DNA of 64,000 bases from contig CAZYCQ010000001.1 in the NCBI GenBank assembly GCA_964645535.1, positions 60,245 to 124,244 of the forward strand, given 5' to 3'. The DNA comes from an uncultured archaeon (GTDB lineage: Archaea > Asgardarchaeota > Heimdallarchaeia > Heimdallarchaeales > Kariarchaeaceae). Positions 1 through 64,000 of the stretch are shown here, in pieces (position 1 is the stretch's first letter; the number at the start of each line of letters is the position of its first letter). Both the position numbers and the translations under genes were made by a program. A model generated the notes under the pieces. The model saw only the letters and a list, made by a program, of their open reading frames with translations, did not search any database and had not been told where the DNA came from.

Positions 1-2
1 AC

Positions 3-905
3 AGAACATACGACAATCTTACCGATACAGAGCCCACAAACTGGACTGAAGTGCAACTGTTCAATATTTCCAACCCATATGAGGTGAACAAAACTGTCAA
101 CAATGTCACAGTTGCAACAACATTGGTCACGGTTTATGGATTTCAAATGAACGAAACACTCAAATTTGACCAAAAATTAGAAGTACAACCGTTCGTGAAA
201 AATAAGAACTTTACTGAATATTTGGATAAGAAAATTTTCGAAATAGTTGATTCAAGACCATCTGGAGAATTGTTCATTGGAAATAACTCATACACAAATG
301 TAACGGATTACACTGTCTTTTTCAAGGCAATCACTGAAAAAGGAGATCTCAAGGAAGTTGCAATTCTTTACGGTACTGATCCTGAAAACCTTACGAAGAC
401 TGTGGTCACCAATAAACCAAAAATAAAACAACGGGCAAATACAACAATAACATTAGATCAGGAAGGAAATTACACATTTATTCTCAATATCACCAACTCT
501 TTGAATCGAACAAGAATTTATACATCATTCCTGATTGTAGATCACACTGCCCCAACAGTTTCAATTTCTCAGAAAGGTCAAGCTTCTCAAGGAATGATTG
601 AAATCACTATCAATGTGGAGGATGAAAATGGCATATTGATAACCTATATCGATTGGGGTGACGGATTGGTTCAAGATGTCACAAATATGACAGAAGAAAG
701 CCATACATACCGGAAATCAGGAGAGTATCAAATAACCCTCGTGTCAATTGATAAAGCAGGCAATATTGCAACCACAAGCATTAATGTGACAATTTCATTA
801 CCCACAACTACCGAAACACCAGTAAACACCAATCCAATTGGACTGGTTTCAATCCTTTCTGCTATAGCCATTGTTCCTTTCATTGGCAAAAAGAGGAAGC
901 CTTGA
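3..905 (+). CDS. Cell-surface glycoprotein-like protein, 5' end truncated by the window edge. It is rich in N-glycosylation sequons and ends in a TM helix followed by a KKRKP basic tail.
   Basis: The reading frame stays open back to position 3, so the GTG at 51 is not the true start. There are many N-x-S/T sequons. The C-terminus ...PIGLVSILSAIAIVPFIGKKRKP is a hydrophobic helix plus basic tail, which resembles an archaeosortase/PGF-CTERM-type signal. Confidence 0.6.
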   Translation, partial: RTYDNLTDTEPTNWTEVQLFNISNPYEVNKTVNNVTVATTLVTVYGFQMNETLKFDQKLEVQPFVKNKNFTEYLDKKIFEIVDSRPSGELFIGNNSYTNVTDYTVFFKAITEKGDLKEVAILYGTDPENLTKTVVTNKPKIKQRANTTITLDQEGNYTFILNITNSLNRTRIYTSFLIVDHTAPTVSISQKGQASQGMIEITINVEDENGILITYIDWGDGLVQDVTNMTEESHTYRKSGEYQITLVSIDKAGNIATTSINVTISLPTTTETPVNTNPIGLVSILSAIAIVPFIGKKRKP

Positions 906-953
906 ACCCTGCTTAAGATAGCCATTTTATATTCGATTGAAACGATTATATAC

Positions 954-3900
954 ATGGATTATAGAATAATTACAGTTTTTGTTATAGCGTTAATCGCCAT
1001 TCCACAGAATGGAGTGGGGAATGTCCCAGTTAATGACAATAATTTAGGAAATTTTCAGGAATATGATTGGGATCATAACAAGATTGAGGATAGTATTGAA
1101 GGTTTTTTTGGTTCAGGTGAATTTCTGGTAAGAACTAATGGTCCTATTGACTGGTATGCCTACGGCTATAAATTGAAATATCAGACAGGTGATAGGTCAA
1201 TCTCATGGATTAAAGGAAAAGGAAACAATCTAAGGATACTTGCACAGAATGAAAACGTTGTTTTCATTGAAGGAGTCAAAAAAATCGAACCACATTTGTT
1301 TTATTCTTCAAAACAGATTGGAGTAAACCCAGGCATTTGGGATCTTGGATACACAGGATCGCAGGAAATGTCGGTTGCAGTGCTTGATACAGGAATTGAT
1401 GCGACACATCCAGCTTTTCAAAACAAACAGATTACATGGGTGGATTTGGCAGGCGTTTCTCTTTCAGTCGATGGAGATGAATATGCAAATCCTGTTGACA
1501 AAGGAGGTCATGGAACCCATGTTGCAGGAATAATTGCCGGTTCCCCAACTTCAAATTTGGAAGAAGGGTTTGTCGGTCAAGTTCCTCCTGTATCCTCTTT
1601 TCAAATCGTGAAGAGTGTATCTGACCATCAAAACAATATCGTACTGAACTTTACAATTGATTGGGGAAATGCAGGAGATGACAATCCGGGGAATCATTTG
1701 ACAGTCATTGCCACACCAAGTAACAATGTGGGAAATGTTGTTGCATTTTTGGATACTGACACAAGTGGGTTGTTCCAAGGTACATTAACTCTAAGTCCTG
1801 GAGAGTACCTTATCGGAGTAGCCAATCAGGAGACAAACGGCCCAAATCCGGAAGGATTGCCATATTCAATAAAGACTACAATAATAAAGGATTCAAACGA
1901 ACCAGAGACGGGGTATAAAAATTGGCGAGGGATTGCACCGGATGTTAACCTTGTAGCGATTAAGGTCTTTGATGATTCCGGGAACGGGAACACAGGATCT
2001 TTACTTCAAGGATTAGATTGGATCAAGAACAATTATGACACCTACAACATAACAGTCGTAAACATGAGTTTGGGAACAGATTCAATTTCATCAGTTATTG
2101 ATTCTGAAGTTGAGAACCTTGCAAATCTCGGAATACTTGTTGTAGCTTCAGCAGGTAATGAAGGAGTGAACGCAAACGGAATTGGATCGCCAGGGTCGGC
2201 TCCTTTTGCATTGACTGTTGGGGCAGTGAATCGAATGAATGAAATCGCATATTATTCCAGCAATGGGGATCCGAATGTAAATACAGTGACAAAACCAGAT
2301 ATCTTGGCACCTGGTGGGTCAGCGGCAATTCCAGGTTTGGGAGATGTTTCAGGATATACCGCAGGAAACGGTTTGATATTATCGGCAATGCCTTTTGGGC
2401 AGACGCCATTCGGGAATGCATTAATTACGGGAAAGCAAGGAACAAGTATGGCAGCACCCCATGTCAGTGGTGTTGCAGCCATTCTCTATCAGATTTTGAA
2501 TGAAAAAGGAGAATTGACGCACAGTATCAATGATGTCAAACGGGTTAAACAAGTTCTTGAATTATCTGCGTTTGAAGTTGGAAATATTCTTAATGGAGGG
2601 GAAAAAATCCAAGGTGGTACACAACAAAATCCACCAATTGATCCAGAAACAAAAGATTTTGTGGAAGGATGGGGGGCAATCAATCCTCTTGCAGCAGTTT
2701 CTCTTGTTTTGGAAACTGCTTCTCCAAATTCGCCCAAGGCAGATGAATTGAGTTTAGAAAATTCTTTCATTCAAAATAGTGTTGCCCGAAAAATTACCCT
2801 CTCAGGAGGAATATCCTATACATTTTGGTCAACCATTCCCCAAGGAGCAAGTGTGGATTTCATACTATATGATGGTAATCCAGATCAATATGGAGATCCT
2901 GTTCCATTGGTGCATAGAAATATAGATGCAAGTTTACAAGAGGGAATTCTGAATCTTCCTGTTTTAATCAACCAATCAGGAGAATACTATTATTCTCTGA
3001 AGCTTCGGGATTCTGTGAACGCTATTGACCGGATACACCATGTTGTCCTTGAAGATAATTTTGTTCCATTCATTAACCCTCTTTCTCCAGTTCCTGATGG
3101 TTATGTCAACCAAACCAATCTAGAAATTCGGTTTGAATCCATGACAAATCAGGTTGATGCTTCGATTGACGGGAACAATATCGGCGTGATATCAGATGGA
3201 TACGTAATTTCTGGGCTTTCACAAGGGGAACATAGTCTCTCTTTAGAAGAAAGAAATGAAAATACAGGTACAAAGGCAAATACAACATTCACCTTCACTG
3301 TTGATCTCACACTTCCTCAATTAGTTTCAAACCTGACATCCATTACCACTGATCAAGCATTATTAATTGAATACAATGCAACGGATAACATGGGAATTGA
3401 CTTTGTAAGGGCAAGAATTGGTAACAGTATTCTTGCACAATCTAATGAGAGTTCAGGAACACTGACAGTAAATCCACAACATTTGCCTCCAGGAACCTAT
3501 GATTTGGTGGTTGAAGTGTTTGATCATGCAGGGAACGTTGCAAGGGAAAGTGCACAAGTCACCTTTGTGCATGATATTTTCATTGAAGGAGAAGATTTGA
3601 TGGAAGTCGAATTCGCCGATGCGATCACCTTGCGTTGGAATGCAGGATCACAGAAACCCTCACAATTCAAAATATTTATTGACGACGTACTTGTTCACGA
3701 GGAAAATTGGAATGGAGGAGACATAGTCTATTCATTTTCTCCAGTTTCATTAGGTGAATACAATATTACTGTAATGGTGATCAATACTGATGGTGATACG
3801 GCAACAGCAACCACAATAGTCCAAGTTCAGGATACCACACCCCCAGTCATACATATTTTAGGAGATATGATTTTAGATGCGACAGAGCCTCAGGAACTTA

Positions 3901-4478
3901 ATCTTTCCATAATTGAACCTTTCCCCCACTCAATTCAGATCCGCTATAAAGAACAGACAATTCTATTTTTAAGGCCATGGAATGGAAGCATGTTTTTCCA
4001 GCCATTAATGATTACTGGAGAACCCAACACATTTGCACAGGTGGATATCGGTGTTGTAGATACTTCTGGCAACATTGCCAATAAGTCAGAACTCATTCAA
4101 TGGAAAGATCTTACACCACCTTCAATCCAAGATTTAGAGGACATCACCATAACTGTGGGTGAAACGAGAGATTTGACATGGACATGGGAAGAAAAATTTG
4201 TTGAAAAAGTAACAATGTACAAAAATGCAGAGATAATTTTTGAGACAACGGAATTTATTTCTTCAATTGAATTTACAGTTGGCGAGGCCAGTCCAGGAAC
4301 AGTGGAATACAAGATAGTAATTGAAGATGCAGGGAACAATACAGCAATCAGTACAGTTAATGTTGCCGTGATCGACATTGTAACCTCAGAAGCCTCAGGT
4401 CAAGCCTTCCTATCATTTGAAATCATCTGGTTTGCAGTCCCCATCATCCTTGCAGGCAGAAAAAGACTTAGGCTTTGA
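954..4478 (+). CDS. Subtilisin-like serine protease (S8 family) with long C-terminal Ig/PKD-like repeats and a C-terminal TM plus basic tail.
   Basis: The catalytic triad motifs are present in order: AVLDTGID (Asp), HGTHVAGIIAG (His) and GTSMAAPHVSGVAAIL (Ser). The C-terminus is ...FLSFEIIWFAVPIILAGRKRLRL. Confidence 0.9.
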   Translation: MDYRIITVFVIALIAIPQNGVGNVPVNDNNLGNFQEYDWDHNKIEDSIEGFFGSGEFLVRTNGPIDWYAYGYKLKYQTGDRSISWIKGKGNNLRILAQNENVVFIEGVKKIEPHLFYSSKQIGVNPGIWDLGYTGSQEMSVAVLDTGIDATHPAFQNKQITWVDLAGVSLSVDGDEYANPVDKGGHGTHVAGIIAGSPTSNLEEGFVGQVPPVSSFQIVKSVSDHQNNIVLNFTIDWGNAGDDNPGNHLTVIATPSNNVGNVVAFLDTDTSGLFQGTLTLSPGEYLIGVANQETNGPNPEGLPYSIKTTIIKDSNEPETGYKNWRGIAPDVNLVAIKVFDDSGNGNTGSLLQGLDWIKNNYDTYNITVVNMSLGTDSISSVIDSEVENLANLGILVVASAGNEGVNANGIGSPGSAPFALTVGAVNRMNEIAYYSSNGDPNVNTVTKPDILAPGGSAAIPGLGDVSGYTAGNGLILSAMPFGQTPFGNALITGKQGTSMAAPHVSGVAAILYQILNEKGELTHSINDVKRVKQVLELSAFEVGNILNGGEKIQGGTQQNPPIDPETKDFVEGWGAINPLAAVSLVLETASPNSPKADELSLENSFIQNSVARKITLSGGISYTFWSTIPQGASVDFILYDGNPDQYGDPVPLVHRNIDASLQEGILNLPVLINQSGEYYYSLKLRDSVNAIDRIHHVVLEDNFVPFINPLSPVPDGYVNQTNLEIRFESMTNQVDASIDGNNIGVISDGYVISGLSQGEHSLSLEERNENTGTKANTTFTFTVDLTLPQLVSNLTSITTDQALLIEYNATDNMGIDFVRARIGNSILAQSNESSGTLTVNPQHLPPGTYDLVVEVFDHAGNVARESAQVTFVHDIFIEGEDLMEVEFADAITLRWNAGSQKPSQFKIFIDDVLVHEENWNGGDIVYSFSPVSLGEYNITVMVINTDGDTATATTIVQVQDTTPPVIHILGDMILDATEPQELNLSIIEPFPHSIQIRYKEQTILFLRPWNGSMFFQPLMITGEPNTFAQVDIGVVDTSGNIANKSELIQWKDLTPPSIQDLEDITITVGETRDLTWTWEEKFVEKVTMYKNAEIIFETTEFISSIEFTVGEASPGTVEYKIVIEDAGNNTAISTVNVAVIDIVTSEASGQAFLSFEIIWFAVPIILAGRKRLRL

Positions 4479-6231
4479 TCCAAACCTCTGTTTTTCCCTC
4501 AAATATTTTGATGATGAACCAACCATCTTCAACCAATGTTTCAAAAAGATCGTCCATTTCAAAATATCGATATCTAGGAAGGACTATGTAATTGTACGTC
4601 CCTTGATTTAACGCAGTTTTTAGCTCAAGCGTATAAGTCGAATTGACCCAATATATGGGAACATCATTATGAAGATAAGTATACGCACCTGTCAGGAACC
4701 ATCTTTCGACAATGATAAGTCCTTCCAAATCATCTTGTTGTCCTACATAGGAGATAGCAGCATTGATATCGGAACCGAATTGGAAAACTGGTGTATAATA
4801 CATGTGAACAAATGATGAGAAAGTGATTGAAAAAATAAAAAGGAAAACTGTTAAATTGTAAATTCCTTGGGGATGAAAATTTGGTATTTTTCCTTTTGGA
4901 ACCTTTTGAAGTTTGGAAAGTACGTTTTCCAAAAATTCCGAAAATAGGAAAATGAACATGCTTATAGCAACAAAGTAAATGACATAAATGTTCATCATGA
5001 ATCTTTCTTCCTTATGGCTTGCAGAATTCCAAAACAACAATCCAGCCCTCCATGGTGTCTCGTACAACAGCCAACCCAAGAAAATGGAGAGCATTAAACG
5101 GACAAATTCCTTGGTAAGGTGGTGAGATGGAAAAAATTGGTCAAATATTTTCCTTCTTCTGAAATACACATTACCCATGAAAAACAGAAAGGATAGGAGA
5201 AGAACAGAAATTAAGCCCAATCCATTTTCTATGACAAGTCTATAGGCATACCAACCAAACGGAGCAACGCCAAAGGAATCGGAATTTCCTTCAAGAACGT
5301 TGAATTTAAACCATTGAACTGGAACAATGCCAAAATCCTGTATTCCTTCATACATGAAAGCATCAATCGACATTCCCACAATCCATCCTCCAAGGGAAGG
5401 GGTCAAAACAACACTAAGATCTTCCAGAAATTGTTCCTTTTTCCCCTCCATAAAGTCAAAAACTTGGTGCACGACTGCCATGGAAAACAAAATAATTAGG
5501 AAATCAATCCTGACGTAGGTTGCAATTCCAAATCCAATGAAATAAACCAATTTTTCCTTTATAGTTTCATCTTCCGATGCGGCGGAAAGTCGTCTTTCAT
5601 AAAAAGTCGCAATTGCATATATGAATATGGGGAGAAAAAAGACATTGAAAAGCGGCCGAGTCGTAATGTAAGCAATTTTCCACCAGATAGCCACAAGGAA
5701 CCCACTTGTATAACCGATTTTTTTGTCTTGACTGATGACATCTCCCAGTCTTTTGGTGGCCGGAATTAGCATGAATGAAATGCAAGCCATTGTCAGCCGA
5801 ATGAGGGGCAATGTGACACTCCAATATGGCAAATGCGAAACCTTGGCAATCCAAAATATTGCCGCAAAGAATAGAGGAATAATCCATGATCTTGCTTTTG
5901 CATAGGATGGCGTATCAGGATTTGAAAGTTGAAATTCAGGAGGAACAAAACCATAACCATAAACAATATAATGACCCATTTCTAGTGATTGAAAAATTTC
6001 ATCAGGATGATATATCCCCGTTCCAGTTAAAGCATAAAAAATCCTCAAAATCAATCCTAAAACTACACCAATGTAGTATAATTTTCTGAATACACTGACA
6101 TCGATTTCATTGATGAAATTTAGGTAGTGCTTTGATCGGTTAGCCATCAAAAAACCTGACGTAATCATCAATTTATAGCTTTTTTCATTACCCAAGATAT
6201 CCCATATGAAAATGGGAAAATTTGGTTTCAT
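4468..6231 (-). CDS. Polytopic membrane glycosyltransferase, possibly GT22 (ALG9/ALG12/PIG-B-like mannosyltransferase).
   Basis: More than 10 predicted TM helices. The N-terminal motif YHPDEIFQSLEMGHYIVYGYGF resembles the HPDE.FQ signature of Glyco_transf_22 as recalled from memory, not from a search. Confidence 0.45.
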   Translation of the reverse strand: MKPNFPIFIWDILGNEKSYKLMITSGFLMANRSKHYLNFINEIDVSVFRKLYYIGVVLGLILRIFYALTGTGIYHPDEIFQSLEMGHYIVYGYGFVPPEFQLSNPDTPSYAKARSWIIPLFFAAIFWIAKVSHLPYWSVTLPLIRLTMACISFMLIPATKRLGDVISQDKKIGYTSGFLVAIWWKIAYITTRPLFNVFFLPIFIYAIATFYERRLSAASEDETIKEKLVYFIGFGIATYVRIDFLIILFSMAVVHQVFDFMEGKKEQFLEDLSVVLTPSLGGWIVGMSIDAFMYEGIQDFGIVPVQWFKFNVLEGNSDSFGVAPFGWYAYRLVIENGLGLISVLLLSFLFFMGNVYFRRRKIFDQFFPSHHLTKEFVRLMLSIFLGWLLYETPWRAGLLFWNSASHKEERFMMNIYVIYFVAISMFIFLFSEFLENVLSKLQKVPKGKIPNFHPQGIYNLTVFLFIFSITFSSFVHMYYTPVFQFGSDINAAISYVGQQDDLEGLIIVERWFLTGAYTYLHNDVPIYWVNSTYTLELKTALNQGTYNYIVLPRYRYFEMDDLFETLVEDGWFIIKIFEGKTEVWIKA

Positions 6232-7166
6232 CTGAAATAATGAGCTTGGGAAATCATGTCATCAATTTTGACAAAGTGAAGACGACCATTTTTTCCGAAA
6301 TCTCTGATGATTTCATGGGGTTTGTCTGTATGAATGTGCAATTTTGCCAATTCCCCTTCAGAAGTAAGCATGAAATATGACCCTCTTTCAGAAAAATCTT
6401 GCCTGAGCTTGTCTATTGGTGATGAAGTTTTGATCAATGCTTCCGTGCAATATCTGTTGTCCGTCGATGTTTCAACTTCTTCCAGATCAATATGGCTTTT
6501 CAATCCTTCAAGACCAGAAATGATTTCCTCCTGCACCATAACTTTTGAAACATGTTCTTCAATCGTAAGAGCCCACCCTTGAAGGACATAAACTACACCA
6601 AGGGCACCTGAATCTACAACGCCACCATCTTGGAGAACATCCATCATTTCTCTTGTTTTCAGAGTTGCCTCTTGGCTAACTTCAAAAATTTCGTGGATAA
6701 AAGTTGACCAAGAGACGGAATGTAACTTTTGGGCATGATCTGCAATGAAGCGGAACACTGTTAACATGGTTCCCTCCTTAGGATCCATCATTGCGCGGTA
6801 TGCTTTTTTCTTTCCTGCTTCCAACGCTTTTGCAAAGCTTTCGGGAGTTATGTGTTCCGATGTATTCAACTCATGGATCCAGCCTCTCAGAAACTGGGAT
6901 AAAATTGTACCAGAATTGCCTTTGGCACCAATGAATGCACCTTGTGAAATGGCTTCAGTAATGCCCTCTTTGTCGTCTTTATCAATTTCATTGACCCTTT
7001 TGACGATTTCCTTAAGCGTAAGGTACATGTTTATTCCAGTATCTCCATCAGGGACTGGGAAAACATTAATTGAATCCAGATAATCTTTTTTCTCCTCAAA
7101 AATTTCAATGGATTTTTTCATCATCTTCGGGATGATTTCCCATGGCAAATGTTGTCCATTATCCAC
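6228..7166 (-). CDS. DAK2-domain protein (DhaL/YloV-like).
   Basis: The motifs PDGDTGINM and GAKGNSGTILSQFLRG are typical of the DAK2 domain. Confidence 0.6.
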   Translation of the reverse strand: MDNGQHLPWEIIPKMMKKSIEIFEEKKDYLDSINVFPVPDGDTGINMYLTLKEIVKRVNEIDKDDKEGITEAISQGAFIGAKGNSGTILSQFLRGWIHELNTSEHITPESFAKALEAGKKKAYRAMMDPKEGTMLTVFRFIADHAQKLHSVSWSTFIHEIFEVSQEATLKTREMMDVLQDGGVVDSGALGVVYVLQGWALTIEEHVSKVMVQEEIISGLEGLKSHIDLEEVETSTDNRYCTEALIKTSSPIDKLRQDFSERGSYFMLTSEGELAKLHIHTDKPHEIIRDFGKNGRLHFVKIDDMISQAHYFR

Positions 7167-7224
7167 ATCTTGGAAAAAGATCGAATTATTTTATGGCTTT
7201 CCGTTAAGTGAGTGAAAAGAATTG

Positions 7225-8208
7225 TTAGTTGTCATCTTCATTTGTAGAAACAAACTCTTCTTCTTCGAAAATTTCCTCTCCGTTCTCATTCTTTTCTTTT
7301 TCAGAATCATCTTGAGAAGGTTCAACCTCTTCAACAGATTTCTTATTCTCTTCTTCCAAAGTTTCAAGTTCGTTTATATCGAAAATATCAGACCAATATT
7401 CCTTGTAATTTGGATTGATTTCGACTCCAAAGGCAAATCTCCGATAGCGTTGGGCAATACGGACAACCTCACCGGTTCCTGCAAAAGGGTCAAAAATGAC
7501 ATCGCGAGGACAGGACCAAAGTGAAAGAGCTCGTTTTACCAAATGCTCAGAGAATTGTTCATACAAGGTACCATCAATATCCACTTTTGTAAAACCATCA
7601 ATAGTCCAGACGGAGTTCAGATAATGAGGACGGCGTTTGCCCTTGCATCTTCTGTTTTTTTCTCCTCGTTTCAGAACAATGAGGTGCGAATGGATCAGAG
7701 AGTTTTGGACATTTGGGGCAAGGTGTATCAACTTTGATTGCGATTTTTCCGGAATGCTGACAATAATAACTTCATCCCAAAGGTTCCATCCAATTTGTCG
7801 TGCAATTGATATGAGATCGCCTACCATGGGGTAATAGCCCGTGATATTTTCTTCTTCGTCAAGTATGGGATCATTTTGAACAGAAAAGATAGCAAAACCG
7901 CCTTCTTTTGTTGCTCTAAATAGACCTTTAAAGATTCTACCCATGAATTCCAAATACCCTTCATAGTCTTCCCAAAGCAGACGTCGTTCACCATCACGTT
8001 TCTCGACATATATTTTGTCTTTTGGTGTTGGTGGTCTTGTCAATGTCAGAGAAAGAAGATTCGTAGGAATTTTCCTGATAAAAAACTGTGAATCTCGGAT
8101 ATGGATCTTCCCAAGTAGATATTCCTTTTTCAAGGGTCTGATCCGGAATCTTCTTCTTCTTTTGCCTCGTGTAACACTTTGCTCTGACATCAATCTCCAT
8201 TTTTCCAA
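7225..8208 (-). CDS. Beta-class N6/N4 DNA methyltransferase-like protein with a degenerate motif IV and a poly-acidic C-terminal tail.
   Basis: Motif I is present as FDPFAGTGEVVRIAQRY. The upstream LTLTRPPT sits where (D/N/S)PP(Y/F) is expected. The AdoMet-region KEGGFAIFSV is present. The tail is EEIFEEEEFVSTNEDDN. Confidence 0.5.
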   Translation of the reverse strand: MEKWRLMSEQSVTRGKRRRRFRIRPLKKEYLLGKIHIRDSQFFIRKIPTNLLSLTLTRPPTPKDKIYVEKRDGERRLLWEDYEGYLEFMGRIFKGLFRATKEGGFAIFSVQNDPILDEEENITGYYPMVGDLISIARQIGWNLWDEVIIVSIPEKSQSKLIHLAPNVQNSLIHSHLIVLKRGEKNRRCKGKRRPHYLNSVWTIDGFTKVDIDGTLYEQFSEHLVKRALSLWSCPRDVIFDPFAGTGEVVRIAQRYRRFAFGVEINPNYKEYWSDIFDINELETLEEENKKSVEEVEPSQDDSEKEKNENGEEIFEEEEFVSTNEDDN

Positions 8209-8256
8209 TCCTTTTATTAATACATCCGTATGTGTTCGTTCCAGAACCGATTTTAA

Positions 8257-8937
8257 TCAATTATCCCTTGTAGGAATGCTGAAGAACAACCAAGAACCAA
8301 AAAATACCAAGATCACAAATGAAACGGTTGAAGTTATTGGATTGAAAATTCTTGGAAAGAAGGTACCTAAATAAACTACTAGATTGACTATTGCAAGGAT
8401 ACCTGCAACAATGGTAATCCATCTAATACGATCCTCAAAATAATCCTGAAGCAAACTTATTAGAGAAGGATCTATCTCTCTTTCTTCCTCAAGAACCATA
8501 TCGATCCGACTGAAGTAAAATTTCTTGATTGTCAGTTCAGTCAGTTCATGGATGATTAGAAACGATAAAGTCAAACTTATGGGCAACAAAATCACATGTT
8601 CAAATACAATATGCATAATGAGACCATCAACAATTGAAAAAGAAAGCAATCTACCCATGAAAGGATCTTGGAAAAGATTTTTGCTCTTTAAAGCGACAAT
8701 CAGTCCAAGAGGAAACAAGACCCAAGTGGAAAATCCAAATATCTTTTCGAAAATTGGAATACTGTCAGGCAATAGGATGATGGCAATGAGGAAATTTAGC
8801 ATATTTCCGAAAATCTGGAAATAGGAAGAAAGAACAGCCAAGATTTTTGCCCAGCGGTTTAATTTCATGATAAAACCTTTTTGTTCGAAAATGTTGTCAA
8901 TCGTTCGAGAAGTTTGAAAAGCACTTAATGAGCTCAT
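8257..8937 (-). CDS. Integral membrane protein at the distal end of the MoxR cluster.
   Basis: Multiple hydrophobic helices. It is co-directional with and overlaps the DUF58 gene. Confidence 0.5.
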   Translation of the reverse strand: MSSLSAFQTSRTIDNIFEQKGFIMKLNRWAKILAVLSSYFQIFGNMLNFLIAIILLPDSIPIFEKIFGFSTWVLFPLGLIVALKSKNLFQDPFMGRLLSFSIVDGLIMHIVFEHVILLPISLTLSFLIIHELTELTIKKFYFSRIDMVLEEEREIDPSLISLLQDYFEDRIRWITIVAGILAIVNLVVYLGTFFPRIFNPITSTVSFVILVFFGSWLFFSIPTRDN

Positions 8938-10211
8938 TGTTTCACCTCCGAAATTGCTCGAACACGATCAACATTGTAGGCCAACGAACGATCTAGACCC
9001 AAATGCGGATCCCAATTGTACACTCGAACTCCCTTTTTCTTAACCTGATTTTCAGTCAGTTCCCTCTTCATTTTGACAAGGGTCTTGGCAGTTCGTTCTT
9101 CCACAGAATCATGTTCTGATATGGTAAGTTCATTGTAGTTTGGAGAAAATACAGTAAGTCTACCCATCAGTGAAAGTTTATCAATTAAAATATGGTTAAG
9201 AGCCTGATCACGCAGAGGGGAGAACAAGAGAACTTCGTTCTGTGAGCCTGCCTTTTCTAAAACCGCGTGTAACCGTTGCTTGAACAAGTTCAATTCGGTA
9301 ATTTTCATAGGCTTGGCAAGAGCCAAATAATGGCTAATTTGCAACAATTTTTTCCTGTTCGAAGTCGGCGGGAAATAAGCTGCGACATTCGAAACGACCA
9401 GAAGACCAGTTCGGCATTGGTTATTTATGAAGAAATCCAAAAGACCCATTACAGTTTTACTTGTCTCTTCAATCAATGTCTCATTGGCTTGAACCATATC
9501 GACAACGATCAAGATTTTTGTGGACTGTTCAATTTGAAATTCATTGGAATGAAGTTTCCAATATTTGGAGGTCACTTTCCAATTGATCCGTTTCAAGGTA
9601 TCAGTAGGGACATATTCCCTAATACCTGCGAAATCCCAACCCTCTCCAACTAGTTTGGTTTGGAAAGGCCCCCCATAAGACCTGAGAAATTGAGCTGTGA
9701 ATGGCGTTTTTGAAATTTTTGCAGGAACTGGCAAGACGATGATATCAAATGTGGTTTCCACTTCATAGACACTCGTTCTCAATTCCGAAAAATCATGGGA
9801 GAAAACCCGGACAGGACCAATCTTAAAAGAGCCTAGTTTGGGTATTGAAATTCCGTACCGAATTTCAAATGTGCTGTTCGGCTCTAATTTAATGAGAAAG
9901 TTGTTTGTGCCTTCAATCAACCTGGCATATCGAGGGATGATGTCATAAATATTTCCTCTGAATGGTTTAGAACCTTTATTTCGAATTGTTAGGGTAATGG
10001 GAATTAAGTTTTCATTATGAAAATATTTTTGGGGGATATGTCTTGTGATTTCAAGTTCAGGTAACTCATGGGATAGAAGGAACTTCAGGAAGACAATTGA
10101 GCCAATAGATAGCAAACCCATTAACCAAACAGGATTTCCAGTGATCACGCTTAGAATAATGAAGAGTGTTGCAAAACCCCTTGCAGGGATGATTTTTTGG
10201 CCGAGTCCCAT
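8934..10211 (-). CDS. DUF58-family protein (vWA-like, MoxR-associated).
   Basis: The motif GEGWDFAGIREYVPTDTLKRINWKVTSK matches the DUF58 signature G.G.df...ReY..GD..r.IdWk. The start is probably the internal Met at about 10211, which avoids overlap with moxR. Confidence 0.75.
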   Translation of the reverse strand: MGLGQKIIPARGFATLFIILSVITGNPVWLMGLLSIGSIVFLKFLLSHELPELEITRHIPQKYFHNENLIPITLTIRNKGSKPFRGNIYDIIPRYARLIEGTNNFLIKLEPNSTFEIRYGISIPKLGSFKIGPVRVFSHDFSELRTSVYEVETTFDIIVLPVPAKISKTPFTAQFLRSYGGPFQTKLVGEGWDFAGIREYVPTDTLKRINWKVTSKYWKLHSNEFQIEQSTKILIVVDMVQANETLIEETSKTVMGLLDFFINNQCRTGLLVVSNVAAYFPPTSNRKKLLQISHYLALAKPMKITELNLFKQRLHAVLEKAGSQNEVLLFSPLRDQALNHILIDKLSLMGRLTVFSPNYNELTISEHDSVEERTAKTLVKMKRELTENQVKKKGVRVYNWDPHLGLDRSLAYNVDRVRAISEVKQ

Positions 10212-10221
10212 AAAAATCCAC

Positions 10222-11181
10222 TCAAACAACTCGTGGAGCTGGAATACGATGGAAGATTTCCGTAAGGATCGTTCCAGCATTAACACCACTAATTATATCA
10301 CCTGATCTCAATATAATTCGGTGTCCCAACACAGGAATAAGGACATCTTGGATGTCTTGGGGATTGACAAAGTCACGACCGTTAAGCAATGCCCAAGCCT
10401 TTGAGGCTTGGATTAAACCCAAGCTTCCTCTAGGGCTGGCACCTACAGCAATTTGTCCATGATTTCGTGTCTTTTCAACAATGGTGACTGCATATTCGAT
10501 TATCGGATCACTGACATGAACTTCTTCCACCAATCTCTGTAATGCCAATACATCTTCTTTAGTAGCTACGGTATCAATATCAACTTCTTCTTTTTTCCTA
10601 TCCACTCGGTTTCTCACGATTTGCATTTCATCCTTCTTCGATGGATAACCAACACTTAATTTCATGAGAAACCTATCAAGTTGAGCTTCGGGAAGTGTGA
10701 AGGTTCCCTCATATTCCAAGGGGTTTTGGGTTGCCAAAACGATGAAGGGTGGATCCAATGAATAGGTGTTGCCATCTACAGTCACTGTTCTTTCCTGCAT
10801 GGATTCCAAAAGAGCAGATTGTGTTTTGGGGGTTGCACGGTTGATTTCATCCGCCAACAGTAGATTTGTAAAAACAGGACCTTGCCTGAATTCGAATTGG
10901 TTGGAAGACATGTTGAACATGGATATCCCTGAAATATCAGCAGGGAGAAGATCCGGAGTAAATTGGATTCTAGAGAAATCCAACCCAGTCGCTTGACCAA
11001 AGGTCCTGATCATGAGAGTTTTCCCCAAACCAGGTAGATCTTCAAATAGAATATGGCCGTTAGATAAAATCCCAGCCATAACGTATTTCAAAACCTCATC
11101 TTTTCCGATGATGGCTTTTTTGACCTCATTCAGTATTTGATTTATTTTTGTTGATGCTTGTTCAAAATTCATGATCATCAC
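10222..11181 (-). CDS. MoxR-family AAA+ ATPase.
   Basis: Walker A is GLGKT, Walker B is LLADEINRA, followed by the sensor region ATQNP. The 319-aa size is typical. Confidence 0.9.
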   Translation of the reverse strand: MMIMNFEQASTKINQILNEVKKAIIGKDEVLKYVMAGILSNGHILFEDLPGLGKTLMIRTFGQATGLDFSRIQFTPDLLPADISGISMFNMSSNQFEFRQGPVFTNLLLADEINRATPKTQSALLESMQERTVTVDGNTYSLDPPFIVLATQNPLEYEGTFTLPEAQLDRFLMKLSVGYPSKKDEMQIVRNRVDRKKEEVDIDTVATKEDVLALQRLVEEVHVSDPIIEYAVTIVEKTRNHGQIAVGASPRGSLGLIQASKAWALLNGRDFVNPQDIQDVLIPVLGHRIILRSGDIISGVNAGTILTEIFHRIPAPRVV

Positions 11182-11689
11182 CTATATTTGGATAAATATG
11201 CTTAAGTTTCTCTATTAATTTATAAAGCTCGACCTTTACTTTTTCCTCATCTACCTTACGGAAAAGGAAGGAGCTTGAGGATCCTACTGAGTTCATCCAA
11301 AGAGCGGGATTGAAAAAGAATAGACGAATATCTTTGTCAGGAATTATCTTTTTCATCTCTTCAGAAGAGCTTCGTATGGCAATAAATTCACTGTCAGACA
11401 TTCCCAGCATAGCAGCAAGGATTGAGGATAGTTCCCGTCTAATGAGAAATACGTAACCTTTGATCTCAGATGACCGCAACATATCAACCAATAGACCCAA
11501 TTCTTCCAACGGTCGCCCTCGTGGACTGGCATCTGTATTCAAAACTTGGTCATAAGGAAGCCATTCATCGGTCTCTTGGTTTTGAAGGTAACTCAAAATG
11601 AAAAATATCGAAAGGGCAATGGAAAATAGCCATAACCAACCTTGGTTGAATATCAAATCCAGAAAGGCAAGTAAATCCTCAGTTGCCAC
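11162..11689 (-). CDS. Hypothetical protein in the MoxR operon, possibly DUF4129-like.
   Basis: It sits between a membrane protein and moxR on the same strand. An N-terminal hydrophobic segment is present. Confidence 0.4.
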   Translation of the reverse strand: MATEDLLAFLDLIFNQGWLWLFSIALSIFFILSYLQNQETDEWLPYDQVLNTDASPRGRPLEELGLLVDMLRSSEIKGYVFLIRRELSSILAAMLGMSDSEFIAIRSSSEEMKKIIPDKDIRLFFFNPALWMNSVGSSSSFLFRKVDEEKVKVELYKLIEKLKHIYPNIGDDHEF

Positions 11690-12581
11690 TCAAAGGCACC
11701 TCCTTTTTCAGCAAAGACAAAACTTGATCAGCAGCTTCTCGTGCTTCTTCAACATGGCTTTCAGTTAATTCATGGGAAGAGAACCGAGCAAGTTCATACA
11801 GTTCAGTTAATATTGAGAAATAGTCAGACCCAGGAGAACCAAGCTCATCAACTAACTCCCATAAGAACCTTGAAGGAGTATACCATGTTGGAACTCTTCC
11901 AATTTTTCCCTCAATCCGGTAACAGGTTGATCGGTAGATCTCAATTATGTCTTTTTGGAGTTTACTGACTTTTGATTGGTATGGGTCTTCCTCAATGAGT
12001 TCAAGATCCGCCTTGTTCTTGACAATAACTGCAAAAAAGAGCAGGTATATGAAAAATATGGCCACAATTATAGTCACGAGAATATTGAACCACTCGGTTG
12101 CATTGACCAACCAACGAGGAGGAGCTTCAGTCACCGTAACCGTTCTGGTATAGGTGAAAAAAGACCCATCTGTCACGTTAGTAAATGTTTCTGTGACAAC
12201 AGAAATGTTGTCATCACTTACGGTTCGACTTGTGGGGAAACGGTTTTGGCTTTCGTCGAAAAGGAGAGAGGGACGATAGCTAGCCAAAAAAGCCAACACT
12301 ATGCCTGTGAGGACAATCGGCAAAAAGATTGCATCAAACCGATCAATTTTGAGACCCATTGATCTTAATGCGAAAATCAGGAAAAGGTACATTGCAATAC
12401 CGAAGGGAAGCAGGATCTCAACCGTTGGATTGCTCACCAACAGCTCGATCTTACCTTTGATAAGCAATTCCGAAAGGAGGATATAGAACCCTAAAAGGGA
12501 AGCCCCTCCTTTTGCAAGCATTCCACGGTTAAGATCGAGATCTGAAAAACTCATCTGACAATTGCTCATTCGTTTGGACAA
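11679..12581 (-). CDS. Membrane protein, first gene of the MoxR cluster.
   Basis: Several TM helices. Genes overlap tail-to-head with the next gene in the cluster. Confidence 0.45.
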   Translation of the reverse strand: MSKRMSNCQMSFSDLDLNRGMLAKGGASLLGFYILLSELLIKGKIELLVSNPTVEILLPFGIAMYLFLIFALRSMGLKIDRFDAIFLPIVLTGIVLAFLASYRPSLLFDESQNRFPTSRTVSDDNISVVTETFTNVTDGSFFTYTRTVTVTEAPPRWLVNATEWFNILVTIIVAIFFIYLLFFAVIVKNKADLELIEEDPYQSKVSKLQKDIIEIYRSTCYRIEGKIGRVPTWYTPSRFLWELVDELGSPGSDYFSILTELYELARFSSHELTESHVEEAREAADQVLSLLKKEVPLSGN

Positions 12582-12671
12582 TTTTTAATGTTCGCCTTCA
12601 ACTGAAAGAGGATATGAATTTTTATAGACATTTATACGAGGAATTTAATTGAGAAATACCAAATATGCAAT

Positions 12672-14000
12672 ATGCTCAATTTCCGTTTGGGATTAGATGA
12701 CACAGACAATCCAGAGGGAGGATGCACAACCTATACCTTGACAAAAATAATTGATGCATTATCAAAAAAAGATCCAAAATTTACACTATTGGATTTCCCA
12801 AAATTGATACGATTGAATCCGAATGTCCCATATAAAACGAGAGGAAATGGAGCATTGGCGTTGCATGGACAAACCAACCTTTCTTTGAAAGAAGTGGAGA
12901 AAATTGTCCAACAGATCATAGAAAAGGATACTAGTACATGGCAAAAAGATAGTCGCACTGAGCCAAGCTATATTCTGATAGATGAAAAGGATGTTATTGA
13001 GAATTCTGAATTTTATTGGTCAGCACTCAGATCTCTTAAACATCCTGATGAAATAACCTCATTGCTGAAAAATTCCAAACATTGGTCGAGAAACGACAAT
13101 CGAAGCTTAGTAGGAAGTTATGCAGCAATTATTGCAGACCTATCGGAAGATTTCACTTATGAACTAATTGCTTACAGAAAACCAGAAAATTATGGAAGGA
13201 AGAGAGAATTCAATGAAAAATCATTGAAATCACAAATAATGGAAAACAGGGATATGTTGTTCTCAAACTATGACTTTATTGAAGATAGGGAATTGATTGC
13301 CCCTAGTGGACCAGATCCAGTATTTTGTGGAATTAGGGGAGAAGATCCAAGAATATTGGTTCAGGTTTTCAAAAACCTCGACATTGCGGAATCATTGGAA
13401 GGGTATACGATCTTCAAAACCAATCAGGGAACCGGACATCATTTGAAGAGGCCACATCATTCATTTCTTCCCAATTCAGTTCATACGGGAACCTATAGGT
13501 TAAGAGAGAACCCAATGATTTTGAAAGGAGGACATGTTAAACTTAAGTGCAGAGATGTTTACAAGGCAAGATCTGTAGATCTAATGGTTTTTGAGCCTAC
13601 CAAGACAATAGTGAAAACTGCTCAAAAGTTGAGGAAAGATGACATCATTCACATTCTTGGAGGGGTGAAACAAAATGACTTTGGAATTTCAATAGCTGTT
13701 GAAGAATTGTTTGTCATTCACCTTGCAGAGCAGATTAAAATCGAACCACCGATTTGCATTAATTGTAACAAAAGAATGACAAGTGCAGGCAGGTTCAAGG
13801 GATACAAATGCAGGAATTGCGGATACAAAATGATGGCAGGCATTCCCAAAAAACAGAAACGACCAAAAATCACAGCATTTTCCAGATTGCTTCCTGTAGC
13901 TTCAGCACAAAGACATCTTACAAAACCATATGAAAGGTACGGAAGAAAACCAGTCACCATATCCCCCCATCATTTGAAGGATGTAAGAGTAATATTTTGA
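12672..14000 (+). CDS. tiaS: tRNA(Ile2) 2-agmatinylcytidine synthetase TiaS.
   Basis: The N-terminus LGLDDTDNPEGGCTTYTL matches the TiaS GIDDTDS..GMCTTY motif. A C-terminal zinc ribbon CINCN...CRNCG is present. Confidence 0.7.
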   Translation: MLNFRLGLDDTDNPEGGCTTYTLTKIIDALSKKDPKFTLLDFPKLIRLNPNVPYKTRGNGALALHGQTNLSLKEVEKIVQQIIEKDTSTWQKDSRTEPSYILIDEKDVIENSEFYWSALRSLKHPDEITSLLKNSKHWSRNDNRSLVGSYAAIIADLSEDFTYELIAYRKPENYGRKREFNEKSLKSQIMENRDMLFSNYDFIEDRELIAPSGPDPVFCGIRGEDPRILVQVFKNLDIAESLEGYTIFKTNQGTGHHLKRPHHSFLPNSVHTGTYRLRENPMILKGGHVKLKCRDVYKARSVDLMVFEPTKTIVKTAQKLRKDDIIHILGGVKQNDFGISIAVEELFVIHLAEQIKIEPPICINCNKRMTSAGRFKGYKCRNCGYKMMAGIPKKQKRPKITAFSRLLPVASAQRHLTKPYERYGRKPVTISPHHLKDVRVIF

Positions 14001-14041
14001 AGAGATAACTGCCAAAGCCTTTCCCGAAATGATATAAACTC

Positions 14042-15439
14042 ATGAAAAATACAGCCTCAGGGATGAACGAGAACTTTGACTATGATGTAATCGTGGTTGG
14101 TGGAGGTCCAGGTGGAGCTATTGCGGCATTCACCCTTGCAAAAGCAGGTTACAATGTTTGTATTTTGGATAAGAAAAAAAGAGAAAGAATCGGGGATAAA
14201 ACCTGTGGAGACGCCCTTGACAAGGCAACAGTGGATTTGTTGAAAAAGGAAATCGGAATTGATGAGCCTCAAGGGGATGAAGTTTCAGACATCATTAGCA
14301 AAATGAGCATTGCTGCTAACAATATTGAAACAAAAGCAACCTTGACAGCCCCAGGTTACGTTGTCGACAGATTGAATTACGGTCAGAGACTATTGAAGGA
14401 TTGTGAAGAAGCAGGAGTAACGGTTATATCACAGGCACCGGTTAGGGACATCATTATAGAAAATGAGTTTTTGAAAGGGGTAAAGTTCTATCATGAGGGA
14501 GAAACAAAGGAATTGAGAGCTAAATTCACAATCGATGCTTCCGGATCATATGCTGCAATAAGATCTAGGCTACCTGAAAGTATGAGGTTTGGAAACATAA
14601 TTGAAAAAGATTTGAAACCCTCTATGGTATGGCCAACATATAGGGAAATAATAGAACTCAATGAGGAGAAAACACCCCATCCTTGGTTAGGGGAAATAAT
14701 ACTCCTTTATGAGCGAGAAATTCCAATACCAGGGTACTTCTGGATTTTTTCAAAAGGACCAAACCGGCTCAATGTTGGTTTGGGTTGGCTCAAAACTGAG
14801 AAAAATCAACCACCACTGAAAAAGGCATTGAGAAAAGAATTAGAAAAGTACTACAAGGAAGAAGATTATCGGGTCATCCGATCAGGAGGAGGTCAGATCC
14901 CAATCAGACCTCCTTTTGACACTCTTGTTTTTGATGGAGGAGCTTTAGTTGGAGATGCAGGATGTTTGGTGCATCCAACTACAGCAGAAGGTCATGGTCC
15001 TGCCTTGGAAAGTGGTTTTTATTGCGCAAAAGCCATGATAAAGGCGCTTGAGAAAGAGGATTATTCACACAAAGCAATCTGGCAATATAATTTGGACATC
15101 ATGCATCATTTGGGAGAAAAACATGCTAACGCCCTTTTAATCAGGGAGTTTCTAGAAAAGGTCGGAGCTGATAGTCTGGAATTCCTTTTGAAAAAGAGGT
15201 TTCTTACCAATGATGATTTGGACAAACTAGTTAGAGGACAAGCCGTTCAGCTGTCATTGGGGGAGAAAATCAAAAGATTGTTGAGAATTTTTCCGATTTG
15301 GAGCCCTGTTTTTCACCTTGTTAAATTACTTAGAAAGTCTGAAGAGGTCAGAAAACATTATCTCGCATATCCAAAGGAGCCAGATCATTTGGAGGAATGG
15401 AGGAAGATGCGCAATTCAATTACAGGATGGGGCTTTTAG
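14042..15439 (+). CDS. FAD-dependent geranylgeranyl reductase family protein.
   Basis: Rossmann FAD motif DVIVVGGGPGGAIAAFTLAKAGYNVCILDKK, with GDAG further downstream. Confidence 0.75.
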   Translation: MKNTASGMNENFDYDVIVVGGGPGGAIAAFTLAKAGYNVCILDKKKRERIGDKTCGDALDKATVDLLKKEIGIDEPQGDEVSDIISKMSIAANNIETKATLTAPGYVVDRLNYGQRLLKDCEEAGVTVISQAPVRDIIIENEFLKGVKFYHEGETKELRAKFTIDASGSYAAIRSRLPESMRFGNIIEKDLKPSMVWPTYREIIELNEEKTPHPWLGEIILLYEREIPIPGYFWIFSKGPNRLNVGLGWLKTEKNQPPLKKALRKELEKYYKEEDYRVIRSGGGQIPIRPPFDTLVFDGGALVGDAGCLVHPTTAEGHGPALESGFYCAKAMIKALEKEDYSHKAIWQYNLDIMHHLGEKHANALLIREFLEKVGADSLEFLLKKRFLTNDDLDKLVRGQAVQLSLGEKIKRLLRIFPIWSPVFHLVKLLRKSEEVRKHYLAYPKEPDHLEEWRKMRNSITGWGF

Positions 15440-15508
15440 GTTAGACAGAAGGGGCAATGAAAGAAATAATAAATAATCAATATCAAATGGGAATTAAAGG
15501 AAGAGACC

Positions 15509-16342
15509 ATGACCAACAACGTCCGCAAATTTCCATTGGTTATTCTTGCAGGTGCAGAAAAGGAAGATTCTGTCAACTATAAGAAAGATAAATTATTAGA
15601 ATATGCCAACGTTGACTATAAAGCCTTAATCGAGTTGAATGGGAAACCAATGATTCTCTATGTGATCAAAGCATTTGTGGAAAGTGGAAGAGTTTCAGAA
15701 ATATTGATTGTCGGACTTCCAAAGGAGAGATTGACAATCCCCGATTCTCTTAAGAAAGTACCCATACACTTCATTGAAACAGATGCCCCACATGCAGAAA
15801 AATTGATCATTGCCAGTGAATTTCTGATGAAGCAAAATCTTGATACCGACTATGCAATGTACATCGGAGGAGACGTCCCAACAATCACTCCTGAAGCCAT
15901 TAATGATTTTTTGGACAAGTGCAAGGATTTGGACGCAGATTTCTTTTTCTCAATAATCCGAGAAGAGACCATGAACAAGATGTTCCCTGAAAACCGAAGA
16001 ACCTATGCTAGAATGAAGGAAGGCAGGTTTTGCGGAGGAGACCTCCAATTGGTCAGGTATACACTTGCTCCAGAACGGAAGGAGATAATTGAAAAAATCT
16101 TGAATAATAGAAAGAGCGTAATCAAACAAGCATTTTTCATCTCACCTTTAACATTCTTCAGATTCATCTTGCATAGAGTCAGTATAGAAGAAGCTGAGAA
16201 GTTGATCTCAAAGGTTATCAAAGCAAAAATGAAAGGGGTCATCTCATCCTACGCTGATCTTGGCTTTGATGTGGATAAACCCAACCAATTGGAACTTGTG
16301 AGAAATCTCTTACAAGAGGGAAAGATCAAGTTGAGTTTATGA
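15509..16342 (+). CDS. Putative nucleotidyltransferase (MobA-like, GT-A fold).
   Basis: The N-terminus PLVILAGA...LNGKPMILYVI resembles an NTP-transferase fold. This is weak. Confidence 0.35.
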   Translation: MTNNVRKFPLVILAGAEKEDSVNYKKDKLLEYANVDYKALIELNGKPMILYVIKAFVESGRVSEILIVGLPKERLTIPDSLKKVPIHFIETDAPHAEKLIIASEFLMKQNLDTDYAMYIGGDVPTITPEAINDFLDKCKDLDADFFFSIIREETMNKMFPENRRTYARMKEGRFCGGDLQLVRYTLAPERKEIIEKILNNRKSVIKQAFFISPLTFFRFILHRVSIEEAEKLISKVIKAKMKGVISSYADLGFDVDKPNQLELVRNLLQEGKIKLSL

Positions 16343-16851
16343 TGCTTGCTCGAATATTGGATTTTGACCAATCGGTTTCTTCATCGATTGCCGCCACATT
16401 TCGGTCAATTTCAGGGGTATTGCGGTATGTGAAATATACAGCCAATCAATCCAGTTATTGGATGGTAATTATTTTCCTTTGGTTTTTTGCCAAGATGAAA
16501 ATAATGGCAATTCTTTATCTGACGGTGACAATTATTGCAGTTACAGTAATTCTGATGCCGCTGAAACTTAACATTAGGAGAAAACGACCAAGGGACAAGA
16601 TTCAAAATTCACATATTTTCGATGCATATTCTTTTCCTTCAGGACATGCAACAAGAGTTGGTTTGATTGCTACATTTTCAATTCTCTACGGAACAGAACC
16701 TCTCATATCATCAATACTGTTAATTTGGGCAGTCTTGATAAGTCTAGAACGAATTGTTTCTGAGGAACACTATTTTTTGGACGTGCTTACAGGGATCTTA
16801 TTGGGAACAATGTCAGGGGTTCTCTCCAATCACCTGTTGATCGGATTTTGA
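16339..16851 (+). CDS. PAP2-family phosphatase, a candidate polyprenyl/dolichyl-pyrophosphate phosphatase.
   Basis: All three PAP2 motifs are present: KRPRD, PSGHA and SRIVSEEHYFLDV. Multiple TM helices. Confidence 0.8.
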   Translation: MMLARILDFDQSVSSSIAATFRSISGVLRYVKYTANQSSYWMVIIFLWFFAKMKIMAILYLTVTIIAVTVILMPLKLNIRRKRPRDKIQNSHIFDAYSFPSGHATRVGLIATFSILYGTEPLISSILLIWAVLISLERIVSEEHYFLDVLTGILLGTMSGVLSNHLLIGF

Positions 16852-16859
16852 GGAAATCC

Positions 16860-17516
16860 TTAGTGTGATTTGTATCTGACCCTTTCATCAATCTTTCGCA
16901 TACGTTTCAAAATCCTGTGCCCATCCCTTGCAATCTCCAGATATTGGCCAATAAAGTTGTCCCATGCAGGTGCCCAAACAGTCGGGTGTGTACTTTGAAG
17001 GGTTCGGAGCAAAACATTGATGTCAACTGCTTTCTCCTCAATATGACTCGAGAAAAGCGCCAAACCAAAATCAATCAGGAAGGTCTTTTCTGTCCTGTTT
17101 TCAATAACAACATTGGAAGTAGTCAAATCCCCATGAACAATATTCAGATTGTGCAGTAGAGCCACTTGTCTCCCAAGATCGGACAAGAAATCAATGCCAT
17201 GCGGAGTTTCAATGATTTCTTTCAAAAGGGTACCATCTATTTTTTGTATGACAACCGAAGTTTCTTCCTTATCAATGAAAAAGACAAAAGGGACATTAAG
17301 TCCATTCTGTTTGGCTTGAACCAGAACCTTTACCTCTCGAATCAATCTAGCATTCCGAATTGTTTTATCAAGATGGGGGTGACGATATTTCTTGGGGATA
17401 CGTTGTTTGATGACGATTTTCCGACCCAAATACTCTCCAGAAAAAATCAATGCCTCAGCATTCTTTGAAATCAACCTTTCTTTTTTTGGTTTTAACTCAT
17501 TAAGAGAGTATTTCAC
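16860..17516 (-). CDS. bud32: Kae1-associated kinase Bud32 (KEOPS complex).
   Basis: Catalytic loop HGDLTTSNVVI and DFGLA. The 218-aa size fits archaeal Bud32. Confidence 0.8.
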   Translation of the reverse strand: MKYSLNELKPKKERLISKNAEALIFSGEYLGRKIVIKQRIPKKYRHPHLDKTIRNARLIREVKVLVQAKQNGLNVPFVFFIDKEETSVVIQKIDGTLLKEIIETPHGIDFLSDLGRQVALLHNLNIVHGDLTTSNVVIENRTEKTFLIDFGLALFSSHIEEKAVDINVLLRTLQSTHPTVWAPAWDNFIGQYLEIARDGHRILKRMRKIDERVRYKSH

Positions 17517-17677
17517 AGTATTTCAGGACAGTTGCATTTTAAAGAGATGTCGTTAGGGACATCTAACCTTAATTGATCATTTATTTTGTGCATATGATCA
17601 TTCATTTTAACTTAATAATGAAAATTCACCAAATGTTTATACAAAATTTAAAAATTCAATTCAGATGGAGATAGGTA

Positions 17678-18157
17678 ATGACAGGGCTTGATGAGCTCGA
17701 TAAGCGTCTGATTTATGAATTAAGAATAGATAGTAGAAAAAGCGTGCGTGAACTCGCAAAATCATTGGCAGAATCGCCAAGCACCATTTATAACAGACGA
17801 AAAAGGCTAGAGGACAAAAATATCATAACCCGTTTTTCGGTGAATTTAGATTTCAGTCAGATTAATCTAGGAAAATCAGTTTATTTTCTTGTGAAGGTTC
17901 GATGGGATGACGAAACATCAGCCCATTCAGTGGCAGAAGAATTGAAGAACAAAAATTTCGTCTATCAAATATCGTTGATATCTGGACGGTTTGACATCCT
18001 ATTGAAGGTGAGACTGCCCTCTGTTGATGAAGTGTCGAATTTTGTTTGGAATGAACTCAGGAAAATTCCTGGTGTTGAAGAAATTGAACAATTGCAGGTT
18101 TTTGAGGAAGTTTTGAAAGAAGAAGATATCTTGGATCCGTTTCAGCATGAAGATTGA
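17678..18157 (+). CDS. Lrp/AsnC family transcriptional regulator.
   Basis: N-terminal HTH LDKRLIYELRIDSRKSVRELAKSL and a C-terminal RAM domain. Confidence 0.85.
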   Translation: MTGLDELDKRLIYELRIDSRKSVRELAKSLAESPSTIYNRRKRLEDKNIITRFSVNLDFSQINLGKSVYFLVKVRWDDETSAHSVAEELKNKNFVYQISLISGRFDILLKVRLPSVDEVSNFVWNELRKIPGVEEIEQLQVFEEVLKEEDILDPFQHED

Positions 18158-18555
18158 AAATTGATGCCAATTGGAATTTTATCTTAGCCAATATTTTTAA
18201 TCATAGACTTCTTGGTTTACATATGGCTGGAAACATTGTCCAAATGGACGATTCGAATTATAAGGAGATATTGAAATCCCATCCATTGGTAATTGTGGAT
18301 ACTTGGGCGGAATGGTGCGCCCCATGCAAGGCAATTGCACCTGTTTTTGAAAGATTGGCCGCACAATATTCAGACAGACTTACATTTGCAAAAGTAAACA
18401 CCGATGAGAATCTTGATTTTGCAAGATCGTTCAAGGTACTTTCAATTCCTACCTTCCTCGTTTTCAAGAATGGAGAACTGGTTAACAAATGGTCTGGTGC
18501 TAAACCCGAAAAACTTACCAAGGAAGTCAAGAAACTAGCAGAAGACGATAAATAA
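18154..18555 (+). CDS. trx: Thioredoxin.
   Basis: Active site WAEWCAPCK. Confidence 0.9.
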   Translation: MKIDANWNFILANIFNHRLLGLHMAGNIVQMDDSNYKEILKSHPLVIVDTWAEWCAPCKAIAPVFERLAAQYSDRLTFAKVNTDENLDFARSFKVLSIPTFLVFKNGELVNKWSGAKPEKLTKEVKKLAEDDK

Positions 18556-18661
18556 GTAAAATTTCACAAAAAAAATCAACTTTTTTATCACTTCCAGAAT
18601 TTTTACACACGAGTGCTTAAATAGTGACAATTGCATATATAAACATAACACCAGAGAAAAA

Positions 18662-18680
18662 GTACCACCAACGGTGGTAC
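18662..18680. promoter_or_regulatory. Perfect 19-bp palindrome GTACCACC-AAC-GGTGGTAC 16 nt upstream of the TFB start codon.
   Basis: Directly visible in the sequence: 8-bp arms with a 3-nt spacer. Confidence 0.5.
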
Positions 18681-18695
18681 ATTTGGGTGATTATC

Positions 18696-19667
18696 ATGAA
18701 GGAAACATGTTCTGATTGTGGCAGCACAAAAATCATTGAACGCTATCGTGAGGGAACTCTTGTATGCGGTGACTGTGGACTTGTAATTGATCGTATAATC
18801 GACACAAGTTCAGAAATAAGAAGTTCCATCAGTTCTACAGGAACCGTGATTGAAAGGACAGGCAGCCCCATTTCTAACCTGCGACCGGATCTTGGGTTCT
18901 CAACTGAGATTGGAAATCAATCAAGGGATGCCTATGGATCCAAATTGACCGTATTGACCAGAGAGAGAATGAGAAGACTCAGGTGGTTGAACTCACGGAC
19001 ATCGAAATCTGAGATTAGAAATTTGAGAGTGGCACTGAGAGAGCTCAAACGTCTGGCTTCTGCACTTCAAATTTCTCAGGACACTGCATCAACTGCATCG
19101 ATGTATTACAGGAAAGCACTTAAGGCAAAGTTAATTCGTGGACGCTCAATTAATTCAATGATAGCGGCAGCCGTCTATTTAGCCGCACGAAAGCACAATT
19201 TCGCAATTGTCATCAAGGATTTGGAAGAGGTAAGCACTGTCCCCAAGAAAATCATTGCTCGATGCATGCGGGTCTATATGCAGGAATTGAACATCAAACC
19301 AGAACCAACCAATCCTGAGATGATGGTGTCTCGATTGGCAAGTAAGTTGGACATTACCCCAGCAACTCAGAAAGAAGCAATCAAGATCCTCAGACAAACA
19401 AGGAACAAAAGATTGGATATGGGCAAATCACCTATGTCAATTGCTGCTGCCGCGATTTACTTGGCTTGCCTTCGAACTGGTGAACGAAGAACACAGCAGA
19501 TGGTGGCACAGGCCGCAATGACAACACCAGTAACCTTGAGAAACCGTTATCGAGAAATTTCAGAAGCATTGACCATTAATGTCGAAGTGAAAAGAGGAGC
19601 CGCTGCAACACCAGTATATTTCAAATCACCATACAAGAAAGAAAAATCAATTTCAAAGAAAGATTAA
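18696..19667 (+). CDS. tfb: Transcription initiation factor IIB (TFB).
   Basis: N-terminal zinc ribbon CSDCG...CGDCG followed by two cyclin-fold repeats. The likely start is MKETCSDCG at 18696, not the upstream ORF start at 18624. Confidence 0.9.
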   Translation: MKETCSDCGSTKIIERYREGTLVCGDCGLVIDRIIDTSSEIRSSISSTGTVIERTGSPISNLRPDLGFSTEIGNQSRDAYGSKLTVLTRERMRRLRWLNSRTSKSEIRNLRVALRELKRLASALQISQDTASTASMYYRKALKAKLIRGRSINSMIAAAVYLAARKHNFAIVIKDLEEVSTVPKKIIARCMRVYMQELNIKPEPTNPEMMVSRLASKLDITPATQKEAIKILRQTRNKRLDMGKSPMSIAAAAIYLACLRTGERRTQQMVAQAAMTTPVTLRNRYREISEALTINVEVKRGAAATPVYFKSPYKKEKSISKKD

Positions 19668-19726
19668 GCATATCGGAACAGTTCCTTCACGCTGTCAACA
19701 ACGAATTACCTTTATATTCGAATATC

Positions 19727-20551
19727 TTGGATGGGAATGTAAGAGGATTTACCATGGATGTATTTGCAATTGCAACACAAAAACCAATTACCTGCAAGCC
19801 CACAGAAATATTGGGAAATGCAGTCGTCACGATGTCGTCCAAAAAGTTCAGAAGGTTACCCGTCGTTGTTGATGAACAACTTGTCGGGATTTTGACTGCC
19901 AATGATGTGTTGAATGCACTTAAAAATGAAGGATTGGAATGTCTCAAGAATCCAGTTAAGCAGTATATGGTGCTGGATCCCATCGCAGTAACCAAGGAAA
20001 CACCCTTGGGTGAAGCAACTACAATAATGTTTGAACATGGCTTTGGTGGTCTCCCCATTGTTTCTGATTATGAAACCTACATTTTGGTAGGCATCATTAC
20101 TGAGCGAGATCTTGTTAAAGAGTTTGTACACAAGATAGTAGATGCCAACCTTTCTGATTTTGTTGCAGAACCAATAACTGTTAACTTTTCGAGGTCAAAG
20201 TTACGAAAGGTAATTGAAAAGATGACTGAAGAAAGAACAAGTAGGGTAATTCTAACAGGATCAAAAAATTCACTCAAGGGAATAATTTCCTCTTCTGACA
20301 TTCTTAAGTTAGTTGCAGACAAATACATCCGGGAACAGCTCGAGGAGGATATTCTTAACTTACCCGCCAAGGAATTGGCTGCGACAAAATTAGTCACGGC
20401 TAATATCAATTGGTCTGTCAAAGAGGTCGCAGATCTATTGACAAAATATAATTTTGGAGGAGTACCAGTAGTTGATGATAATGGCAATCTTGTCGGGATT
20501 TTTTCCGAAAGAGACCTCCTTCAAATAATTGGATTGTATGGGTTGTTTTAG
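19727..20551 (+). CDS. CBS-domain protein with four tandem CBS motifs.
   Basis: Repeated ...R.P(V/I)VD....GI.T..D... CBS signatures. Confidence 0.8.
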   Translation: MDGNVRGFTMDVFAIATQKPITCKPTEILGNAVVTMSSKKFRRLPVVVDEQLVGILTANDVLNALKNEGLECLKNPVKQYMVLDPIAVTKETPLGEATTIMFEHGFGGLPIVSDYETYILVGIITERDLVKEFVHKIVDANLSDFVAEPITVNFSRSKLRKVIEKMTEERTSRVILTGSKNSLKGIISSSDILKLVADKYIREQLEEDILNLPAKELAATKLVTANINWSVKEVADLLTKYNFGGVPVVDDNGNLVGIFSERDLLQIIGLYGLF

Positions 20552-20553
20552 AG

Positions 20554-21219
20554 GTGGATCATTCATCGTTTATGGAACAAGTGCGAAATAAATTAGCGAA
20601 CAGAAAAGAGAGACTTGTCAATCGTAACAATTTGAATGATCCTAAGGAAGGAGCTGTTTTGTTTCCTCTCCTTTATGCACCAGATGAGGAAATCCATCTT
20701 CTTTTGGTGAAACGTTCAAACCAAATGAGAAATAACCCAGGAGACATGGCATTTCCAGGGGGTAAACTGGATCTAGGAGAGACACCAATTGAAGGAGCAT
20801 TAAGAGAAGCCGAAGAGGAAGTGGGAATTAAACCTAACCAAGTCAAAATACTGGGAACCATGGATGAATATGTTTCGAGGAATCATACCGTCGTGCGGGC
20901 AGTTGTTGGAGCAATTGAAGTCAATCCCTCAGGAAATTTAAGAGAATGGGCAGAGAGGGTTTTTGCCCCAAAAACAGAAGAAAATTTAGTGACGCTGGTG
21001 ATTCCACTCTCACACTTTCTGAATCCACAAGTCTATTCTTCTAAAAAATATATTGGATCGAATAATCGAGTGGGATATATTCGCTATTTTGATATTTCCG
21101 AATATCTCCCAACAGAAAAAGTTTGGGGACTTACCGCCACGATCATCAGAAGGTTTGCAGATTTATTTTTTGCACACCAGCTACCTGAAGAGCCTTTGAC
21201 TCAAGGAATCCAATCATAA
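20554..21219 (+). CDS. NUDIX hydrolase (CoA pyrophosphatase-like).
   Basis: NUDIX box GGKLDLGETPIEGALREAEEEVGI. Confidence 0.85.
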   Translation: MDHSSFMEQVRNKLANRKERLVNRNNLNDPKEGAVLFPLLYAPDEEIHLLLVKRSNQMRNNPGDMAFPGGKLDLGETPIEGALREAEEEVGIKPNQVKILGTMDEYVSRNHTVVRAVVGAIEVNPSGNLREWAERVFAPKTEENLVTLVIPLSHFLNPQVYSSKKYIGSNNRVGYIRYFDISEYLPTEKVWGLTATIIRRFADLFFAHQLPEEPLTQGIQS

Positions 21220-22250
21220 ATCAATTTTTCACCGGTTTGGATATATTGGAATTTGACATCTCTTATTTTAAGCAATAGCTGTTCCTGTTCTTGTTTTTCA
21301 GGGATAATTTCATTCAAGAGGGTTTTTCCGCTTATAATGGAGGCAATTCCTGCACTAGAGAGTGAATAGGAAGAATCTCCTTTTGCGATAGCATTTGGAT
21401 TTTCCTCACCAGTTAAAAGAAGACGATTGTAGTAATCTGGATGAGCTGAAAGAATACTGAACCCATGGTGAGGTCTGAAGGACTCTGGATCTTTAATGAC
21501 CGTATTGAATGCATCTATGGCGGCCTTATTGGGAAGGAAAATATTCCTTGAGATTACCCCCCGTAACATTGCCTGGATGGAATATGCCTCTTCAATAATC
21601 GAAAATGGGATCATCGTAATAAGTTCATTTATTGTACTTCCATGAATATCTCCCTCAAAAATAGGAGGTGCATTCATCAACTTTTCAAAATGATCCATGG
21701 GAAGAAGGATCATATTAATTTCCCTTACATTCGTAATGAATTTTCCCTTATCCAAACTGAATTCAGTGAAGAGTATGCCAGGCCCTGAGATCATGGCCAA
21801 TTGAACACCCAATTTGTCCTGAACGATTTCAATTTCATTGTTCAGCATGATAATTGTATCCTTTCGGATTTCAACAACCGGACGATTCAAATAGAAGCCC
21901 AAGGTTTTCTTTTCAAGAAGGGCAGACCAAGATGGAATAATCAGCAAGGAATTGAGGTTCTTCTTTTCAATTTCTCTTAGACGAGCCAATTTCAGTTCTT
22001 TGTCAATTCTTTTGATCTCTTCATCGATCGTGTTTATTATTTCATCTACGTTTGTAGCAAATTGCCTTTTGGGAAAGCCGAAATCACTCATGAATAAAAG
22101 CAGATCACGAATGGAGAATTCGCCAAGATCCATTTCATCGAACCGATCTGTGCTACTATAATAATATCGTAACAACTCTAGTAGCCTTTTTGTGCGAAGT
22201 GCATCTTGGTATGAATCTGTTTTCTCTATGTCTAACGGGATGACATCCAC
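21201..22250 (-). CDS. Hypothetical 349-aa protein with no recognisable motifs, immediately downstream of and co-directional with the SNARE-like gene.
   Basis: Long ORF in a non-overlapping frame. There is a 61-nt gap to the SNARE-like gene. Confidence 0.5.
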   Translation of the reverse strand: MDVIPLDIEKTDSYQDALRTKRLLELLRYYYSSTDRFDEMDLGEFSIRDLLLFMSDFGFPKRQFATNVDEIINTIDEEIKRIDKELKLARLREIEKKNLNSLLIIPSWSALLEKKTLGFYLNRPVVEIRKDTIIMLNNEIEIVQDKLGVQLAMISGPGILFTEFSLDKGKFITNVREINMILLPMDHFEKLMNAPPIFEGDIHGSTINELITMIPFSIIEEAYSIQAMLRGVISRNIFLPNKAAIDAFNTVIKDPESFRPHHGFSILSAHPDYYNRLLLTGEENPNAIAKGDSSYSLSSAGIASIISGKTLLNEIIPEKQEQEQLLLKIRDVKFQYIQTGEKLIYDWIP

Positions 22251-22311
22251 CTCCTATTTATTTTGGTTTCCTTCCTTTTATCATTACCCACAGGGATTAA
22301 TAGATTTGAAA

Positions 22312-23040
22312 TCACTTCACCATCCCACTAAGCATTACGGTGGAAATCGCAGTGATTGCAATCAAGATTATTACCCGATTTCCAGTAATTTTCCTACTTA
22401 CCTCCTTGATAAGCTTCTGCGCTTTATCCAATTTGCTATCAAGGACATCAACTTTTTCATCAATTCCCCTGATTATTACACCCTGTTCCTCCAATTGACC
22501 TGCCATGTTATCTAGAGAGTTTTTGATCAATCCTATTTGGGCAGTTAATTGGCTCATTGCCTCAGCAATATTGCTTTCCATCTGATTCATCCGTTCCTCC
22601 ACCTTTTTGATGGCTTCATCCTCTTTACCTCCAGCCTCAAGCTTTACTAGATTGAGATATGCATCACCTATTTCCTCATAATTTTGACGCGAGGTTCGCA
22701 ATGCAATATCTAATTTCGCAATTGAATCTTCAAGGGCAGCCAAGGTGGATTTGTTCCGTCGTATTTTTTTTAGTCTTTCCTCTTCCTGTTTGATTTCAGC
22801 CGGCTTGATAAACGAGGGCAGTGTCGATTTCAGCCTCCCAAATCCCCCGCGTTTTTCCTTGAGTGTTTCCGAATATGATTCATCGAATTCCTCAAATACT
22901 TCCTTCATTGACCCAACTATGTCCTTCAATTCCGTCAGTGTTTCTTCGATGAGATCATCAGTTGTATCCTTTCGGCTTAGCTTCTCCCCTATTTTTTTAA
23001 TAAGAGACTTTTTGCTCTTTTTCTTATGGGTAGCACTCAT
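22312..23040 (-). CDS. Syntaxin-like (Qa) SNARE protein, tail-anchored.
   Basis: The C-terminal segment ...DNMAGQLEEQGVIIRGIDEKVDVLDSKLDKAQKLIKEVSRK-ITGNR-VIILIAITAISTVMLSGMVK aligns by eye with the syntaxin-1 SNARE motif [58 protein letters not shown]. The QG zero layer, the heptad hydrophobic positions, the basic linker and the TM anchor all match with the same spacing. The N-terminal half is predicted coiled coil. Confidence 0.65.
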   Translation of the reverse strand: MSATHKKKSKKSLIKKIGEKLSRKDTTDDLIEETLTELKDIVGSMKEVFEEFDESYSETLKEKRGGFGRLKSTLPSFIKPAEIKQEEERLKKIRRNKSTLAALEDSIAKLDIALRTSRQNYEEIGDAYLNLVKLEAGGKEDEAIKKVEERMNQMESNIAEAMSQLTAQIGLIKNSLDNMAGQLEEQGVIIRGIDEKVDVLDSKLDKAQKLIKEVSRKITGNRVIILIAITAISTVMLSGMVK

Positions 23041-23109
23041 CTGATAGATTTAGGAAGGAACGATAATAAAACGTTCCTAATTTGAACCACGCTTTTTTCC
23101 ACACTTGCG

Positions 23110-25407
23110 ATGATATTTCACAAGTTATTACTTTGCTACATAGAGTTTTTAATCGTCTTTTGGGACACTTGTCTTGTGGAATTTCCACCATACCAAAATG
23201 ATTTTGCATTTAGCCTTCCACATGAAAGGTTTCTTGGAAGTTGTAAAGTCAATGAAATAAACTATGACCTTTTATTAATGGAGATTCCAGTCCTAATTCT
23301 TTTTTTGAGCTTTTTCCAATTCATTTCTTTGCCTTTCAGAATATTTACTGCAACAATTGTTTTTCTGCTCACAACACCTTTTGTATTTAGAAAGTGGCAT
23401 TTTGAGTTGACAAACAAACGTTTGGTTGTTCGTAGATGGTTTGCTGGACTTGAAAGATTTCTTTCTTGGATATCCATTAAACTTTCAATGATTGAAACAC
23501 TGGAAACATCTCCGAGAATTAAAGCTGGACCGCTCCTACTAGGATATTGGATTCTCACATCTTATGCCTTGCCACTGATAGAGTTTGGGTTAAGTGGAGA
23601 AATCCCTCTCCCATTTGCCGTCAAGCTTGCTTTTTTTCTTGGATTGTATTCATCGACTGTTGAAGGGTATGAGGAAGATTTTACACACATATTCATTGAA
23701 CCGATTTTTGAAACCTTTGCCGATGTTTCCTTGATGGCAGGGACAGTCATGCTGATCATTGGTTTGTTTCTTTTCTTGGCAGGATTGCCATATAGAAAGG
23801 AGTTCAGATTGATAACTATTTCTGGACATAGTTTTTCTGTCCGTACGGGTCTTCCAAATGACTTTTTATTTCTCTTGGATGGAATTATGCGGAAACATCA
23901 CATACAGGGAGAATTTGAAAATGAAGTTCACTTTCCGAAACTTATTGATGAAGAACTGAAAGCCAAAGGCAGATTGGGTCTAATAGATAGAAAGAATCAG
24001 TTGATTGGATTACTTTCCCTCATTATGTTTGTTAGAGGGTTCGCAAATCTCTTAAGCAGGTTACAAAATGCTGATCAAAGAGATGTCATTTTTCTTTTTC
24101 TGAATCTAATTGATTTTCTTCTCATTCTATTTTTAATTGTTTTTGCCAAAAGATTTCAGAAGATATGGGCAACAAACCACAGAATAATTTTTCAGGACGA
24201 ACGAAGAGGAATATCTGGCCTATGGGGAAGAAGGATTTTCACATATCGTGATCTACCGTTTTCACAAATCCAAGGGTTCAAGGTTTCCTATTACTCCGGA
24301 TTTTCGCCTTACTCATTATATTTTGGAGTGGGAATCCTCTTGGCAATTCAAGCGATTGCCACATCACTTGCGGTTAAATTACCTTCCAGCCCACATTTTT
24401 TGATCTATTCAGTTGGGGTTATTATTGCCGGTCTGTATCTTCTATTGAATTTCCGGACATTTGGTGAGTTGACCCTATTTTCATTGGGTGGAAGAGTACA
24501 TCGCTTAAGATTCAGAACTCCCTATATTGTATCCAAATTGTCACATAGACTCGAAGGAAAAGAAGGATTGGCCGAAAAATTCTTTCCAAATCTTTTGAGT
24601 GATGCGGAAATTCAGAAAATATGCAATGTAATTAGAGGATACAATGAACCAAAAAGACCTTTGACAAAAAGGGAACATTATCTTGATGCATTTAGTTTTA
24701 TAGGTAAAGATGAAAAAATACTTTTCAGCGTCGAGAAAATAAAACCCCATCCATTTTATTGGCTTTTTGCGATCGTATTCATTCTATCTGGTGTTACAGT
24801 GATTTATGTCTTCATGGTTCTTTTTGAGAAATTTGATTTTCCCAGTGTGGTTGCATCAGGAATTCTGATTGCATCAACTTTATTTCTTCTTGTTCGAACT
24901 GTTGCATTTGCCATCATTAAAAGAAAATCCCTTATTCTAACTGAAGACCGATTAATTGACCAATCTGAAACAAATCCAACCAAGTTGGCCAAATGGCTGG
25001 GATATTTGCCAATATGGGAACTTCGAGAAGTCAGAAATGACTTTGTAACTTCAATAAGACAGCAAATATTGTTTCATAGGTTCAGGCCTAAAGGTATCTT
25101 TTCCTTAGTGCTAATCTCCCTCTTTTCGGTCAAGATTGTTGTTCTCCTTGATTATCCATATTCTTCTTTTGACAGGAATCCTGTTTTTATTGTCCTGATG
25201 CTTTCACCATTTTTGTTGATTTCTTCCATCAACCATTTCCTGTTGGCACTTATGGAAACCATTCCCCGTTATGGACTCAAAATAGAAACACGAAAATTTA
25301 CATTATCATACTCTCATTTCCCAAAATCAAAGCAGTTCGAACAGATTTTTTATCAAGCAGTAAGGAATCGAAACACCTACAATCAAATGATTAGGGAGGG
25401 ACTATGA
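23110..25407 (+). CDS. Large polytopic membrane protein with bacterial-PH (bPH_2/YdbT-like) domains.
   Basis: Segments such as WHFELTNKRLVVRRWFAGLERFLSWISIKLSMIETLE and HRIIFQDERRGISGLWGRRIFTYRDLPFSQIQGFKV fit the bPH_2 pattern next to TM hairpins. The start is uncertain, possibly Met at 23278. Confidence 0.5.
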   Translation: MIFHKLLLCYIEFLIVFWDTCLVEFPPYQNDFAFSLPHERFLGSCKVNEINYDLLLMEIPVLILFLSFFQFISLPFRIFTATIVFLLTTPFVFRKWHFELTNKRLVVRRWFAGLERFLSWISIKLSMIETLETSPRIKAGPLLLGYWILTSYALPLIEFGLSGEIPLPFAVKLAFFLGLYSSTVEGYEEDFTHIFIEPIFETFADVSLMAGTVMLIIGLFLFLAGLPYRKEFRLITISGHSFSVRTGLPNDFLFLLDGIMRKHHIQGEFENEVHFPKLIDEELKAKGRLGLIDRKNQLIGLLSLIMFVRGFANLLSRLQNADQRDVIFLFLNLIDFLLILFLIVFAKRFQKIWATNHRIIFQDERRGISGLWGRRIFTYRDLPFSQIQGFKVSYYSGFSPYSLYFGVGILLAIQAIATSLAVKLPSSPHFLIYSVGVIIAGLYLLLNFRTFGELTLFSLGGRVHRLRFRTPYIVSKLSHRLEGKEGLAEKFFPNLLSDAEIQKICNVIRGYNEPKRPLTKREHYLDAFSFIGKDEKILFSVEKIKPHPFYWLFAIVFILSGVTVIYVFMVLFEKFDFPSVVASGILIASTLFLLVRTVAFAIIKRKSLILTEDRLIDQSETNPTKLAKWLGYLPIWELREVRNDFVTSIRQQILFHRFRPKGIFSLVLISLFSVKIVVLLDYPYSSFDRNPVFIVLMLSPFLLISSINHFLLALMETIPRYGLKIETRKFTLSYSHFPKSKQFEQIFYQAVRNRNTYNQMIREGL

Positions 25408-26360
25408 TCATGAATTGGGATGCCAAGCTAAAAGTGGTAATTTTTGGGAAATACGATCTCAAGAGTATTTTTGAAAAGCATAGAATTCCTGGAGAAAGGC
25501 TAATCGCAGAACAAGACATCCTATATTATTCTGAAATTCCCCTGTTCCTTGCTTTAATTATAGGGATTGTATCTCTTTTCCTCTCTTTGTTGCTGGATCC
25601 CATTTTTCTTGTTGGAATACCAATAATAATTCTAATTACGTATTTTTCCATTTCAATGGAGTTTGTGTTTCTCACCGACGAAAGGATTCTTATTGAGAGA
25701 AGGTATCTGCTGGATAAAATACTATCAACCCGGACAATAATAAACATTGCATTGGATCAGATCTCTATTGTAGAGTCAGGAAGAGCGCCTCCTAATTGGC
25801 CAGTTTCATTTGTCACTATGGGAACCCTCCTTTTATCTGTCTTTTCAGCCATGATTACTTCCAATGTTTTTACCAAGTTAATATGGGGATATGTAGGATT
25901 AATTTCAACATTCATCTTGATTTATTCGTTACGACTATTCAGACGAGCAGTTTCATTATTTGTTGTTGGAAGTAGACTTCCTATTGTAATTGGTGCAAGA
26001 AAAGGGATATCTGTGTATTGGGTGAAGAAACTTCATGAAACATTGTTTGAACGAATTCACCACGTAGAACATATTTATTCATCTCACAAGGAACTTGACA
26101 CCAAAATCAATGAATTCCCGTTGGAACTTCCCCAAAATCTCAAGAAAGTATTGGTCAATCTTTCACAAAATGTGGAAAAAGAGATATACAAACTACTTTA
26201 TTTCGAGCCCCGAACAAAGAAAGAATTGTACTCTGAATTAGAAGATTTCGACAATCATCTAATTGATAATGGCCTATCCCATCTCTCCAAGGAAGGGATG
26301 ATTGTATATGACCGGAGCAGAAGAGTCTGGACAATTACTGGAAAGGTCCCAAATTCATAG
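25404..26360 (+). CDS. Membrane protein with a bPH_2-like domain and a C-terminal winged-helix-like region. Its start overlaps the stop of the preceding gene (ATGA), suggesting translational coupling.
   Basis: LTDERILIERRYLLDKILSTRTIINIALDQISIVE fits the bPH pattern. The C-terminus is KKELYSELEDFDNHLIDNGLSHLSKEGMIVYD. Confidence 0.5.
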   Translation: MIMNWDAKLKVVIFGKYDLKSIFEKHRIPGERLIAEQDILYYSEIPLFLALIIGIVSLFLSLLLDPIFLVGIPIIILITYFSISMEFVFLTDERILIERRYLLDKILSTRTIINIALDQISIVESGRAPPNWPVSFVTMGTLLLSVFSAMITSNVFTKLIWGYVGLISTFILIYSLRLFRRAVSLFVVGSRLPIVIGARKGISVYWVKKLHETLFERIHHVEHIYSSHKELDTKINEFPLELPQNLKKVLVNLSQNVEKEIYKLLYFEPRTKKELYSELEDFDNHLIDNGLSHLSKEGMIVYDRSRRVWTITGKVPNS

Positions 26361-27408
26361 CCTTCCCAGAGGAGGAAGAGGATTGGAGGGCAGTCAAAAC
26401 CCTTTGGAGATTGTAGGCATCCACAAAATTCGGGTTCAAGGAGCGTCCCATTTTTATTGCTCCTGAAAAATCATAAAGAAGTTTCATAAATGGTCCGACG
26501 AGAGGATGGGCACCTTCTATTTTGGGGATGGAGAGACTTTGAGGGATTTCAAGGACATGGGGTTTTTCATCTTCACTTAATCGGGCTCCCCAAAGACGTC
26601 CTTGTTCATCAATCCCCAAATATCCTTCGTTCCCAAAAAACTCGATCCGGGTTCCCCTTCCAAATGGGGAAACTGAGCTGATTTGGACGATTCCGGTTGC
26701 ACCGTCCCCTATTTCGAAGATACCGGAAAATGAATCATCTGCGGTTACCCTTTTCATCTTGCCTGTTTTTTTATTCAATCGTCTTCCAACAAGGGTTGAT
26801 GGTTTCCCATAGACCCTATCTATTCGGTTGAATACCTGGATGAGCATATCGATATAATGTGCACCGACTGAGAAAAGAACCCCTCCTCCTTCGGATCGCT
26901 CACTCCACCAATTATATCCTTTGTCTCGGGGATTTAATCTACTTGGATTTCTTAAGATAATGGTGAAATCATGAACCTTTCCGATATATCCGGATTTCAA
27001 TAGCTCAACAAGATATGCACGGTTCGGAATATATCGAAATTCTAAGTTAACCATTCCCACACTCCCATGTTCCTCAATAGCCAAACGCATTCTTTCAGCG
27101 TCTTTAAGAGTTACACTGACAGGTTTTTCGCAAAGTATATGCTTGTTAGCTTCAACCGCTGCCAATACCATCTCCAAATGATGTTTGGGTGGAGTTACTA
27201 TGCTGACGACATCAATGTCAGGATTTTCCATTATTGATCTCCAATCAGTAGACCAATTTGGTGCCTTGAGTCGTTTCGCAATAGCCTTGGTTTTGGATGC
27301 GTCCTGACCAACGATAACGGCCGGTTCGAAATCCGGATGGTGATAAAAACCCGGATAGTGGACAAGGGAACCAAAACCAGTTCCGATTATTCCAACTTTT
27401 AAGCCCAT
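26335..27408 (-). CDS. Gfo/Idh/MocA family NAD(P)-dependent oxidoreductase.
   Basis: N-terminal Rossmann motif LKVGIIGTGFGSLVHYPGF and the conserved EKP motif LCEKPVSVT. Confidence 0.85.
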   Translation of the reverse strand: MGLKVGIIGTGFGSLVHYPGFYHHPDFEPAVIVGQDASKTKAIAKRLKAPNWSTDWRSIMENPDIDVVSIVTPPKHHLEMVLAAVEANKHILCEKPVSVTLKDAERMRLAIEEHGSVGMVNLEFRYIPNRAYLVELLKSGYIGKVHDFTIILRNPSRLNPRDKGYNWWSERSEGGGVLFSVGAHYIDMLIQVFNRIDRVYGKPSTLVGRRLNKKTGKMKRVTADDSFSGIFEIGDGATGIVQISSVSPFGRGTRIEFFGNEGYLGIDEQGRLWGARLSEDEKPHVLEIPQSLSIPKIEGAHPLVGPFMKLLYDFSGAIKMGRSLNPNFVDAYNLQRVLTALQSSSSSGKAMNLGPFQ

Positions 27409-27549
27409 CCTATCCCAAAGTGAGCTTTGAACTACTTAAACTATATGAACAAAATAAATTTATACGAGCACTTCTAGTATTAAACTTTTTGGCTTTTCAA
27501 AAAAATAGTAAGTCTAATACACTTTTATAGAAAAGCGTTCAACGATTTT

Positions 27550-28734
27550 GTGATGTTTGAGGGAGGAATCTTCTCAACCGATAGAAACCTGAATTTTGGA
27601 GGGACAGTCCATGGTTCAAATGAAACAGAGTCTAAAATCATGGATCAATACAGAATTGTTATTGTTGGATACACAAAATCGTTTTCGCAGAATCCAAAGT
27701 TGTTCAAGTTCAATGAATGGAAACCCAACATATTCAAGCAATTCAAGAAAATTCTTTTCATGGGGATTAAGAGGAGGAGAATTAAGACCTCAACCATACC
27801 GAAATCCAAGCGAATTAGAATTGAAGGCGGAACAATTGAAATCGATTCAACCATCAAGGCAGTGAGTTTAGAAATTCATAATTCGAAGATCATGGTCAAT
27901 AATCACATTAGATCAGCTAGCCTGAAACATCTCGAATTGGTTAATGTAGACATTGACTTTGAATTCCCGTTTTTCAATCTCTTCCCCAATGTCCATACAT
28001 TGCATCTTGACAACATACAAATCTCGAGGAATTCGGGATTAATAGATTTACCCTCTTTAAAATTCATAGAGATCGTAAATTTAGAATTACCATGGGATCT
28101 AAGTTTTCAGCATTTGCCATTGAAAAGATTGACCATGGTCAATTCCAAATCTCAAAAAATCCCTCCACTCCCAAGGAAAATCAAGACAGTCAGCATTGTG
28201 GATTGCAGGGGGTTGATCGTTTCCAAAACCCTCTTGGATAAAAAAATTGCATACCTTTTATCCAACAGGAATGTCATATATCCATCACACTTATTAAGAA
28301 TCTCACCAATTTTTGAATCAATCTGCTGGAGTTGGGTCGATTTACCCCAACTAATCAGATTTCTTGAGTTTCTTTCAGCGAACCTTCAACCTTCTACCAG
28401 AAATGGACAAAAAAAACAATTGATCAATTCCATTCATATGATCAGAAGGGATTTATTTCTGGTCAAGAACCGAAAACCAAGAAAGGACAGATATCCAAGT
28501 TTTGGGGAAATATTTATCCTGCAATCAAAAAATACTCCAGAAAGCCTTACTCTGTACCTATTCTATGATTATGATGAAGAAAGTCTTCCTGTTGTCATGA
28601 TCAAATTCAAGAATATAGAAATGATGGATTTGATCAATCTATTCTATAAGGCAGACTTTGTTGAAACAACAGAGCAGTGTTATTGGGAACGTGATTCTCA
28701 GGAGAAAACTCTTAAAGCACCATGTCATGAATAA
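27550..28734 (+). CDS. Hypothetical protein with a leucine-rich-repeat-like central region.
   Basis: Successive L..L.L.N...I repeats: LKHLELVNVDIDF, VHTLHLDNIQISRNSGL, LPSLKFIEIVNLELP, LPLKRLTMVNS and IKTVSIVDCRGL. The start may be the Met at about 27640. Confidence 0.45.
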   Translation: MMFEGGIFSTDRNLNFGGTVHGSNETESKIMDQYRIVIVGYTKSFSQNPKLFKFNEWKPNIFKQFKKILFMGIKRRRIKTSTIPKSKRIRIEGGTIEIDSTIKAVSLEIHNSKIMVNNHIRSASLKHLELVNVDIDFEFPFFNLFPNVHTLHLDNIQISRNSGLIDLPSLKFIEIVNLELPWDLSFQHLPLKRLTMVNSKSQKIPPLPRKIKTVSIVDCRGLIVSKTLLDKKIAYLLSNRNVIYPSHLLRISPIFESICWSWVDLPQLIRFLEFLSANLQPSTRNGQKKQLINSIHMIRRDLFLVKNRKPRKDRYPSFGEIFILQSKNTPESLTLYLFYDYDEESLPVVMIKFKNIEMMDLINLFYKADFVETTEQCYWERDSQEKTLKAPCHE

Positions 28735-28739
28735 CTTAA

Positions 28740-28840
28740 GGGCTTGTGGTGAAGTGGAATCACACTGGCCTTCGGAGCCAGCGTCCCGGGTTCGAACCAG
28801 ACTATCTTGCGGGATAGTTGCGGAAGTCCCGGCAAGCCCT
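28740..28840 (+). tRNA. tRNA-Arg (anticodon TCG) with a roughly 30-nt non-canonical intron in the T-arm.
   Basis: Acceptor stem GGGCTTG/CAAGCCC. D-stem GTGA/TCAC with loop AGTGGAA. Anticodon stem CTGGC/GCCAG with loop CTTCGGA. T-stem CCGGG (28786-90) pairs with CCCGG (28828-32). The T-loop TTCGAAC is followed by a 30-nt insert (28798-28827) carrying its own hairpin ACTATC..GATAGT. This region is GC-rich in an AT-rich genome. Confidence 0.7.
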
Positions 28841-28975
28841 CTTCCAAGTTTTCATGGATTTGAGTATGTATCCATAGAATTATTATTGCAAATCATGAAA
28901 GTAATTTGGCGATGACGAAAAAACCCCAGAAGGAGCCTTTTGGCGATGAATTCCACACGACAATTCCGAGCCATT

Positions 28976-29623
28976 TCAACTGATATACTTGATTGCCATA
29001 AGGGAAAGGACTTCTCCGGCATTCTTGATTTTGGCAATGATGGACTGTGCTCGTTTATGCATATTCTCCAATGCTGCAAATTGTTTCCAATCCTGCGATT
29101 TTTGGAAGTATTCAGCTTCCAGTTGCATTCCTTTTTCCATCACCTCATCTCGACTGTTTTCAATCTTTTCAACAAGGTCGATGGCATTGTCGAAACTTGA
29201 ATAGACCTCTTTTATTGCTTGGGAAAGTGATTCTGATGTTGATCGTATGGTTTCAGAAATGAATGCACCTCTTTCTGCAAAATCAGTGGGCAGGAATTTC
29301 CCATATTCTTTTACAGTCCTTGCTGTCCGTGCATATTCATCAAGGACATCATCAATCCGCCTCAAGAGTTTGGCACGGTCAAGAGCAAGATAAGGGACGG
29401 ACTGCTGTTTGGCGAAATGCTCATTCAAACGATCCCTTATTTTATCTCCCTCTTCCTCCACTTCAAGTACCCTATCGATTTTTTCCTGAACCGGCTCTGG
29501 TTGAAAAATAATTTCTCCGATGATTTGACCAGCAGTCTGAAGTAAGTCTGCGAGTTTAAAGAATTGTTCCTTTTCTTCTTTTTTGTTCATATGGCTATAC
29601 CTCCGAATTCGACAAGTTTCCAA
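28976..29623 (-). CDS. PhoU-like phosphate transport regulator (DUF47/TIGR00153 family) paired with the PiT transporter.
   Basis: Helical protein of 215 aa whose gene overlaps the PiT gene on the same strand, which is the typical pit-associated arrangement. Confidence 0.7.
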   Translation of the reverse strand: METCRIRRYSHMNKKEEKEQFFKLADLLQTAGQIIGEIIFQPEPVQEKIDRVLEVEEEGDKIRDRLNEHFAKQQSVPYLALDRAKLLRRIDDVLDEYARTARTVKEYGKFLPTDFAERGAFISETIRSTSESLSQAIKEVYSSFDNAIDLVEKIENSRDEVMEKGMQLEAEYFQKSQDWKQFAALENMHKRAQSIIAKIKNAGEVLSLMAIKYIS

Positions 29624-30600
29624 AGGACATAGGTTGTCAGACCTGCGGCAAATGGAGTTCCCACGGCAGATGCCGCGATCCTTCCGACAGTCCGCTTATT
29701 CACGGTGCTTCTATTTGCAATCGCAACTCCAAGGAAAGAAGATACAAGAACGTGAGTTCCTGAAATGGGAATCCCCAGACTTGCAGAACCGGTGGTCACA
29801 ATTGCCGTGGCCACCTGAACTGCAACTGCCGTAGTCGGACTCAGTTCGACAATATCATTCCCCAAGGTAATGAGAACACGTCGTCCAATAATTATCAATC
29901 CAATTGCCATAAAACTCCCACCTAGAACGAGAGGAATACGTACAAAAAGACTGTCTTCTGTTCCGGCAAGAGACTGGAAAAGCGGGAGTAAAGGAGCAAC
30001 TGCATTGGAGACGTCATTTGCACCTCTTGAAAAAGCGGTAATGCACACGGCTATCAGGAGACCATTCGCAAAAATCATTTCCAAACGGTCGACATCATCA
30101 AGACCTTTGATATAAGCCCGTTTCAACCTTAAAATCAGCTTCATGATTATGAAGGATCCAATAAAACCCAAAATAGGGGAAAGAATCCATGACAAGACTA
30201 TTTTGGTGACCACAGAAATCTGAAGTGCATCACTCCGCCCAAGAATTAAAGACATGGCAATCGTGCTCCCTACCATCGTATGTGTGGTAGAAAGTGGAAG
30301 CCCTTTCAAAGAACCCACAATCAGTAAACTTGCCACAGACAGAAGAATCACCAAAACCTGTAAAGTCGTGTACTCAGTTTCCGTCAGATCAGAGCCCACT
30401 GTTTTCGCAACTTTGAACCCTAAGGTTGATGCACCCAATATAACAATGACACCGCCCAAAAAGACCGCCTGATTCACGGAAAGACGTTTTGAACCGATGG
30501 CAGGAGCGAACGTCTCGTCATTTGCACCAATTGCTATTGCAAGCAACATAGATATTGAAGTCAGCAGGATTAGGAAACTCTCCATTTTGCTTTCTCCCAA
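29587..30600 (-). CDS. pit: Inorganic phosphate transporter, PiT family.
   Basis: Signature GANDVSNAVAP (second half of the protein) and its N-terminal counterpart GANDETFAPA. About 10 TM helices. Confidence 0.9.
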   Translation of the reverse strand: MGESKMESFLILLTSISMLLAIAIGANDETFAPAIGSKRLSVNQAVFLGGVIVILGASTLGFKVAKTVGSDLTETEYTTLQVLVILLSVASLLIVGSLKGLPLSTTHTMVGSTIAMSLILGRSDALQISVVTKIVLSWILSPILGFIGSFIIMKLILRLKRAYIKGLDDVDRLEMIFANGLLIAVCITAFSRGANDVSNAVAPLLPLFQSLAGTEDSLFVRIPLVLGGSFMAIGLIIIGRRVLITLGNDIVELSPTTAVAVQVATAIVTTGSASLGIPISGTHVLVSSFLGVAIANRSTVNKRTVGRIAASAVGTPFAAGLTTYVLWKLVEFGGIAI

Positions 30601-31177
30601 AAAAACCCAAGAATAATAAATCCATCGGGTTAAGCCCGTAAAATTGGTTTATCTGATTTGGAAAAAAATAGGGAAGAACGGGAATAGTTCAGACAAGCAA
30701 GTCAAGGGTTCTGGATGCAAAACAGCGGTTCATCCAGTGGATCTCAAACTGAGAACAAATCTGCATTTAATTCCTTCAACTGCATTTTTTTTGGTCTGTG
30801 CATAGATTCCCAATGTACCTACCCATTGCCAGATTCAATATCAATAATTCTTATACCTATTTTTGCAAATTTTTTACCATTCCAGAAATCCATAAGCATT
30901 TCTATTAAATAGAATAAAACATCCTTTCCGTCTAATCTTGTTGGTTTTCTTACCAACTTTTCCTTTTTCATATAGCTGATGAGTGCTCTTATACCTACCT
31001 CACTTTTTCCAAACCATTTTCGGGAAGGTTTCAAGGAGATTGATTGCAAAAGGAACTTTGTTGTCTTCTTTGTGTTAATTTAACTATCTAGACCCCAAAT
31101 TAAAAGCTGATAGAAAGATTTGTCGTATAGCAGCCACTATACGCGAAATAAACGGGAGATTAATCATATCTCTTCGC

Positions 31178-31498
31178 CTATTTCATATATACTCCAATCA
31201 ACAGAAGTAAGGATCCCAAAATTGCAAGCAGATTTCCTGCGACCAATGCAAGGACAAGCAGTACAATTCCCAATAGTGTCAAGTCATTTATTTTGATCTT
31301 CCTTATGCCAATGAGAACAATAAGTAGATTAACTCCGAGATTGATTATCGTTCCCACTATTCCCTCATTTCCAAAAAATCCTCTTGAATTACTGAAGCCA
31401 ACTGACAGTGACAATGTCTGTAGAACAATTTCAAGAATGGAAAGCACGCCACCTATAATTGCAATGATCCTACCGATTTCAACAACTTGCCTGTTCAT
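31178..31498 (-). CDS. Small membrane protein of 106 aa with three TM helices.
   Basis: Entirely hydrophobic helices. There are no overlapping alternatives in other frames. Confidence 0.45.
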   Translation of the reverse strand: MNRQVVEIGRIIAIIGGVLSILEIVLQTLSLSVGFSNSRGFFGNEGIVGTIINLGVNLLIVLIGIRKIKINDLTLLGIVLLVLALVAGNLLAILGSLLLLIGVYMK

Positions 31499-31562
31499 GG
31501 CTCACTGATTGATTGGCAGTTAAACTATTTTCCTTTTCCTTCTGGATCATCATGATTTTGCT

Positions 31563-32033
31563 TCATGCATTTTGAAGTGTGATGGAATAGGCTGATCCGT
31601 TCCATTGGTAGAATATTGAAGGAGCAACGGAATTTCCATTGATCGTTCCTGAAAATGCGATTTCTGAAGTGTTGAACCCTAGGAGGTAGGTGGTGACAAT
31701 CGTCTCTGAAATGGGGTCAATTCCTGAAAGCACTGCGAAATCATTTTCTGAAGTGGCGTTGATCTGGTAGTTCTTGTTTGCTATTTCATTGGGTAGGTTG
31801 AGCACAATCGAGAGGCTAAAGGATGAAGTTGAAGGATTGCCACGTAAGGCATCCCCTCGTTCGATCAGATCCAATATTTTTGCCCCTATGTCTGCAAGGG
31901 TTTCAGAAAGATTTGCTTCCAACACATTATCTTCGGCCCTATTTTGGAAATTGTTTAGGGTTAATGCAAAAGCGCCAAAAGCCAGCATTCCCAATAACAG
32001 GAGGCTTTGATACATGACAGTTTCATCAGCCAT
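31563..32033 (-). CDS. Secreted or anchored hypothetical protein with an N-terminal signal or TM segment.
   Basis: After the internal Met (MADETVMYQSLLLLGMLAFGAFALTL) there is a hydrophobic h-region followed by a polar domain. The upstream part of the annotated ORF is probably not coding. Confidence 0.45.
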   Translation of the reverse strand: MADETVMYQSLLLLGMLAFGAFALTLNNFQNRAEDNVLEANLSETLADIGAKILDLIERGDALRGNPSTSSFSLSIVLNLPNEIANKNYQINATSENDFAVLSGIDPISETIVTTYLLGFNTSEIAFSGTINGNSVAPSIFYQWNGSAYSITLQNA

Positions 32034-32097
32034 CTCAAAATATACACAGAATTTCTCATTTAATAATTTGATCGATGAATGAAGGTGAAAAGAACAT

Positions 32098-33024
32098 TCA
32101 ATCCCGGATTTGTGTACCTTCCACCAATTTTCGGATATGATTGAGAATTGCATATTTGACACCGATTAATGCCTCTTCGGAAAGGGCGTCTGCGTCTGGC
32201 AGGATGTTCTTCAATTTGGGGATCACATCCATCATTTCAGGAATGGGGGGAAAGAATGAAAGGTAATAGCTTGGAACAAAGATGCACAGCTGAAAATACC
32301 CGACACGAATTCGGTCATCGGTTGCTTTAGGATCATCAAGCCGGAAACTGAAAACAAGAACCACGTGCGATTTGGCGGAACCTGCTGGAAGGATATAAAC
32401 GGATTCATGATATGTATGTCCCTGTCCGGTCAGGATCAGGTATTCAATAGCCAGTTTATCCAGAAAATGATTGATAGGAATATCCACATCCAGATTGGGA
32501 ATTTCATGGAAATCCTTCATCAAGACTGCCGGACCTTCACTTTTCAGCTGGAACAGGGCTGCAGGGAAGTTGTCAGGAAAGAAGATCTCATCTAGAGCCT
32601 TTTGTTTGAATCGATATTGTTCAATTTTTGAAACAGCATTTTCAATAACTTGGGCAAAATCCGCCAAGAAAAACCGTCCTTTATAGACCAAATGGTCGGC
32701 TCCGTATTCAAGCCATTTCAGAGTTTGCCTGATATTGTTGTCGTCTACAAGTATTATTATTCGCATGGAAGGGAAGCTGTTCTTTATTTCCATACCGAAT
32801 TTCTTGAAGTCGAATCTTTCTTTTCCCAAATCCATTATCAAAAGGTTCGGCCGGTATTGGGTTAAAAGAGAAATGGGATCAACGAAATCCCGCAGTGGAA
32901 TTGTGGTGATCTTGGTTTTGTAGCGTTCTGCAAGGGAATCTGAAATAATTGTCTTGATGGGGATTCTTCCCTCCTCTGCTCCGTCAATCAGCATAAATGA
33001 GAGTTCGGACTTTTCTGAGATCAT
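32098..33024 (-). CDS. Response-regulator receiver (REC) domain protein with an uncharacterised C-terminal domain.
   Basis: Phospho-acceptor region PNLLIMDLG, then RIIILVDD and GADHLVYKGRF (classic GAdDYlvKPf). Confidence 0.55.
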   Translation of the reverse strand: MISEKSELSFMLIDGAEEGRIPIKTIISDSLAERYKTKITTIPLRDFVDPISLLTQYRPNLLIMDLGKERFDFKKFGMEIKNSFPSMRIIILVDDNNIRQTLKWLEYGADHLVYKGRFFLADFAQVIENAVSKIEQYRFKQKALDEIFFPDNFPAALFQLKSEGPAVLMKDFHEIPNLDVDIPINHFLDKLAIEYLILTGQGHTYHESVYILPAGSAKSHVVLVFSFRLDDPKATDDRIRVGYFQLCIFVPSYYLSFFPPIPEMMDVIPKLKNILPDADALSEEALIGVKYAILNHIRKLVEGTQIRD

Positions 33025-33143
33025 GTGGATTGAAAAAACCTCTATTTACTATTAGATTCGTATCTTTTAAGAATAAAAGCATTTTTGTTATTTGTCTCCG
33101 CTAGAGATAAAATGAGAAGGTCTCCACAACAATTAGGCTTTTA

Positions 33144-33803
33144 TTGGCAGACTTGTTCTTTCTGATTGTGGTGGACTTTGACATCATCGAACCTGAAGGG
33201 GAGGTTCCATATAAGGTCGGACTGGATCTTCAAATGGAGTGTTGGAAGGAAGTTCAAGAAGGCGGAAAAAGTAAAGTAATCTTTCTTGAACATTCCCCTA
33301 CAATTACGCTTGGAAGAAGAACGAAACAGTCACATCTTTTCCATACGATTGATGAATACAGGGAAATGGGGATTGAAGTCGTGAAGGTGGATCGAGGCGG
33401 TTCAGTCACCTATCATGGCCCCGGACAACTTGTCGGGTATATCATCACAAAAGTCTCCAAACATGGAGGAACTCACAACCTAGTCACAAAGACAATGGCG
33501 CTTCTTGAAAAGGCAATCCACGATTTGGGCATCCAATGCAGAAAAAACAATGAATTTCCGGGAATTTGGACAGAAACCAAACCCATGAAGAAATTGGCGG
33601 CAATTGGAATGCAGATTAAATCAGGAGTTTCTCTTCATGGGTTCGCAGTTAACGTTGATCTTGACCTTGAACCATTTACCAAAATTCTTCCTTGCGGTTT
33701 ACCTGAACCAGTGTCGACACTGAGCATTGAATTGGGTAGGAAGGTGAGGGTACAAGAAACAAAATACAAAATCTCCATGCTTCTACCGGATTTCCTCTTT
33801 TAA
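33144..33803 (+). CDS. lipB: Octanoyltransferase LipB (lipoyl(octanoyl) transferase).
   Basis: Motifs LEHSPTITLGRR, RGGSVTYHGPGQLVGY, the lysine region KKLAAIGMQIK and the catalytic Cys region LPCGL. Confidence 0.8.
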   Translation: MADLFFLIVVDFDIIEPEGEVPYKVGLDLQMECWKEVQEGGKSKVIFLEHSPTITLGRRTKQSHLFHTIDEYREMGIEVVKVDRGGSVTYHGPGQLVGYIITKVSKHGGTHNLVTKTMALLEKAIHDLGIQCRKNNEFPGIWTETKPMKKLAAIGMQIKSGVSLHGFAVNVDLDLEPFTKILPCGLPEPVSTLSIELGRKVRVQETKYKISMLLPDFLF

Positions 33804-35482
33804 AGCAGGTCTTGTTCAGAGCCAGGGTTCTGAAGCATCATTTTACGTAAAAGGCTTATTGGTGGACTACCATAGCTGAGAAGTGAATCATGGAAAGTTT
33901 TCAGATTGAATTCTCCGCCTTTTTCTTGTTCATAATCCCTTCTCAATTTTTTGATTAGAAGTTTGCCAAGTGTATAATTAAGATACATAGGATTGACAGT
34001 CCCTCTTGAAGCTTCAACCATGGCCGCCGGTTCAGTCATGAAAGCCTTTTCCATGAACAGTTGCTTGGCTTCCTGTACTGTCATTCCTTTTGTATGCATT
34101 TTGATTGCCGCTACGTAACGGCAGTTGCGGATCAAAGCACCCAGAAGTTGACCGACATGCAACTTTGTCCTGTCAAATGGATCATATCCTTCTTCATAGA
34201 CCATTTCCTCAGTATAATGAGCATATCCCTCTATCATTGTGACAGATCTGGCGAACATCTTGATCAAGTCAGATTCTGCAGATCGATTGTAGAGAAGTTG
34301 TAGGTAATGACCTGGCCAAACTTCATGGATAGTGACCATCTCCAAAAACGCATGGGAAAAAAACCTGAGAAAATCCTTTCGTTTTTCCTCAGGCCATGCC
34401 GGATCAGGGGGTGTCACCCAATAGTACGCTTCAGAGGCTTCATCCTTTTCGAAGGGACCTGGTGTTGACATAGCGGCAAATGCAAAGCCTCGGGCAAATT
34501 TTGGAGTCGGAACAACATTGCATTGCTGTGTTGTGGGCAATGTCACGATATCCTTTTTGATCAGAAAATCTCGAGTGCGGTCAAGTGATTTTAACACAGT
34601 CGGAATCAAGTCCTCTTCAGAAGGATGATCGTTTTGCACAGCATGAATGTAATCAGCCCCCCTTTCGTCCAATATTTTCTTCATTTCGTAATAATTGCTC
34701 TCTAAATCTTCTTCACCCACTTTTAGAAGGTAATCAAGATCCAAATTGATCGATTCTGTCTTACTTAGCAGTTTTGAGAATTTCTCGGCACCCATAGCAA
34801 AGTCATCATGAGATTTAGGTAGGTAGTCTTTTGCCAAGCTGTCGAAAAATTCGGATAATGCCCCTACTGCACGGATGTTGGCTTCTGACCATTCTTGGAT
34901 AAGGTCTTCATCATCTGCTTGAACTATGAAGGAGATGAGATTATCTTTAAGAAAAGTCATAACTCCTTTAAGAAATTGCATTGCCATGTTTAGTTTTGCG
35001 GAAGGCAAGGATTGTTTCAGGTTTTCTTTTGCAGTCATCAGATATCGGGGGATCTGTTTTTCCATGGAAATGATTGACCTGATTCTATTTTCGACGGTAT
35101 CAAAAGATCTGGCAACGTACGAAGTTTCAATCATCGTCAACGGAAAAATATAGATCAACGGATTTTCCTCAAACTCTCTGTGCTCGGTGAGATAGAACAG
35201 TTCTTCCTCTAGTCTCATTCGAACCAGTTCAAGTTCAAATTCTTCAAATTTATTTTTGAAAGGAAGCCGACTTACATATTCTATGTCATTCTTTAGTTCT
35301 TCAACCCTTTTTTCGATCCTTTCTTTAGAATAATCTGGAAGAAAGCCATCATATTCATGAATGCCTAGGGAGTGAGCTGTTGAAGGATTGGCAGATAGCC
35401 ACCGTTGAACTACACCATGAAGATCCTTCCGTATTGAAAAATCCATAGGATGTCTTCCTGTAGTAGTTCTTAAATTTTTCAT
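33800..35482 (-). CDS. DUF885-family protein (putative metallopeptidase-like).
   Basis: Motif HEVWPGHYLQ (HE..PGHhlQ). The 560-aa size is typical. Confidence 0.7.
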   Translation of the reverse strand: MKNLRTTTGRHPMDFSIRKDLHGVVQRWLSANPSTAHSLGIHEYDGFLPDYSKERIEKRVEELKNDIEYVSRLPFKNKFEEFELELVRMRLEEELFYLTEHREFEENPLIYIFPLTMIETSYVARSFDTVENRIRSIISMEKQIPRYLMTAKENLKQSLPSAKLNMAMQFLKGVMTFLKDNLISFIVQADDEDLIQEWSEANIRAVGALSEFFDSLAKDYLPKSHDDFAMGAEKFSKLLSKTESINLDLDYLLKVGEEDLESNYYEMKKILDERGADYIHAVQNDHPSEEDLIPTVLKSLDRTRDFLIKKDIVTLPTTQQCNVVPTPKFARGFAFAAMSTPGPFEKDEASEAYYWVTPPDPAWPEEKRKDFLRFFSHAFLEMVTIHEVWPGHYLQLLYNRSAESDLIKMFARSVTMIEGYAHYTEEMVYEEGYDPFDRTKLHVGQLLGALIRNCRYVAAIKMHTKGMTVQEAKQLFMEKAFMTEPAAMVEASRGTVNPMYLNYTLGKLLIKKLRRDYEQEKGGEFNLKTFHDSLLSYGSPPISLLRKMMLQNPGSEQDLL

Positions 35483-35566
35483 ATTTCGGTGGGCAAGAAT
35501 GTTCCATAAACTTCCTTATATAATAGCTAGGTAATTAATATTAGAGAACAGAAAAGGAGGATCAAA

Positions 35567-36751
35567 ATGAAACTAAAAACCAATTACCTTTTTGTTCTGC
35601 TAATTATTGCAGGATTGATTTTTGCCGCGGTTCCTTCAAAGCAGGTGCTTGCGGATGAAAATGACACAGATCATACTGAAACATCAGATGACCACTCAGA
35701 TGATCATTCAGATGACCACTCAGATGATCATTCAGATGACCACACTGATGACCACTCAACCGAAACGGAACACGAAACTGATACAAAGGAAAATGAAACC
35801 GAGGATCACTTTGAAGAAAAGAGTCAAGCGTTCGAAAGAGAGCATAAAATTGAGAAAGGAAATGAAGAATTTAAGTTGGAATCAGAAGCGAAAGCCGGAT
35901 CTCAAAAAGATAAGATTGAAATTGAATTCAAGGCAGGAGGCAATGACGAGCTTGAATTTGATTTTAAATATTCAACCAAAATTGACGAGAATAAAACCAA
36001 GCTTCGTTTCCGTTTCAAGATTGACAAAATAATCGAATTCGTCGAAAATGGGACTGAACCAGGATATCAACCAGGAGAGGAGGTTCAGGAGGTTCGACTC
36101 GGAGATATCGGTTGGAAGAACCTTGCCTATACCACGGAAAACCAAATTGAGGTCATTACCGCCGAAACTATGGACGGAATGTTCAAACTGGTTATCAGGT
36201 ATTCACCAACAATCATCAATGAGAGAAACTTTACCCTGACCCCCAATTCTCTCAAATTTGACATCATTATTACCAACTTCCAATATCAGGAGACAGGAAG
36301 CCAACTTGCGGTTGAAACCAAATTGAAGACCGTCGCCAAACTTGAATACAAGACCCAATCTTTTGAGGAAGAAAATGGTTTCGGTGAACATGAACAAGAA
36401 ATGGCACTTGAAGCTGGAGAATACAGAGGATACTTTTCATGGGCTGAAATTGCAGAAGCTGATGGACAGGTGGTAGCAGTCATCCCCTCTGAAACTTTTG
36501 ATGCATCAGATGAAGAAGATGATCTTGATGTTGGAGAGACAGCTTCGAAGATGTTTTTTGCCTTTAATGCGACCAATCCGGACGTAATAGTTTGGGATCC
36601 AAAAATCGGAGTGGTCAGCGTATCTGCCATGGAGGCACTTTCCCAGTTGCTAGGCAGCAATTCTCCGGACTTGGCATTGCCGATCAACTTTTGGGTAATT
36701 GTATTTGCATTCTCTTCGATAGCATTAATTACAAGAAGATTTAGAAAATAG
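35567..36751 (+). CDS. Secreted acidic His/Asp-repeat protein with a C-terminal TM plus basic tail.
   Basis: Signal peptide MKLKTNYLFVLLIIAGLIFAAVPS. Six SDDH repeat units. Glu/Lys-rich. The C-terminus is ...FWVIVFAFSSIALITRRFRK. Confidence 0.7.
   Translation: MKLKTNYLFVLLIIAGLIFAAVPSKQVLADENDTDHTETSDDHSDDHSDDHSDDHSDDHTDDHSTETEHETDTKENETEDHFEEKSQAFEREHKIEKGNEEFKLESEAKAGSQKDKIEIEFKAGGNDELEFDFKYSTKIDENKTKLRFRFKIDKIIEFVENGTEPGYQPGEEVQEVRLGDIGWKNLAYTTENQIEVITAETMDGMFKLVIRYSPTIINERNFTLTPNSLKFDIIITNFQYQETGSQLAVETKLKTVAKLEYKTQSFEEENGFGEHEQEMALEAGEYRGYFSWAEIAEADGQVVAVIPSETFDASDEEDDLDVGETASKMFFAFNATNPDVIVWDPKIGVVSVSAMEALSQLLGSNSPDLALPINFWVIVFAFSSIALITRRFRK
35687..35758 (+). repeat. In-frame 12-nt tandem repeat (gatgaccactca/gatgatcattca, 6 units) encoding (SDDH)x6.
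   Basis: Directly visible in the sequence. Confidence 0.9.
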
Positions 36752-36752
36752 A

Positions 36753-39700
36753 TTAAACTTTGATTTTACCCTCTTCCTTAACGTAATACACAGGCGGTTT
36801 AGCACGAATCCGACATTCTTCAAGAAATTCAAGTAAAGCCGGGTCTTTTTCTTGACGTTTTTGTGAACGTTCAATGGCTTTGCGAACCCGATCAGCAATT
36901 CGATGCCGTGGAATTGCTTCAGCAATTAATGTCATAGTCTCGTATGCATCCCGTCGGATTGAGGCGGATGAATGGTTAGCACCTTTCAAGGCCACCGTGA
37001 CCATTTTGTTGAGCCCTTTCTCGATATTGCCAGGGATGGATTTCATTTTTGAAACTCGTTCCATTGTTTGCTTGAGAACTTGTTTTGCTACGTTTCTTGT
37101 AGCCATTTCTTCATCTGTCACAAGATTGGGAAGCAGGATCAAAGCCTCATCAACTAGAGTAAGATCCCGTTCTACGAGATTTCCAAGCAATAGAGCACCA
37201 GTCTGTCTGTTTCTGATATTTTTTGATTTGACCAGCTTTTTGCTTACGCCTAGGAACTCTTTTGCCAAATCTTTTTTCCGTTCAAGTAATAATTCCACTG
37301 CATCCAAAGCTGTTTCGGAAACACGACCATCAGCGTCTTTCAACGCCATGGTCATTCTTCGTATCAACTCATTTTGGAAAGCATGGGAATGAAGGCCGAT
37401 TCTAAATGAGGCATGATAGGCAGAATTCCTGACATTCCAGTCCTGTGAATTGGTATAGGGATTCAATAAATCTAGGATCTCTTGAGCTAGCGTATTGTTC
37501 CTAATTCCAATTTCACCAAGAATTTTTAGGCATTTTTCAAGGATTTCACCGGAAGAGGAATTAAGTATGTCAGAAACCAATCGGTAAATGGGACGAGCCA
37601 TTTCAGAATGCATTGAGGTCAATTGGAAGAGTAAGTCAAGAGTGGCGGATTTAACCTGTTCGTTTTGATTTTCGACCAAATTTTCTGCTATGAAAAACAG
37701 GTCTTCAGCCAATACGTTTTGGTTATCTGCAAGATAGGTTAAGGCACGAATAATATGCAGTATTACCTCAACATCTTTGTTTTTCTTAAGTACGAGGGAG
37801 AGTAAATTAAAGCACTCCATGTCAAATCGATCTTCCTTTTTCACGATTTCAGCAATCAATTCCACAGTTGCAATCAATTGATCACGTGATTGCATCAATT
37901 CATCAAAGGATGATTTTATGAGATTGAATATCTGGTCTGATTCAACAGTATCGTTTCGAATTGAAAATCTCAATCCTTTTAAAGCATATAGCCGGATATC
38001 CTTATCCTCAGATGAAAAAATGCTGAGAAGGTGCTGGGTGATCGTTTCAATTGTATTGCTTTGAAATGATGCCATATTGGAAAGGATTTTTGCAGAATTT
38101 CGTCGAGTCGTCAAATCCGGATTTTCAAGTTCATTGACCACTAAACCCAGAAGTTCCTCTGTCAAGGAAGGTCTTGCCCTTAAAATTTGCCGCAATGCCT
38201 CAATTATCTGTTCATCCTGTTCTTGTGTGGTATCTTCTTGATGAAGTTGAGTGATAAGTGAGGAAATCAAGAGAGAACCGATTTCATGGCTTTTTCTTGA
38301 TATTTGATGGATAAAATTGAGAACCTGTTCCTGTATCCCGCCAGTTCGTCTTGTAACTGTCCGGATGACCAAGGCAATTATTGCCCCCCTTAGTGACGGA
38401 ACATCATCAATTAATACTTGTAAGGTTCTATTAGCTTCCCAAGAAACAGAAACATCGGGATCGTACAGTTTGCTAATGATAAGAAGAAGCATTTCCATAA
38501 TTCGGTCATCAGAAAAGAGTTTGGCATAGTATTTGAGAGCCCTAGTGGCAAAAATTTTGACACCAACCGATTCATCTTCCAAAGCATTGAGAAGCATCAT
38601 ATAGTAATCCTCATCCGGTTGATCTAGGTTGACAATAATTGAAAGCAAGGCTTTTGATGCCGCCACCCGAACTGGTTCCTTTGGGGAATTCAAGGTTTCA
38701 TGTAGGATCTCCTTGAAAAGGTTATGAGATTCGTTGTCTTCGGAGACTTGCTCTCTTGCCAAGTCAAGGAGAGCAACCAATGCCTTTTCAGAATGAATCT
38801 TATGGTAGAACTCTACCCAACCCGAAATATCTTCGTAATATTCAGGGATTTGCCATACAAGCCTCCTTTCAACAGACCCGGGAGGGTTAAGGATCACGAT
38901 CGTTGAGGAAACAAGAAGGATGAAGTTTTGCAGGATCAGAAAAAGAAGAACCAATCTAGGATGGCGATTTACACCAAAAGCGCCTAAAACATTGATATTT
39001 TGAATTTCAGGGGATAGGCTGGCGTATACTTCGAGAATGCTCGCCAATACCACACCCATCAACACAAAAACAGGAAGGAATAGGCTCAAGGTGGAAATTT
39101 TGAAGCCACTTTCATTCCATACCGCGAGCATTTCCTTTAATGCACCACGTCCCTTGTTTAAAATTGAAAGGGTAAAGATTGCACCAACACTAAAAGAAGC
39201 CACAGCAGTTCCTTTTTGGGAAATGGTGACAATATCCAAGACATTTTCTATAACAAAAAAGAGAGTTGTCAACAACGCTTGAATTGCGAAAAGAACAAGC
39301 AATGCCCGCCCCAATTCAACTTCTGGAATCAGCCGGAATGACCCGTCAGGATCCCTGAATTTGAGTTTTGGCCACCCCAATCTGAAAAAATCTTTCCAAA
39401 AACGTCCTTTTCGAACAAGTTTCAGTGTGAGCAAATCTTCACCAAGTCCGGAACCAGCCAATGCCCCAAGGTTAGCCATAGGCAGAACAAGAGCCCACAA
39501 AAGGATTGCGGTTATGAAAGACGTGTGCAAAAATTGAATCAAAAGAAAAATAGGTAAAATGTAAAGGCCAAGATAAGCAACCAATGTGGCGAGAATTCGT
39601 GATTTTAATTTCTGTGCAAGATCTTCCATTAGTTCCTCAATAATGAATTCAGCAGGAATTGCAGATTCCTCACCCATTTCAGAAAGGCTGTAAAATTCAA

Positions 39701-40076
39701 AAAACGGGAAAATCAAAAGAAAAGCAACGGTAATAAGTATCAGGAAACGAGACAATAGAGTACTTTCTGCATCATTCAGGATTTCTATTGAGACGACAAA
39801 CAGGGTGACAAATCCCAATGCCACCAAGAGAGAGAAAAGGTAAAGCGCAATCAATCGAGAAAAAGGAAGATCCCCGACATCTGTTACTCCTGCTGTATTT
39901 TTTACTTCATCAGCAGCAAATGAATAAGAACCCAAGGTAATTAGGACAAATAAGATTGAAGCCACTCCGGAAACGACCAATGGATCCAAAAATTGCGGAT
40001 CTTGGGTAATGGTAAAAAGAAGATAATAGATAAGAACAATCATTAAACTAAGAAAAAGGGAAATACGAGGTTTCAC
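36753..40076 (-). CDS. Giant (1107 aa) membrane-anchored HEAT/ARM-repeat protein.
   Basis: The N-terminal ~400 aa carry more than 10 TM helices. The C-terminal ~700 aa carry repeated HEAT-like units, for example VRVAASKALLSI, VGVKIFATRALKYY, VRNSAYHASFRIG and IRRDAYETMTLIA. Confidence 0.6.
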   Translation of the reverse strand: MKPRISLFLSLMIVLIYYLLFTITQDPQFLDPLVVSGVASILFVLITLGSYSFAADEVKNTAGVTDVGDLPFSRLIALYLFSLLVALGFVTLFVVSIEILNDAESTLLSRFLILITVAFLLIFPFFEFYSLSEMGEESAIPAEFIIEELMEDLAQKLKSRILATLVAYLGLYILPIFLLIQFLHTSFITAILLWALVLPMANLGALAGSGLGEDLLTLKLVRKGRFWKDFFRLGWPKLKFRDPDGSFRLIPEVELGRALLVLFAIQALLTTLFFVIENVLDIVTISQKGTAVASFSVGAIFTLSILNKGRGALKEMLAVWNESGFKISTLSLFLPVFVLMGVVLASILEVYASLSPEIQNINVLGAFGVNRHPRLVLLFLILQNFILLVSSTIVILNPPGSVERRLVWQIPEYYEDISGWVEFYHKIHSEKALVALLDLAREQVSEDNESHNLFKEILHETLNSPKEPVRVAASKALLSIIVNLDQPDEDYYMMLLNALEDESVGVKIFATRALKYYAKLFSDDRIMEMLLLIISKLYDPDVSVSWEANRTLQVLIDDVPSLRGAIIALVIRTVTRRTGGIQEQVLNFIHQISRKSHEIGSLLISSLITQLHQEDTTQEQDEQIIEALRQILRARPSLTEELLGLVVNELENPDLTTRRNSAKILSNMASFQSNTIETITQHLLSIFSSEDKDIRLYALKGLRFSIRNDTVESDQIFNLIKSSFDELMQSRDQLIATVELIAEIVKKEDRFDMECFNLLSLVLKKNKDVEVILHIIRALTYLADNQNVLAEDLFFIAENLVENQNEQVKSATLDLLFQLTSMHSEMARPIYRLVSDILNSSSGEILEKCLKILGEIGIRNNTLAQEILDLLNPYTNSQDWNVRNSAYHASFRIGLHSHAFQNELIRRMTMALKDADGRVSETALDAVELLLERKKDLAKEFLGVSKKLVKSKNIRNRQTGALLLGNLVERDLTLVDEALILLPNLVTDEEMATRNVAKQVLKQTMERVSKMKSIPGNIEKGLNKMVTVALKGANHSSASIRRDAYETMTLIAEAIPRHRIADRVRKAIERSQKRQEKDPALLEFLEECRIRAKPPVYYVKEEGKIKV

Positions 40077-40125
40077 GAGATAAATTATACATTATGAATT
40101 TAATAGTTTACACAATGAAAGAAGA

Positions 40126-40473
40126 TTAAAGTTCACTGCTTTCTGTGGGAGAAGGTAAATTCAAGGAGACAACAAAAGTCATCAATATTTTCAATTCGTC
40201 TGTGGTAATTTTATCATCCAAATTTGCTACATCAAAGGCTTCTTTCAGGATTTTTGCCTTCAGTTTTTTCAACGAATCCACTTCTTCAGGAGTGATGATC
40301 CCATCTTCCAAAGCTTCCTTAAGATGCTCGGTGAATTCTCGCATTGAAATCTCGATGTTTTTGAGAACTGTTCGTTCATCTTCTGTGATAATTCCATCTT
40401 CTGCTGCAACCTCTACTAGCTTTTTCATTTGTATAGCAAATTGCTCATCTGGTGTGGAATCCGATGAAGCCAT
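40126..40473 (-). CDS. Small acidic protein with internal repeats (TerB-like fold suspected).
   Basis: Three repeat copies: EDGIITEDERTVLKNI, EDGIITPEEVDSLKKL and DDKITTDELKILMTFV. Confidence 0.45.
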   Translation of the reverse strand: MASSDSTPDEQFAIQMKKLVEVAAEDGIITEDERTVLKNIEISMREFTEHLKEALEDGIITPEEVDSLKKLKAKILKEAFDVANLDDKITTDELKILMTFVVSLNLPSPTESSEL

Positions 40474-40520
40474 ACTAATAATATATCAATCAAGGTAATA
40501 AGCATCTAGGTTTAACATGA

Positions 40521-41483
40521 TCAACAATTTTCGGCAACATATGCTGCACCAAAATACCTTCGTTCATCCATCAGAAGATCGATTTTCAAGGATTTAAAGC
40601 CTGCTTTTTGGAATATGATCAACCATTTTTCAGGGCTTAGCCAGCCAGGATGGGGGCGATAATCAAACGTCGGAACATTCCACCATCCCTCAAAGAAGGC
40701 AAACATTATTTCTAAAGGCCAAGGGGCATCCGCGGAGTACGGAGATCCTTCCCCTATGACCAAAGTCCCTGTTTCCTTCAGATGGGACTTGATCCAACGC
40801 AAGGCTGCAACTATGTCGTTTGCCACGTGAATTGCATTTGTTGCGTAAATCACATCAAATTTTTGATCAATATCGGGAAGGTTATGGAGATCTAGTATTT
40901 GAGTATGTAAAGGAAGATCTTTTGGAAGTTTTTTCTTGATTCCCTCAAGAAAATATGGCTTGATATCTGAAAAACAAAATGTCTTTGCGCGTTTAAGATC
41001 TTCGGCCAACAACAGGGCAGTTCCTCCAACACCGCCACCGATTTCTAAGACATCTGCATCTTCGATTAACGGATGGACATATCCTGCCACCAATTCATTG
41101 AAAAAATTTTGGGTTCCATTGTTTCTATTCCAGTCTTCCCAGAGCTGGACACCACCAGCTTTGATCACCTGACTTCCAGTAACCTTGCCCGATAGGAAAT
41201 CCTCAAGATACTTATCTATAAGTTTGAGGTATTCTAGTGTGGGCCTAATTTCTTCCAAGTCAAATTTGGGCTCAGGCTGTTCTCCTCCATTAAGATGGGA
41301 AAGTATCCGTTGAGAAGTTCGGACAAGATAATTTGCTTCTGCCGAAGGAGCATCATGCCGGGAAACCCAATCCATCACTCTCGTGGCAAGTCGGAAGCAG
41401 ATGGGCTCCAGATAGTCATAGTATAGAGAGAGTTTCCTGACACTTGTTTTGCAATCTATTAAGTGAATATACAGTACCTCCAT
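40521..41483 (-). CDS. Class I SAM-dependent (O-)methyltransferase.
   Basis: Motif I VLEIGGGVGGTALLLAED, with an acidic residue at the end of the second beta strand (FSDIKP). Confidence 0.75.
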   Translation of the reverse strand: MEVLYIHLIDCKTSVRKLSLYYDYLEPICFRLATRVMDWVSRHDAPSAEANYLVRTSQRILSHLNGGEQPEPKFDLEEIRPTLEYLKLIDKYLEDFLSGKVTGSQVIKAGGVQLWEDWNRNNGTQNFFNELVAGYVHPLIEDADVLEIGGGVGGTALLLAEDLKRAKTFCFSDIKPYFLEGIKKKLPKDLPLHTQILDLHNLPDIDQKFDVIYATNAIHVANDIVAALRWIKSHLKETGTLVIGEGSPYSADAPWPLEIMFAFFEGWWNVPTFDYRPHPGWLSPEKWLIIFQKAGFKSLKIDLLMDERRYFGAAYVAENC

Positions 41484-41531
41484 ATTTCAAAAGGAAATTA
41501 GGTTTTTCAATCTTGAGAATTGGGTAGAAAA

Positions 41532-44237
41532 TCAATTCTTCAGTAATTGTGCCAAAACATAATTTAGGATGCCGCCATATTTGTAGTATTGTATCTCAAT
41601 GTCAGTATCAAGTCTTGCTATGACATTGAATTCAACGGTATCTCCATTTTTCTTTCGTGCAACTACACGCAACTTCTTTTTGGGAACCAAACCGGATTCG
41701 ATGTCAAGAATGTCAAATTCTTCAGTTCCATCAAGACCGAGTTCTCTCCATCCTTGACCTTCTTCAAATTGCAAGGGAAGAACACCCATTCCAATCAGAT
41801 TGCTTCGATGTATCCTTTCAATTGATTTGAAGAAAACTGCTTTGATACCTAGTAATGCAGGTCCTTTGGCAGCCCAATCACGGGAAGAACCAACACCATA
41901 TTGCTTTGCACCAAGTACAAGGACAGGGGTGCCACTTTCGATGTACTTCCGGGAAGCATCAAAAGTTGTCATAGTTTCGCCAGTAGGAACGTATTGGGTC
42001 CACCATCCCTCTTTTCCAGGTACTAGTTGGTTTTTGACTCTAACATTGGCAAAGGTTCCACGCATCATTACTTCATGATTACCTCTTCGGGAGCCATAAG
42101 TGTTGAAATCTTTTTTCTGGACACCATTTTTTATCAGATACTGACCTGCGGGGCTTTCTTCAGCGATGGCTCCTGCCGGAGAGATATGGTCTGTGGAAAT
42201 CTTGTCGTCCAATAGTTCAAGCACCCTTGCACCAACAATATTTTTGGGATCTTCGGGAGTAAGAGTGAAGTTTTCGAAGAAGGGAGGATTGCGGATATAG
42301 GTGGATTTTGGATCCCATTCAAACAAGGTGCTTTTAGGAGCATCAAGGGCTTGCCATCTAAAATCACCCAACATGATCCGAGAATAGTGTTTTGTAAACA
42401 TTTCAGGTTTGATGCCTTCTTCAATCGCTTTTTTGATTTCCTCCTGAGTTGGCCAAATGTCCTTGAGAAAAACATCATGACCATCTTTTGATTTGCCTAT
42501 TGGTTCATTGAGCAGGTCGATGTCAGTCCTTCCAGCTAGAGCATAGACTACAACCAGCATGGGGGATGCCAAAAAATTACCTCTGGTAAGTGGAGAAACT
42601 CGTCCGGCGAAATTCCGGTTACCACTTAGTACAGAGGTCACATAGAGATCCCCATCCTTGATTGCAGCTTCAATCTGAGGAAGTAAGGGACCAGAGTTTC
42701 CTATGCATGTTGTACAACCATAACCAACGGTGTAGAAACCCAATTGATCCAAATACTTTTGTAGATCTAGCTGATTCATGTATTCAGTCACTACGAGCGA
42801 TCCTGGCGCAAAGCTAGTTTTCACGTAAGGGGGTGTCTCCAATCCAAGTTCCACGGCCTTCTTTGCAACAAGACCTGCACCAACCATGACAGATGGATTT
42901 GACGTATTTGTACAACTGGTAATCGCAGCAATCACAACACTACCGTCTTTAAGCTCTGCCTCTTTGCCATCAACTTCTATTTTCCGACTCCTGATTTCAG
43001 CATCTTTGGATCGTTGGGAGATATAGGCTTCTTGAAATTCCATGGCTCTCCATTTTGCTTCCTTCAGTGAGACTCTTTCTTCAGGGTTCAGGGGACCTGC
43101 AATGGATGGTTCAACAGTGGACATATCCAACTCCAGATAATCAGAATACACTGGATCAGGAGATTCATCAGTTCGGAATATATTGGCAGCCTTGGCAAAT
43201 TCTCTTACGAATTCAATGTGCTCTTCATCCCGCCCAGTCAATCGGAGATAGGAAAGAGTGGTTTCATCTATTGGGAAGAACCCCATGGTTGCACCATATT
43301 CAGGAGCCATATTGGAAATAGTTGCACGATCAGGCAGTGAAAGTTGGGAGAGACCAGGACCATAAAACTCGACGAATTTTCCGACAACGCCCTTCTTTCT
43401 CAACATTTCAGTGACGGTAAGAACAAGATCTGTCGCAGTGGCTCCTTCAGGAAGTTTACCGGTCAATTTGAAGCCGACAACTTCTGGGAGAAGCATGTAA
43501 TATGGCTGACCTAACATTACCGCCTCAGCTTCAATGCCACCTACACCCCATCCCATAACCCCCAAACCATTGATCATGGTGGTGTGACTGTCAGTGCCGA
43601 CCAAAGTATCGATAATGGCAGTTTTCTGGCCATCTTTCTCTCTAATATCTGCCACTTTTGCTAAATATTCAAGATTGACCTGATGAATGATTCCAGAACC
43701 GGGAGGAACTACCTGAAAATCCTTGAAGGCTTTCTGGGCCCATTTTATCAGAGTATATCGTTCCTTATTTCGTCCATATTCCATTTCAAGGTTAATATCC
43801 AAAGAATCAGGTCTCCCATATGCATCCACCTGAACTGAATGATCTATGACCAAGTCAGTAGGAATAAGGGGATTAATTTTTTCAGGATCACCACCATTAT
43901 TATGCATGGCTTCTCTCATTGCGGCAAGATCTACAATCAGAGGAACACCGGTAAAGTCTTGGAGAACGACACGAGCAGGCATATAAGGAATTTCCTTTTG
44001 ACCAGTTCCATTTGGCCAATTTGCGACACTCATCACATCCTCAAGGGTAATGAGCTTCCCATCATAATTTCTCAAGACGTTTTCAAGGAGCACACGAATT
44101 GAAAAAGGAAGTTTTTCTACCTCTAAGCCCTTTTGGATAAGAGAATCCAACACGAACATATAGGCTTCCTTTGATCCAAGTTTCTTTTGAACTTTGGATC
44201 CAAAGATGTCCTCTTCCGTTATTTGTTGCATGGTCAA
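41532..44237 (-). CDS. acnA: Aconitate hydratase (AcnA/IRP type).
   Basis: 901 aa. Fe-S ligand cysteines are in the ITSCTNTSN and YGCTTCIGNSG motifs. Domain order matches AcnA. Confidence 0.9.
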   Translation of the reverse strand: MTMQQITEEDIFGSKVQKKLGSKEAYMFVLDSLIQKGLEVEKLPFSIRVLLENVLRNYDGKLITLEDVMSVANWPNGTGQKEIPYMPARVVLQDFTGVPLIVDLAAMREAMHNNGGDPEKINPLIPTDLVIDHSVQVDAYGRPDSLDINLEMEYGRNKERYTLIKWAQKAFKDFQVVPPGSGIIHQVNLEYLAKVADIREKDGQKTAIIDTLVGTDSHTTMINGLGVMGWGVGGIEAEAVMLGQPYYMLLPEVVGFKLTGKLPEGATATDLVLTVTEMLRKKGVVGKFVEFYGPGLSQLSLPDRATISNMAPEYGATMGFFPIDETTLSYLRLTGRDEEHIEFVREFAKAANIFRTDESPDPVYSDYLELDMSTVEPSIAGPLNPEERVSLKEAKWRAMEFQEAYISQRSKDAEIRSRKIEVDGKEAELKDGSVVIAAITSCTNTSNPSVMVGAGLVAKKAVELGLETPPYVKTSFAPGSLVVTEYMNQLDLQKYLDQLGFYTVGYGCTTCIGNSGPLLPQIEAAIKDGDLYVTSVLSGNRNFAGRVSPLTRGNFLASPMLVVVYALAGRTDIDLLNEPIGKSKDGHDVFLKDIWPTQEEIKKAIEEGIKPEMFTKHYSRIMLGDFRWQALDAPKSTLFEWDPKSTYIRNPPFFENFTLTPEDPKNIVGARVLELLDDKISTDHISPAGAIAEESPAGQYLIKNGVQKKDFNTYGSRRGNHEVMMRGTFANVRVKNQLVPGKEGWWTQYVPTGETMTTFDASRKYIESGTPVLVLGAKQYGVGSSRDWAAKGPALLGIKAVFFKSIERIHRSNLIGMGVLPLQFEEGQGWRELGLDGTEEFDILDIESGLVPKKKLRVVARKKNGDTVEFNVIARLDTDIEIQYYKYGGILNYVLAQLLKN

Positions 44238-44372
44238 ATAATTGATATTCTTGTTATAATGTTTGGGAATGACACACTAGATTTTCCACACCTTTATATC
44301 TGAAACTCGATCAATCAAAGGAAAGACACCTAAAAGAGAATATTAATTATTGTTGAATTCCGTTCAAAGGTA

Positions 44373-44792
44373 TTGATGACCATAATTGAACATCAAGAAA
44401 TCTGGAATTCCCAACTCTTGATGAAAATCATCATCGGATTGATTTCGTTGTTTCTGTATTTGGTGAGCTTTTTTGTGTTTGAGGTAATAAGGATTGGAAA
44501 GGGTATGTTTGATGCAAAAATCGTAGTTGATTTTCTTGGGATTCTCATAGCGACTTTTGCGGCCTTTGCCATGATGCGGGTGGACAATCTTTCAAGATTA
44601 CCACTTGGTTTACTTGTTTTGATCATGGCAATGGTAATTACAGGTACTGCGGATCTGGTTTTAAATACAGTTGACCCGAATCGAGAAGGAGTAAGACCTT
44701 GGATTGAATCGTATAGAATTGCAATTGTGCTTTTTGTGATCCTTGTTGGCAGCCTTATTGGAAAAAGAACAGCAAAAACGCAACAGAATTAA
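44373..44792 (+). CDS. Small membrane protein with four TM helices.
   Basis: Hydrophobic throughout. Confidence 0.4.
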   Translation: MMTIIEHQEIWNSQLLMKIIIGLISLFLYLVSFFVFEVIRIGKGMFDAKIVVDFLGILIATFAAFAMMRVDNLSRLPLGLLVLIMAMVITGTADLVLNTVDPNREGVRPWIESYRIAIVLFVILVGSLIGKRTAKTQQN

Positions 44793-45106
44793 TATTCCAT
44801 GTCTTCCAATTCCAACATTAATTCCCCTACCTTCATCAAGAGCATGTGCTCCTCATTGCTTAAATGATTGTCTTCCAAGGCAGTTGCATAGGCATTTTCC
44901 CATATTCTTTCTCTTGTCAAGAATAGAAAATGCTTGTCACCCTCATCAAAAGATCCTTCTTCATTGATTTTGGTAAGGAGAATAAAATATCTTTCAAGCC
45001 CTTCCATTACACTTTGGATGACATTCATTTCCTCTTCAGTCAGCTCATTGTCCTGCAAGGCTGTTTCTTTCAACTCATTCCAAGCTCGCTGGAGGATGTG
45101 CTCCAC
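44789..45106 (-). CDS. Small acidic repeat protein, paralog of the protein at 40126..40473.
   Basis: Repeats LQDNELTEEEMNVIQSVMEGLE and LEDNHLSNEEHMLLMKVGELM. Confidence 0.4.
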   Translation of the reverse strand: MEHILQRAWNELKETALQDNELTEEEMNVIQSVMEGLERYFILLTKINEEGSFDEGDKHFLFLTRERIWENAYATALEDNHLSNEEHMLLMKVGELMLELEDMEY

Positions 45107-45258
45107 AACATATACCGGTCAAATCTCAATTATAACCTTTCATAATTTTGAGATTGGTTGTTTTTTTGTTGCGCAAATTTCTTCTGAATGGGTATTCTGT
45201 TTTTTTCGCTAAATAAATTGTGTGCAAGGAAAACTTAGCCCAAGGATTATTTTTTTGA

Positions 45259-46473
45259 ATGGCAACAGGATTAGAGTTTATGTCACTACGAAAGGAAGCT
45301 GAAGAAATCAAACCGAAGCTTGTGGAAATTAGAAGGCAAATTCATATGTACCCGGAACCAGGATTCGAAGAACACAAAACCTCAAAGTTCATTCAAGAAA
45401 AACTAAGGGAATTGGGGCTGGAACCAAAAGTTTGGGCAAAAACAGGAATTACTGCGGTGATAGAAGGAGGCCAAGGTAAAGGTAAAACAGTCCTGCTCCG
45501 TGCGGATATCGATGCCCTTCCAGTTCAAGAAGCAAATGATGTGCCATACAAATCAAGAAATGAAGGATTTTCACATGCATGCGGACATGATGCACATGTT
45601 GCATGCCTGTTGGGGGCTGCGGAACTGTTGCTCAAACATAAGGATGAATTCAGGGGAAAAGTCCTTTTGGTGTTCCAACCAGCTGAAGAAGGGCCAGGCG
45701 GTGCAAAACCAATGATTGAGGAAGGAGCAATTGGATCCCCTGAAAATCCAGATATCGACGCAGCAATGGCCCTTCATATCACAGCCATGGCAGATGTCGG
45801 TTTGATAGGGGTGACAGATGGATTACTTACTGCATCAGCAGATGAATTCTATGTGACCATCAAGGGAAAAGGAGGACATGGAAGCGCACCACATATGGCT
45901 ATTGACCCCATTTACATTGCAGGGCAAATTATTACAGGAATTCAGGGGTTCATTACAAGAACAGTTGATCCAGTAGAGCACGTGGTGTTTACATGGGGGA
46001 AGGTTATCGGTGGAGAACGGCAGAATGTGATCAGTGAGACCTGCCGACTTGAAGGAACTTTGAGAACACATAACAGAGAAGTCAGAAGTAAGCTTAAAGA
46101 GGAATTACCAAAATTCATTCAGTCGGTTGCAAAAACCTATGGAGGGAATGCGGAAGTTGAAGTGATTACAGGATATGATGTGGGAATCAATGACAAGAAA
46201 CTCAATGATTCCATTAGGAGGGCGGTAAAGAAACATTATTCAGAGGATGTGATCATTGATCGGGGGCCAATAATGGGCGCTGAAGACTTCTTCGAATTTG
46301 CCCTAGGAGGAAAAATACCGACATCAATGTTTTGGCTGTTCGCAGGGAATAAGGAAAAAGGATTTACACATGGAAACCACAGCAACTATTTCGATTTTGA
46401 TGAAGATGCCTTGCCTATTGGAACTACCATTCTTGCTCAAGCGGCCATTGATTATCTGAATAATGAAGAATGA
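45259..46473 (+). CDS. M20-family amidohydrolase (N-acyl-L-amino acid amidohydrolase/hippuricase-like).
   Basis: Motifs HACGHDAHVACLLGAA and the pattern GKVLLVFQPAEEGPGGAKPMIEEG. Confidence 0.85.
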   Translation: MATGLEFMSLRKEAEEIKPKLVEIRRQIHMYPEPGFEEHKTSKFIQEKLRELGLEPKVWAKTGITAVIEGGQGKGKTVLLRADIDALPVQEANDVPYKSRNEGFSHACGHDAHVACLLGAAELLLKHKDEFRGKVLLVFQPAEEGPGGAKPMIEEGAIGSPENPDIDAAMALHITAMADVGLIGVTDGLLTASADEFYVTIKGKGGHGSAPHMAIDPIYIAGQIITGIQGFITRTVDPVEHVVFTWGKVIGGERQNVISETCRLEGTLRTHNREVRSKLKEELPKFIQSVAKTYGGNAEVEVITGYDVGINDKKLNDSIRRAVKKHYSEDVIIDRGPIMGAEDFFEFALGGKIPTSMFWLFAGNKEKGFTHGNHSNYFDFDEDALPIGTTILAQAAIDYLNNEE

Positions 46474-46518
46474 GCTAAGTGAAACTTTATCACATCTCAG
46501 TTCATTTTTAGAACAAGG

Positions 46519-46989
46519 ATGGTTGAGCTCGACAAAATTAAGTTTGTAACCATTAAATACGTAACTGAAGAACAGGAGCTAGTTTACGAAGCAGTTAGGA
46601 GAGTGCTACCAGAACAGGTGGCAAAGTCCATAAGCCTAAAGAATTTTTCGAAGATGAGCGTTATTGGGCAGTACGGAGATCCCATGCTTCTTATTGAGCT
46701 CGTCATCAATAAAAAGCCGAAAGAAGTCATAAAACATATCTTTTCCAAACTCACCGAGACTGAAAAAAAACGTCTCTTACACGAATTCAACACGAGATTC
46801 GATCCTGAAACAACAACCTTCTTCTTTAGGTTAGATAAATTCTCTCCACTCAAAGATGATCTTTATCTCAATGATGGATCTGATGTGATAAAAGTTGAGC
46901 TCAAGTTTAAGGTGTATGGAAAATTGGATCCTGAAAAGATAAAAGAAATACTCCAGTCGCTAATGGGTTTAGAGGAAGATGGAATATGA
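46519..46989 (+). CDS. Hypothetical protein immediately upstream of the RNase P subunit genes.
   Basis: 156-aa ORF that overlaps the start of rpp30 (ATGA). Confidence 0.4.
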   Translation: MVELDKIKFVTIKYVTEEQELVYEAVRRVLPEQVAKSISLKNFSKMSVIGQYGDPMLLIELVINKKPKEVIKHIFSKLTETEKKRLLHEFNTRFDPETTTFFFRLDKFSPLKDDLYLNDGSDVIKVELKFKVYGKLDPEKIKEILQSLMGLEEDGI

Positions 46990-47633
46990 GAGGGATTGAA
47001 TGGAGCCCATTTGTATGGAAAAATCAACTCCATATAGCAGAAAAACTTGGGATAACAGCCTGTGCAATAGAAGGAGACTTGCCAAAGAGAACCATACTTC
47101 ATTGTTTTAGAAGGAAAACACTTTCAGAAATCAATGGAAAAGTTCAGAAAAAAAATCTGAAAAAAACGGTTGCTGGTCTCAGGTCGGATTTTGATTGGGT
47201 TTCCATTGAGCCCTCTTCAATTAAAGTTCTGGTCGATGCAATTGCCTTTCCTCAGGTTGATGCAATCATGTTAACTGCATCGTCACCATTGAAATTGGCT
47301 CACCAAAAATACCTTGCTCTCCTTCGTGATCATTCAAAAATTCTTGAAATTGATTTGAATCCGTTTTTCTCATACAGGTCAAAGCAGAAAGAAATCACAA
47401 AGTTGCTCAAAATACTGAACCTAGTCCGTCAAAAACCGCCACAAGTAGTTTTTACGATCTCAGATTCAAATCCTTTTTCATTTCGCAGATACAGAAATCT
47501 CCAATCGTTGGGAAATTCCCTAGGGATTGATATCAATTATTCATCACTTCGTCCGTTTATTGAAAACATTAAACGGAACAGGAAACGGAGAGAAGGAAAA
47601 CTAATCTCAGGAGACATTGAGGTAGATAATTAA
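46986..47633 (+). CDS. rnp3: RNase P protein component 3 (Rpp30/Rnp3).
   Basis: VDAIMLTASSPLKLAHQKYLALLRDHSKILEIDLNPFF and VVFTISDSNPFSFRRYRNLQSLGNSLGID parallel the VDAI...RPLL and RRFLTSSA...DVRYPRDLISLG regions of archaeal Rpp30. Confidence 0.7.
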   Translation: MRGIEWSPFVWKNQLHIAEKLGITACAIEGDLPKRTILHCFRRKTLSEINGKVQKKNLKKTVAGLRSDFDWVSIEPSSIKVLVDAIAFPQVDAIMLTASSPLKLAHQKYLALLRDHSKILEIDLNPFFSYRSKQKEITKLLKILNLVRQKPPQVVFTISDSNPFSFRRYRNLQSLGNSLGIDINYSSLRPFIENIKRNRKRREGKLISGDIEVDN

Positions 47634-47965
47634 TGACTGTGAAAATTGATAAACGGAGATACCTCTTGGTGAGATTTCTAGGTAAAAAGCCAAAGAGAGA
47701 AGAGTTTGACAAGGAAATAAGAAAAATTGTACGGTATTTCTACGGTGAACTTACACTGATTTGGAGCAACTTACACATTGTGGATGAATGGAATGACTTC
47801 TTCATCATTCGAACCAATCACAGGTATGTTGATCAAATAGAAGCCGCAATAACCATTATGTGGTCTGAAGATTTTATTGCAGATATAATTTGTAAATCGG
47901 GAACTATAAAAGGACTCAAACGTAGATTCAAAAATTTATTTGAGACGGCGTCCGTGAGCTCGTAG
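47633..47965 (+). CDS. rnp2: RNase P protein component 2 (Pop5/Rnp2).
   Basis: N-terminal KRRYLLVRF (R.RYL motif). 110 aa. The start overlaps the rpp30 stop (TAATGA). Confidence 0.7.
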   Translation: MTVKIDKRRYLLVRFLGKKPKREEFDKEIRKIVRYFYGELTLIWSNLHIVDEWNDFFIIRTNHRYVDQIEAAITIMWSEDFIADIICKSGTIKGLKRRFKNLFETASVSS

Positions 47966-48523
47966 ACTTGGTCTTGCTTTTTCAACACCACGACCTTTGC
48001 GGAACAGACCCCTTGATTTCTTCCCGGCAGCAGTAAGGCCTCGGTAAGTACGACCCTTGTGAACCTTCCGGTTGATCCAAGCAATTCTTTTGTCATTGAC
48101 AATTGCAGGATGAACTGGATCCACCATGATAATTTCGAACCATTTGGATCGACCATCTTGGCCTACCCAATAGGAGCCCAAAACTTCAAGATTAGGATAT
48201 TTTCTTTGAGTTCTTGTTTCTGCGATCCATCTAAGGTTCCTTCCACTTGTTTTGTCAATTGCAAGGTTTACACCTCTGCTTCTCCCTCTATTTGGACGGG
48301 ACATCCGTCGGGAACCCCTTCTCACCTTCGTCCTTACCACAACATACCCCGGTTTAGCCTTATAACCCAAGGCACGAGCACGATCAATTCTTAATGGACG
48401 TTCAACGCGTACAATCGTGTTTTGTCGTCTCCATTCAATCAGGCGTGGTTTTTGGATTGCCTTGAATTCTGGTGTATTTCTTTTTCTCCAAAACATTCTG
48501 ACATTTTTGTACAGATTAGTCAT
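47936..48523 (-). CDS. rpl15e: 50S ribosomal protein L15e.
   Basis: WRRQNTIVRVERPLRIDRARALGYKAKPGYVVVRTKVRRG is the characteristic L15e core. Confidence 0.9.
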   Translation of the reverse strand: MTNLYKNVRMFWRKRNTPEFKAIQKPRLIEWRRQNTIVRVERPLRIDRARALGYKAKPGYVVVRTKVRRGSRRMSRPNRGRSRGVNLAIDKTSGRNLRWIAETRTQRKYPNLEVLGSYWVGQDGRSKWFEIIMVDPVHPAIVNDKRIAWINRKVHKGRTYRGLTAAGKKSRGLFRKGRGVEKARPSLRAHGRRLK

Positions 48524-48611
48524 TGTTATCACTTCCCTGTGTCACATTACGATCATTCACAGCAAATTTTCTCTAATTCATGAGAATTAAAAACTAGCGT
48601 TAGATTTCAGG

Positions 48612-50345
48612 TCAATAACTGTTGGTTCGGAATTCAGGAATCTTAAGTTGAGGGATTTTTGTCAGATCAATTTCAAAAGCGGAAATCGGAACAATTATTC
48701 CATTATGTTCCAAGATTTCAATTTTCAGCTCTCCAATGATTCCAACTGGATTTCCGTTCACCAAAACTGAAGCAGACCTTCCAGGAATAAGGTAATTGCT
48801 TTCAGTTTCCACCAAGTCATATTCTATTCCTGTTAACCTGAAGACTGCATCAAGTACCCTATGGGCAGTTTCAAAAGTTTCATCGGACCCCGCCAAGACA
48901 ACGGCAGCCTTTGTAAGGGTGACAACATCTTCACCATCTCTGATAGCCACTTCACCTGTTTCAAACACGTGGTGAGGAAATGGAACTTCAGAATTCCTCT
49001 TTACAAAACGGATCAGGCCAGGAAGAAGATCGGGACGAAGGTATTCAAAGGTTGAGGTAACAGGATTTGTTAGACGGATGACATGCTTTCGCAGAAAATC
49101 ATCATCCCTCAACACAGCATCGGTAATGGTTGCTCGATCAGTTAAATTGTAGTTCATCACTTCCTGCAATCCACAGCCTACCAAAATTTCTCGGACAAGG
49201 TTTTCCTTTTGGGTGGAAACATGGAGCCCGCCTACTGTAAAGAGGTTGGCTGTTGATGGACCTATTTTATTGTAATCTGCTGCAATTGCAACCTCTTCAG
49301 AAATATCCACCCAATGCATGATGTCATGTCGCCAAGGGCCATACAAAACAACCAACTTGTCTTTGTTGGAACCGTTCCTGACATCATGACGTCTTTTCTT
49401 AATCAATTTCTTGATTTGTGTTTTGGTAAAACTAGTTCCCAAGTACTTGTTGATTTCCTTCACATCAACCTCGATTTCACCAGGGTCTTGAGGGGGATAA
49501 ATCATTTCGGTAAAATCGTAACCTTCAGGATAGTGAACCTTGACTTGACCCACTTCAGCACCTCGATCTGCAAGGTTTTGAGCCAGAAGGGAAATGACAA
49601 CCTTGACAGCTTCATGGTTGGTACCAGTGACCTCGACGAGGATATCAGTGGTTTCTTCAGTCACTCTTCCCACATCATTCGAGTTGATGATTGGAGGAAG
49701 AGAGAGAACTCCACCTTCTGCATCTACTAAAATTGGGACTTCATCAAAACCTGAAATGATGTGCCCATATTCAATTCCTTTAGGATGTTTTTCCAGGATT
49801 TCCTCTATTGTCATCTCGGTTTCAAAACCCAGAGGAACAAATTTGAATGATTTAGGAACGGTTTTGTATTGGATGGGAGAGGTGATCATGTTGAGGTTAT
49901 AGATGCCGATGGAAGTTCTTTTCCTTCTTCTTCCAAAGGAGAAGTCCACCTTATCTTGAACCTGTATCAGTTGCTTGATCAGGAAATCATTCAGCTTAAG
50001 TCCTTTAGCAACAACTGCCGCAACATATGGACGAATTGACTGAACACCTTTACTGACTTCAATGGAATACCCGGAGTCAGGGAATTTTAACTTTGGGAGT
50101 CCAGGTTTATCTAGCAGTCCACGAATTTCACGTGCCAATCCTTCAGCACTCCAAAGATCTGGACGGCTTGCAGTTTTGATGTCTATGGATATCTTGGTAT
50201 GTCCGTTCTCATCTGGACCTTCAGGGTCTGAATCCACCTCTGCCTTTGCAAATGATACAAGGTCATCAAGTTCGGATGGAGACAGTGCCTGCTTCAGACC
50301 GAGAAGTCTTGAAAAATCTTCAATTGAGATATCGATTGTAACCAT
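48612..50345 (-). CDS. pheT: Phenylalanine-tRNA ligase beta subunit (archaeal type).
   Basis: About 577 aa with B3/B4 and B5 domains and a catalytic-like core. Its start lies 2 nt from the stop of pheS on the same strand. Confidence 0.85.
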   Translation of the reverse strand: MVTIDISIEDFSRLLGLKQALSPSELDDLVSFAKAEVDSDPEGPDENGHTKISIDIKTASRPDLWSAEGLAREIRGLLDKPGLPKLKFPDSGYSIEVSKGVQSIRPYVAAVVAKGLKLNDFLIKQLIQVQDKVDFSFGRRRKRTSIGIYNLNMITSPIQYKTVPKSFKFVPLGFETEMTIEEILEKHPKGIEYGHIISGFDEVPILVDAEGGVLSLPPIINSNDVGRVTEETTDILVEVTGTNHEAVKVVISLLAQNLADRGAEVGQVKVHYPEGYDFTEMIYPPQDPGEIEVDVKEINKYLGTSFTKTQIKKLIKKRRHDVRNGSNKDKLVVLYGPWRHDIMHWVDISEEVAIAADYNKIGPSTANLFTVGGLHVSTQKENLVREILVGCGLQEVMNYNLTDRATITDAVLRDDDFLRKHVIRLTNPVTSTFEYLRPDLLPGLIRFVKRNSEVPFPHHVFETGEVAIRDGEDVVTLTKAAVVLAGSDETFETAHRVLDAVFRLTGIEYDLVETESNYLIPGRSASVLVNGNPVGIIGELKIEILEHNGIIVPISAFEIDLTKIPQLKIPEFRTNSY

Positions 50346-50346
50346 T

Positions 50347-51846
50347 TCATTCCACCTCTATTCCAGAGCTGACTTCTACATTCCGAAGCCAATTCAAGTC
50401 TTGCGAAAGTAATTCCCTGATGTCATTGATTTGGTTTTTGACCATGAACAACCTGTCAATTCCTAAACCCCACGCAATAACAGGATAATCGACCCCATAA
50501 GGTCTAACTACTTCCGGACGGAAAATTCCAGCTCCACCGAACTCGATTCTTCCCAATACAGGATGTTTTGCGCTCAATTCAACCGAAGGGGAGGTGAAGG
50601 GATAATAATCCGGACGGAAATTCACTTCTGTGGCACCCGCGATGTCCTCTGCAAAAACCTTCAGAATGCCGAGCAGATCCCGGAAGGTGATTGTAGGATC
50701 GCAAACAATACCCTCCACCTGATAGAATTCCACGCCATGTGTTGCGTCTATGTCATCTGGACGGAAACATTTGGCAATTGAAAAGTATTTTTCCGGAGGA
50801 TTGACTTTTCTTAAGGTTCGTGCAGAAATTGCGGTTCCTTGAGGTCGCAAAAGTAAACGTGCAGCCTTTTTTGGATCCCATCTGTATTTGTAACCTCTCG
50901 AACCGGTAATCCAACCATCTTCATGTGTTTGTTTTACATTGTCCACAAATGCCTCATTAGGAAGGTTACCATGTGTAGGGGAATCGATTAGGAAGATATC
51001 CGAATCTTCACGGGCCGGATGGTCTTGAGGGGCAAAAAGAGAATCAAAATTCCAGAATTCCTGTTCAATGAGTGGCCCTTTCATCTCCTTGAAACCCAAG
51101 GCAATCAGTTTTTCCCTTAGGTGATCGTGGAAATGACGGTATGGATGGTATTTTCCTGGAAAAAGGGTTCGGGGTTTGCTTTTGATATTATAGGGTTTGA
51201 ATTTTACCTTTTTCCATTTTCCGCTAATAATCATTTGAGGTGTGATCTGACTTACTTCCTCCTCCACTATTATCTCATATCTGTCAACAGGGACTGCGTT
51301 GACCTCCACAATATTGCGGATCTGTCTTTCCACAAGACCTCGTGAATGAAGGGTTTGAGCAATGGCTGGATCAACCTCTTTACCCTCTGCCACAAGTGAA
51401 AGTCCTGTCTGTAAATCATTTGAGACATCATCCACGAATGTTCCATCAGTTAGGGAAACCGTACCTTTTTCGATTTTAATCAGACCTGACTTTTTCAAAA
51501 CGCCAATCCCTGCAGATAGATCGGGTTTGGAAAGTCCCAATGTTTTCCCAGCATCGGACATATGGAATGAACCAACCTTGGCTAAATGATTTGCAATTCT
51601 TCTTTCCACGAGACCCTGTTCCAAAGCCTCTCTCCCCCTGTCTGTCAGGGACAATGTTTCTTTTTCAATGACTTGCTTTTCTACGAGACCTTCTTTTGCG
51701 AGAAGCTCGACAAGAGAACTGACTTTACCCAATTCAAACCCAGTCTTCTCCGATAGCTGGTTCAGATTTGAGGTTCTTAGATTGAGAACCTCATCAAGTA
51801 CTCGGGCTGCGTCAGGGGTTAATTTTACGCGCTGTTTTGACATCAT
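50347..51846 (-). CDS. pheS: Phenylalanine-tRNA ligase alpha subunit (archaeal/eukaryotic type).
   Basis: Class II aaRS motifs: FRPDYYPFTSPSVE and GLGIDRLFMV. Confidence 0.85.
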   Translation of the reverse strand: MMSKQRVKLTPDAARVLDEVLNLRTSNLNQLSEKTGFELGKVSSLVELLAKEGLVEKQVIEKETLSLTDRGREALEQGLVERRIANHLAKVGSFHMSDAGKTLGLSKPDLSAGIGVLKKSGLIKIEKGTVSLTDGTFVDDVSNDLQTGLSLVAEGKEVDPAIAQTLHSRGLVERQIRNIVEVNAVPVDRYEIIVEEEVSQITPQMIISGKWKKVKFKPYNIKSKPRTLFPGKYHPYRHFHDHLREKLIALGFKEMKGPLIEQEFWNFDSLFAPQDHPAREDSDIFLIDSPTHGNLPNEAFVDNVKQTHEDGWITGSRGYKYRWDPKKAARLLLRPQGTAISARTLRKVNPPEKYFSIAKCFRPDDIDATHGVEFYQVEGIVCDPTITFRDLLGILKVFAEDIAGATEVNFRPDYYPFTSPSVELSAKHPVLGRIEFGGAGIFRPEVVRPYGVDYPVIAWGLGIDRLFMVKNQINDIRELLSQDLNWLRNVEVSSGIEVE

Positions 51847-51968
51847 GTTTCACTCCAGTATTTGTACTCTGACTCAATTTCGGTTGCTTGCGAATCTTTC
51901 TTTGATCGGATTTTATCTCAAAATAAATTCCAAGGCACCTAACCTCTTAATTGAATTTTTCTGAGTTG

Positions 51969-52568
51969 TTACTTAAACTTTTGTGCTTTTTCTCTCTTTG
52001 TTTGCTGATTATGTTTTTCGATGAAATATTCGATCATGTGGTTAAAGGCTTTTTCAATATTTTCTCCTGTTTTAGCGGAGGTGTAATAAAATTTTATTGG
52101 ATTCCCTGTCCGCAGGGAAAGTGCTTCAACTTTTTTCTCGATTTCTTCCTCTGAGACTGCCGCTTGTTTCTCACCATTTTGGATAAGATCCACCTTGTTC
52201 CCCAAAACGATGATGGGAACTTTCATTTCATGGCTATAACTGATTTCATTGAGGAATTCTTCAAGAAAACCATCAAGATCATCAAAGGATTTGCGGTCAG
52301 TAATATCAAAAACAATGAAAGCTCCATCTGATGCGCTGTAATATAATTTTCGTACATGATGAAAGGTTTCTTGACCGGCTATGTCCCATATCTGGAGAAT
52401 AAATTCACCCAAAGGATGGTCGATACGTTTAACCGCAAAGTCAGCGCCAATAGTTAGGGAGTAATTATGTTGAAATTGTTCACCGAAGTAATTTCTTCTG
52501 ATACTGGTCTTGCCAACCCGTTTCCTTCCTATGAGAATTACCTTGAATTGTTTTGGAATGTTCAACAC
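51969..52568 (-). CDS. Rab-like small GTPase (Ras superfamily).
   Basis: G1 GRKRVGKTS; switch I TIGADF (RabF1 IGVDF); G3 ILQIWDIAGQE (RabF2 KLQIWDTAGQE); YYSASDGAFIVFDITDRKSF (Rab YYRGA.G...V.D.T...SF); G4 GNKVDL; G5 YTSAKTGENI. No C-terminal Cys prenylation motif. Confidence 0.8.
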   Translation of the reverse strand: MLNIPKQFKVILIGRKRVGKTSIRRNYFGEQFQHNYSLTIGADFAVKRIDHPLGEFILQIWDIAGQETFHHVRKLYYSASDGAFIVFDITDRKSFDDLDGFLEEFLNEISYSHEMKVPIIVLGNKVDLIQNGEKQAAVSEEEIEKKVEALSLRTGNPIKFYYTSAKTGENIEKAFNHMIEYFIEKHNQQTKREKAQKFK

Positions 52569-52992
52569 GGATTACTTGCTTTTTAAGTAAATAAGTATTC
52601 TCGTTTTTCAAGATGTTTGACGAGGGATTTAGACTTGAAACAAAAGCATCAGTTTTTTATTCATGTTGGAGGAACAGATTATTTTATTCTGCACAACAAA
52701 ACTGTTTCAATTGGTTGACTCGACATTTCAGGGATGCAAGGGCTTACTAGATTTGATGAATCTTAATTATAGCCTATTCTTGTTTTTCGCTTTGCCAATC
52801 ATTTATCAAAAAGTCCATTCATGGCCAATTTCGCAAACCAAGCTTAATATTCTAGTGATTGATTCAATATTTGCCGGTGAGGAGCGGGAGAATCTTCGGA
52901 TTCGATGAGCAATTAATCGGGGAAACTTGAGGGTTTGCTCCTCCCGGTTTAATTTAGCAAAAGGTTAAATTAATTATTTCCAATGCGATTTC

Positions 52993-53790
52993 ATGCAAAC
53001 AGTACTTATAACTGGCGCTTCAACAGGAATTGGTCATTCTACAGCCCTTTTCCTTGCTGAACGGGGGTTCTATGTTTTCGCGGGGGCTAGAAAACAGGAG
53101 GATATCGATGCCCTCAATGCAATCGACAATATTGAAGGAATAAGATTGGATGTCACCTCCTCAACGGACATTGAGAAGGTTGTCGAAAGAATTAGTCAAG
53201 ACGGATTATATGGCTTGGTAAACAATGCAGGAATTGCCATTGCTGGTCCATTAATGGAAATTGAAAAGGAACAATTGGAATTGCAATTCAATGTCAATGT
53301 TTTTGGCCTTCATGAACTTACAAAAGCTTGTTTTCCACTTTTAAGAGATTCTGAAGGACGCATTGTCAATATTAGTTCTGTGGCGGGACAGATTGCGCCG
53401 CCTTTCATGGGACCTTACTCAATGTCTAAATTTGCTTTGGAAGCATACTCTGATAGTTTAAGAAGGGAACTTGACCCATTTGGGATTAAGGTGTCAATCA
53501 TAGAACCAGGAGATGTGAAAACCCCAATTTGGGACAAGAGATATATAGATCAGAAGAAAATTGATGCATCACCCTTTGCATCCAGAGCCAGAAAAATGGA
53601 GCGATATCTTGTTTCTCGTGCAAAAAAGAGCGGGATGGATCCAATAAAAATCAGTAAAGCAATTCATCATGCATTGACAAGTAAGAAACCAAAAATCAGA
53701 TATTTGATCGCCAGAAGTAACCTGATGCATCGGTTGACAACCCTACTGCCAGCCAGCATGGTGGATCGATCAATAAGAAAAAATCTTTGA
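52993..53790 (+). CDS. SDR-family short-chain dehydrogenase/reductase.
   Basis: TGASTGIG cofactor motif, NNAG, and catalytic YSMSK. Confidence 0.9.
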   Translation: MQTVLITGASTGIGHSTALFLAERGFYVFAGARKQEDIDALNAIDNIEGIRLDVTSSTDIEKVVERISQDGLYGLVNNAGIAIAGPLMEIEKEQLELQFNVNVFGLHELTKACFPLLRDSEGRIVNISSVAGQIAPPFMGPYSMSKFALEAYSDSLRRELDPFGIKVSIIEPGDVKTPIWDKRYIDQKKIDASPFASRARKMERYLVSRAKKSGMDPIKISKAIHHALTSKKPKIRYLIARSNLMHRLTTLLPASMVDRSIRKNL

Positions 53791-53838
53791 TATTTCCCAA
53801 GATGGAAGAGCCCACAAATTAAATATCAATACAAAGTT

Positions 53839-54510
53839 ATGGGGTTTTATTTTTTTTATAAGAAAATATTTATTTTAAAATTTCCAAATCTATTTATGAC
53901 TGGAGAAGTAATTGCAGGATTTCAAAAAGAAATTTTCTTTGGGGTACTGGCAGGGATAATTGCTTGTATATTGTTTTTGTTCCTTCATCAGTTTACGATT
54001 GTTGACATTTGGTTCTCTTCTCCATTCATGCTGATTATTTCTGCATTGGTGGGATTTGGGCTTACTAAGGCCTATTTTGCCTTGTTTGAAACATACAGGT
54101 TTATTACATGGTTTGGATTCATTACCTATTTTGTCCTAAGTTTAGGATTCATTTCATTATTATCGATGATAATTTTTACTCCCGCCATATCAAGCGAGGA
54201 TCTCTTAAGTACAAATGCAGGACCACCCAATTCATTAATTTTTAAAGGCCTTCCGCTTATAATTGGTTGGTTTTTGATTTCTACTTTGATATTAGTCTAT
54301 TCAGTAACTCGAAGCTTTCAGCAATATCTATTCGTAGTTGCAGCCACATTTCTTCTTTTCTTGACACTTGGACTCAATTTTGCCCTGTTAGGGTTTGTAG
54401 ATGTCGCACCAAGGCATCAATTCCTAGTACAGAAATTTTTTGCGCTTAATGCATTTCTGGGATATACATTTCTTTTCGCTTTTGATTTGCTGGAACGTTT
54501 TGTGAAATGA
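53839..54510 (+). CDS. Membrane protein with six TM helices.
   Basis: Hydrophobic throughout. Confidence 0.4.
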   Translation: MGFYFFYKKIFILKFPNLFMTGEVIAGFQKEIFFGVLAGIIACILFLFLHQFTIVDIWFSSPFMLIISALVGFGLTKAYFALFETYRFITWFGFITYFVLSLGFISLLSMIIFTPAISSEDLLSTNAGPPNSLIFKGLPLIIGWFLISTLILVYSVTRSFQQYLFVVAATFLLFLTLGLNFALLGFVDVAPRHQFLVQKFFALNAFLGYTFLFAFDLLERFVK

Positions 54511-54533
54511 AGCCCCCAAACATTTTTTTTAAT

Positions 54534-55790
54534 TTAATGGGTTTTGGGTTTGATTCTCTGAGCATTGTGATTTTCGATGGAAATGAAGAATTTGGGCTCT
54601 CGTCCAATAGACACGAAAACCAACCCTAGCATTCCCACAATTGAAAAGGAAAAAATTCGAAATGAGACCTCCAATGTGAAACTGTTGTAAAGAAATCCGA
54701 CATACATCGTTGACAAGGCTCGTCCCAATGAAACATAAACGCCTAGGACGCCGAGAGCAGACCCTCGTTGCGAGGTAGGCGCACGTGCAGCTGAACCCTT
54801 GTTGACAGAAGTATAACTGGCAATCATTGCTCCTAAAAAAATACATTGGATCATTAAAAGACCAAAAAAATCCGTAGTCAATGTAGTTAGAGTAATAGAG
54901 GCAGAAATCAAAATTAATCCCACGGTGACTACAGTTCTCAATGAAAATCGGTCAGATAGACTTCCCAGAAATGGTTTAAAGAAAATAAGAATAAGTGTAG
55001 CGTAGAGTGAAATTAGACCGACATCACCTCTGGAATACCCATACGAAACAAAAAGAGATGGAAAAAAGGAAATAAAGCCAAATGCTGCAAAAGAAATCAG
55101 AATTTGGAAAGAATACACTGGCAAAAGTTTTGGATAGGTGGTGAGCTGAGCAACTGTGCGAACAACCTTGGAAATTGAGTGGATAAAGAAAGAGAAGGGG
55201 TTCTCCACAGAAATTCGATCTTCAGGTGTCAAGGACTCGGGGAGCAGAATCATACCAAGAAAGGTAAATCCAAGTCCAATGAAACCGATCACCAAATAAA
55301 ATTGGCTCAAATCCAAGGAAATGGTATCAAGAAAATAATCAGCAAGCAAAGAGCCTAAGATCACCCCTACATCACCCATCTGGAAAATTCTACCATTCGA
55401 ACGACCATAACTTCCAAGTGAAACGTCACCTATGAAGGAGAAGGTAGCGGGCCAAAAACAACTCATCCCAGTACCAAACAAAAGAACACTTACAAGGGCA
55501 TGTCGCCAATCAGTTGAGAATCCGAGAACAAATATCGAAACCGTGTATAAAGCAATACCAGTCACTATTATTGGTTTTCTCCCTATTGCTTGCGAGAGCT
55601 TCCCAAAAGGTACCCGAAAGGGAATTTGCATGAAATTGACCAAGGAGACCAAAATTGAAAGTATCAAAGCAGAAGTCATTAGATCTTCGTCTAAATAGAT
55701 TACAAGATAAGTTCTGTATGCAAAAGCAAGAAAATTGCCGAATAGGGTTACTAGACCAAGTCTGAATATTGGGTCTCCAGAATGCACCAC
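54534..55790 (-). CDS. MFS transporter.
   Basis: Twelve TM helices. MFS loop motif GKLSQAIGRKP. Confidence 0.8.
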   Translation of the reverse strand: MVHSGDPIFRLGLVTLFGNFLAFAYRTYLVIYLDEDLMTSALILSILVSLVNFMQIPFRVPFGKLSQAIGRKPIIVTGIALYTVSIFVLGFSTDWRHALVSVLLFGTGMSCFWPATFSFIGDVSLGSYGRSNGRIFQMGDVGVILGSLLADYFLDTISLDLSQFYLVIGFIGLGFTFLGMILLPESLTPEDRISVENPFSFFIHSISKVVRTVAQLTTYPKLLPVYSFQILISFAAFGFISFFPSLFVSYGYSRGDVGLISLYATLILIFFKPFLGSLSDRFSLRTVVTVGLILISASITLTTLTTDFFGLLMIQCIFLGAMIASYTSVNKGSAARAPTSQRGSALGVLGVYVSLGRALSTMYVGFLYNSFTLEVSFRIFSFSIVGMLGLVFVSIGREPKFFISIENHNAQRIKPKTH

Positions 55791-55843
55791 GGGTTAATGG
55801 AAAAACAATATCTTTTAACCATGAGGATTTCACCCACATTGAT

Positions 55844-56575
55844 TTACTCAAGCACCCAAACCAATGCCCCACCCAACCTATCCCGAGGAGGAGATTCATC
55901 ATATCCTCCATAAATTTCTACCAGATTCCAGCCCGTTTGGGAAGCAAGCTCTTTCAACAATGGCAAAGAAATAGAGTAAAGAGAATGAACAGACTGCGAA
56001 ACATATTTGCCATCCTTGAATACATTGAAATGAAGTTGGTGCGTGCTTTCGCCAATTGAAATAGGGATAATGAGCCTTTGGACAAGATATGCTTCTCCAT
56101 CAATAGTGCAAGATCTCAAAGGAAGGTAAACAATTTCTGTTCCTAATTGAACTGTTTGTCCGATCAGCCTTCCGGATGGAATCAACTCCCTTAATTTTTC
56201 AAGACACTTTTTGACCCCAGATCGGCTTTCCATGTTTGCCAAAGTATTTGCCAGAATTATTCCTCCTTCAAAAGTACCTAAATCTTCTGAAGATTGATCC
56301 AATATGTTGCCATGAATTAGTGTAACCTGCTTTTCCGTGCCTTGAACATTCTCATTGGCTTTCAATATCATTTGCTGATTAATATCGACGCCGACAACAT
56401 CAAACTCACATGCAAGAGCAGCAGTATGCCTTCCTGTGGAACATGCTACCTCTAAAACACGATTTGCGGGTTTGAGCCTAGAAATTAGAAAGGGCAATTC
56501 TCGTTCCAACCTTCTCTCCCAATCAATCATTGAATCGTAAACTTGAGCCATTGCATCAAATTCTTTGTCTTCCAT
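55844..56575 (-). CDS. Class I SAM-dependent methyltransferase.
   Basis: Motif I VLEVACSTGRHTAAL, then DVVGVDIN. Confidence 0.8.
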   Translation of the reverse strand: MEDKEFDAMAQVYDSMIDWERRLERELPFLISRLKPANRVLEVACSTGRHTAALACEFDVVGVDINQQMILKANENVQGTEKQVTLIHGNILDQSSEDLGTFEGGIILANTLANMESRSGVKKCLEKLRELIPSGRLIGQTVQLGTEIVYLPLRSCTIDGEAYLVQRLIIPISIGESTHQLHFNVFKDGKYVSQSVHSLYSISLPLLKELASQTGWNLVEIYGGYDESPPRDRLGGALVWVLE

Positions 56576-56612
56576 GAGATTCGTTCTATTTTAGGTATAA
56601 ATGTATGAGCAT

Positions 56613-57506
56613 TCAATTAACAATATTTTTCCTTTGAAATAGAGATGTGTCTTCCATGAAAAGCATGGACAGTGTCAAAATCAACTCAGGCATTTGACTA
56701 AGGAGCCGATGCTTCATTTCTTCAAAGGTGATGAGTACTGAATTCGGAAGATAAGAATGCAACTTTGCCGTATCGTCATAAGGAATGACTTTGTCATCTT
56801 GACCTGCAAGAATCAATATGGGAGAATGGATTTGCTGCAATTTTTCCACATCAACAGAATACGAAGCAAGAGTTTCTTCTACAATCTTCTTCTGAATTTC
56901 CAAAGGTGCATTGATTAGACGATCGAAAAATTTTCGGTAATCATTCATCTCTTTTTCTGATGCAAAAAACTTGATTGATTGCTCAAACACCTTTGCTGTA
57001 AGTTTGATAAGCTTCTTAGGTGAAACACGGGCTAAACTTTTCAACCAAAGCGGAATTGAAAATTTGGTGGTGGGGGAGATGAGAACCATTTTTTCCACAA
57101 ATTGGGGATATTTCTGTGCATAAGTCAATGCAACAGCAGCCGATAAGGAACTCGCAATGAAGCTTGCTCGATAATTTTTACCCAAAAATTGGGAGAGAAC
57201 ACAATGAATATCCGCAGCCAATTCATGGATTGACCAAGAACGATCAAGTGGCGAATCTGAATCACCATGACCTCGCAAGTCGAATGCAAACAGATTATAT
57301 CGATCTTGATATTTCTGTAATGCGAAATTGAAGTCTTCACTAGATCCAAACCAGCCATGCAGAAAAACAATATTGGGGCGGTCTGGATAAACCTCCGTCC
57401 GCTTCAGGGAGAGAAGAAAGAAACTGTTGGAATCCACAGGTTCAGCAATTGAACATTCAAATCCTGAACCATGGTAAACTGGAACAAAGCTTTCGATAAC
57501 TGACAT
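56613..57506 (-). CDS. Alpha/beta-hydrolase fold protein.
   Basis: IVFLHGWFGSSEDF and GHGDSD. Nucleophile elbow ASSLS. Confidence 0.75.
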   Translation of the reverse strand: MSVIESFVPVYHGSGFECSIAEPVDSNSFFLLSLKRTEVYPDRPNIVFLHGWFGSSEDFNFALQKYQDRYNLFAFDLRGHGDSDSPLDRSWSIHELAADIHCVLSQFLGKNYRASFIASSLSAAVALTYAQKYPQFVEKMVLISPTTKFSIPLWLKSLARVSPKKLIKLTAKVFEQSIKFFASEKEMNDYRKFFDRLINAPLEIQKKIVEETLASYSVDVEKLQQIHSPILILAGQDDKVIPYDDTAKLHSYLPNSVLITFEEMKHRLLSQMPELILTLSMLFMEDTSLFQRKNIVN

Positions 57507-57717
57507 ATAGATGACCTCGATGCATTTGTGCGTCGATATAGATGCAATATTCCCCTTGGATGATGGGTACCAAGGGGTTTTGCTTACCTTATACTAGTGT
57601 CGATACGCGAATATAAATGCTGTGTAATAAAATCAAAGAAGTAATGGACAGAATTTTTTGCAAATGGAGATGATGGAGAGTTTTTTAACATTCAATGAGA
57701 CAAATGCATTGTAATAC

Positions 57718-59664
57718 ATGAGCAACCTTGAAACTAAATGGCAGGATTTCTTTCCGTATGATCCAAGACCTGCACAACTGAAGATTTTGAATCCATTGGA
57801 AAAGCTGATTGCAGAAGGAAAACATTGTATCATTGAGGCAGCAAATGGAACAGGGAAGACCATTGCCGCACTTTCAGCAGCCCTTCCTGCAGCCAAACGG
57901 CATGACAAGGTTATCGTCTATTTGGCAAGAACTCATTCCCAGATGGACAGGGTCATTGAAGAATTGGGTAAGATCAACGAAATCAAATCAGTAAAGGTTT
58001 CTGGATTGACAATGCGAGGAAGAAATTCCATGTGCCTAAATGACCTAGTCCTCAAATTTGCAACCAATCCTAGGTCTGCAGGAGAAATGTGCACGCAATT
58101 GAAGTCGCTAAAAAAATGCCAGTATTTCAAGAACATGGCTGATGAAACAACAATGGCACCTGTCTTCAATGAACTCCAGAGAAAGCCTGCAACCGCGGAA
58201 ATCATATTTGAATTGGCGGAAGCAGCAGCAATCTGCCCTGCTGAAACCGCAAGAAAATTGCTCTCAAGTGTTGATGTAATAGCTGGCAGTTACCTATACA
58301 TGTTTGATCCAAGAATCAATACAATGTTCCTTGACCAGACAGGTGTTGAACTTGATGATCTCATCCTTGTAGTGGATGAATGCCATAATCTTCCAGATAC
58401 AGCCATTGATATAGGATCTGATGAACTCACCACTTTTTCTTTCAGCCGTGCAATAAGAGAGGCAAGGGATGAAGGGCAAACAAACATTATCCCCTTCTTT
58501 GATGCATGCCAAGAGTTTTTTGCAGAACTATCAGTACGCAATAAGATTGGACAAGAGGTGCCAATTGATGCATCTGAGATTCTTGAAAAGTTGGAACTCA
58601 TGTGTGACCTTGAATTGGATGATGAATTTTTTGATGATTTGATCACCCTTGGAATCAAAATTCGAACCAAATTACTTCGAAAAGGCAAGGAACCAAGATC
58701 GAGTATTGGAAGAATTGGAGAGTTTTTTTATTTATGGTATGAGTCTATTGGAAGGAATGAATTTACCCATTCAGTGGAAGTAAAAACCATTGAGGGAAAT
58801 CAAAGAAATCGTTATGCCATTTTGCGACTTTCAAGTCTCGATCCGAGGAGAGTTTTGATGCCGATTCTATCGGAAGTATATGCTTCAGTCCATCTGACAG
58901 GCACCTTGGGGGATCCAGAAGCCTATGCAAAACTGACAGGTCTTGAAAACCTTCCCCACGAAAAAATTATTCTTCCGTCCCCTTATGAAAGAAAGAATAT
59001 TGCGGCATATTTTACAGGAAAATTAAGTACCCTCTATAGCCATAGAAGCCCTGAAACCTACAGAAAAATTGCAGATCTGGTCATGGTTGTAGCGGATGAG
59101 ACACCGAAAAACATTGGAGTATTTGCACCAAGTTACCAAATAGTTGAAGAGCTTTTCAGGAACGGATTGGATCAATATCGAACTAAACCGATTTTCAGAG
59201 TCCCTTCTGAAGCAACATCTGAAGAAAATGACAGAATTGTAAAAAGGTTCAAGAAAGAAGCATCCAAAGAAGGAGGGATCTTGATTTCCGTATTGGGAGG
59301 CAGATCATCCGAAGGAACTGATTTTCCGGGTCACTTGATGAATTCCGTAGTTGTCATAGGAATACCCTATGCCCCTCCAAATCCTCGGATCCAAGCAAAA
59401 ATCAATTTTCTCGAAGAGAATTTCCCAGGTCTTGGAAGAACTTTGGGATATGAAATCCCTGCAGTCAACAAAGCAAGTCAGGCAGCAGGTAGAGCCGTCC
59501 GATCATTGGATGACAGAGCATTCATTTTATTCGTTGACTTCAGGTATGGATCCTACAAGGTCAAGAAACTATTGCCAAATTGGTTGCGGACAGGTTTGAA
59601 GAAGATTGATCCTAAACCAGAAAATATTGAGCGAGCAATCAGAAATTTTTTTGAAGAAAAATAA
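57718..59664 (+). CDS. xpd: XPD/Rad3-family 5'-3' DNA helicase (Fe-S helicase).
   Basis: Walker A ANGTGKT; DECH box VVDECHNL; four Cys of the Fe-S domain (NSMCLND, GEMCTQL, LKKCQYF, AAICPAE). Confidence 0.85.
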   Translation: MSNLETKWQDFFPYDPRPAQLKILNPLEKLIAEGKHCIIEAANGTGKTIAALSAALPAAKRHDKVIVYLARTHSQMDRVIEELGKINEIKSVKVSGLTMRGRNSMCLNDLVLKFATNPRSAGEMCTQLKSLKKCQYFKNMADETTMAPVFNELQRKPATAEIIFELAEAAAICPAETARKLLSSVDVIAGSYLYMFDPRINTMFLDQTGVELDDLILVVDECHNLPDTAIDIGSDELTTFSFSRAIREARDEGQTNIIPFFDACQEFFAELSVRNKIGQEVPIDASEILEKLELMCDLELDDEFFDDLITLGIKIRTKLLRKGKEPRSSIGRIGEFFYLWYESIGRNEFTHSVEVKTIEGNQRNRYAILRLSSLDPRRVLMPILSEVYASVHLTGTLGDPEAYAKLTGLENLPHEKIILPSPYERKNIAAYFTGKLSTLYSHRSPETYRKIADLVMVVADETPKNIGVFAPSYQIVEELFRNGLDQYRTKPIFRVPSEATSEENDRIVKRFKKEASKEGGILISVLGGRSSEGTDFPGHLMNSVVVIGIPYAPPNPRIQAKINFLEENFPGLGRTLGYEIPAVNKASQAAGRAVRSLDDRAFILFVDFRYGSYKVKKLLPNWLRTGLKKIDPKPENIERAIRNFFEEK

Positions 59665-59682
59665 TTTCAAGAAATTTTTTTA

Positions 59683-60294
59683 TTGGTTGGTACAAGTAAT
59701 ATTTTGGTGACCACACAATCCCGCAGAGAAGACATCCTGCGATTGATTAACAAATTCTTTCAAGATTTTGATCTCTTGTTCAATTCAATAGACAAATTGA
59801 ATGATCCTGATAAAATCATTGAAATGATTCAAGAAGCAAAAGACGACAAGATTGCTGTTCAGCTAGTTTTTCGGTTAGCCTATTTGGACGAAAAGAAAAT
59901 TGCCAAATTACTAAGGGAAAGTAAGGACGAGATCATTAAACAGTTTGGAATTTTCATCCTGAAAGATGAAGAAACCTTAGGTGAAATCGCGAGAAATGAA
60001 AAATCGATATGGACGGCATTAAGTGCAGTAGCTAAAATTACAGATCAGAGCATTCTTTTTGAGCTTGCATCCAATCCAACTTTGTTTTCATCTGTTAGAT
60101 GGGAAGCACTTAGGAGAATCAATGATGAGGAGTTATTGATTAAACTGGCAGAAATAGACGTTGATGAGCATTGGGTAAAGGCAGTAATATCTAAAATTGA
60201 GAGTGAAGAAAATCTCCTTATCCTTAGATTGACCTTGAAGGACAAGTTTCAACCTTATATTTCCAATCGTCTGCAATCACTCTCTGCTATTTAA
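59683..60294 (+). CDS. Hypothetical alpha-helical protein (HEAT-like?).
   Basis: 203-aa ORF rich in Leu/Glu/Lys. No motif was recognised. Confidence 0.4.
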   Translation: MVGTSNILVTTQSRREDILRLINKFFQDFDLLFNSIDKLNDPDKIIEMIQEAKDDKIAVQLVFRLAYLDEKKIAKLLRESKDEIIKQFGIFILKDEETLGEIARNEKSIWTALSAVAKITDQSILFELASNPTLFSSVRWEALRRINDEELLIKLAEIDVDEHWVKAVISKIESEENLLILRLTLKDKFQPYISNRLQSLSAI

Positions 60295-61804
60295 TGCTTG
60301 GAATGTTTTCCCCTTTTGTAAATTGAGATGATTTCAGAAGGGAATCGAGGATTCGTTCAATTGAGGCGTAATTTACTTTTATCTTATCTGGATTACGAGG
60401 ACCAGCCCAAATTAAATTGTATTTTTTCAGGGTTTTGAGCATCTTTCTGATGGATTTCCTGTTAACTCCGATCTCTTTAGAAATAAGGGAGATGTTCCAA
60501 TCAATGTCATCATATGAAAGTAGGTATTCCAAGAAAGTAATGGCATGCTTTGATCTTAGTTCCAATTCAGCGCCCTTCAGGTTTTCGTCAAAGTCAGAAA
60601 TAAATTCTGAGGCGATGTAAACATTGTATCTTCCAATTTTACGTTTTTCAATCCATCCATAATCTTCTAGAATTTCCAAGTGCCACAGGAGGTTCCCCAT
60701 TCCGACATCAACTGCCTTTTTGATCTCACGTAGATGAGCACCTGACGAACCCATGAATTCCAAATACTCCAGAATGGCACGCCTAACGGGGTTCATCAAC
60801 AATTGACCCTCAGTCAATTGACGGTTTTCAGGTTGATAGATGGAGGCGATAACAAATACTGTTAATACCCAGATTCTTTCGATAAGCCATTTGAAAAATG
60901 AAATTATTTGCCTGAAAAATAACCCGATCAGTCCTAAAACAATGAGAAGTGAAATGAGTGGGGAAGGGACATTTAATTGGGGCAACTCACTGGGAAGTGG
61001 ATTCACATTAGAATCGCTAATGCTCGAATTAGTCGTTGTATGAACTGGATTAGTGATTAAACTCGTTCCCAAAATACTCTGGAACTGATTCAAACGAAGA
61101 GTAAGCAATTCCTTTATCTTCGCTTTAAGAAGGTCAGATAAACCAGCCAAAAAAAATCCTTGCCGGTGGGCAGTATTCTGTTCATCTCCACTTTGATAAT
61201 CAAATGCAAAGGTAAGAGAATAGTAAGTTGAAGAATTTCTTTCTAGAATGATGGGTTCATTCCCGGTTATTTCGGTTTGAAGAGAGGAATCATTCGTGGA
61301 AAGAATTGTACCTAAGATGGATGCATCCAAGGTTGGTTCAATCAAAGCCATTTCTCCCTTATATGAAACCTGGGTTCCATTAAAGTCAATTTGCCAACCT
61401 GTTTCTTCATCTCCAACCTCTTTAAGGTAATTTTCAACACCCAAAAAGCGTCTGAGATCACCTGAAAACTGGTCAGTTTCAGATGTTATGGTTATGAGGG
61501 CTTTGAACGAGGTACTTGTAATATAATTGTCCAAAGAATCTCGGATCGCTCCATCAATTTCACCATTGCTATCTGCAATGATGATTAATTCATAATTAGC
61601 AAAAGAACCAGGAGTTTCATTCTCGGTTTCCAATAGATCAATATTGACATTCAGATCTTGAAAAAAGCTTGAAAATACATTTCCTTCTTCAGGCTCGGAA
61701 TAAATCACCAGAATGTCAATCGAGGATTGTTGAGCCGTTATTGGAATTAGAAACAACCAATTCAAGGCCAGAACCATCATTAATATTGTACCGAGGTATC
61801 TCAA
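60287..61804 (-). CDS. Membrane-anchored putative transcription regulator: signal peptide, extracytoplasmic domain, TM, then two winged-helix domains.
   Basis: Signal peptide MRYLGTILMMVLALNWLFLIPITA. TM PLISLLIVLGLIGLFF. wHTH PVRRAILEYLEFMGSSGAHLREIKKAVDVGMGNLLWHLEILEDYGWI. Second HTH SKEIGVNRKSIRKMLKTLKKYNLI. Confidence 0.55.
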   Translation of the reverse strand: MRYLGTILMMVLALNWLFLIPITAQQSSIDILVIYSEPEEGNVFSSFFQDLNVNIDLLETENETPGSFANYELIIIADSNGEIDGAIRDSLDNYITSTSFKALITITSETDQFSGDLRRFLGVENYLKEVGDEETGWQIDFNGTQVSYKGEMALIEPTLDASILGTILSTNDSSLQTEITGNEPIILERNSSTYYSLTFAFDYQSGDEQNTAHRQGFFLAGLSDLLKAKIKELLTLRLNQFQSILGTSLITNPVHTTTNSSISDSNVNPLPSELPQLNVPSPLISLLIVLGLIGLFFRQIISFFKWLIERIWVLTVFVIASIYQPENRQLTEGQLLMNPVRRAILEYLEFMGSSGAHLREIKKAVDVGMGNLLWHLEILEDYGWIEKRKIGRYNVYIASEFISDFDENLKGAELELRSKHAITFLEYLLSYDDIDWNISLISKEIGVNRKSIRKMLKTLKKYNLIWAGPRNPDKIKVNYASIERILDSLLKSSQFTKGENIPSIK

Positions 61805-62044
61805 TCGCTTTCAAAATTTAATATCTTTGCAATTTAATAAAAAGATTGGAACAGAGTTGCCCATCTTCAGAATGGATAGTTGATCTGAAGGGAGGAAAGA
61901 GGTAAATGCAGAATTAATGGCAAATGCCTTTTACGTAGGAATTTCAGGAAAAACAGCCATTTTTCACACAAATCGGTAAAAAACAAATCCATTTTCTCAC
62001 TACAGAGACAAAGGTATTTATTTATCTGAGTTACATCCACTTTA

Positions 62045-64000
62045 ATGATCGCCAGATCACTAACACGGAGTAGTGCAAAACAAAGATTGGCGGTAGTCAT
62101 TTTCCTTTTTGGGATCCTTGTTTTTTCAGGGTTCCTGCCGGCAACCGCGCATACAGAAAGGAACAACAGATCATTTTCTGAAACAGTATCTTCTGTTGAT
62201 CCTAATAACAGGCAAACAGTGGAACAGACCACATATTCAGCCAATTCAGGAAGAAATCTACCATTCCTTGAACAAGATCGAAGGTACGATCTTCTTCGGA
62301 AAGAACTCAAGAATAAAGGATTGGAACTCAATTCAAAGGTAGTTTCTCCTTTTCTTTTGAATTTGCAAGGCAAAGATTTCCAAGCCAATCCTGATGGAAC
62401 CTTGGATCTCATAATTTCAACAACAGGAGAAAAACCGATGACCGATATGCATTCTTTGGCGAATATGTTTGGCTTTGAAATGCTGAGAACAATTCCCCAG
62501 TTGGATGCATACGTCTTTCGAGGAAGAATTGCAGATTTCAATGCATTTCTGCTCAAAAACAGTAGATCTCTTGATGTAAAGTATGTTGCTCCTCGAACCA
62601 CTTACCAAATCGAAGGGTTCCAATCCAGCAATTCAATTCAATTGGATGGAACACCGAATGATCCTAGATGGAATGATCAATACGGACCACAAATCATTCG
62701 AGCCGATAAGGCATGGAGCCAGATCAGTAGTCCCCCTACAGACCCAGTCATCATAGGTGTAATCGATACGGGAATTGATTACAATCATCCGGATTTAGAT
62801 GGAGTCTATCTTCCCGGAGGATATGATTGGGTCAACGATGATACCGACCCTATGGATGACAATAACCACGGAACACATGTTGCTGGAATCATTGCGGCAG
62901 AAATCAACAATAGTCTTGGTATTGCTGGAGTTGCCGGATTTGGTTCAAGTTACGTCAAGGTAATGGCTGAAAAGGTGTTCACTTCATATGGTGGAGGAAG
63001 TGATGACGTAATCGCACAAGGCATTGTGCATGCAGTTGACTTTGGTATTGACATTATGAGCAATTCGTGGGGAGGTGGCCCTTCTGATTTAATTGAAGAA
63101 GCCATGGAATATGCTAGAGACAATGGAGTGATTATTATTGCCGCCGCAGGAAACGGTTTTGGACCCGATGCAGACCTGCATTATCCTGCATCTCTTCCAT
63201 ATGTCATTTCCGTATCCTCTACGGATAGAAATGATCAATTGTCTTTCTTCAGTTCCTATGGCTATACTGTAGATGTAGCAGCACCAGGTTCAGATATCCT
63301 CTCATCCATAATAGGAGGAGATTATGCTGAATTCTCAGGCACAAGCATGGCGACACCTCATGTATCTGCCACTGCTGCATTGATGCTTCTGAAACAACCA
63401 GACCTTTCTCCCTTTGAAGTGCGGACTTTATTGCACGACACAAGTGTTGATCTTGGAACACAGGGATTTGACATTAAGTTCGGATATGGAAGGATTGATG
63501 CATTCAATGCTACAGTCGCAGCAGAAAGGCCAGATATTGATTTGAGAGCAACAATTTATGTACCCCAGCATCCAATAGTCACCAATTCCATCATTGACAT
63601 TACAATTGGTCTGTTCAATTTTGGAACTACAAACCAAGATCTGGACTATACAATCAAGAGAGATGGAAAGGTGATAGACAGCGGCACCTATACGAATTTC
63701 TCTGCCGCAAGTGAAATCATGCTTCAAGAACAATTGTTTGTTGTAGACCCAAAGGATGTAACCCTTGAGGTATTTATTACGCCAGTGACTGGTGAAACAA
63801 ATCTTGAGAACAACAACGCCACCCAAGTCTTGAAATTTGGACAACAGACCTATCAAATGATAGCTGAAGAATTCAGTTGGGATGATGCAAGAAATGGTGG
63901 GTATGATGCAGGGTTGCAAGGGGATGATACGGCAGTTGAAGTACCCTTACCGTTTTCCTTCGAATTCTATGAAGGATTTAACTTCGAGACGGTATTTGTC
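62045..64000 (+). CDS. Subtilisin/thermitase-like S8 protease with an N-terminal signal and propeptide, 3' end truncated by the window edge. It is not in the supplied ORF track.
   Basis: Translated manually from ATG 62045 with no stop to 64000. The signal is MIARSLTRSSAKQRLAVVIFLFGILVFSGF. Triad motifs GVIDTGID, HGTHVAGIIAA and GTSMATPHVSATAAL are all in the same frame, with frame checked at 62756, 62867 and 63338. Confidence 0.85.
   Translation, partial: MIARSLTRSSAKQRLAVVIFLFGILVFSGFLPATAHTERNNRSFSETVSSVDPNNRQTVEQTTYSANSGRNLPFLEQDRRYDLLRKELKNKGLELNSKVVSPFLLNLQGKDFQANPDGTLDLIISTTGEKPMTDMHSLANMFGFEMLRTIPQLDAYVFRGRIADFNAFLLKNSRSLDVKYVAPRTTYQIEGFQSSNSIQLDGTPNDPRWNDQYGPQIIRADKAWSQISSPPTDPVIIGVIDTGIDYNHPDLDGVYLPGGYDWVNDDTDPMDDNNHGTHVAGIIAAEINNSLGIAGVAGFGSSYVKVMAEKVFTSYGGGSDDVIAQGIVHAVDFGIDIMSNSWGGGPSDLIEEAMEYARDNGVIIIAAAGNGFGPDADLHYPASLPYVISVSSTDRNDQLSFFSSYGYTVDVAAPGSDILSSIIGGDYAEFSGTSMATPHVSATAALMLLKQPDLSPFEVRTLLHDTSVDLGTQGFDIKFGYGRIDAFNATVAAERPDIDLRATIYVPQHPIVTNSIIDITIGLFNFGTTNQDLDYTIKRDGKVIDSGTYTNFSAASEIMLQEQLFVVDPKDVTLEVFITPVTGETNLENNNATQVLKFGQQTYQMIAEEFSWDDARNGGYDAGLQGDDTAVEVPLPFSFEFYEGFNFETVFV

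Follow-up and report, generated by a model that had tools for sequence, protein, structure and literature searches.

Four prototypic SNAREs have been described from Heimdallarchaeota: HPS1 (PWI47941.1), HPS2 (OLS22354.1, from LC_2), OLS23218.1 (from LC_3) and, as the fourth, RMG36020.1 (Neveu, Khalifeh, Salamin & Fasshauer, bioRxiv 10.1101/810531; Curr Biol 2020). The same study found one SNARE in each Heimdall genome, reported that HPS1 and HPS2 assemble into complexes with neuronal SNAREs in vitro, gave 48% identity between RMG36020.1 and HPS2, and already inferred a Heimdall origin for RMG36020.1 (bioRxiv 10.1101/810531). Genomic context is absent from that work, and a conserved 349-aa neighbour of the SNARE gene is not described there (bioRxiv 10.1101/810531).

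The stretch of DNA analysed here (the window, 64 kb in length) encodes a tail-anchored Q-SNARE-like protein of 242 aa (22312-23040, minus strand) that matches RMG36020.1 residue for residue; the GenBank entry is labelled "Euryarchaeota archaeon". Both the SNARE protein and its Heimdall affinity are already in the literature and are not new. What is added to the earlier literature is the conserved linkage of the SNARE gene to a gene for an orphan protein of 349 aa (unk349). With a probability of about 92%, we take the window for an unremarkable piece of chromosome from an Asgard archaeon of the Heimdall group, whose lineage is sister to the named Kariarchaeaceae (the 'LC_2' group) and which carries the published SNARE RMG36020.1. 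Besides housekeeping archaeal genes, the window contains one tail-anchored Q-SNARE-like gene and one Rab-like GTPase gene.

Gene families were assigned by a Pfam/NCBIfam scan of approximately 60 ORFs of the window. The archaeal information-processing genes comprise the archaeal marker TiaS, tRNA-Ile2 agmatidine synthetase (12672-14000, plus strand; three TiaS domains, E 1e-10 to 4e-29), a stand-alone Bud32, the KEOPS kinase (16860-17516, minus strand; NCBIfam arch_bud32, 208.7 bits against a cut-off of 125), transcription factor B (TFB; 18624-19667, plus strand), the RNase P subunits Rpp30 (46986-47633, plus strand) and Pop5 (47633-47965, plus strand), ribosomal protein L15e (47936-48532, minus strand; 6e-70), the archaeal/eukaryotic-type PheRS subunits PheT (beta; 48612-50345, minus strand) and PheS (alpha; 50347-51846, minus strand), and an XPD/Rad3-family helicase with DEAD_2, HBB and Helicase_C_2 domains (57718-59664, plus strand). 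Rpp30 and Pop5 form a cluster with a PF01877 RNA-binding protein (46519-47965, plus strand), and this cluster adjoins L15e in locus L015 as well. The window further contains an aconitase gene (41532-44237, minus strand), a tRNA-Arg(TCG) gene (28740-28810, plus strand) and a gene for a GT22 (ALG9/PIG-B-like) mannosyltransferase (4468-6231, minus strand), a homologue of which lies near the SNARE and orphan genes in locus L010. GC content is even across the window (38-43%). A sigma-70 promoter scan was set aside, as it is not meaningful for archaea.

A protein of 1107 aa (36753-40076, minus strand) was recognized as a HEAT-repeat protein by HEAT_2 (1e-9) and several HEAT/ARM-type Pfam hits, none of the stretches passing individually; it has no sequence match in the PDB, and hence no adaptin or coatomer assignment was made. 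A protein of 394 aa (27550-28734, plus strand) is weakly LRR-like, with a short irregular LxxLxL stretch at residues ~125-225 and sub-threshold Pfam hits only (LRR_EndoS, E 0.004 and 17.8 bits against a cut-off of 27.9; LRR_4, E 0.1). The initial annotation had placed archaeal information genes beside SNARE, Rab-like, HEAT-repeat and LRR proteins, and clear family matches bear out the information genes, the Rab-like GTPase and the HEAT-repeat protein; the SNARE is borne out by its motif, and the LRR assignment stays below threshold. Genes for roadblock, longin, ESCRT or TRAPP proteins were not found in the 64-kb window.

Several markers were used to place the window. Of the 120 PheS matches listed, those with a name are all Asgard; sequences of Heimdallarchaeota/Kariarchaeaceae rank first (54-57% identity), followed by those of Heimdallarchaeaceae, Hodarchaeales and Thorarchaeota (46-51%). 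We calculated a neighbour-joining tree from this single protein, using only Asgard sequences and rooting on those named Thorarchaeota. The window falls in a 100%-bootstrap clade with sequences named Kariarchaeaceae, which is sister to the Heimdallarchaeaceae clade and joined to it at 100% bootstrap, and within its own clade it belongs to a 98%-bootstrap sub-clade sister to the named Kariarchaeaceae. PheT is closest to Kari-like sequences (54/53% identity), ahead of Heimdallarchaeaceae (46%) and Thor (45%). L15e scores 219 bits against archaeal and 158 bits against eukaryotic ribosomes in the PDB. TFB is 92% identical to its counterpart in the Heimdallarchaeota MAG S012_26_esom (locus L003) and 53% identical to that of Ca. 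Heimdallarchaeum aukensis.

Gene order points in the same direction. The closest relatives show extended synteny: in L003, the closest, 11 window genes occur in nearly the same order (Lrp-Trx-TFB-CBS-NUDIX-SNARE-unk349-GFO-LRR-PhoU-PHO4) at 28-92% identity, ten of them at 60-92%. Relatives of the SNARE were found in nine GTDB species genomes, seven of which are titled Heimdallarchaeota or Kariarchaeota, and all lineage-named loci among the 13 relatives' loci with a SNARE gene are likewise labelled Heimdallarchaeota or Kariarchaeota. The Asgard, Heimdall-like origin proposed in the initial annotation is upheld by the agreement of the PheS clade, the PheT ranking, synteny and the named relatives. 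Taken as a placement check, the PheS tree, the PheT identities and the L15e bit scores point to an archaeal, Heimdall-group source, and no sign of Thermoplasmatota, DPANN or eukaryotic contamination was seen in the marker comparisons.

Proteins identical to those of the window are named 'Euryarchaeota archaeon / Methanobacteriota archaeon' in GenBank, which would favour a contig from a Euryarchaeote (Methanobacteriota, as in GenBank), or else from Thermoplasmatota or DPANN, that had received a few Asgard-like genes by transfer. We consider this origin highly improbable. The core translation markers PheS and PheT group with Kariarchaeaceae and Heimdall-group sequences, the genes that are nearly colinear with L003 are 11 consecutive ones including TFB, in other MAGs of the Heimdall group the SNARE gene is flanked by homologues of genes that are spread over the whole window, and Neveu et al. 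also concluded a Heimdall origin (bioRxiv 10.1101/810531). Identical Logan contigs derive from reads of Jinata hot spring. Judged by hit ranking and by the names given by other submitters, on which we base the rejection of Euryarchaeota, the near-identical Jinata hot-spring MAG appears to be wrongly labelled 'Euryarchaeota archaeon' in GenBank, a label supplied by its submitter. The practical gain of the placement is this correction of the GenBank taxonomy of the Jinata MAG; the finding itself adds little.

Kariarchaeaceae and Heimdallarchaeota LC_2 provide the best named matches for PheS, PheT, the SNARE and the orphan protein of the window. Because PheS is only 54-57% identical to the named members of this lineage and the window lies in the 98%-bootstrap sister sub-clade, the window probably represents a separate genus or family-level lineage.

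We compared the SNARE with the canonical motif, i.e. ~53-60 residues of heptad repeats that form 16 layers (-7 to +8) with a polar Q or R at the 0 layer. All 15 non-zero layers of the window SNARE are hydrophobic (M162, L165, I169, I172, L176, M179 and L183 for layers -7 to -1; I190, I193, V197, L200, L204, A207, I211 and V214 for layers +1 to +8), and the 0 layer is Q186. Across the 27 members of the SNARE family, the 0-layer column contains Q in 24 and H in 3 members, and hydrophobic residues occupy 100% of the layer positions against 24% of the non-layer positions. The top hydrophobic 19-mer (223-241), taken as the TM segment, lies at the extreme C-terminus and starts 37 residues past Q186. 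The SNARE motif of syntaxin-6 (2nps_D, E 1.5e-4) is the sole significant PDB sequence match, and Q186 aligns with the Q of its 'EEQ'. The window SNARE is 48% identical to HeimC2_29900 of Heimdall LC_2, and no second SNARE paralogue was found within the 64-kb window.

Heptad periodicity can also be convergent, in which case the protein would be a generic tail-anchored coiled-coil protein that resembles SNAREs without homology. Several results lean this way. The window SNARE stays under the Pfam cut-off (PF05739, E 0.7, 10.4 bits against 26.8; V-SNARE_C, E 0.068), and its weak hits to unrelated coiled-coil families are stronger. Its AF2 model (pLDDT 72, pTM 0.60) contains helices at 10-71, 80-134 and 139-184 before a break at the 0 layer, and Foldseek retrieved generic helical bundles with this model, the best being designed four-helix bundles (E >= 0.03), while syntaxin-1 (in the Munc18 complex) ranks 50th (E 5.7). 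A profile search of 1.84 billion proteins yielded 31 hits, of which three aligned ones look eukaryotic SNARE-like by eye (E ~3e-4 to 8e-4). Convergence nevertheless seems unlikely to us, given that in all 27 members the layers number exactly 16 and layer 0 is invariably polar (Q or H), that the contrast in hydrophobicity between layer and other positions extends to 27/27 members, that the spacing from motif to TM segment is SNARE-like, and that the one significant PDB match is itself a SNARE motif aligned Q to Q. Moreover, of the 23 sequences aligned, which are family members and profile hits and include three that look eukaryotic by eye, nine individually match PF05739 or V-SNARE_C at E <= 0.01, with a best value of 2.1e-11, and the relatives HPS1 and HPS2 bind neuronal SNAREs in vitro (bioRxiv 10.1101/810531).

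Homology to SNAREs is therefore the reading that we retain. The earlier description of the protein as a syntaxin-like SNARE holds for the SNARE part, with its 16 layers, Q186, TM segment and syntaxin-6 match, while for a putative N-terminal Habc domain (an antiparallel three-helix bundle) the model offers three long helices and, in Foldseek, generic helical bundles as matches. No assignment of the protein to class Qa, Qb, Qc or R is possible. By analogy with HPS1 and HPS2, it would be inserted via its C-terminal anchor with the helical part facing the cytosol, where the 16-layer motif would zipper with partner helices into parallel coiled-coil bundles, and it may serve in membrane fusion or tethering.

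The orphan gene (21201-22250, minus strand) lies 61 nt downstream of the SNARE gene on the same strand. In 12 of the 13 relatives' loci, it lies no more than 5 kb from the SNARE gene, in three arrangements: tandem with the SNARE gene first, divergent, and tandem with the orphan gene first. In the 89%-identical relative, the two genes are flipped as a unit with respect to the window. The next-best conserved neighbour, CBS, is kept in 5 of the 13 loci. The orphan family comprises 40 clusters, and every named one is Heimdall-group. The AF2 model of the protein is confident (pLDDT 88, pTM 0.82) but has no structural match in the PDB or in a viral structure library, and profile and single-sequence searches of PDB, Pfam and NCBIfam yielded nothing consistent. 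An identity as SM protein, alpha-SNAP, NSF, longin or roadblock was ruled out, as no such structure is among the listed Foldseek hits. Weak hits to a COMMD-ring (ranks 5 and 28, TMq ~0.09) were checked against a 2026 COMMD paper and dropped.

We know of no partners of Asgard SNARE-like proteins. A tentative reading, which we hold with considerable doubt, is that the SNARE and orphan genes constitute a two-gene module conserved in the Kariarchaeaceae-related Heimdall lineage, with the orphan as a cytosolic, dedicated SNARE partner. Its function may be that of a chaperone, a regulator or an assembly factor, for example, and such a role would imply physical partnership with the SNARE. We give slightly better than even odds to a simpler account, in which the adjacency is residual synteny among related genomes and carries no functional meaning. 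In the more distant Heimdallarchaeaceae-like clade (L013, L025-L029 and L031), the orphan gene is present and no SNARE gene occurs in the available flank of 1.5 to 6 kb per side. The orphan gene also lies 2-3.8 kb from TFB in L013, the window, L003 and L004, with Trx nearby too in L013, and may hence simply be part of an ancient gene neighbourhood; in L006, a gene for GGR lies between it and the SNARE gene. Residual synteny alone fits less well with the retention of the pair in 12 of the 13 loci against five for CBS, its survival through three arrangements, its inversion as a unit, and the restriction of both families to the same archaeal group.

If the partner reading is true, a prokaryotic SNARE system would for the first time have a candidate accessory factor in the orphan, which would play a role like that of SM proteins or alpha-SNAP in eukaryotes, though unrelated to them. 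The orphan is the obvious first protein for tests of SNARE binding, co-expression and co-localization.

On the other side of the SNARE gene are genes for two proteins without Pfam or NCBIfam match, which look like multi-pass membrane proteins (765 aa, 23110-25407; 318 aa, 25404-26360; both on the plus strand). None of the 13 loci has a detectable homologue of either within 5 kb of the SNARE gene, and the two genes are missing from four relatives' SNARE loci in which the flanking genes of the window are conserved. By this comparison, they appear to be a lineage-specific insertion beside the SNARE gene, and we rejected both as trafficking candidates. As to the suggestion that uncharacterized neighbours of the SNARE gene and the other genes named in the initial annotation might be trafficking components, conserved linkage to the SNARE gene was found for the 349-aa orphan only, which is the only well-supported candidate among them. 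The window also shows which SNARE neighbours lack conservation and can be set aside.

The Rab-like small GTPase of 199 aa (51969-52568, minus strand) belongs to the Ras family (2.5e-40). Each of the 60 PDB matches listed is a Rab-type GTPase by name (Rab, Ypt or Rab-related), among them Rab7 (3e-27) and the 'Thorarchaeota Rab' 7ezb (2.6e-26). Motifs G1-G5 read from the sequence are GRKRVGKT, TIGADF, WDIAGQE, GNKVD and TSAK. It resembles the Asgard Rab-like GTPases (Thorarchaeota Rab, PDB 7ezb) in these motifs and in its Rab-type matches; it differs from them in that its C-terminus (...REKAQKFK) lacks a cysteine for prenylation (geranylgeranylation) and no roadblock or longin gene is adjacent in the window.

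Compared with eukaryotic Q-SNAREs, of which syntaxin-6 (Qc) is the closest in the PDB, the window SNARE shows marginal sequence similarity (a single PDB SNARE at E 1.5e-4, Pfam sub-threshold). Eukaryotes have ~20 or more SNAREs, against one SNARE gene in the window and one per Heimdall genome. No SM protein, NSF/alpha-SNAP or tether gene adjoins the SNARE gene. The window SNARE nevertheless has in common with eukaryotic Q-SNAREs the 16-layer motif with Gln at layer 0, the tail anchor ~37 residues past this Q and a predicted helical N-terminal region. With the heimdallarchaeal prototypic SNAREs it shares the whole layout: the N-terminal region is helical, and the Q-SNARE motif that follows is joined by a short linker to the TM anchor.

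The SNARE candidate of the window is a 242-aa ORF (22312-23040, minus strand). Its sole significant sequence match in the PDB was the SNARE motif of syntaxin-6 (E 1.5e-4 with the single sequence, 1.9e-4 with the family profile), with the glutamines of an 'EEQ' stretch aligned. Against Pfam it remained below threshold (PF05739, E 0.7), and unrelated coiled-coil families scored better. We assigned the SNARE layers by the register of syntaxin-1A, which gave M162, L165, I169, I172, L176, M179 and L183 before the central Q186, and I190, I193, V197, L200, L204, A207, I211 and V214 after it. All 15 flanking layers were hydrophobic in all 27 aligned family members, while non-layer positions were 24% hydrophobic; layer 0 was Q in 24 members and H in three. 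The single strongly hydrophobic segment (residues 223-241) lies at the extreme C-terminus, 37 residues past the glutamine. The family profile gave only 31 hits among 1.84 billion representative proteins, and three aligned hits (E ~3e-4 to 8e-4) resembled eukaryotic SNAREs by eye. Of 23 aligned sequences (family members and profile hits), nine individually matched Pfam SNARE or V-SNARE_C at E <= 0.01 (best 2e-11).

The AlphaFold2 (AF2) model (pLDDT 72) consists of three long N-terminal helices followed by the motif and the transmembrane segment. Foldseek searches with this model returned generic four-helix bundles only, which leaves a Habc-type syntaxin domain unproven.

A divergent SNARE-like family member, 24% identical to the window SNARE, occurs in a neighbourhood different from that of the window, in another lineage (P0200; locus L018, 1060-2434, also L019 and L020). 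Directly after it comes a 196-aa gene that weakly matches Roadblock/LC7 and MAPKK1_Int, and before it lies a membrane protein of 283 aa whose C-terminus carries a CxxC..CxxC motif.

Downstream of the SNARE gene, on the same strand and after a gap of 61 nt, is a 349-aa orphan ORF (21201-22250, minus). In 12 of the 13 relatives' loci (L003-L008, L010, L011, L015, L021, L023 and L024), the two genes were at most 5 kb apart; the 13th locus has a flank of just 326 nt on one side. The second most conserved SNARE neighbour, CBS, was found in 5/13 loci. Three arrangements of the pair were observed: SNARE followed by orphan in tandem (window, L003, L004), divergent (L005, L007, L008, L010, L015, L021, L023 and L011, the last on the contig of L022), and orphan followed by SNARE in tandem (L024). 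A GGR gene lies between the two in L006, and the pair in the window is inverted as a unit relative to the 89%-identical relative S012_26_esom. The main alternative to a functional link is that the adjacency is residual synteny. Distant members of the orphan family (37-40% identity, including Ca. Heimdallarchaeum aukensis) had no SNARE gene within the flank present. We give a genuine functional partnership of the orphan with the SNARE a probability of roughly 0.3.

In 5.8 billion sequences, the orphan family comprised only 40 clusters, of which every named one was Heimdall-group. Its sequence had no match in PDB, Pfam or NCBIfam. The confident AF2 model (pLDDT 88, pTM 0.82) shows a beta-rich core between long N- and C-terminal helices, without significant match to PDB or BFVD structures. 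In L008, L015 and L023, less than 5 kb separates the SNARE-orphan pair from PheS-PheT; in the window the distance is ~26 kb.

On the other side of the SNARE gene are two multi-pass membrane proteins of 765 and 318 aa (23110-26360, plus). These genes appear to be an insertion, because no homologue was found near the SNARE gene in any of the 13 relatives' loci. As to the proposal that uncharacterised neighbours are candidate trafficking components, the orphan was linked to the SNARE in 12/13 loci, whereas homologues of these two genes were near it in none. After transmembrane pairs, both proteins repeatedly carry 'TN/TE-[KHDE]R-hydrophobic' motifs, which by eye recall bacterial PH (YdbT-like) domains, and the second has a winged-helix-like C-terminal tail.

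PheS homologues numbered 5301 at E <= 1e-20. All named sequences in the top 120 were Asgard, with 54-57% identity for 'Heimdallarchaeota'/'Kariarchaeaceae' and 46-51% for Heimdallarchaeaceae, Hodarchaeales and Thorarchaeota. In a bootstrapped neighbour-joining tree of this single protein from Asgard sequences only (492 columns, 200 replicates), the window and all Kariarchaeaceae-named sequences formed a 100% clade, with the window inside a 98% sub-clade of sequences without names; the Kariarchaeaceae-containing clade was sister to the Heimdallarchaeaceae clade (100%). NCBI taxonomy places Kariarchaeaceae within Promethearchaeati, the Asgard kingdom. PheT gave the same order of identities (Kari-like 54% and 53%, Heimdallarchaeaceae 46%, Thor 45%). 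L15e scored 219 bits against archaeal and 158 bits against eukaryotic ribosome chains, which therefore contradicts eukaryotic contamination.

The SNARE alignment was also scanned against one genome per GTDB species, yielding nine loci, of which seven were titled Heimdallarchaeota or Kariarchaeota and two had no lineage name. The closest locus, that of S012_26_esom (SNARE 89% identical), had eleven genes in common with the window in nearly the same order. In other such MAGs, genes from the left (GT22, Dak2), middle (DUF885, LplA, a receiver-like protein) and right (MFS, hydrolase, GTPase) of the window were SNARE-adjacent, which argues against a chimeric contig. The marker proteins place the window as Kariarchaeaceae-related and, together with the SNARE loci and synteny, support the Heimdall-like Asgard origin proposed initially.

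GC content was 38-43% all along the window, and ORFs were closely packed on both strands throughout. Approximately 60 non-overlapping ORFs were compared with Pfam, and a subset with NCBIfam. The gene-content observation was confirmed by TiaS (12672-14000, plus), a stand-alone Bud32 (16860-17516, minus; NCBIfam arch_bud32, 208.7 bits, cut-off 125), TFB (18624-19667, plus), a 1107-aa HEAT protein (36753-40076, minus), aconitase (41532-44237, minus), a PF01877-Rpp30-Pop5 cluster (46519-47965, plus), L15e (47936-48532, minus), PheT and PheS (48612-51846, minus), a Ras-superfamily, Rab-like GTPase (51969-52568, minus) and XPD (57718-59664, plus), but the LRR protein (27550-28734, plus) had sub-threshold matches only. 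The sole tRNA is an intronless tRNA-Arg(TCG).

All 60 PDB matches listed for the GTPase were Rab-type (Rab7, 3e-27; Thorarchaeota Rab 7ezb, 2.6e-26) and motifs G1-G5 were present, in agreement with its naming as Rab-like. It ends in a basic tail and has no C-terminal cysteine. The gene directly adjoins PheS, an adjacency absent in L008, L015, L016 and L017; L009 has a GTPase of 39% identity at ~0.8 kb from its SNARE gene.

Several further genes were observed. A full-length GT22 (ALG9/ALG12/PIG-B-like) mannosyltransferase (4468-6231, minus; E 6e-33) belongs to a family best known from the eukaryotic ER, and in L010 a GT22 homologue and Dak2 adjoin the SNARE-orphan pair. Genes for a MoxR AAA+ ATPase, DUF58 and DUF4129 and two ORFs of no known family form a cluster (8257-12581, minus), which we take to be the usual MoxR-associated operon type. 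A thioredoxin beside TFB (18154-18555, plus) matched OST3/OST6 in its thioredoxin-like part only (36.4 bits, Pfam cut-off 27); the adjacency is conserved in Ca. Heimdallarchaeum aukensis (L013). Large S8 subtilases, presumably secreted proteases, occupy both window ends (3-4478 region and 62030-64000, plus). The first (954-4478), with weak Ig-like matches, follows a PKD-domain ORF (3-905); the second is overlapped on the opposite strand by a probably spurious 244-aa ORF (61867-62601).

The window SNARE is identical to RMG36020.1 ('hypothetical protein D6732_08755 [Euryarchaeota / Methanobacteriota archaeon]'), encoded on RFHV01000376.1 of the GenBank MAG GCA_003696825.1. The label 'Euryarchaeota / Methanobacteriota archaeon' of this MAG is contradicted by all evidence here and is wrong. 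Some window proteins had an exact match only in a 163-kb NCBI contig and in Logan contigs of SRR7905022 (Jinata hot-spring source-pool sediment), their versions in GCA_003696825.1 being slightly different, and the window genes are split over two contigs of that MAG (46.7 and 30.4 kb). Therefore, the window comes from a near-identical genome that is better assembled.

What remains of value is the correction of the GenBank taxonomy of this MAG and the SNARE-orphan gene pair, for which we found no description in the searchable literature. The SNARE finding itself is already known, because Neveu et al. (bioRxiv 10.1101/810531; Curr Biol 2020) published it for the identical RMG36020.1, probably of the Heimdallarchaeota clade; the same work shows complex formation between neuronal SNAREs and the heimdallarchaeal prototypic SNAREs HPS1 and HPS2.

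Follow-up and report, generated by a model that had tools for sequence, protein, structure and literature searches.

The core machinery by which eukaryotes fuse membranes consists of SNAREs, and the SNARE-like proteins of Heimdall archaea, which have already been published, are the only candidates for archaeal precursors. We analysed a 64,000-nt stretch of DNA (the window) from an organism that places in the Heimdall group, in which a gene for a 242-residue SNARE-like protein is followed by a gene for a 349-residue protein. A first-pass annotation had read the first as a Qa-SNARE resembling syntaxin, and the second as its co-transcribed candidate partner, SM-like or acting in tethering or disassembly. 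The locus raises two questions: what kind of SNARE the 242-residue protein is, and whether its neighbour works with it. We consider it likely that the locus encodes a tail-anchored SNARE-like protein of the HPS family together with a soluble, Asgard-only 349-residue neighbour as its putative partner or regulator. What is added here to the published record is a correction of class, the 242-residue protein being not syntaxin/Qa-like, and a lead, namely that each SNARE-bearing genome examined carries, close to its SNARE-like gene, a second gene for a protein with no known fold.

Organization of the Locus

The two open reading frames have the sizes, the shared strand and the spacing that had been claimed for them:

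22312..23040, minus strand: gene for the 242-residue SNARE-like protein (HPS family); open reading frame, product identical to RMG36020.1 at 242/242 residues and 48% identical to HPS2 (OLS22354.1)
22251..22311, minus strand: intergenic spacer of 61 nt, A/T-rich, with TATA-like GATAAAAGG and AAAATAAATAGG, and GGAG immediately 5' of the GTG start
21201..22250, minus strand: gene for the 349-residue protein, predicted to be soluble and of an Asgard-restricted family; GTG start, product identical to RMG36019.1 at 348/349 residues

No oligo-T run is present in the 61-nt spacer. The spacer was also read for archaeal promoter and terminator signals, of which its A/T-rich boxes were at most suggestive.

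The SNARE-Like Protein and Its Published Relatives

The prototypic SNAREs of Heimdallarchaeota described by Neveu, Khalifeh, Salamin & Fasshauer (bioRxiv 10.1101/810531; Curr Biol 2020 30:2468) are HPS1 (PWI47941.1), HPS2 (OLS22354.1), OLS23218.1 and RMG36020.1, the last of which was named there as the fourth archaeal SNARE-like sequence. Because the 242-residue protein is identical to RMG36020.1 over its whole length, it was already known: by its sequence, it is this published member of the HPS family, and the novelty that had been attached to the SNARE falls away. HPS1 and HPS2 form complexes with neuronal SNAREs, and HPS2 forms a stable complex in vitro with Syx1 and Syb2; several helix positions are open to the HPS proteins (bioRxiv 10.1101/810531). 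The genomic neighbourhood of the SNARE genes goes unmentioned in the preprint text (bioRxiv 10.1101/810531), and no paper naming RMG36019, the 349-residue neighbour, was found in the literature searched. This neighbour is the only undescribed element of the pair.

A profile search for HPS-family members returned 16 clusters, all of the HPS2 type and all from one Heimdall clade; the search, meant to extend to HPS1 and the LC_3-type SNAREs, which are more divergent, recovered the HPS2-type clade only. (A metagenome scan added one new SNARE locus, L056; the other match, L057, proved to be the same contig as L006.)

The following parts were distinguished in the 242-residue protein:

22966..23040, minus strand: polybasic N-terminal peptide MSATHKKKSKKSLIKKIGEKLSRKD, residues 1–25, conserved, with K10, K11, K16 and K20
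22399..22557, minus strand: SNARE motif, residues 162–214, with 16 heptad layers (−7 to +8), assigned from layer conservation and the match to syntaxin-6
22483..22485, minus strand: codon of the zero-layer glutamine Q186, which translates to Q and aligns with 'EEQ' of syntaxin-6
22375..22398, minus strand: basic linker SRKITGNR, residues 215–222, in which T219, G220, N221 and R222 are invariant in the family alignment
22321..22374, minus strand: C-terminal transmembrane segment VIILIAITAISTVMLSGM, residues 223–240, the tail anchor, followed by the 2-residue tail VK

The four lysines of the N-terminal peptide are invariant or nearly so in two family alignments. The segment NMAGQLEEQGVIIRGIDEKVDVLDSKLDKA, on which the comparison with syntaxin-1 had been based, occupies residues 178–207. 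With Q186 at layer 0, the layer residues are M162, L165, I169, I172, L176, M179, L183, Q186, I190, I193, V197, L200, L204, A207, I211 and V214. Hydrophobic residues fill 99% of the 15 non-zero layers in 13 family members, compared to 20% of the other motif positions; layer 0 holds Q in 12 of the 13 and H in one. The heptad and zero-layer pattern is thus conserved in homologues. Residues 223–240 are the sole hydrophobic segment of the protein in a Kyte-Doolittle scan. The layout is that of a SNARE throughout: a 53-residue motif with 16 layers and a central Q, an 8-residue linker, an 18-residue transmembrane segment and a 2-residue tail. The tail-anchored, Q-type SNARE-like architecture that had been proposed is upheld by this layer conservation, and by the syntaxin-6 match, in-register alignment and Pfam matches of family members described below.

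Syntaxin-6 Is the Nearest Eukaryotic Relative

A phmmer search of 177,635 PDB sequences gave the SNARE motif of syntaxin-6 (PDB 2NPS chain D) as the sole significant match (E = 1.5e-4, 61 residues), with the zero-layer Q of syntaxin-6 aligned to Q186. The family profile, run against PDB sequences, found the same motif (E = 1.9e-4). Syntaxin-1 was absent among the PDB matches to the 242-residue protein at E ≤ 10. Syntaxin-6 is also the closest human SNARE to the archaeal family according to the published work, where the family branches outside Qa, Qb, Qc and R in the tree (bioRxiv 10.1101/810531).

Five eukaryotic SNARE motifs were slid ungapped along the whole 242-residue protein and scored with BLOSUM62. 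All five scored highest at the offset that places Q186 on the zero layer (z 3.3–7.3 vs shuffles). The in-register scores were 83 for Stx6 (Qc; 28% identity), 50 for SNAP-25C (Qc), 40 for SNAP-25N (Qb), 27 for Syx1A (Qa) and 21 for Syb2 (R). The match with syntaxin-1 had been described as nearly residue for residue; the quoted segment and its heptad register are correct, but the closeness was overstated, with 9 identities in the quoted 30 residues and 12 (22%) in the 54-residue in-register alignment.

An hmmscan comparison with the SNARE and Syntaxin profiles had also been suggested, and its outcome was divided. The 242-residue protein itself fell below the Pfam cut-offs for both SNARE (PF05739, E = 0.7) and V-SNARE_C (E = 0.068), and unrelated coiled-coil families scored equally well or better. 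At the family level, V-SNARE_C was matched by 10 of the 13 members (best 1.3e-4) and PF05739 by 8 of them (best 1.6e-5). Syntaxin/Habc (PF00804) gave no match at E ≤ 10 for the 242-residue protein, nor at E ≤ 0.1 for the 13 members, and the syntaxin-6 N-terminal domain (PF09177) had no significant match in the protein (E = 0.24).

The Qa/syntaxin class was rejected on the low syntaxin-1 score, the lowest of the Q types, the missing PF00804 match and the position of the family in the published tree. On the sequence evidence, the nearest eukaryotic relative of the protein is the Qc-SNARE syntaxin-6, not syntaxin-1, and the protein is a member of none of the four classes.

The 349-Residue Neighbour

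An AlphaFold model of the 349-residue protein (pLDDT 87.3, pTM 0.81) suggests three parts:

21963..22250, minus strand: N-terminal helical module, residues 1–96, with helices 12–32, 47–57 and 68–96 (DSSP of the AlphaFold model)
21297..21962, minus strand: beta-rich core domain, residues 97–318, the part common to Asgard archaea
21204..21296, minus strand: long C-terminal helix, residues 319–349

The family comprises 40 close homologues and 109 distant representative clusters across Asgard archaea, and every named relative belongs to Promethearchaeota/Asgard. It reaches the Heimdallarchaeaceae and the Lokiarchaeia, where long forms occur; the N-terminal helical module is missing in most of the long Lokiarchaeial/Promethearchaeotal relatives. 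(Among 20 long relatives scanned for domain fusions, there were one HhH_5 fusion, P0143, and one sub-threshold UPF0175 match.)

The first-pass annotation had found no recognisable domain in this reading frame, and the broader searches agree. There was no match in Pfam, NCBIfam or PDB sequences, and the first 100 residues of nine family members gave no consistent Pfam match. Two confident AlphaFold models for the family were searched against solved structures, and no match to Sec1/Munc18, alpha-SNAP, NSF or CATCHR folds was found; the sole partial matches were Sm/SH3-like barrels. No catalytic-looking signature is present in the protein. Because of the lack of matches in Pfam, NCBIfam and PDB sequences, the protein is unlike an SM protein, alpha-SNAP, NSF or a tether, and its proposed role as an SM-like, tethering or disassembly factor finds no counterpart among the solved folds either. 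From the models and searches, it is predicted to represent a soluble, Asgard-only family that has no solved structural relative.

Linkage of the Two Genes

Synteny between the 349-residue gene and the SNARE gene extends to other genomes. In all 18 SNARE-bearing contigs, the two genes lie within 5 kb of each other, and in 14 they are directly adjacent. The remaining four have one small gene between them (two contigs), two genes between them (one contig) or a separation of 4.7 kb (one contig). The arrangement varies considerably. The SNARE gene precedes the 349-residue gene in tandem at three adjacent loci and at L052 (two genes between); the genes are divergent at eight adjacent loci and in LC_2 (L050; one gene between); the tandem is reversed, with the 349-residue gene leading, at three adjacent loci and at L053 (one gene between); and at L055 they are convergent, 4.7 kb apart with eight genes between. 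Co-transcription, which the shared strand and 61-nt spacing would allow in the window, is therefore not conserved, since the pair may be tandem, divergent or reversed.

Among the other neighbours, a CBS-domain gene recurs most often, at only 5 of 14 loci. Comparison of L004 with the window shows the pair inverted as a unit between conserved flanks, and linkage was kept across proteins that have diverged to 33–45% identity, with most other neighbours shuffled. Co-conservation of the pair holds in one direction: a 349-residue gene lies near the SNARE gene in each of the 18 contigs, but none of the 29 full-length 349-family loci at or below ≤41% identity (among them Heimdallarchaeaceae such as H. 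aukensis and AB_125) has a SNARE-like or tail-anchored coiled-coil gene within 10 kb. A search for a hidden SNARE beside the 349-residue gene in Heimdallarchaeaceae, using a motif-only HMM (--max, E ≤ 50) and a scan for tail-anchored coiled-coil reading frames, found none. (Weak motif matches with E > 1 recurred about 4.3 kb upstream in the Heimdallarchaeaceae loci and were considered noise.)

The phyletic ranges are mismatched, with 109 clusters Asgard-wide for the 349-residue family vs 16 clusters in one Heimdall clade for the SNARE. Thioredoxin and TFIIB genes are found near the 349-residue gene both in the SNARE-linked clade and in the clade with no SNARE gene nearby, and part of the synteny is therefore simply old. 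Residues specific to the SNARE-linked clade of the 349-residue family (17 positions) lie dispersed and do not cluster into an evident patch.

Alternative Explanations

We considered the possibility that the SNARE likeness is convergent, and that the 242-residue protein is a generic tail-anchored coiled coil serving as a static tether, scaffold or membrane-bending factor. Its Pfam SNARE scores lie below threshold among coiled-coil false positives (ATG17_like, Fez1, DUF1664), one orthologue carries His instead of Q at layer 0, one such gene is known per genome, and Neveu et al. also leave room for a role in tethering or bending (bioRxiv 10.1101/810531). Against it stand the best-scoring in-register alignment with five of five eukaryotic motifs, syntaxin-6 as the single significant match from the whole PDB set, the succession of exactly 16 layers, a brief linker and a transmembrane segment, and the complexes that HPS1 and HPS2 form with neuronal SNAREs (bioRxiv 10.1101/810531); we regard this explanation as improbable. 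The original proposal of a syntaxin-like Qa-SNARE with a co-transcribed SM-like, tethering or disassembly factor is consistent with the common strand, the short spacer free of oligo-T, the 'QG' that is also seen in syntaxins, and the in-register alignment with syntaxin-1. It is nevertheless hardly tenable, considering that syntaxin-1 scores lowest among the Q-SNAREs tested (27 vs 83 for syntaxin-6), that no member matches the Syntaxin/Habc profile, that the family falls outside the four classes and HPS proteins fit several helix positions (bioRxiv 10.1101/810531), that in most relatives the two genes diverge or stand in the opposite order, and that the models of the neighbour match no Sec1/Munc18, SNAP, NSF or CATCHR structure.

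A stronger contender, quite possible if short of probable, is that the 349-residue protein is unrelated to the SNARE. It would then be a widespread Asgard housekeeping protein, possibly with a nucleic-acid or informational role; the SNARE gene would have originated or inserted next to its gene in the ancestor of one family (Kariarchaeaceae-like), and the adjacency would have been kept by inertia or by a shared regulatory region. The 29 full-length family loci and the Lokiarchaeia that have no SNARE nearby fit this explanation, as do the thioredoxin and TFIIB neighbours common to both clades. KEOPS genes are also close in both clades (a Bud32-like gene, read from sequence, at window positions 16860–17516, and CGI-121 in L001), one relative is fused to HhH_5 (P0143), the partial fold matches are limited to Sm/SH3-like barrels, and the linkage is looser in L052 and L055. 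Against it stands the tightness of the association, with the pair within 5 kb in every contig and adjacent in 14, while other genes are common to no more than 5 of 14 loci. Furthermore, the pair survived inversion as a unit, and its linkage survived changes of order and orientation, which simple inertia would not predict.

Proposed Function and Partnership

Judging by other SNAREs and by the biochemistry published for HPS2, the tail anchor of the 242-residue protein would be inserted post-translationally, with the SNARE motif facing the cytoplasm and two residues left beyond the membrane on the far side. The motif would zipper into parallel helical bundles that tether, bend or fuse membranes. 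The bundle partners are probably further copies of the same protein, because one HPS-type gene is known per genome (bioRxiv 10.1101/810531).

From the linkage we tentatively infer that, in archaea of this clade, the 349-residue protein binds or regulates the SNARE-like protein in the cytoplasm, an interpretation that we find plausible but short of probable. It would have been recruited from a more widespread Asgard family that is unrelated to SM proteins, SNAPs and tethers. The more specific proposal of a dedicated cytoplasmic partner (a chaperone, assembly regulator or recruiter), which might dock on the polybasic N-terminal peptide or on the motif, is more doubtful still and rather unlikely as it stands.

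The conserved neighbour offers a specific second protein to experimenters working on archaeal SNARE-like proteins. If the two proteins bind, a regulated fusion or tethering system in Asgard archaea becomes directly testable. A dedicated partner, if true, would be the first SNARE accessory factor outside eukaryotes, with a fold that has no solved relative, and would represent an independent, pre-eukaryotic way of controlling SNARE assembly that is unrelated to SM proteins. If they do not bind, the neighbour still belongs to an uncharacterised Asgard-wide domain family of about 110 clusters at 50% identity.

Comparison with Known Systems

SM proteins are about 600 residues long, and alpha-SNAP is all-helical. 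Compared to SM proteins (Sec1/Munc18), the 349-residue neighbour is far smaller, and it matches neither the PF00995 profile nor the three-domain arch fold. It also differs from alpha-SNAP and NSF, in that its modelled core is beta-rich rather than all-helical and neither Pfam nor fold searches gave an AAA or SNAP match. The sole likeness of the neighbour to the SNARE accessory proteins (SM, alpha-SNAP, NSF, CATCHR) is its genomic association with a SNARE-like gene.

The 242-residue protein shares with syntaxin-1 and the Qa-SNAREs the in-register heptads, the 'QG' at layer 0 and the tail anchor, but differs in having the lowest Q-type score with syntaxin-1 and no PF00804 signal. With the Qc-SNARE syntaxin-6 it shares the motif and the zero-layer Q, whereas it has no significant PF09177 match, and the archaeal family is not part of the Qc clade in the published phylogeny. 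The closest correspondence is with the HPS family, of which the window protein is the member RMG36020.1, and with which it has the whole layout in common: the N-terminal region is presumably helical, the SNARE motif is complete with Q at its centre, and a brief linker leads to the tail anchor.

The SNARE-like protein and its neighbor

ORF calling recovered the pair at exactly the coordinates of the first-pass annotation, on the same strand and 61 nt apart:

22312..23040, minus strand, SNARE-like ORF (242 aa)
21201..22250, minus strand, neighboring ORF (349 aa), GTG start

The spacer sequence contains TATA-like A/T boxes and lacks an oligo-T run. The window is archaeal, as indicated by its TFIIB gene (18624..19667) and G+C content of ~39%.

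A phmmer search of 177,635 distinct PDB sequences gave only one significant match to the 242-aa protein, to the SNARE motif of syntaxin-6, which spans residues 159–219; the family profile again retrieved syntaxin-6 as its single PDB match. Setting Q186 at layer 0 and applying the canonical 3/4 spacing assigns 16 layers (M162, L165, I169, I172, L176, M179, L183, Q186, I190, I193, V197, L200, L204, A207, I211 and V214). Among 13 homologs, the 15 flanking layers were 99% hydrophobic, compared to 20% at the other motif positions, and layer 0 was Q in 12 and H in one. After the motif come a linker (SRKITGNR), a single hydrophobic helix of 18 residues and a tail of two. As an independent check, the eukaryotic Syx1A, SNAP-25N, SNAP-25C, Syb2 and Stx6 motifs were slid ungapped along the whole protein; for all five, the best offset placed Q186 on the zero layer (z = 3.3–7.3). 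Pfam gave a weaker signal: for the window protein, all SNARE models were below threshold (V-SNARE_C, E = 0.068; Sec20, 0.22; PF05739, 0.7) and sat amid coiled-coil noise. Among the 13 family members, PF05739, suggested as a check in the first-pass annotation, matched 8 (best 1.6e-5) and V-SNARE_C matched 10. The original reading of a SNARE-like, tail-anchored protein is borne out by the syntaxin-6 match, the 16 layers, and the linker and C-terminal helix: judged by its sequence, the protein is SNARE-like, with a signal beyond chance.

The more specific Qa/syntaxin label was rejected. In-register scores against the five motifs were 83 for Stx6, 50 for SNAP-25C, 40 for SNAP-25N, 27 for Syx1A and 21 for Syb2; the Pfam Syntaxin/Habc profile (PF00804) matched neither the window protein nor any of the 13 members, and syntaxin-1 was not among the phmmer PDB matches at E ≤ 10. 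The likeness to syntaxin-1 was described initially as nearly residue for residue; over 54 residues, the two are 22% identical.

In one ortholog (P0011; locus L009, 2432–3154, minus strand), histidine replaces the zero-layer glutamine (DEHGV), and 15/15 hydrophobic layers are retained. Residues 1–25 of the SNARE-like protein (window 22966–23040, minus strand) form a conserved polybasic peptide, consensus MSxxxKKKKKKSLxxKIGEKFGKG, in which K10 and K20 are invariant. It could interact with acidic lipids or, by analogy with the N-peptides through which syntaxins bind SM proteins, provide a docking site; the accessible part of the Neveu et al. preprint text does not discuss it.

Identity with a published protein

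The nearest homologs of the 242-aa protein are all from Heimdallarchaeia. Cluster look-up identified P0008 (48% identical) as OLS22354.1, which Neveu et al. (bioRxiv 10.1101/810531; Curr Biol 2020) named HPS2 (Heimdallarchaeota prototypic SNARE) and showed to assemble with syntaxin-1 and synaptobrevin-2 into a stable complex. The nearest cluster includes RMG36020.1, and direct comparison showed identity at 242 of 242 residues. Likewise, the 349-aa protein is identical to RMG36019.1, whose locus tag adjoins that of RMG36020, at 348 of 349 residues. Since RMG36020.1 is the fourth SNARE-like sequence from archaea listed by Neveu et al. (bioRxiv 10.1101/810531), the window holds one of the four genes already in print as "prototypic SNAREs", and the protein is known. 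The public record of RMG36020.1 (P0055) is labeled "Euryarchaeota / Methanobacteriota archaeon", a misclassification, given that homologs of both genes are all Heimdallarchaeia (Kariarchaeaceae-like), and one that Neveu et al. had already suspected (bioRxiv 10.1101/810531).

Family and predicted fold of the 349-aa protein

Consistent with the earlier finding of no recognizable domain, Pfam, NCBIfam and PDB-sequence searches with the 349-aa protein returned no match. Its 40 close homologs are all from Heimdallarchaeia (Kariarchaeaceae, Heimdallarchaeaceae, Heimdallarchaeum aukensis and H. endolithica). When 1.84 billion representatives were searched exhaustively with the profile, 109 relatives were found, of which those with names are all Promethearchaeota, Lokiarchaeia or Heimdallarchaeia; in 73, the match covered 190 or more positions of the region equivalent to residues ~98–335. 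This shared core is frequently N-terminal in 450–800-aa proteins with K/E-rich tails; in the promethearchaeotal and lokiarchaeial forms these are coiled coils of 350–450 residues, misnamed "TolA" or "MAP7 domain" in some sources. P0143 (545 aa) carries the core and a C-terminal helix-hairpin-helix (HHH_5, E = 1.1e-6), and a Heimdall paralog, listed with P0143, P0073 (445 aa) and P0089/P0095/P0100 (600–650 aa), has a duplicated N-terminal helical module.

The AlphaFold2 model, made from a 28-sequence alignment, was confident (pLDDT 87.3, pTM 0.81) and predicts helices at residues 12–32, 47–57 and 68–96, a β-rich core (100–310) and a final helix (319–345). Foldseek found nothing like it in the PDB (best E 0.16, TM 0.15). 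The residues conserved family-wide (W108, G118, Y120, D131, G156, G158, F164, P215, G231, R235, P240, K242, L267 and G301) are for the most part structural, and no set among them looks catalytic. The suggestion that this protein is SM-like, a tether or a disassembly factor is therefore abandoned: with no sequence or PDB fold match, SM-like, SNAP-like, NSF-like and CATCHR-tether identities were all rejected.

Linkage of the two genes

Forty-five loci around the 349-aa family were taken from species-representative genomes, and their six-frame ORFs were searched with HMMs of both families. Where the 349-aa protein was at least 45% identical to that of the window (L004–L014), the SNARE gene adjoined in every locus; where identity was at most 41%, it was found in none by family HMM, permissive motif-only search or tail-anchored ORF scan. 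At these loci, the co-conservation put forward for testing holds for the closer relatives, but not for the wider 349-aa family. Six further loci, from SNARE-protein starts and a metagenome scan, brought the total to 18 SNARE-bearing contigs. The genes were directly adjacent in 14 of these, as the expectation of synteny required, and were separated by one small gene in two (DinB-like in LC_2, the HPS2 genome; a 78-aa zinc-ribbon in L053), by two genes in L052 and by 4.7 kb in L055.

Table. Arrangement of directly adjacent pairs
SNARE→349 tandem: window, L004, L005
Divergent: L006–L010, L013, L054, L056
349→SNARE tandem: L011, L012, L014

The divergent and order-reversed loci show that co-transcription, part of the original claim, is not a conserved trait. 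Relative to the window (21201–23040), L004 (3670–5503; proteins 79–88% identical) has the pair turned around as one block, whereas the flanks are shared: TFIIB-CBS-NUDIX to one side, an oxidoreductase-like gene to the other. Any other gene was common to at most 5 of 14 loci. Adjacency despite inversion, varied arrangement and shuffled neighbors shows the association to be specific and to have outlasted rearrangement; co-transcription is not what is conserved.

Genes whose homologs border the pair in related genomes stand 24–29 kb away from it in the window (46519–51846). Among them, Pfam confirmed RNase P subunits and ribosomal protein L15e, and from their lengths only we suspect PheRS-like subunits (48612–51846). 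In LC_2, L053, L054 and L055 these genes adjoin the pair; thus, the wider neighborhood was shuffled while the pair was kept together. In L053 (4519–4755, minus strand) and L055 (4553–4783, minus strand), the gene directly upstream of the SNARE gene is divergently oriented and codes for a conserved 76–78-aa zinc-ribbon protein (KCxxCG...CxCG), and a HAD hydrolase gene lies directly downstream; the window locus has neither gene.

Other genes in the window

The interval from the SNARE gene to the next conserved gene (26335–27408) holds two overlapping plus-strand genes (23110–26360) for multi-pass membrane proteins of 765 and 318 aa with no Pfam or NCBIfam match; L004 and L005, the closest relatives, have neither gene at this place. 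Hydrophobic hairpins in these proteins are followed by repeated LT(N/D/E)xR(L/I)(V/I) segments, which may resemble bacterial PH (bPH/YdbT-like) repeats. A Ras/Arf-family small GTPase gene (51969–52568, minus strand) lies about 29 kb from the pair; in two related contigs, Arf-like GTPase genes (L053, 6458–6925; L054, 1–26) are 1–5 kb from the SNARE gene. A 1107-aa HEAT/armadillo-type repeat protein (36753–40076, minus strand) with condensin Cnd1, Integrator and GCN1-like matches has a eukaryote-like architecture typical of Asgard genomes.

Discussion

The tail-anchor layout, the 16-layer Q-motif and the identity with a published HPS protein are established. The tail anchor would be inserted into the membrane after translation, and the motif may zipper in the cytoplasm into parallel bundles, probably homomeric, since no more than one such gene is known per genome. 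Bundling could lead to membrane tethering, bending or fusion. More speculatively, the 349-aa protein might bind the polybasic N-terminal peptide or the motif and thereby control assembly.

The persistent linkage could reflect a true physical or functional partnership, or the 349-aa protein could be an unrelated neighbor. Its family is far wider than that of the SNARE (109 vs. 16 representative clusters), and in Heimdallarchaeaceae its gene sits beside PfkB-like and AMP-phosphorylase-like genes. Both clades have thioredoxin and TFIIB genes close to it, so some of the synteny must be old. A helix-hairpin-helix module is present in one relative, and the residues that set the SNARE-linked clade apart are scattered. 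Given these limits, we hold partnership to be a tentative reading, somewhat short of an even chance, and an unrelated neighbor to be about equally probable.

The Neveu et al. preprint (bioRxiv 10.1101/810531) does not mention the genomic neighbors of HPS genes, and no mention of RMG36019 was found in the literature searched. The one novelty lies in the SNARE gene's conserved linkage to an Asgard-only protein of no known fold, a linkage that resists rearrangement. The SNARE-like protein itself resembles syntaxin-6 (2NPS_D, E = 1.5e-4) in its SNARE motif, with the zero-layer glutamine of syntaxin-6 aligned to Q186. Syntaxin-6 is also the closest human SNARE to the HPS family, which falls outside Qa, Qb, Qc and R, and of which HPS1 and HPS2 form complexes in vitro (Neveu et al., bioRxiv 10.1101/810531).

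Follow-up and report, generated by a model that had tools for sequence, protein, structure and literature searches.

The locus and its neighbours

The window, that is, the whole 64-kb stretch of DNA that was analysed, contains one tRNA gene. It is encoded at 28740-28840 (+), corresponds to tRNA-Arg(UCG) and reads, segment by segment and with an insert in brackets, GGGCTTG TG GTGA AGTGGAA TCAC A CTGGC CTTCGGA GCCAG CGTC CCGGG TTCGAA (CCAGACTATCTTGCGGGATAGTTGCGGAAG) T CCCGG CAAGCCC T. When these 30 nt are removed from the T-loop a perfect cloverleaf is obtained, and only then are the acceptor and T stems complete. Every stem is present, as the preliminary description of this DNA had stated (acceptor 7/7, D 4/4, anticodon 5/5, T 5/5). 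The predicted mature T-loop after excision is the consensus UUCGAAU, and the predicted spliced product has 71 nt including the discriminator U73, or 74 nt once CCA is added, instead of the 70-nt mature species expected before. The 12-nt 3′ segment CCCGGCAAGCCC occurs a single time in the 64-kb window and, with one mismatch allowed, was matched on average 0.10 times in window shuffles. Taking into account this uniqueness, we consider the insert and the downstream stem halves to be real and not a product of chance. The features of the gene and the neighbouring genes are collected in Table 1. Judging by its gene content, which is Asgard-like, the host is an archaeon. An identical protein locates the region on contig RFHV01000376.1 of the MAG GCA_003696825.1, named Methanobacteriota/Euryarchaeota archaeon at NCBI; this label is at odds with the gene content and with the synteny to a Heimdallarchaeota MAG, both of which point to an Asgard archaeon. 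EndA and RtcB were both absent from the genes of the 64-kb window.

Table 1. Position of the tRNA-Arg(UCG) gene elements and of other genes in the window.
Feature	Position	Strand	Remarks
Alg9-like glycosyltransferase, GT22	4468-6231		typical of Asgard genomes
TiaS, tRNA-Ile2 agmatidine synthetase	12672-14000	+	archaeal hallmark, tRNA maturation
TFB	18624-19667		archaeal hallmark
Candidate archaeal promoter	28701-28717	+	purine-rich BRE-like GGAGAAAAC, then TATA-like TCTTAAAG
5′ exon, tRNA positions 1-59	28740-28796	+	acceptor 5′ strand, D arm, anticodon arm, 4-nt variable loop
5′ exon end	upstream of 28797	+	T-stem 5′ strand, T-loop U54-A59
Acceptor stem	GGGCTTG 28740-46 / CAAGCCC 28833-39	+	7/7 Watson-Crick
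D stem	GTGA 28749-52 / TCAC 28760-63	+	4/4 pairs
Anticodon stem	CTGGC 28765-69 / GCCAG 28777-81	+	5/5 pairs
Anticodon loop CTTCGGA	anticodon TCG 28772-74	+	
T stem	CCGGG 28786-90 / CCCGG 28828-32	+	5/5 Watson-Crick
Central BHB helix H, exon strand	28791-28794	+	U54 U55 C56 G57
5′ bulge	28795-28797	+	A58 A59 / C(i1); 5′ splice site 28796/28797 predicted from the BHB rule
BHB intron, position 59/60	28797-28826	+	30 nt, CCAGACTATCTTGCGGGATAGTTGCGGAAG; removal restores cloverleaf; orthologues with same site and length
Intron hairpin h′	28798-28820	+	C28798-G28820, A28799 bulged, 8 bp 28800-07/28812-19, loop UGCG
Central BHB helix H, intron strand	28821-28824	+	CGGA
3′ bulge	28825-28827	+	A G / U60; predicted 3′ splice site 28826/28827
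3′ exon	28827-28840	+	U60, CCCGG, CAAGCCC, discriminator U73; CCA not encoded
T-run, candidate archaeal terminator	28849-28852	+	just 3′ of the gene
HEAT-repeat protein, 1107 aa	36753-40076		typical of Asgard genomes
Small PF01877 "RNA binding" protein	46519-46989	+	adjoins Rpp30
RNase P Rpp30 subunit	46986-47633	+	archaeal hallmark, tRNA maturation
Ras-family GTPase	51969-52568		typical of Asgard genomes
Ribosomal protein L15e; archaeal-type PheRS alpha and beta	in window		archaeal hallmarks
Thioredoxin/OST3-OST6 domain protein	in window		typical of Asgard genomes

The TATA-like element of the candidate promoter has its centre some 27 nt ahead of the mature 5′ end. In the four orthologous genes described below (4/4) a block, GGAAAAnTnCTTAAA, is found about 22-36 nt upstream of the tRNA while the flanks diverge, and T-rich tracts follow the discriminator, also in 4/4. 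The upstream block and the T tracts resemble, respectively, a BRE/TATA promoter of archaeal type and an oligo-T terminator. An ORF of 394 aa without Pfam match (27550-28734, +) stops 5 nt short of the tRNA gene and would thus contain the putative tRNA promoter within its 3′ end; in the orthologous loci L033 and L093 it is missing from the region ahead of the tRNA.

It was also possible to see a conserved intergenic block at 28907-28976 (+), 67 nt past the tRNA gene and directly adjoining the stop codon of PhoU. Its terminal stem is UGGC/GCCA, TTGGCGATGA is present twice, as C and C′ boxes, and the D box reads CCGA (CUGA in L033). Rfam gave a full-length match to snoU54, a C/D-box family, with 22.7 bits, below the gathering score of 35. 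Both L090 and L033 conserve the block, L093 does not, and the reading as a small ORF is disfavoured by a 1-nt indel in L033. We regard the block as a candidate C/D box sRNA of archaeal type that may share a transcript with the tRNA.

Bulge-helix-bulge geometry of the insert

According to the bulge-helix-bulge (BHB) rule, calibrated on the canonical 37/38 site, the cut falls after the second nucleotide of either 3-nt bulge. At that site the last six bases of the 5′ exon are four of the helix and two of the bulge; a single bulge base opens the 3′ exon, and directly after it comes the partner strand of the stem located immediately 5′ of the helix. We transferred this geometry to the T arm, where it predicts a helix H formed by U54-G57, a bulge A58 A59/i1 (i1 being the first intron base), an intron whose last six bases are four complementary to UUCG and two of the bulge, and N60, with the T-stem 3′ strand right behind it, as the base that opens the 3′ exon. 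The window sequence fits this prediction exactly. Considering this fit together with the comparison with relatives, the intron corresponds to 28797-28826, at position 59/60, with T-loop UUCGAAU. The insert had been placed before at 28798-28827: its length of 30 nt stands and its boundaries are shifted by 1 nt, T28827 becoming position 60; with those boundaries the T-loop would be UUCGAAC, versus the consensus UUCGAAU with the corrected ones. The assignment of the site itself, 59/60, agrees with both the BHB geometry and the relatives.

The helix H has 4 bp, UUCG/CGGA (U-A, U.G, C-G, and G-C), and the outer helix h is the T stem. The archaeal BHB motif has been described as two 3-nt bulges with a 4-bp helix between them, located at the exon-intron boundaries, and the substrate ranges have been given (PMC6379350). 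In the window, a BHB fold at the exon-intron junctions was looked for and it is formed; the junctions are near-strict hBHBh′, with 3-nt bulges AAC and AGU. The hairpin ACTATC/GATAGT noticed within the insert was confirmed at 28801-06/28813-18. The helix h′ of the window is not perfectly stacked on the bulge, and either one bulged A or a register shift is needed; the alternative register gives 3 contiguous pairs right at the bulges.

Folding of the whole precursor with RNAfold gave a minimum of -41.6 kcal/mol, in which the cloverleaf is misfolded, versus -37.1 kcal/mol for the cloverleaf plus BHB. Considering that the global fold misfolds the cloverleaf, it was taken as uninformative and local folding was used instead. 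Locally, the BHB conformer of the window had -15.8 kcal/mol and the minimum-energy fold -17.8 kcal/mol, the former being 2.0 above the latter, and in the orthologues L033 and L090 the BHB is the minimum-energy fold.

Two other kinds of insert were considered and rejected. A group I intron of a tRNA contains a ribozyme core of >200 nt and is usually located in the anticodon loop; the insert has 30 nt, lies in the T-loop and gives no intron match in Rfam, so it is not a self-splicing group I intron. A C/D guide of the kind found in the tRNA-Trp intron carries a C box RUGAUGA and a D box CUGA within the intron. The window intron has no such boxes and its 30 nt are too short for a guide; GAUGA-like strings were seen in the introns of three orthologues, in positions that are not conserved.

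Conservation and distribution of the 59/60 intron

The neighbouring PhoU_div protein was used as a handle, and the contigs of its relatives were examined for the tRNA gene. Two syntenic orthologues were found in this way, in L090 (L090-92) and L093 (L093-95), and the third is in L033. L033, titled Candidatus Heimdallarchaeota, is the closest species-representative genome having the same tRNA beside the same PiT-PhoU operon, with amino-acid identities to the window of 83% for PiT and 63% for PhoU; the PhoU identity is 77% in L090-92 and 70% in L093-95. The distant PhoU homologues (38-48% identity, L096-L103) had no adjacent tRNA. A metagenome scan with a 20-mer of the 5′ half gave L089, an unrelated tRNA, as the sole match and no extra orthologues.

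The exons are identical to those of the window in 69-71 of 71 positions (97-100%), with 71/71 in L090 and L093, and the exon of L033 differs only by a compensated change of a C-G pair to U-A in the anticodon stem. The introns of all four genes have 30 nt and occupy the same site, and just 17-20 of the 30 nt (57-67%) are identical. The 3′ stretch 28827-28840 is invariant among the orthologues, and 28797-28810 is the least conserved part. When the cloverleaf-plus-BHB was imposed on the four-sequence alignment, 92.9% of the cells were paired, compared with 30-52% in a control with the partners slid by 1-3 columns. Five pairs changed on both sides in this alignment, four of them in h′. Across the orthologues the helix H is 93.8% paired, with one pair changed from G.U to A-U; L093 has a U54xU mismatch in H, which results in a relaxed motif. 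Frozen exons next to an insert that drifts while keeping its structure are what would be expected of a functional spliced gene, and they argue against a pseudogene.

The distribution was explored in 185,579 species-representative genomes with one pattern, restricted to the UCG anticodon: the UCG anticodon loop, GGGTTCGAA, a gap of 6-36 nt, YGRA, NNN, and CCC. The scan yielded 87 stretches, and every match was scored under an intronless and an intron gene model. All the bacterial matches had 5/5 and 7/7 stems without an intron, being chance downstream matches that serve as an internal control. At 37 archaeal loci the 5/5 and 7/7 stems were reached only with a 59/60 intron; judged by their titles, these belong to Thermoplasmata, Methanomassiliicoccales, Woesearchaeota, Nanoarchaeia, Micrarchaeota, Heimdallarchaeota, and Ca. 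Culexmicrobium. At ten further loci, of DPANN type, the acceptor stem reached 7/7 once a second insert, in the D-arm region, was allowed, which gives 47 further archaeal genes altogether. In these ten (L011, L012, L017, L024, L031, L040, L042, L054, L069, and L077) a perfect partner for the acceptor strand does not appear until 46-111 nt upstream of the anticodon loop, and the D-arm-region insert measures about 15-40 nt, or about 80 nt in L077. Some archaeal chance matches are intronless (e.g., L062, L078, and L081), so both the intron-bearing and the intronless states exist within phyla.

The complementarity of the H helix in the 47 scan loci is imposed by the pattern and does not count as independent evidence. 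T60, whose position was free in the pattern, is invariant in 38/38 intron-bearing homologues. Neither the first intron base, which among the 38 homologues can be A, C, G, or T, nor the pairing of h′ is imposed by the pattern: the contiguous h′ pairing at the bulges had a mean of 4.1 bp in the 38 homologues versus 0.8 in the chance matches and 0.76 in shuffled introns. Mini-introns of 13 nt, in L068 and L075, are of hBH type, without h′.

Many Thermoplasmata showed a strict hBHBh′ intron at 59/60 of tRNA-Arg(UCG) with a conserved UCGCG/CGCGA h′ helix (L008, L019, L020, L025-L027, L043, L048, L049, L051, L057, L059, L067, and L088). According to reports, cluster II euryarchaea possess no EndA other than the narrow-specificity alpha′2 form, which would nevertheless accept a strict BHB outside the canonical site.

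Readings of the locus and known systems

The locus is very probably a functional archaeal tRNA-Arg(UCG) gene with one 30-nt intron, spliced by proteins, between positions 59 and 60. The archaeal, BHB-type nature of the intron had been proposed already, and it was borne out by junctions that fold with the correct geometry, by the archaeal gene content and by orthologues that keep position, length and pairing. The idea that T-arm introns are among the rarer positions was overstated: 59/60 is a site already listed (PMC4090602, PMC3239211), and the scan adds 47 other archaeal genomes with an intron there in the same isoacceptor.

Three other readings were weighed. A 30-nt insertion could have inactivated the gene, leaving a pseudogene, mobile-element or integration scar that is never spliced, and it is known that tRNA 3′ halves are common integration targets (PMC4033280). 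This is very unlikely here: the identity of the exons is 100% where that of the neighbouring PhoU has fallen to 70-77%, which shows strong purifying selection on them, and the BHB pairing in the insert has been kept by means of compensatory changes. Besides, neither an integrase near the tRNA nor a duplication of its 3′ segment was found, and the intron occurs only once in the window even with up to 3 mismatches allowed. The same architecture is present in 47 other genomes.

The possibility that the gene is an intronless 71-nt tRNA-Arg(TCG) at 28740-28810, with a coincidental downstream complementarity, comes from the gene finders themselves. ARAGORN and Rfam both call an intronless gene ending at 28809/28810, in Rfam with 35.3 bits, above the gathering score of 29. 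ARAGORN gave an intronless call for the intact gene and a flawless cloverleaf when the spliced sequence was the input. However, the intronless call needs 4 non-standard pairs in Rfam, divided equally between the acceptor and T stems, and the ARAGORN drawing is alike. The supposed 3′ half, 28797-28810, is the very part that varies most among the orthologues, while 28827-28840 does not vary, and ARAGORN found no tRNA in L090-L095, whose introns bear no chance resemblance to a 3′ half. Nor would chance be expected to place a perfect 12-nt complement 30 nt downstream, and we give this reading hardly any credit. Equally hard to credit is a mature RNA that keeps the 30 nt, as an enlarged T-loop or an additional arm, and works as a structurally unusual tRNA, since the retained insert would destroy the conserved T-loop/D-loop interaction, its sequence is unconstrained except for the pairing needed by the BHB, and its geometry matches exactly that of EndA substrates.

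If the gene is spliced, as we favour, a series of steps can be proposed, in which cleavage, ligation and the enzymes involved are inferred. In the precursor, the T stem would be extended by the 4-bp helix between U54-G57 and the CGGA of the intron; the 3-nt bulges AA/C and AG/U would flank this helix, and the intron hairpin would close its far side, resulting in hBHBh′. EndA would then cut after the second base of each bulge. The Asgard enzyme is reported to be of the broad-specificity (alpha-beta)2 type, with an L1 loop. A ligase of the RtcB type would join the exons and probably circularise the intron. The T-loop UUCGAAU could form at that point, open to the usual modifications, and CCA would be added.

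Most likely the intron is simply tolerated, with no function of its own: its sequence changes rapidly, and the upkeep of the BHB would be its sole constraint. Alternatively, the 59/60 intron of tRNA-Arg(UCG) could be old and position-specific, kept or repeatedly regained across Asgard, Thermoplasmatota, DPANN, and Culexarchaeia-type lineages and retained for a function, which we consider unlikely. The scan covered this anticodon only, and its results fit ancestry and convergence alike. Candidate functions under such retention would be, for example, interrupting the T-arm/acceptor sequence targeted by integrases, or delaying T-loop modification and core folding until splicing.

The locus is a new instance of a well-described phenomenon, and it leaves the knowledge of tRNA splicing unchanged. 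What it adds is a further T-loop intron, clean and validated by comparison, from the archaeal lineage that stands closest to eukaryotes, and a case in which the exons are frozen and the intron sequence drifts under purely structural constraint. It also has a practical side. Finders in bacterial mode mis-call the gene, with a wrong intronless 3′ half in this window, or miss it: no tRNA was reported in three orthologues, and ARAGORN gave none in L090-L095. Without BHB-aware tools, therefore, the codon table of an Asgard MAG can seem less complete than it is.

In the literature library that was searched, no description of a 59/60 intron specifically in tRNA-Arg(UCG) was found. The site is among the listed non-canonical archaeal intron sites (PMC4090602), and introns at 59/60 were described in pre-tRNA-Cys(GCA) and pre-tRNA-Pro(GGG) of ARMAN-2 (Ca. 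Micrarchaeum) (Fujishima et al. 2011, PMC3239211). Both systems share the T-loop site, BHB or relaxed BHB junctions and a short intron. They differ in isoacceptor and phylum, the Cys intron of ARMAN-2 is of hBH type and the Pro gene has a second intron at 53/54; the ARMAN-2 enzyme is an epsilon2 EndA, versus the (alpha-beta)2 reported for Asgard. T-arm insertions removed from the precursor, as predicted here, are also known from nucleomorphs and Cyanidioschyzon merolae; these are eukaryotic and often only 3-24 nt long, and the splicing mechanism of the shortest is unresolved (PMC4090602).

The introns of Thermoproteales and Thaumarchaeota (Sugahara 2008; PMC8450103) are likewise of BHB type, spliced by proteins, located outside 37/38 and routinely missed by non-archaeal finders. 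Unlike those genes with multiple introns, the present one has a single intron and no sign of transposition (no similar intron in the window). With tRNAscan-SE 2.0, 673 non-canonical introns were counted in 10,372 archaeal tRNA genes (PMC8450103). Within the Asgard superphylum, Atabeyarchaeia and Freyarchaeia have introns in 92-95% of their tRNA genes, often at non-canonical positions (PMC11291895); the superphylum and the non-canonical positions are common to both cases, although that figure is genome-wide and here there is one tRNA gene in the window.

By comparison with the canonical 37/38 intron, the T-arm intron repeats the same plan: a 5-bp stem runs into a 4-bp helix that takes the first four loop bases, two 3-nt bulges are present, and the cleavage, predicted here, falls after the second bulge base. 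The 59/60 site is the exact T-arm counterpart of 37/38, with the difference that, being located in the T arm, it keeps the T-loop/D-loop tertiary core from forming before splicing.

Follow-up and report, generated by a model that had tools for sequence, protein, structure and literature searches.

A Rab-like small GTPase encoded beside pheST in a heimdallarchaeial genome

Introduction

Small GTPases account for up to 2% of the genes in Asgard archaea (PMC10307638). In the cultured MKD1 genome, the largest small-GTPase class is composed of single-domain Rab-likes (PMC10933270). Asgard Rab-likes possess a single G domain of ~180-200 amino acids, conserved RabF1 and RabF2 motifs, a short C-terminus without a C-terminal cysteine, and a structure nearest to Rab and Ras, and they share all of these properties with the protein described here (PMC4915359; 7EZB, PMC10933270). 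The Thorarchaeota Rab is a member with a solved structure (7EZB) and an activity assay (Tran et al. 2024, PMC10933270). No lipidation route has been reported for archaeal Rab-likes (PMC4915359, PMC10933270), and the whole class is poorly resolved at its deep phylogenetic nodes (Surkont & Pereira-Leal 2016, PMC4915359). Asgard Rab-likes bear on the origin of the switches that control membrane trafficking in eukaryotes.

The gene described here lies in a heimdallarchaeial genome. Its product very probably belongs to the Asgard Rab-like class and works as a nucleotide-dependent molecular switch with a single domain. The existence of this class, its Rab-like motifs, its missing lipid anchor, and its uncertain phylogeny are already published, and the GTPase adds one example. 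What is new is modest. Comparison of the loci reveals a small heimdallarchaeial subfamily whose P-loop arginine does not vary and which persistently adjoins pheST. It also shows that Rab-like subfamilies of Heimdallarchaeia differ in their conserved neighbors, such as a roadblock gene in one and a synthetase operon in the subfamily described here.

The gene and its host

The window is the whole 64-kb stretch of DNA that was analyzed. The gene and its stop codon are found at the following positions.

51969..52565, minus strand: Rab-like small GTPase coding sequence, 198 aa from TTG (Pfam Ras E=2.5e-40, TTG conservation, AF2 pLDDT 89.3)
51969-51971, minus strand: GTPase stop codon TAA

In the list of open reading frames, the gene is a 199-aa ORF with a GTG start at 52568 (minus strand, 51969-52568), and the GenBank annotation likewise gives 199 aa from GTG at 52568. 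Sequence comparison revealed that the TTG codon at 52565 is the start in every GTPase orthologue and that the GTG of the window (52568) is replaced by CTG in the gene of the closest relative. For these two reasons, the TTG is preferred, and the true start is most likely TTG at 52565, which would yield a protein of 198 aa. The GTPase has a pI of 7.9. The gene is confirmed as real by the Pfam Ras match at E=2.5e-40 together with orthologues at 48-82% identity in five other lineages, a similarity that is far beyond chance.

A GenBank entry that is identical to the GTPase, RMG25559.1, comes from the metagenome-assembled genome (MAG) GCA_003696825.1, which is labeled 'Euryarchaeota / Methanobacteriota archaeon'. 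This label is coarse or wrong. The nearest named relatives of the neighboring PheS are from Candidatus Heimdallarchaeota (57%) and Kariarchaeaceae (54-56%), and the next are from Heimdallarchaeaceae, Hodarchaeales, and Thorarchaeota. The sister MAG WAKA01 (GCA_015523565.1) is labeled Candidatus Heimdallarchaeota and is syntenic with this locus, with identities of 71% for PheS, 74% for PheT, and 93% for L15e; it encodes further Rab-like paralogues on other contigs. Because of these PheS relatives and the labeled sister MAG, the host is assigned by protein sequence to the Asgard archaea, within Heimdallarchaeia. The filing of the MAG under Euryarchaeota/Methanobacteriota could mislead surveys of the distribution of Rab-like GTPases.

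G-boxes and Rab motifs

The GTPase is matched by Pfam Ras (PF00071) at 138.2 bits (cut-off 21.6, E=2.5e-40) and by TIGR00231 small_GTP at 74.7 bits (cut-off 42.5). Lesser Pfam matches behind Ras are to Roc, Arf (4.4e-19, 69 bits), and Gtr1_RagA (2.2e-14). The conserved motifs were located by alignment.

52506..52529, minus strand: G1 / P-loop GRKRVGKT, residues 14-21, with Lys at the Ras-G12 position and a clade-invariant Arg at the Ras-G13 position
52437..52463, minus strand: switch I with G2 T39 and RabF1 (YSLTIGADF, residues 36-44)
52368..52400, minus strand: RabF2, G3, and beginning of switch II (ILQIWDIAGQE, residues 57-67; Gln66 is catalytic)
52188..52199, minus strand: G4 NKVD, residues 124-127
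52071..52079, minus strand: G5 SAK, residues 164-166

The earlier note, which was made from the sequence alone, had listed all five G-boxes as present. Alignment with validated references confirmed that G1-G5 are intact and in order in a single domain, which is the motif order of the Ras superfamily in a domain of ~170 aa. The residues for nucleotide binding and catalysis are Lys20/Thr21, Thr39, Asp62, Gly65, Gln66, NKVD, and SAK, and G3 reads WDIAGQE (residues 61-67). Alignment columns T39, G41, A42, D43, and F44 are invariant. The NKVD of G4 provides guanine specificity.

RabF motif scoring had been proposed as a check, and it was performed by alignment at 33 RabF positions against the Rab consensus (IGVDF, KLQIWDTAGQE, RFRSIT, YYRGA, LVYDIT). 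The GTPase scores 20/33, compared with 16-23/33 for other Asgard Rab-likes and 24-31 for eukaryotic Rabs. The non-Rab scores are 16 for Ran, 14-16 for Ras, 8-10 for Rho, and 6-11 for Arf/Sar/MglA, with MglA at 7/33. RabF1 (IGADF), RabF2 (ILQIWDIAGQE), and RabF5 (IVFDIT) are kept, whereas RabF3 (TFHHVR vs RFRSIT) and RabF4 (YYSAS vs YYRGA) have diverged. All of the strings that the earlier note had quoted, TIGADF, ILQIWDIAGQE, and YYSASDGAFIVFDITDRKSF, are found in the protein. Its description of the Rab segments as unusually well conserved did not hold, since 20/33 falls within the ordinary range of Asgard Rab-likes.

Place among the small GTPases

The reference panel was composed of 19 proteins (9 Rabs and 10 non-Rabs), each verified under its expected name by an exact sequence match in a collection of 15 billion proteins. 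In phmmer comparisons, the nine Rabs score 68.6-98.7 bits against the GTPase, led by Rab7A (98.7) and Ypt7 (97.5). The non-Rabs include RalA (61.8), Ran (59.8), HRas (53.0), Rho (41-47), Arf1 (26.6), and Sar1 (18.0 bits), and no phmmer match was detected for MglA. Thus, no non-Rab among the 10 reaches the score of any Rab. A sequence search of the PDB is led by Rab7 (3e-27), and the Thorarchaeota Rab 7EZB is among the matches (2.6e-26); the best 60 matches are nearly all Rab/Ypt by name, and the remainder are Rab-related proteins and the Thorarchaeota Rab.

The AF2 model of the GTPase, built with 120 homologues, has a pLDDT of 89.3 and a pTM of 0.86 and is poor only at switch I residues 33-38. 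The model matches the G-domain fold, which is defined by a six-stranded beta-sheet and five helices. Foldseek against the PDB placed Rab8a, Rab6, Rab3, and Rab1 on top, with E-values down to 1e-16 and TM scores, normalized to the target, of 0.80-0.88 for Rab/Ras chains; some KRas, MRas, and Rap chains are among the matches. The Thorarchaeota Rab was likewise described as structurally closest to Rab and Ras by Tran et al. (PMC10933270). [quoted passage not shown]

Its relatives in Asgard archaea are closer. Heimdall, Hod, Thor, and Odin proteins that the databases call 'Rab family GTPase' are 40-46% identical to the GTPase, in contrast to 30-39% for the Rabs (37.5% over 168 aa for Rab7A). A neighbor-joining tree was computed from a MAFFT L-INS-i alignment (176 columns, Kimura-corrected distances, 200 bootstraps). 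The GTPase orthogroup is recovered at 100%, and a split of Arf, Sar, and MglA from all other proteins is recovered at 92%. The Rab, Ras, Rho, and Ran references of eukaryotes fall inside the Asgard Rab-like radiation, where all deep nodes are below 30%. The phylogeny that the earlier note had called for therefore agrees with its expectation, placing the GTPase with Asgard Rab-likes and apart from Arf/Sar and MglA, in a tree whose references cover neither Rup nor Asgard Arf-like or Rag-like proteins.

The Pfam matches to Arf and Gtr1_RagA raise the reading that an MglA/Rup or Arf/Rag-like GTPase was misread as Rab-like. The Ras model scores twice as high as the Arf model, however (138 vs 69 bits). 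MglA of Myxococcus, which has the MglB/roadblock GAP, resembles the GTPase in being a small Ras-like GTPase in prokaryotes. It differs in G3 (TVPGQ vs DIAGQ) and in its low RabF score, and the domain search of the 64-kb window yielded no roadblock gene. The GTPase thus lacks the similarity, the G3 motif, and, within the window, the roadblock partner of the MglA group. Arf1 has WDVGGQD at G3 where the GTPase has WDIAGQE. With a Pfam Arf score half that of Ras and no extra domain in 199 aa, in particular no roadblock C-terminal domain, the GTPase does not fit the Arf/Sar or Rag/Gtr groups; it also appears to be without an N-terminal amphipathic helix.

The other form of this reading is a eukaryotic contaminant, and four of the top database matches, which end in -GCC, are eukaryotic Rabs. 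These -GCC proteins cluster with the eukaryotic references, apart from the GTPase clade. Moreover, the genes that flank the GTPase are archaeal (archaeal-type PheRS, L15e, RNase P Rpp14/p30, and TFB) and are syntenic across six MAG lineages. The MglA, Arf, and contaminant readings are refuted as far as these comparisons reach, with references that leave aside Rup, Asgard Arf-like, and Rag-like proteins, and taken together they have next to no probability.

The same four -GCC proteins share the NKVDLxxNGEE loop with the GTPase, and a link to eukaryotic Rab32-like proteins was considered on this basis. It was rejected because of their clustering with the eukaryotic references.

The C-terminus and the distinction from true Rabs

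The Rab family possesses C-terminal prenylatable cysteines (CC, CxC, or CCxx) that follow a hypervariable tail. The GTPase has neither.

51972..52022, minus strand: end of the long C-terminal helix with the basic tail IEKHNQQTKREKAQKFK, without Cys (alignment, AF2 model, composition)

The protein ends in KREKAQKFK and contains no cysteine at all, so that the absence of a C-terminal prenylation cysteine, which had been noticed at first reading, extends to the whole sequence. In the AF2 model, the final G-domain helix extends to the C-terminus, and the hypervariable tail is absent. In the alignment, the basic tail is limited to this species and its nearest relative and is missing in the other clade members. 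Because of this confinement, the clade appears to be without a conserved membrane-targeting device.

These features bear on whether the GTPase is a true eukaryotic Rab, for example a Rab7 orthologue, that is prenylated, cycled by GDI/REP, and used to mark a membrane compartment. Rab7A and Ypt7 are its top eukaryotic matches, with Rab8, Rab1, and Rab2 also among the best; the G-boxes and the fold agree. RabF1 is identical to that of Rab7 (IGADF), RabF2 and RabF5 are close, and the fold is nearest to Rab8, Rab6, and Rab1. Rab7 and Ypt7 differ from the GTPase in their CxC/CC prenylation sites and their hypervariable domain, and in the P-loop the Rab GDSGVGK has Ser-Gly where the GTPase has Arg and Lys. 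A true Rab is contradicted by the missing prenylation site, and the missing tail and the divergence of RabF3 and RabF4 also speak against it. The GTPase is also nested among Asgard paralogues, and the grouping of its orthogroup with Asgard Rab-likes and Rabs reaches only 15% bootstrap. The literature reports the same phylogenetic ambiguity and the same lack of a lipidation route for the class (PMC4915359, PMC10933270). A true Rab is therefore very improbable.

Among Asgard Rab-likes, the GTPase is unexceptional. It is not a true eukaryotic Rab, because it has neither the prenylation cysteines nor the hypervariable tail, its RabF3 and RabF4 are divergent, and its relation to Rabs depends on deep tree nodes below 30%. 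Its Asgard host, single domain, retained RabF1 and RabF2, lack of cysteine, short C-terminus, and closest relatives in Asgard archaea are those of the class. Of the earlier assignment to the Rab family, the Rab-like character and the closeness to Rabs stand; membership in the family fails on the prenylation cysteines and the tail, only three of the five RabF motifs are kept, and monophyly with Rabs falls among deep nodes below 30%.

The orthologous clade and its P-loop arginine

Database relatives of the GTPase are found at 81%, 75%, 73%, and 56% identity, followed by a sharp drop to 46% or less. The gene caller had cut off the N-terminus of the 56% protein (P0005); at full length, the ORF (L012) has a TTG start and 60% identity. 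The GTPase of the Heimdall MAG BWSM_123 (L021) has 48% identity and is the reciprocal best match of the clade. Together with L012 and L021, the orthogroup forms a clade at 98% bootstrap, which comprises six lineages. A metagenome scan for more clade members returned nothing above 47% identity. Among 1.84 billion representative proteins, 17,634 match at E<=1e-10, and the clade appears small and rare, because only one cluster exceeds 47% identity.

The clade differs from other Asgard Rab-likes in a longer alpha3-beta5 loop, an insert after NKxDL, and the P-loop, which is G[RASD][KQRA]RVGKT instead of the usual GDGAVGKT (60/120 homologues). The individual P-loops are GRKRVGKT, GAQRVGKT, GSKRVGKT, GDRRVGKT, and GDARVGKT, with Arg invariant at the third variable residue. 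The pattern GxxRVGKT is found in 15/15 pheST-linked loci, compared with 3/~200 other Asgard Rab-like matches in the fetched loci. With only six lineages, the co-occurrence of the Arg with pheST linkage may be mere shared ancestry.

GBP1 (Arg48) and atlastin (Arg77) likewise have arginine as the third variable residue of GxxxxGK[ST], and in both it acts as an internal arginine finger (PMC5084822). GBP1 and atlastin are large, dimerization-activated members of the dynamin superfamily that are not specifically related to the GTPase, and Arg17 shares only their sequence position. More speculatively, Arg17 may stimulate GTP hydrolysis in cis by analogy with these proteins, which would fit the lack of a neighboring roadblock or longin regulator. 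That no Roadblock/longin gene is adjacent had been noted earlier, and Pfam bears this out across the window: among ~50 ORFs in 64 kb, Pfam and NCBIfam gave no Robl_LC7, longin, TRAPP, TBC, DENN, or second small GTPase. The search for GAP/GEF candidates (TBC, DENN, longin, roadblock), which the earlier note had proposed for the genome, covered the 64-kb window and yielded none.

Bulky residues at the Ras-G12/G13 positions impair GAP-stimulated hydrolysis in Ras. With Lys16 and Arg17, the GTPase could thus be deficient in hydrolysis rather than self-activating. Such a protein would be a pseudo-switch that is constitutively GTP-bound or exchanges nucleotide rapidly and is regulated through its abundance; the models are Rnd/RhoH and the oncogenic G12/G13 mutants of Ras. 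The clade has Lys, Gln, Arg, or Ala at the Ras-G12 position beside the invariant Arg at Ras-G13, its conserved weak TTG start fits control at the level of expression, and the surroundings of the gene contain no GAP-like partner. Against this reading, the catalytic residue Gln66 and Thr39 do not vary. In the alignment, eukaryotic Rabs bear Ser, Thr, or Gln at G12. A side chain at G13 is found in many active GTPases, such as Ala in the aligned Rho/Rac and Arf1, Asn in the aligned Sar1, and, in GBP1, a catalytic Arg (PMC5084822). A pseudo-switch is unlikely on balance, and a functional GTPase of the Asgard Rab-like class is the preferred reading.

The pheST neighborhood

The GTPase gene is followed on the same strand by the genes for phenylalanyl-tRNA synthetase.

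48612..51846, minus strand: pheS (50347-51846) and pheT (48612-50345), conserved downstream neighbors of the GTPase
47936-48523: L15e, after pheT
52587..52595, minus strand: A/T-rich TATA-like box CTTATTTAC, 22-30 nt upstream of the TTG (from sequence)
51924..51947, minus strand: conserved 24-nt element AGAGGTTAGGTGCCTTGGAATTTA in the gap from the GTPase stop to pheS (one occurrence in the window, where chance predicts 0)

The GTPase gene lies 122 nt upstream of pheS, in agreement with the earlier placement upstream of pheST. The order GTPase-pheS-pheT-L15e is found in 5/6 clade lineages, and the remaining one, BWSM_123, has the order pheS-pheT-GTPase-valS. On the 5' side of the GTPase, the lineages differ in having a hydrolase, a PIN-MazE pair, or an SDR, which can face either way; the junction with pheS persists. 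Outside the clade, Rab-like homologues at 41-43% identity are located away from pheST, and in 26 loci one of these subfamilies has a Robl_LC7 gene at a distance of ~1.6 kb. The clade is thus linked to pheST, and another Heimdall Rab-like subfamily to a Robl_LC7 gene.

A similar A/T-rich box is present at the same distance in the GTPase orthologues. Because of this conserved distance from the TTG, the box suggests that the GTPase is transcribed from a promoter of its own, with little or no leader. The element AGAGGTTAGGTGCCTTGGAATTTA is identical in all five lineages in which the GTPase is upstream of pheS. The core, TGCCTTGGAATTT, precedes pheS without variation in 9 Heimdall loci, and 4/9 of these are without the GTPase upstream of pheS. 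The final part of the element is a TATA-like TTTAYWTT. The pheS ATG follows 72-100 nt later and has GGAG in front of it. The element belongs to pheS and not to the GTPase and is probably the pheS promoter with a regulator site. The alternative of an RNA leader or riboswitch was rejected, as Rfam gave no match and neither a conserved fold of the RNA nor covariation was found (-1.97 kcal/mol); a promoter and regulator site at the level of DNA is more likely. The earlier description of the GTPase as monocistronic is likely correct, because pheS has its own promoter-like element; together, the promoter-like elements of the two genes favor it without proving it.

The adjacency to pheST in 6/6 clade lineages, in two arrangements, and the persistence of the pheS junction as 5' neighbors change would be expected if the GTPase were a switch coupled to PheRS (and ValRS), as a sensor of charging or a regulator of the synthetase. 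In eukaryotes, the link between LeuRS and Rag/Gtr is a loose analogue, but we know of no precedent for the coupling of PheRS to a GTPase. The element upstream of pheS is conserved also in genomes without the GTPase, and pheST stands without an adjoining GTPase in the Heimdall lineages that come next in relatedness (PheS at 55-59% identity). The linkage covers six lineages only, at a shallow phylogenetic depth, with no fusion and no co-occurrence outside the clade. Coupling to the synthetases is unlikely as the function of the GTPase.

Proposed function

As an Asgard Rab-like switch, the GTPase would cycle between GTP- and GDP-bound states and signal to partners through switch I, switch II, and the RabF1/RabF2 surface. 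With no lipid anchor, it would be localized by protein partners or, in this species, possibly by the basic C-terminal helix. Its mRNA would be transcribed from its own promoter with a short leader and a weak TTG start, and pheST would be driven by the separate conserved element. Speculatively, Arg17 might serve as an arginine finger in cis, and there might be functional coupling to PheRS/ValRS. That both are true, and that the clade forms a separate type of Asgard Rab-like that carries its own P-loop arginine finger, needs no external GAP, and works with PheRS/ValRS, is quite improbable. Such a GTPase would be an archaeal counterpart of the signaling from synthetase to small GTPase in the eukaryotic LeuRS-Rag/Gtr system.

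Other ORFs in the window

Two unannotated ORFs near the GTPase, of 81 aa (52663-52908) and 223 aa (53839-54510), were considered as partners and rejected, as they are not conserved in the orthologous loci. Elsewhere in the window, an ORF at 14042-15439 resembles FAD-dependent geranylgeranyl reductases, whose fold class is discussed by Surkont & Pereira-Leal (PMC4915359).

Orthologues of the GTPase gene

TTG is the start codon in all members of the clade to which the window's Rab-like small GTPase belongs. The public gene call of one orthologue, P0005 (L012 5899-6468), is N-terminally truncated to 155 aa and is missing the P-loop, and its full open reading frame has a TTG start and contains GDRRVGKT. 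In the Heimdall MAG BWSM_123 (JASBSB010000003.1; L021 656-7097), the orthologous GTPase gene has pheT on one side and a gene for valine-tRNA ligase (819 bits against NCBIfam NF009687) on the other, and pheS, pheT, the GTPase and the ligase form a four-gene run on the same strand with gaps of ~80-120 nt. In one lineage, a PIN/MazE-antitoxin pair (L012 5072-5685) is inserted directly 5' of the GTPase gene, which shows that the upstream flank is fluid and that the GTPase-pheS junction is kept.

An element upstream of pheS

window 51924-51947, minus strand: 24-nt element AGAGGTTAGGTGCCTTGGAATTTA, 72-100 nt before the pheS start
L003 ~10618-10641, L006 ~2706-2729, L012 ~6543-6566: copies in homologous loci

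The element is also found 5' of pheS in L017, L018, L019 and L021. Heimdall lineages with only ~55% identity between their PheS proteins all have the same 13-nt core, TGCCTTGGAATTT, in this element. Rfam returned no match for the 24-nt element, and a search for a conserved RNA fold within it found none. Most likely, the element combines the pheS promoter (BRE/TATA) with a regulator-binding site.

Related GTPases

A separate Heimdall Rab-like subfamily is 41-43% identical to the window's GTPase and has the P-loop GDGAVGKT. In 26 fetched loci, a roadblock (Robl_LC7) gene is found ~1.6 kb from the GTPase gene:

L014 6001-6570 and 8198-8707: GDGAVGKT Rab-like GTPase and Robl_LC7 neighbourhood

The remaining loci are L022, L024, L026-L032, L034-L037, L039, L041, L048, L111, L112, L114, L115 and L117-L121. 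This neighbourhood is conserved in the GDGAVGKT subfamily, whereas the clade of the window's GTPase is without it.

Four top database matches (P0026, P0030, P0031 and P0041), all from Logan contigs of ~1 kb, have a -GCC terminus. Their sequences look like eukaryotic Rab32-type proteins. They possess an odd P-loop, GDVYTGKT, share the NKVDLxxNGEE loop with the window's GTPase, and group with eukaryotic references in the tree.

Taxonomic label

The source MAG (RFHV01000941.1/GCA_003696825.1; whole window) is labelled 'Euryarchaeota / Methanobacteriota archaeon' in GenBank. PheS, PheT and L15e similarity, together with synteny, link it to Heimdallarchaeota-labelled MAGs and Kariarchaeaceae. The label could misdirect taxonomic surveys of Rab-like GTPases.

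Other genes in the window

Five sizeable ORFs have no Pfam or NCBIfam match:

21201-22133, minus strand: 310 aa
23110-25407, plus strand: 765 aa
25404-26360, plus strand: 318 aa
27553-28734, plus strand: 393 aa
32098-33024, minus strand: 308 aa

The 765-aa and 318-aa ORFs, which share a 4-nt overlap, have the appearance of an operon. Other genes include:

36753-40043, minus strand: 1096-aa protein, weak HEAT/armadillo-type repeat matches (HEAT_2, Cnd1, INTS7_N)
4468-6231 and 8257-12569, minus strand: Alg9-like mannosyltransferase (PF03901, 6e-33) and nearby cluster

The N-terminus of the 1096-aa protein is hydrophobic, and next after its gene come an ORF of 115 aa and a methyltransferase gene. 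A MoxR AAA_3 ATPase/DUF58/DUF4129 cluster lies close to the mannosyltransferase gene.
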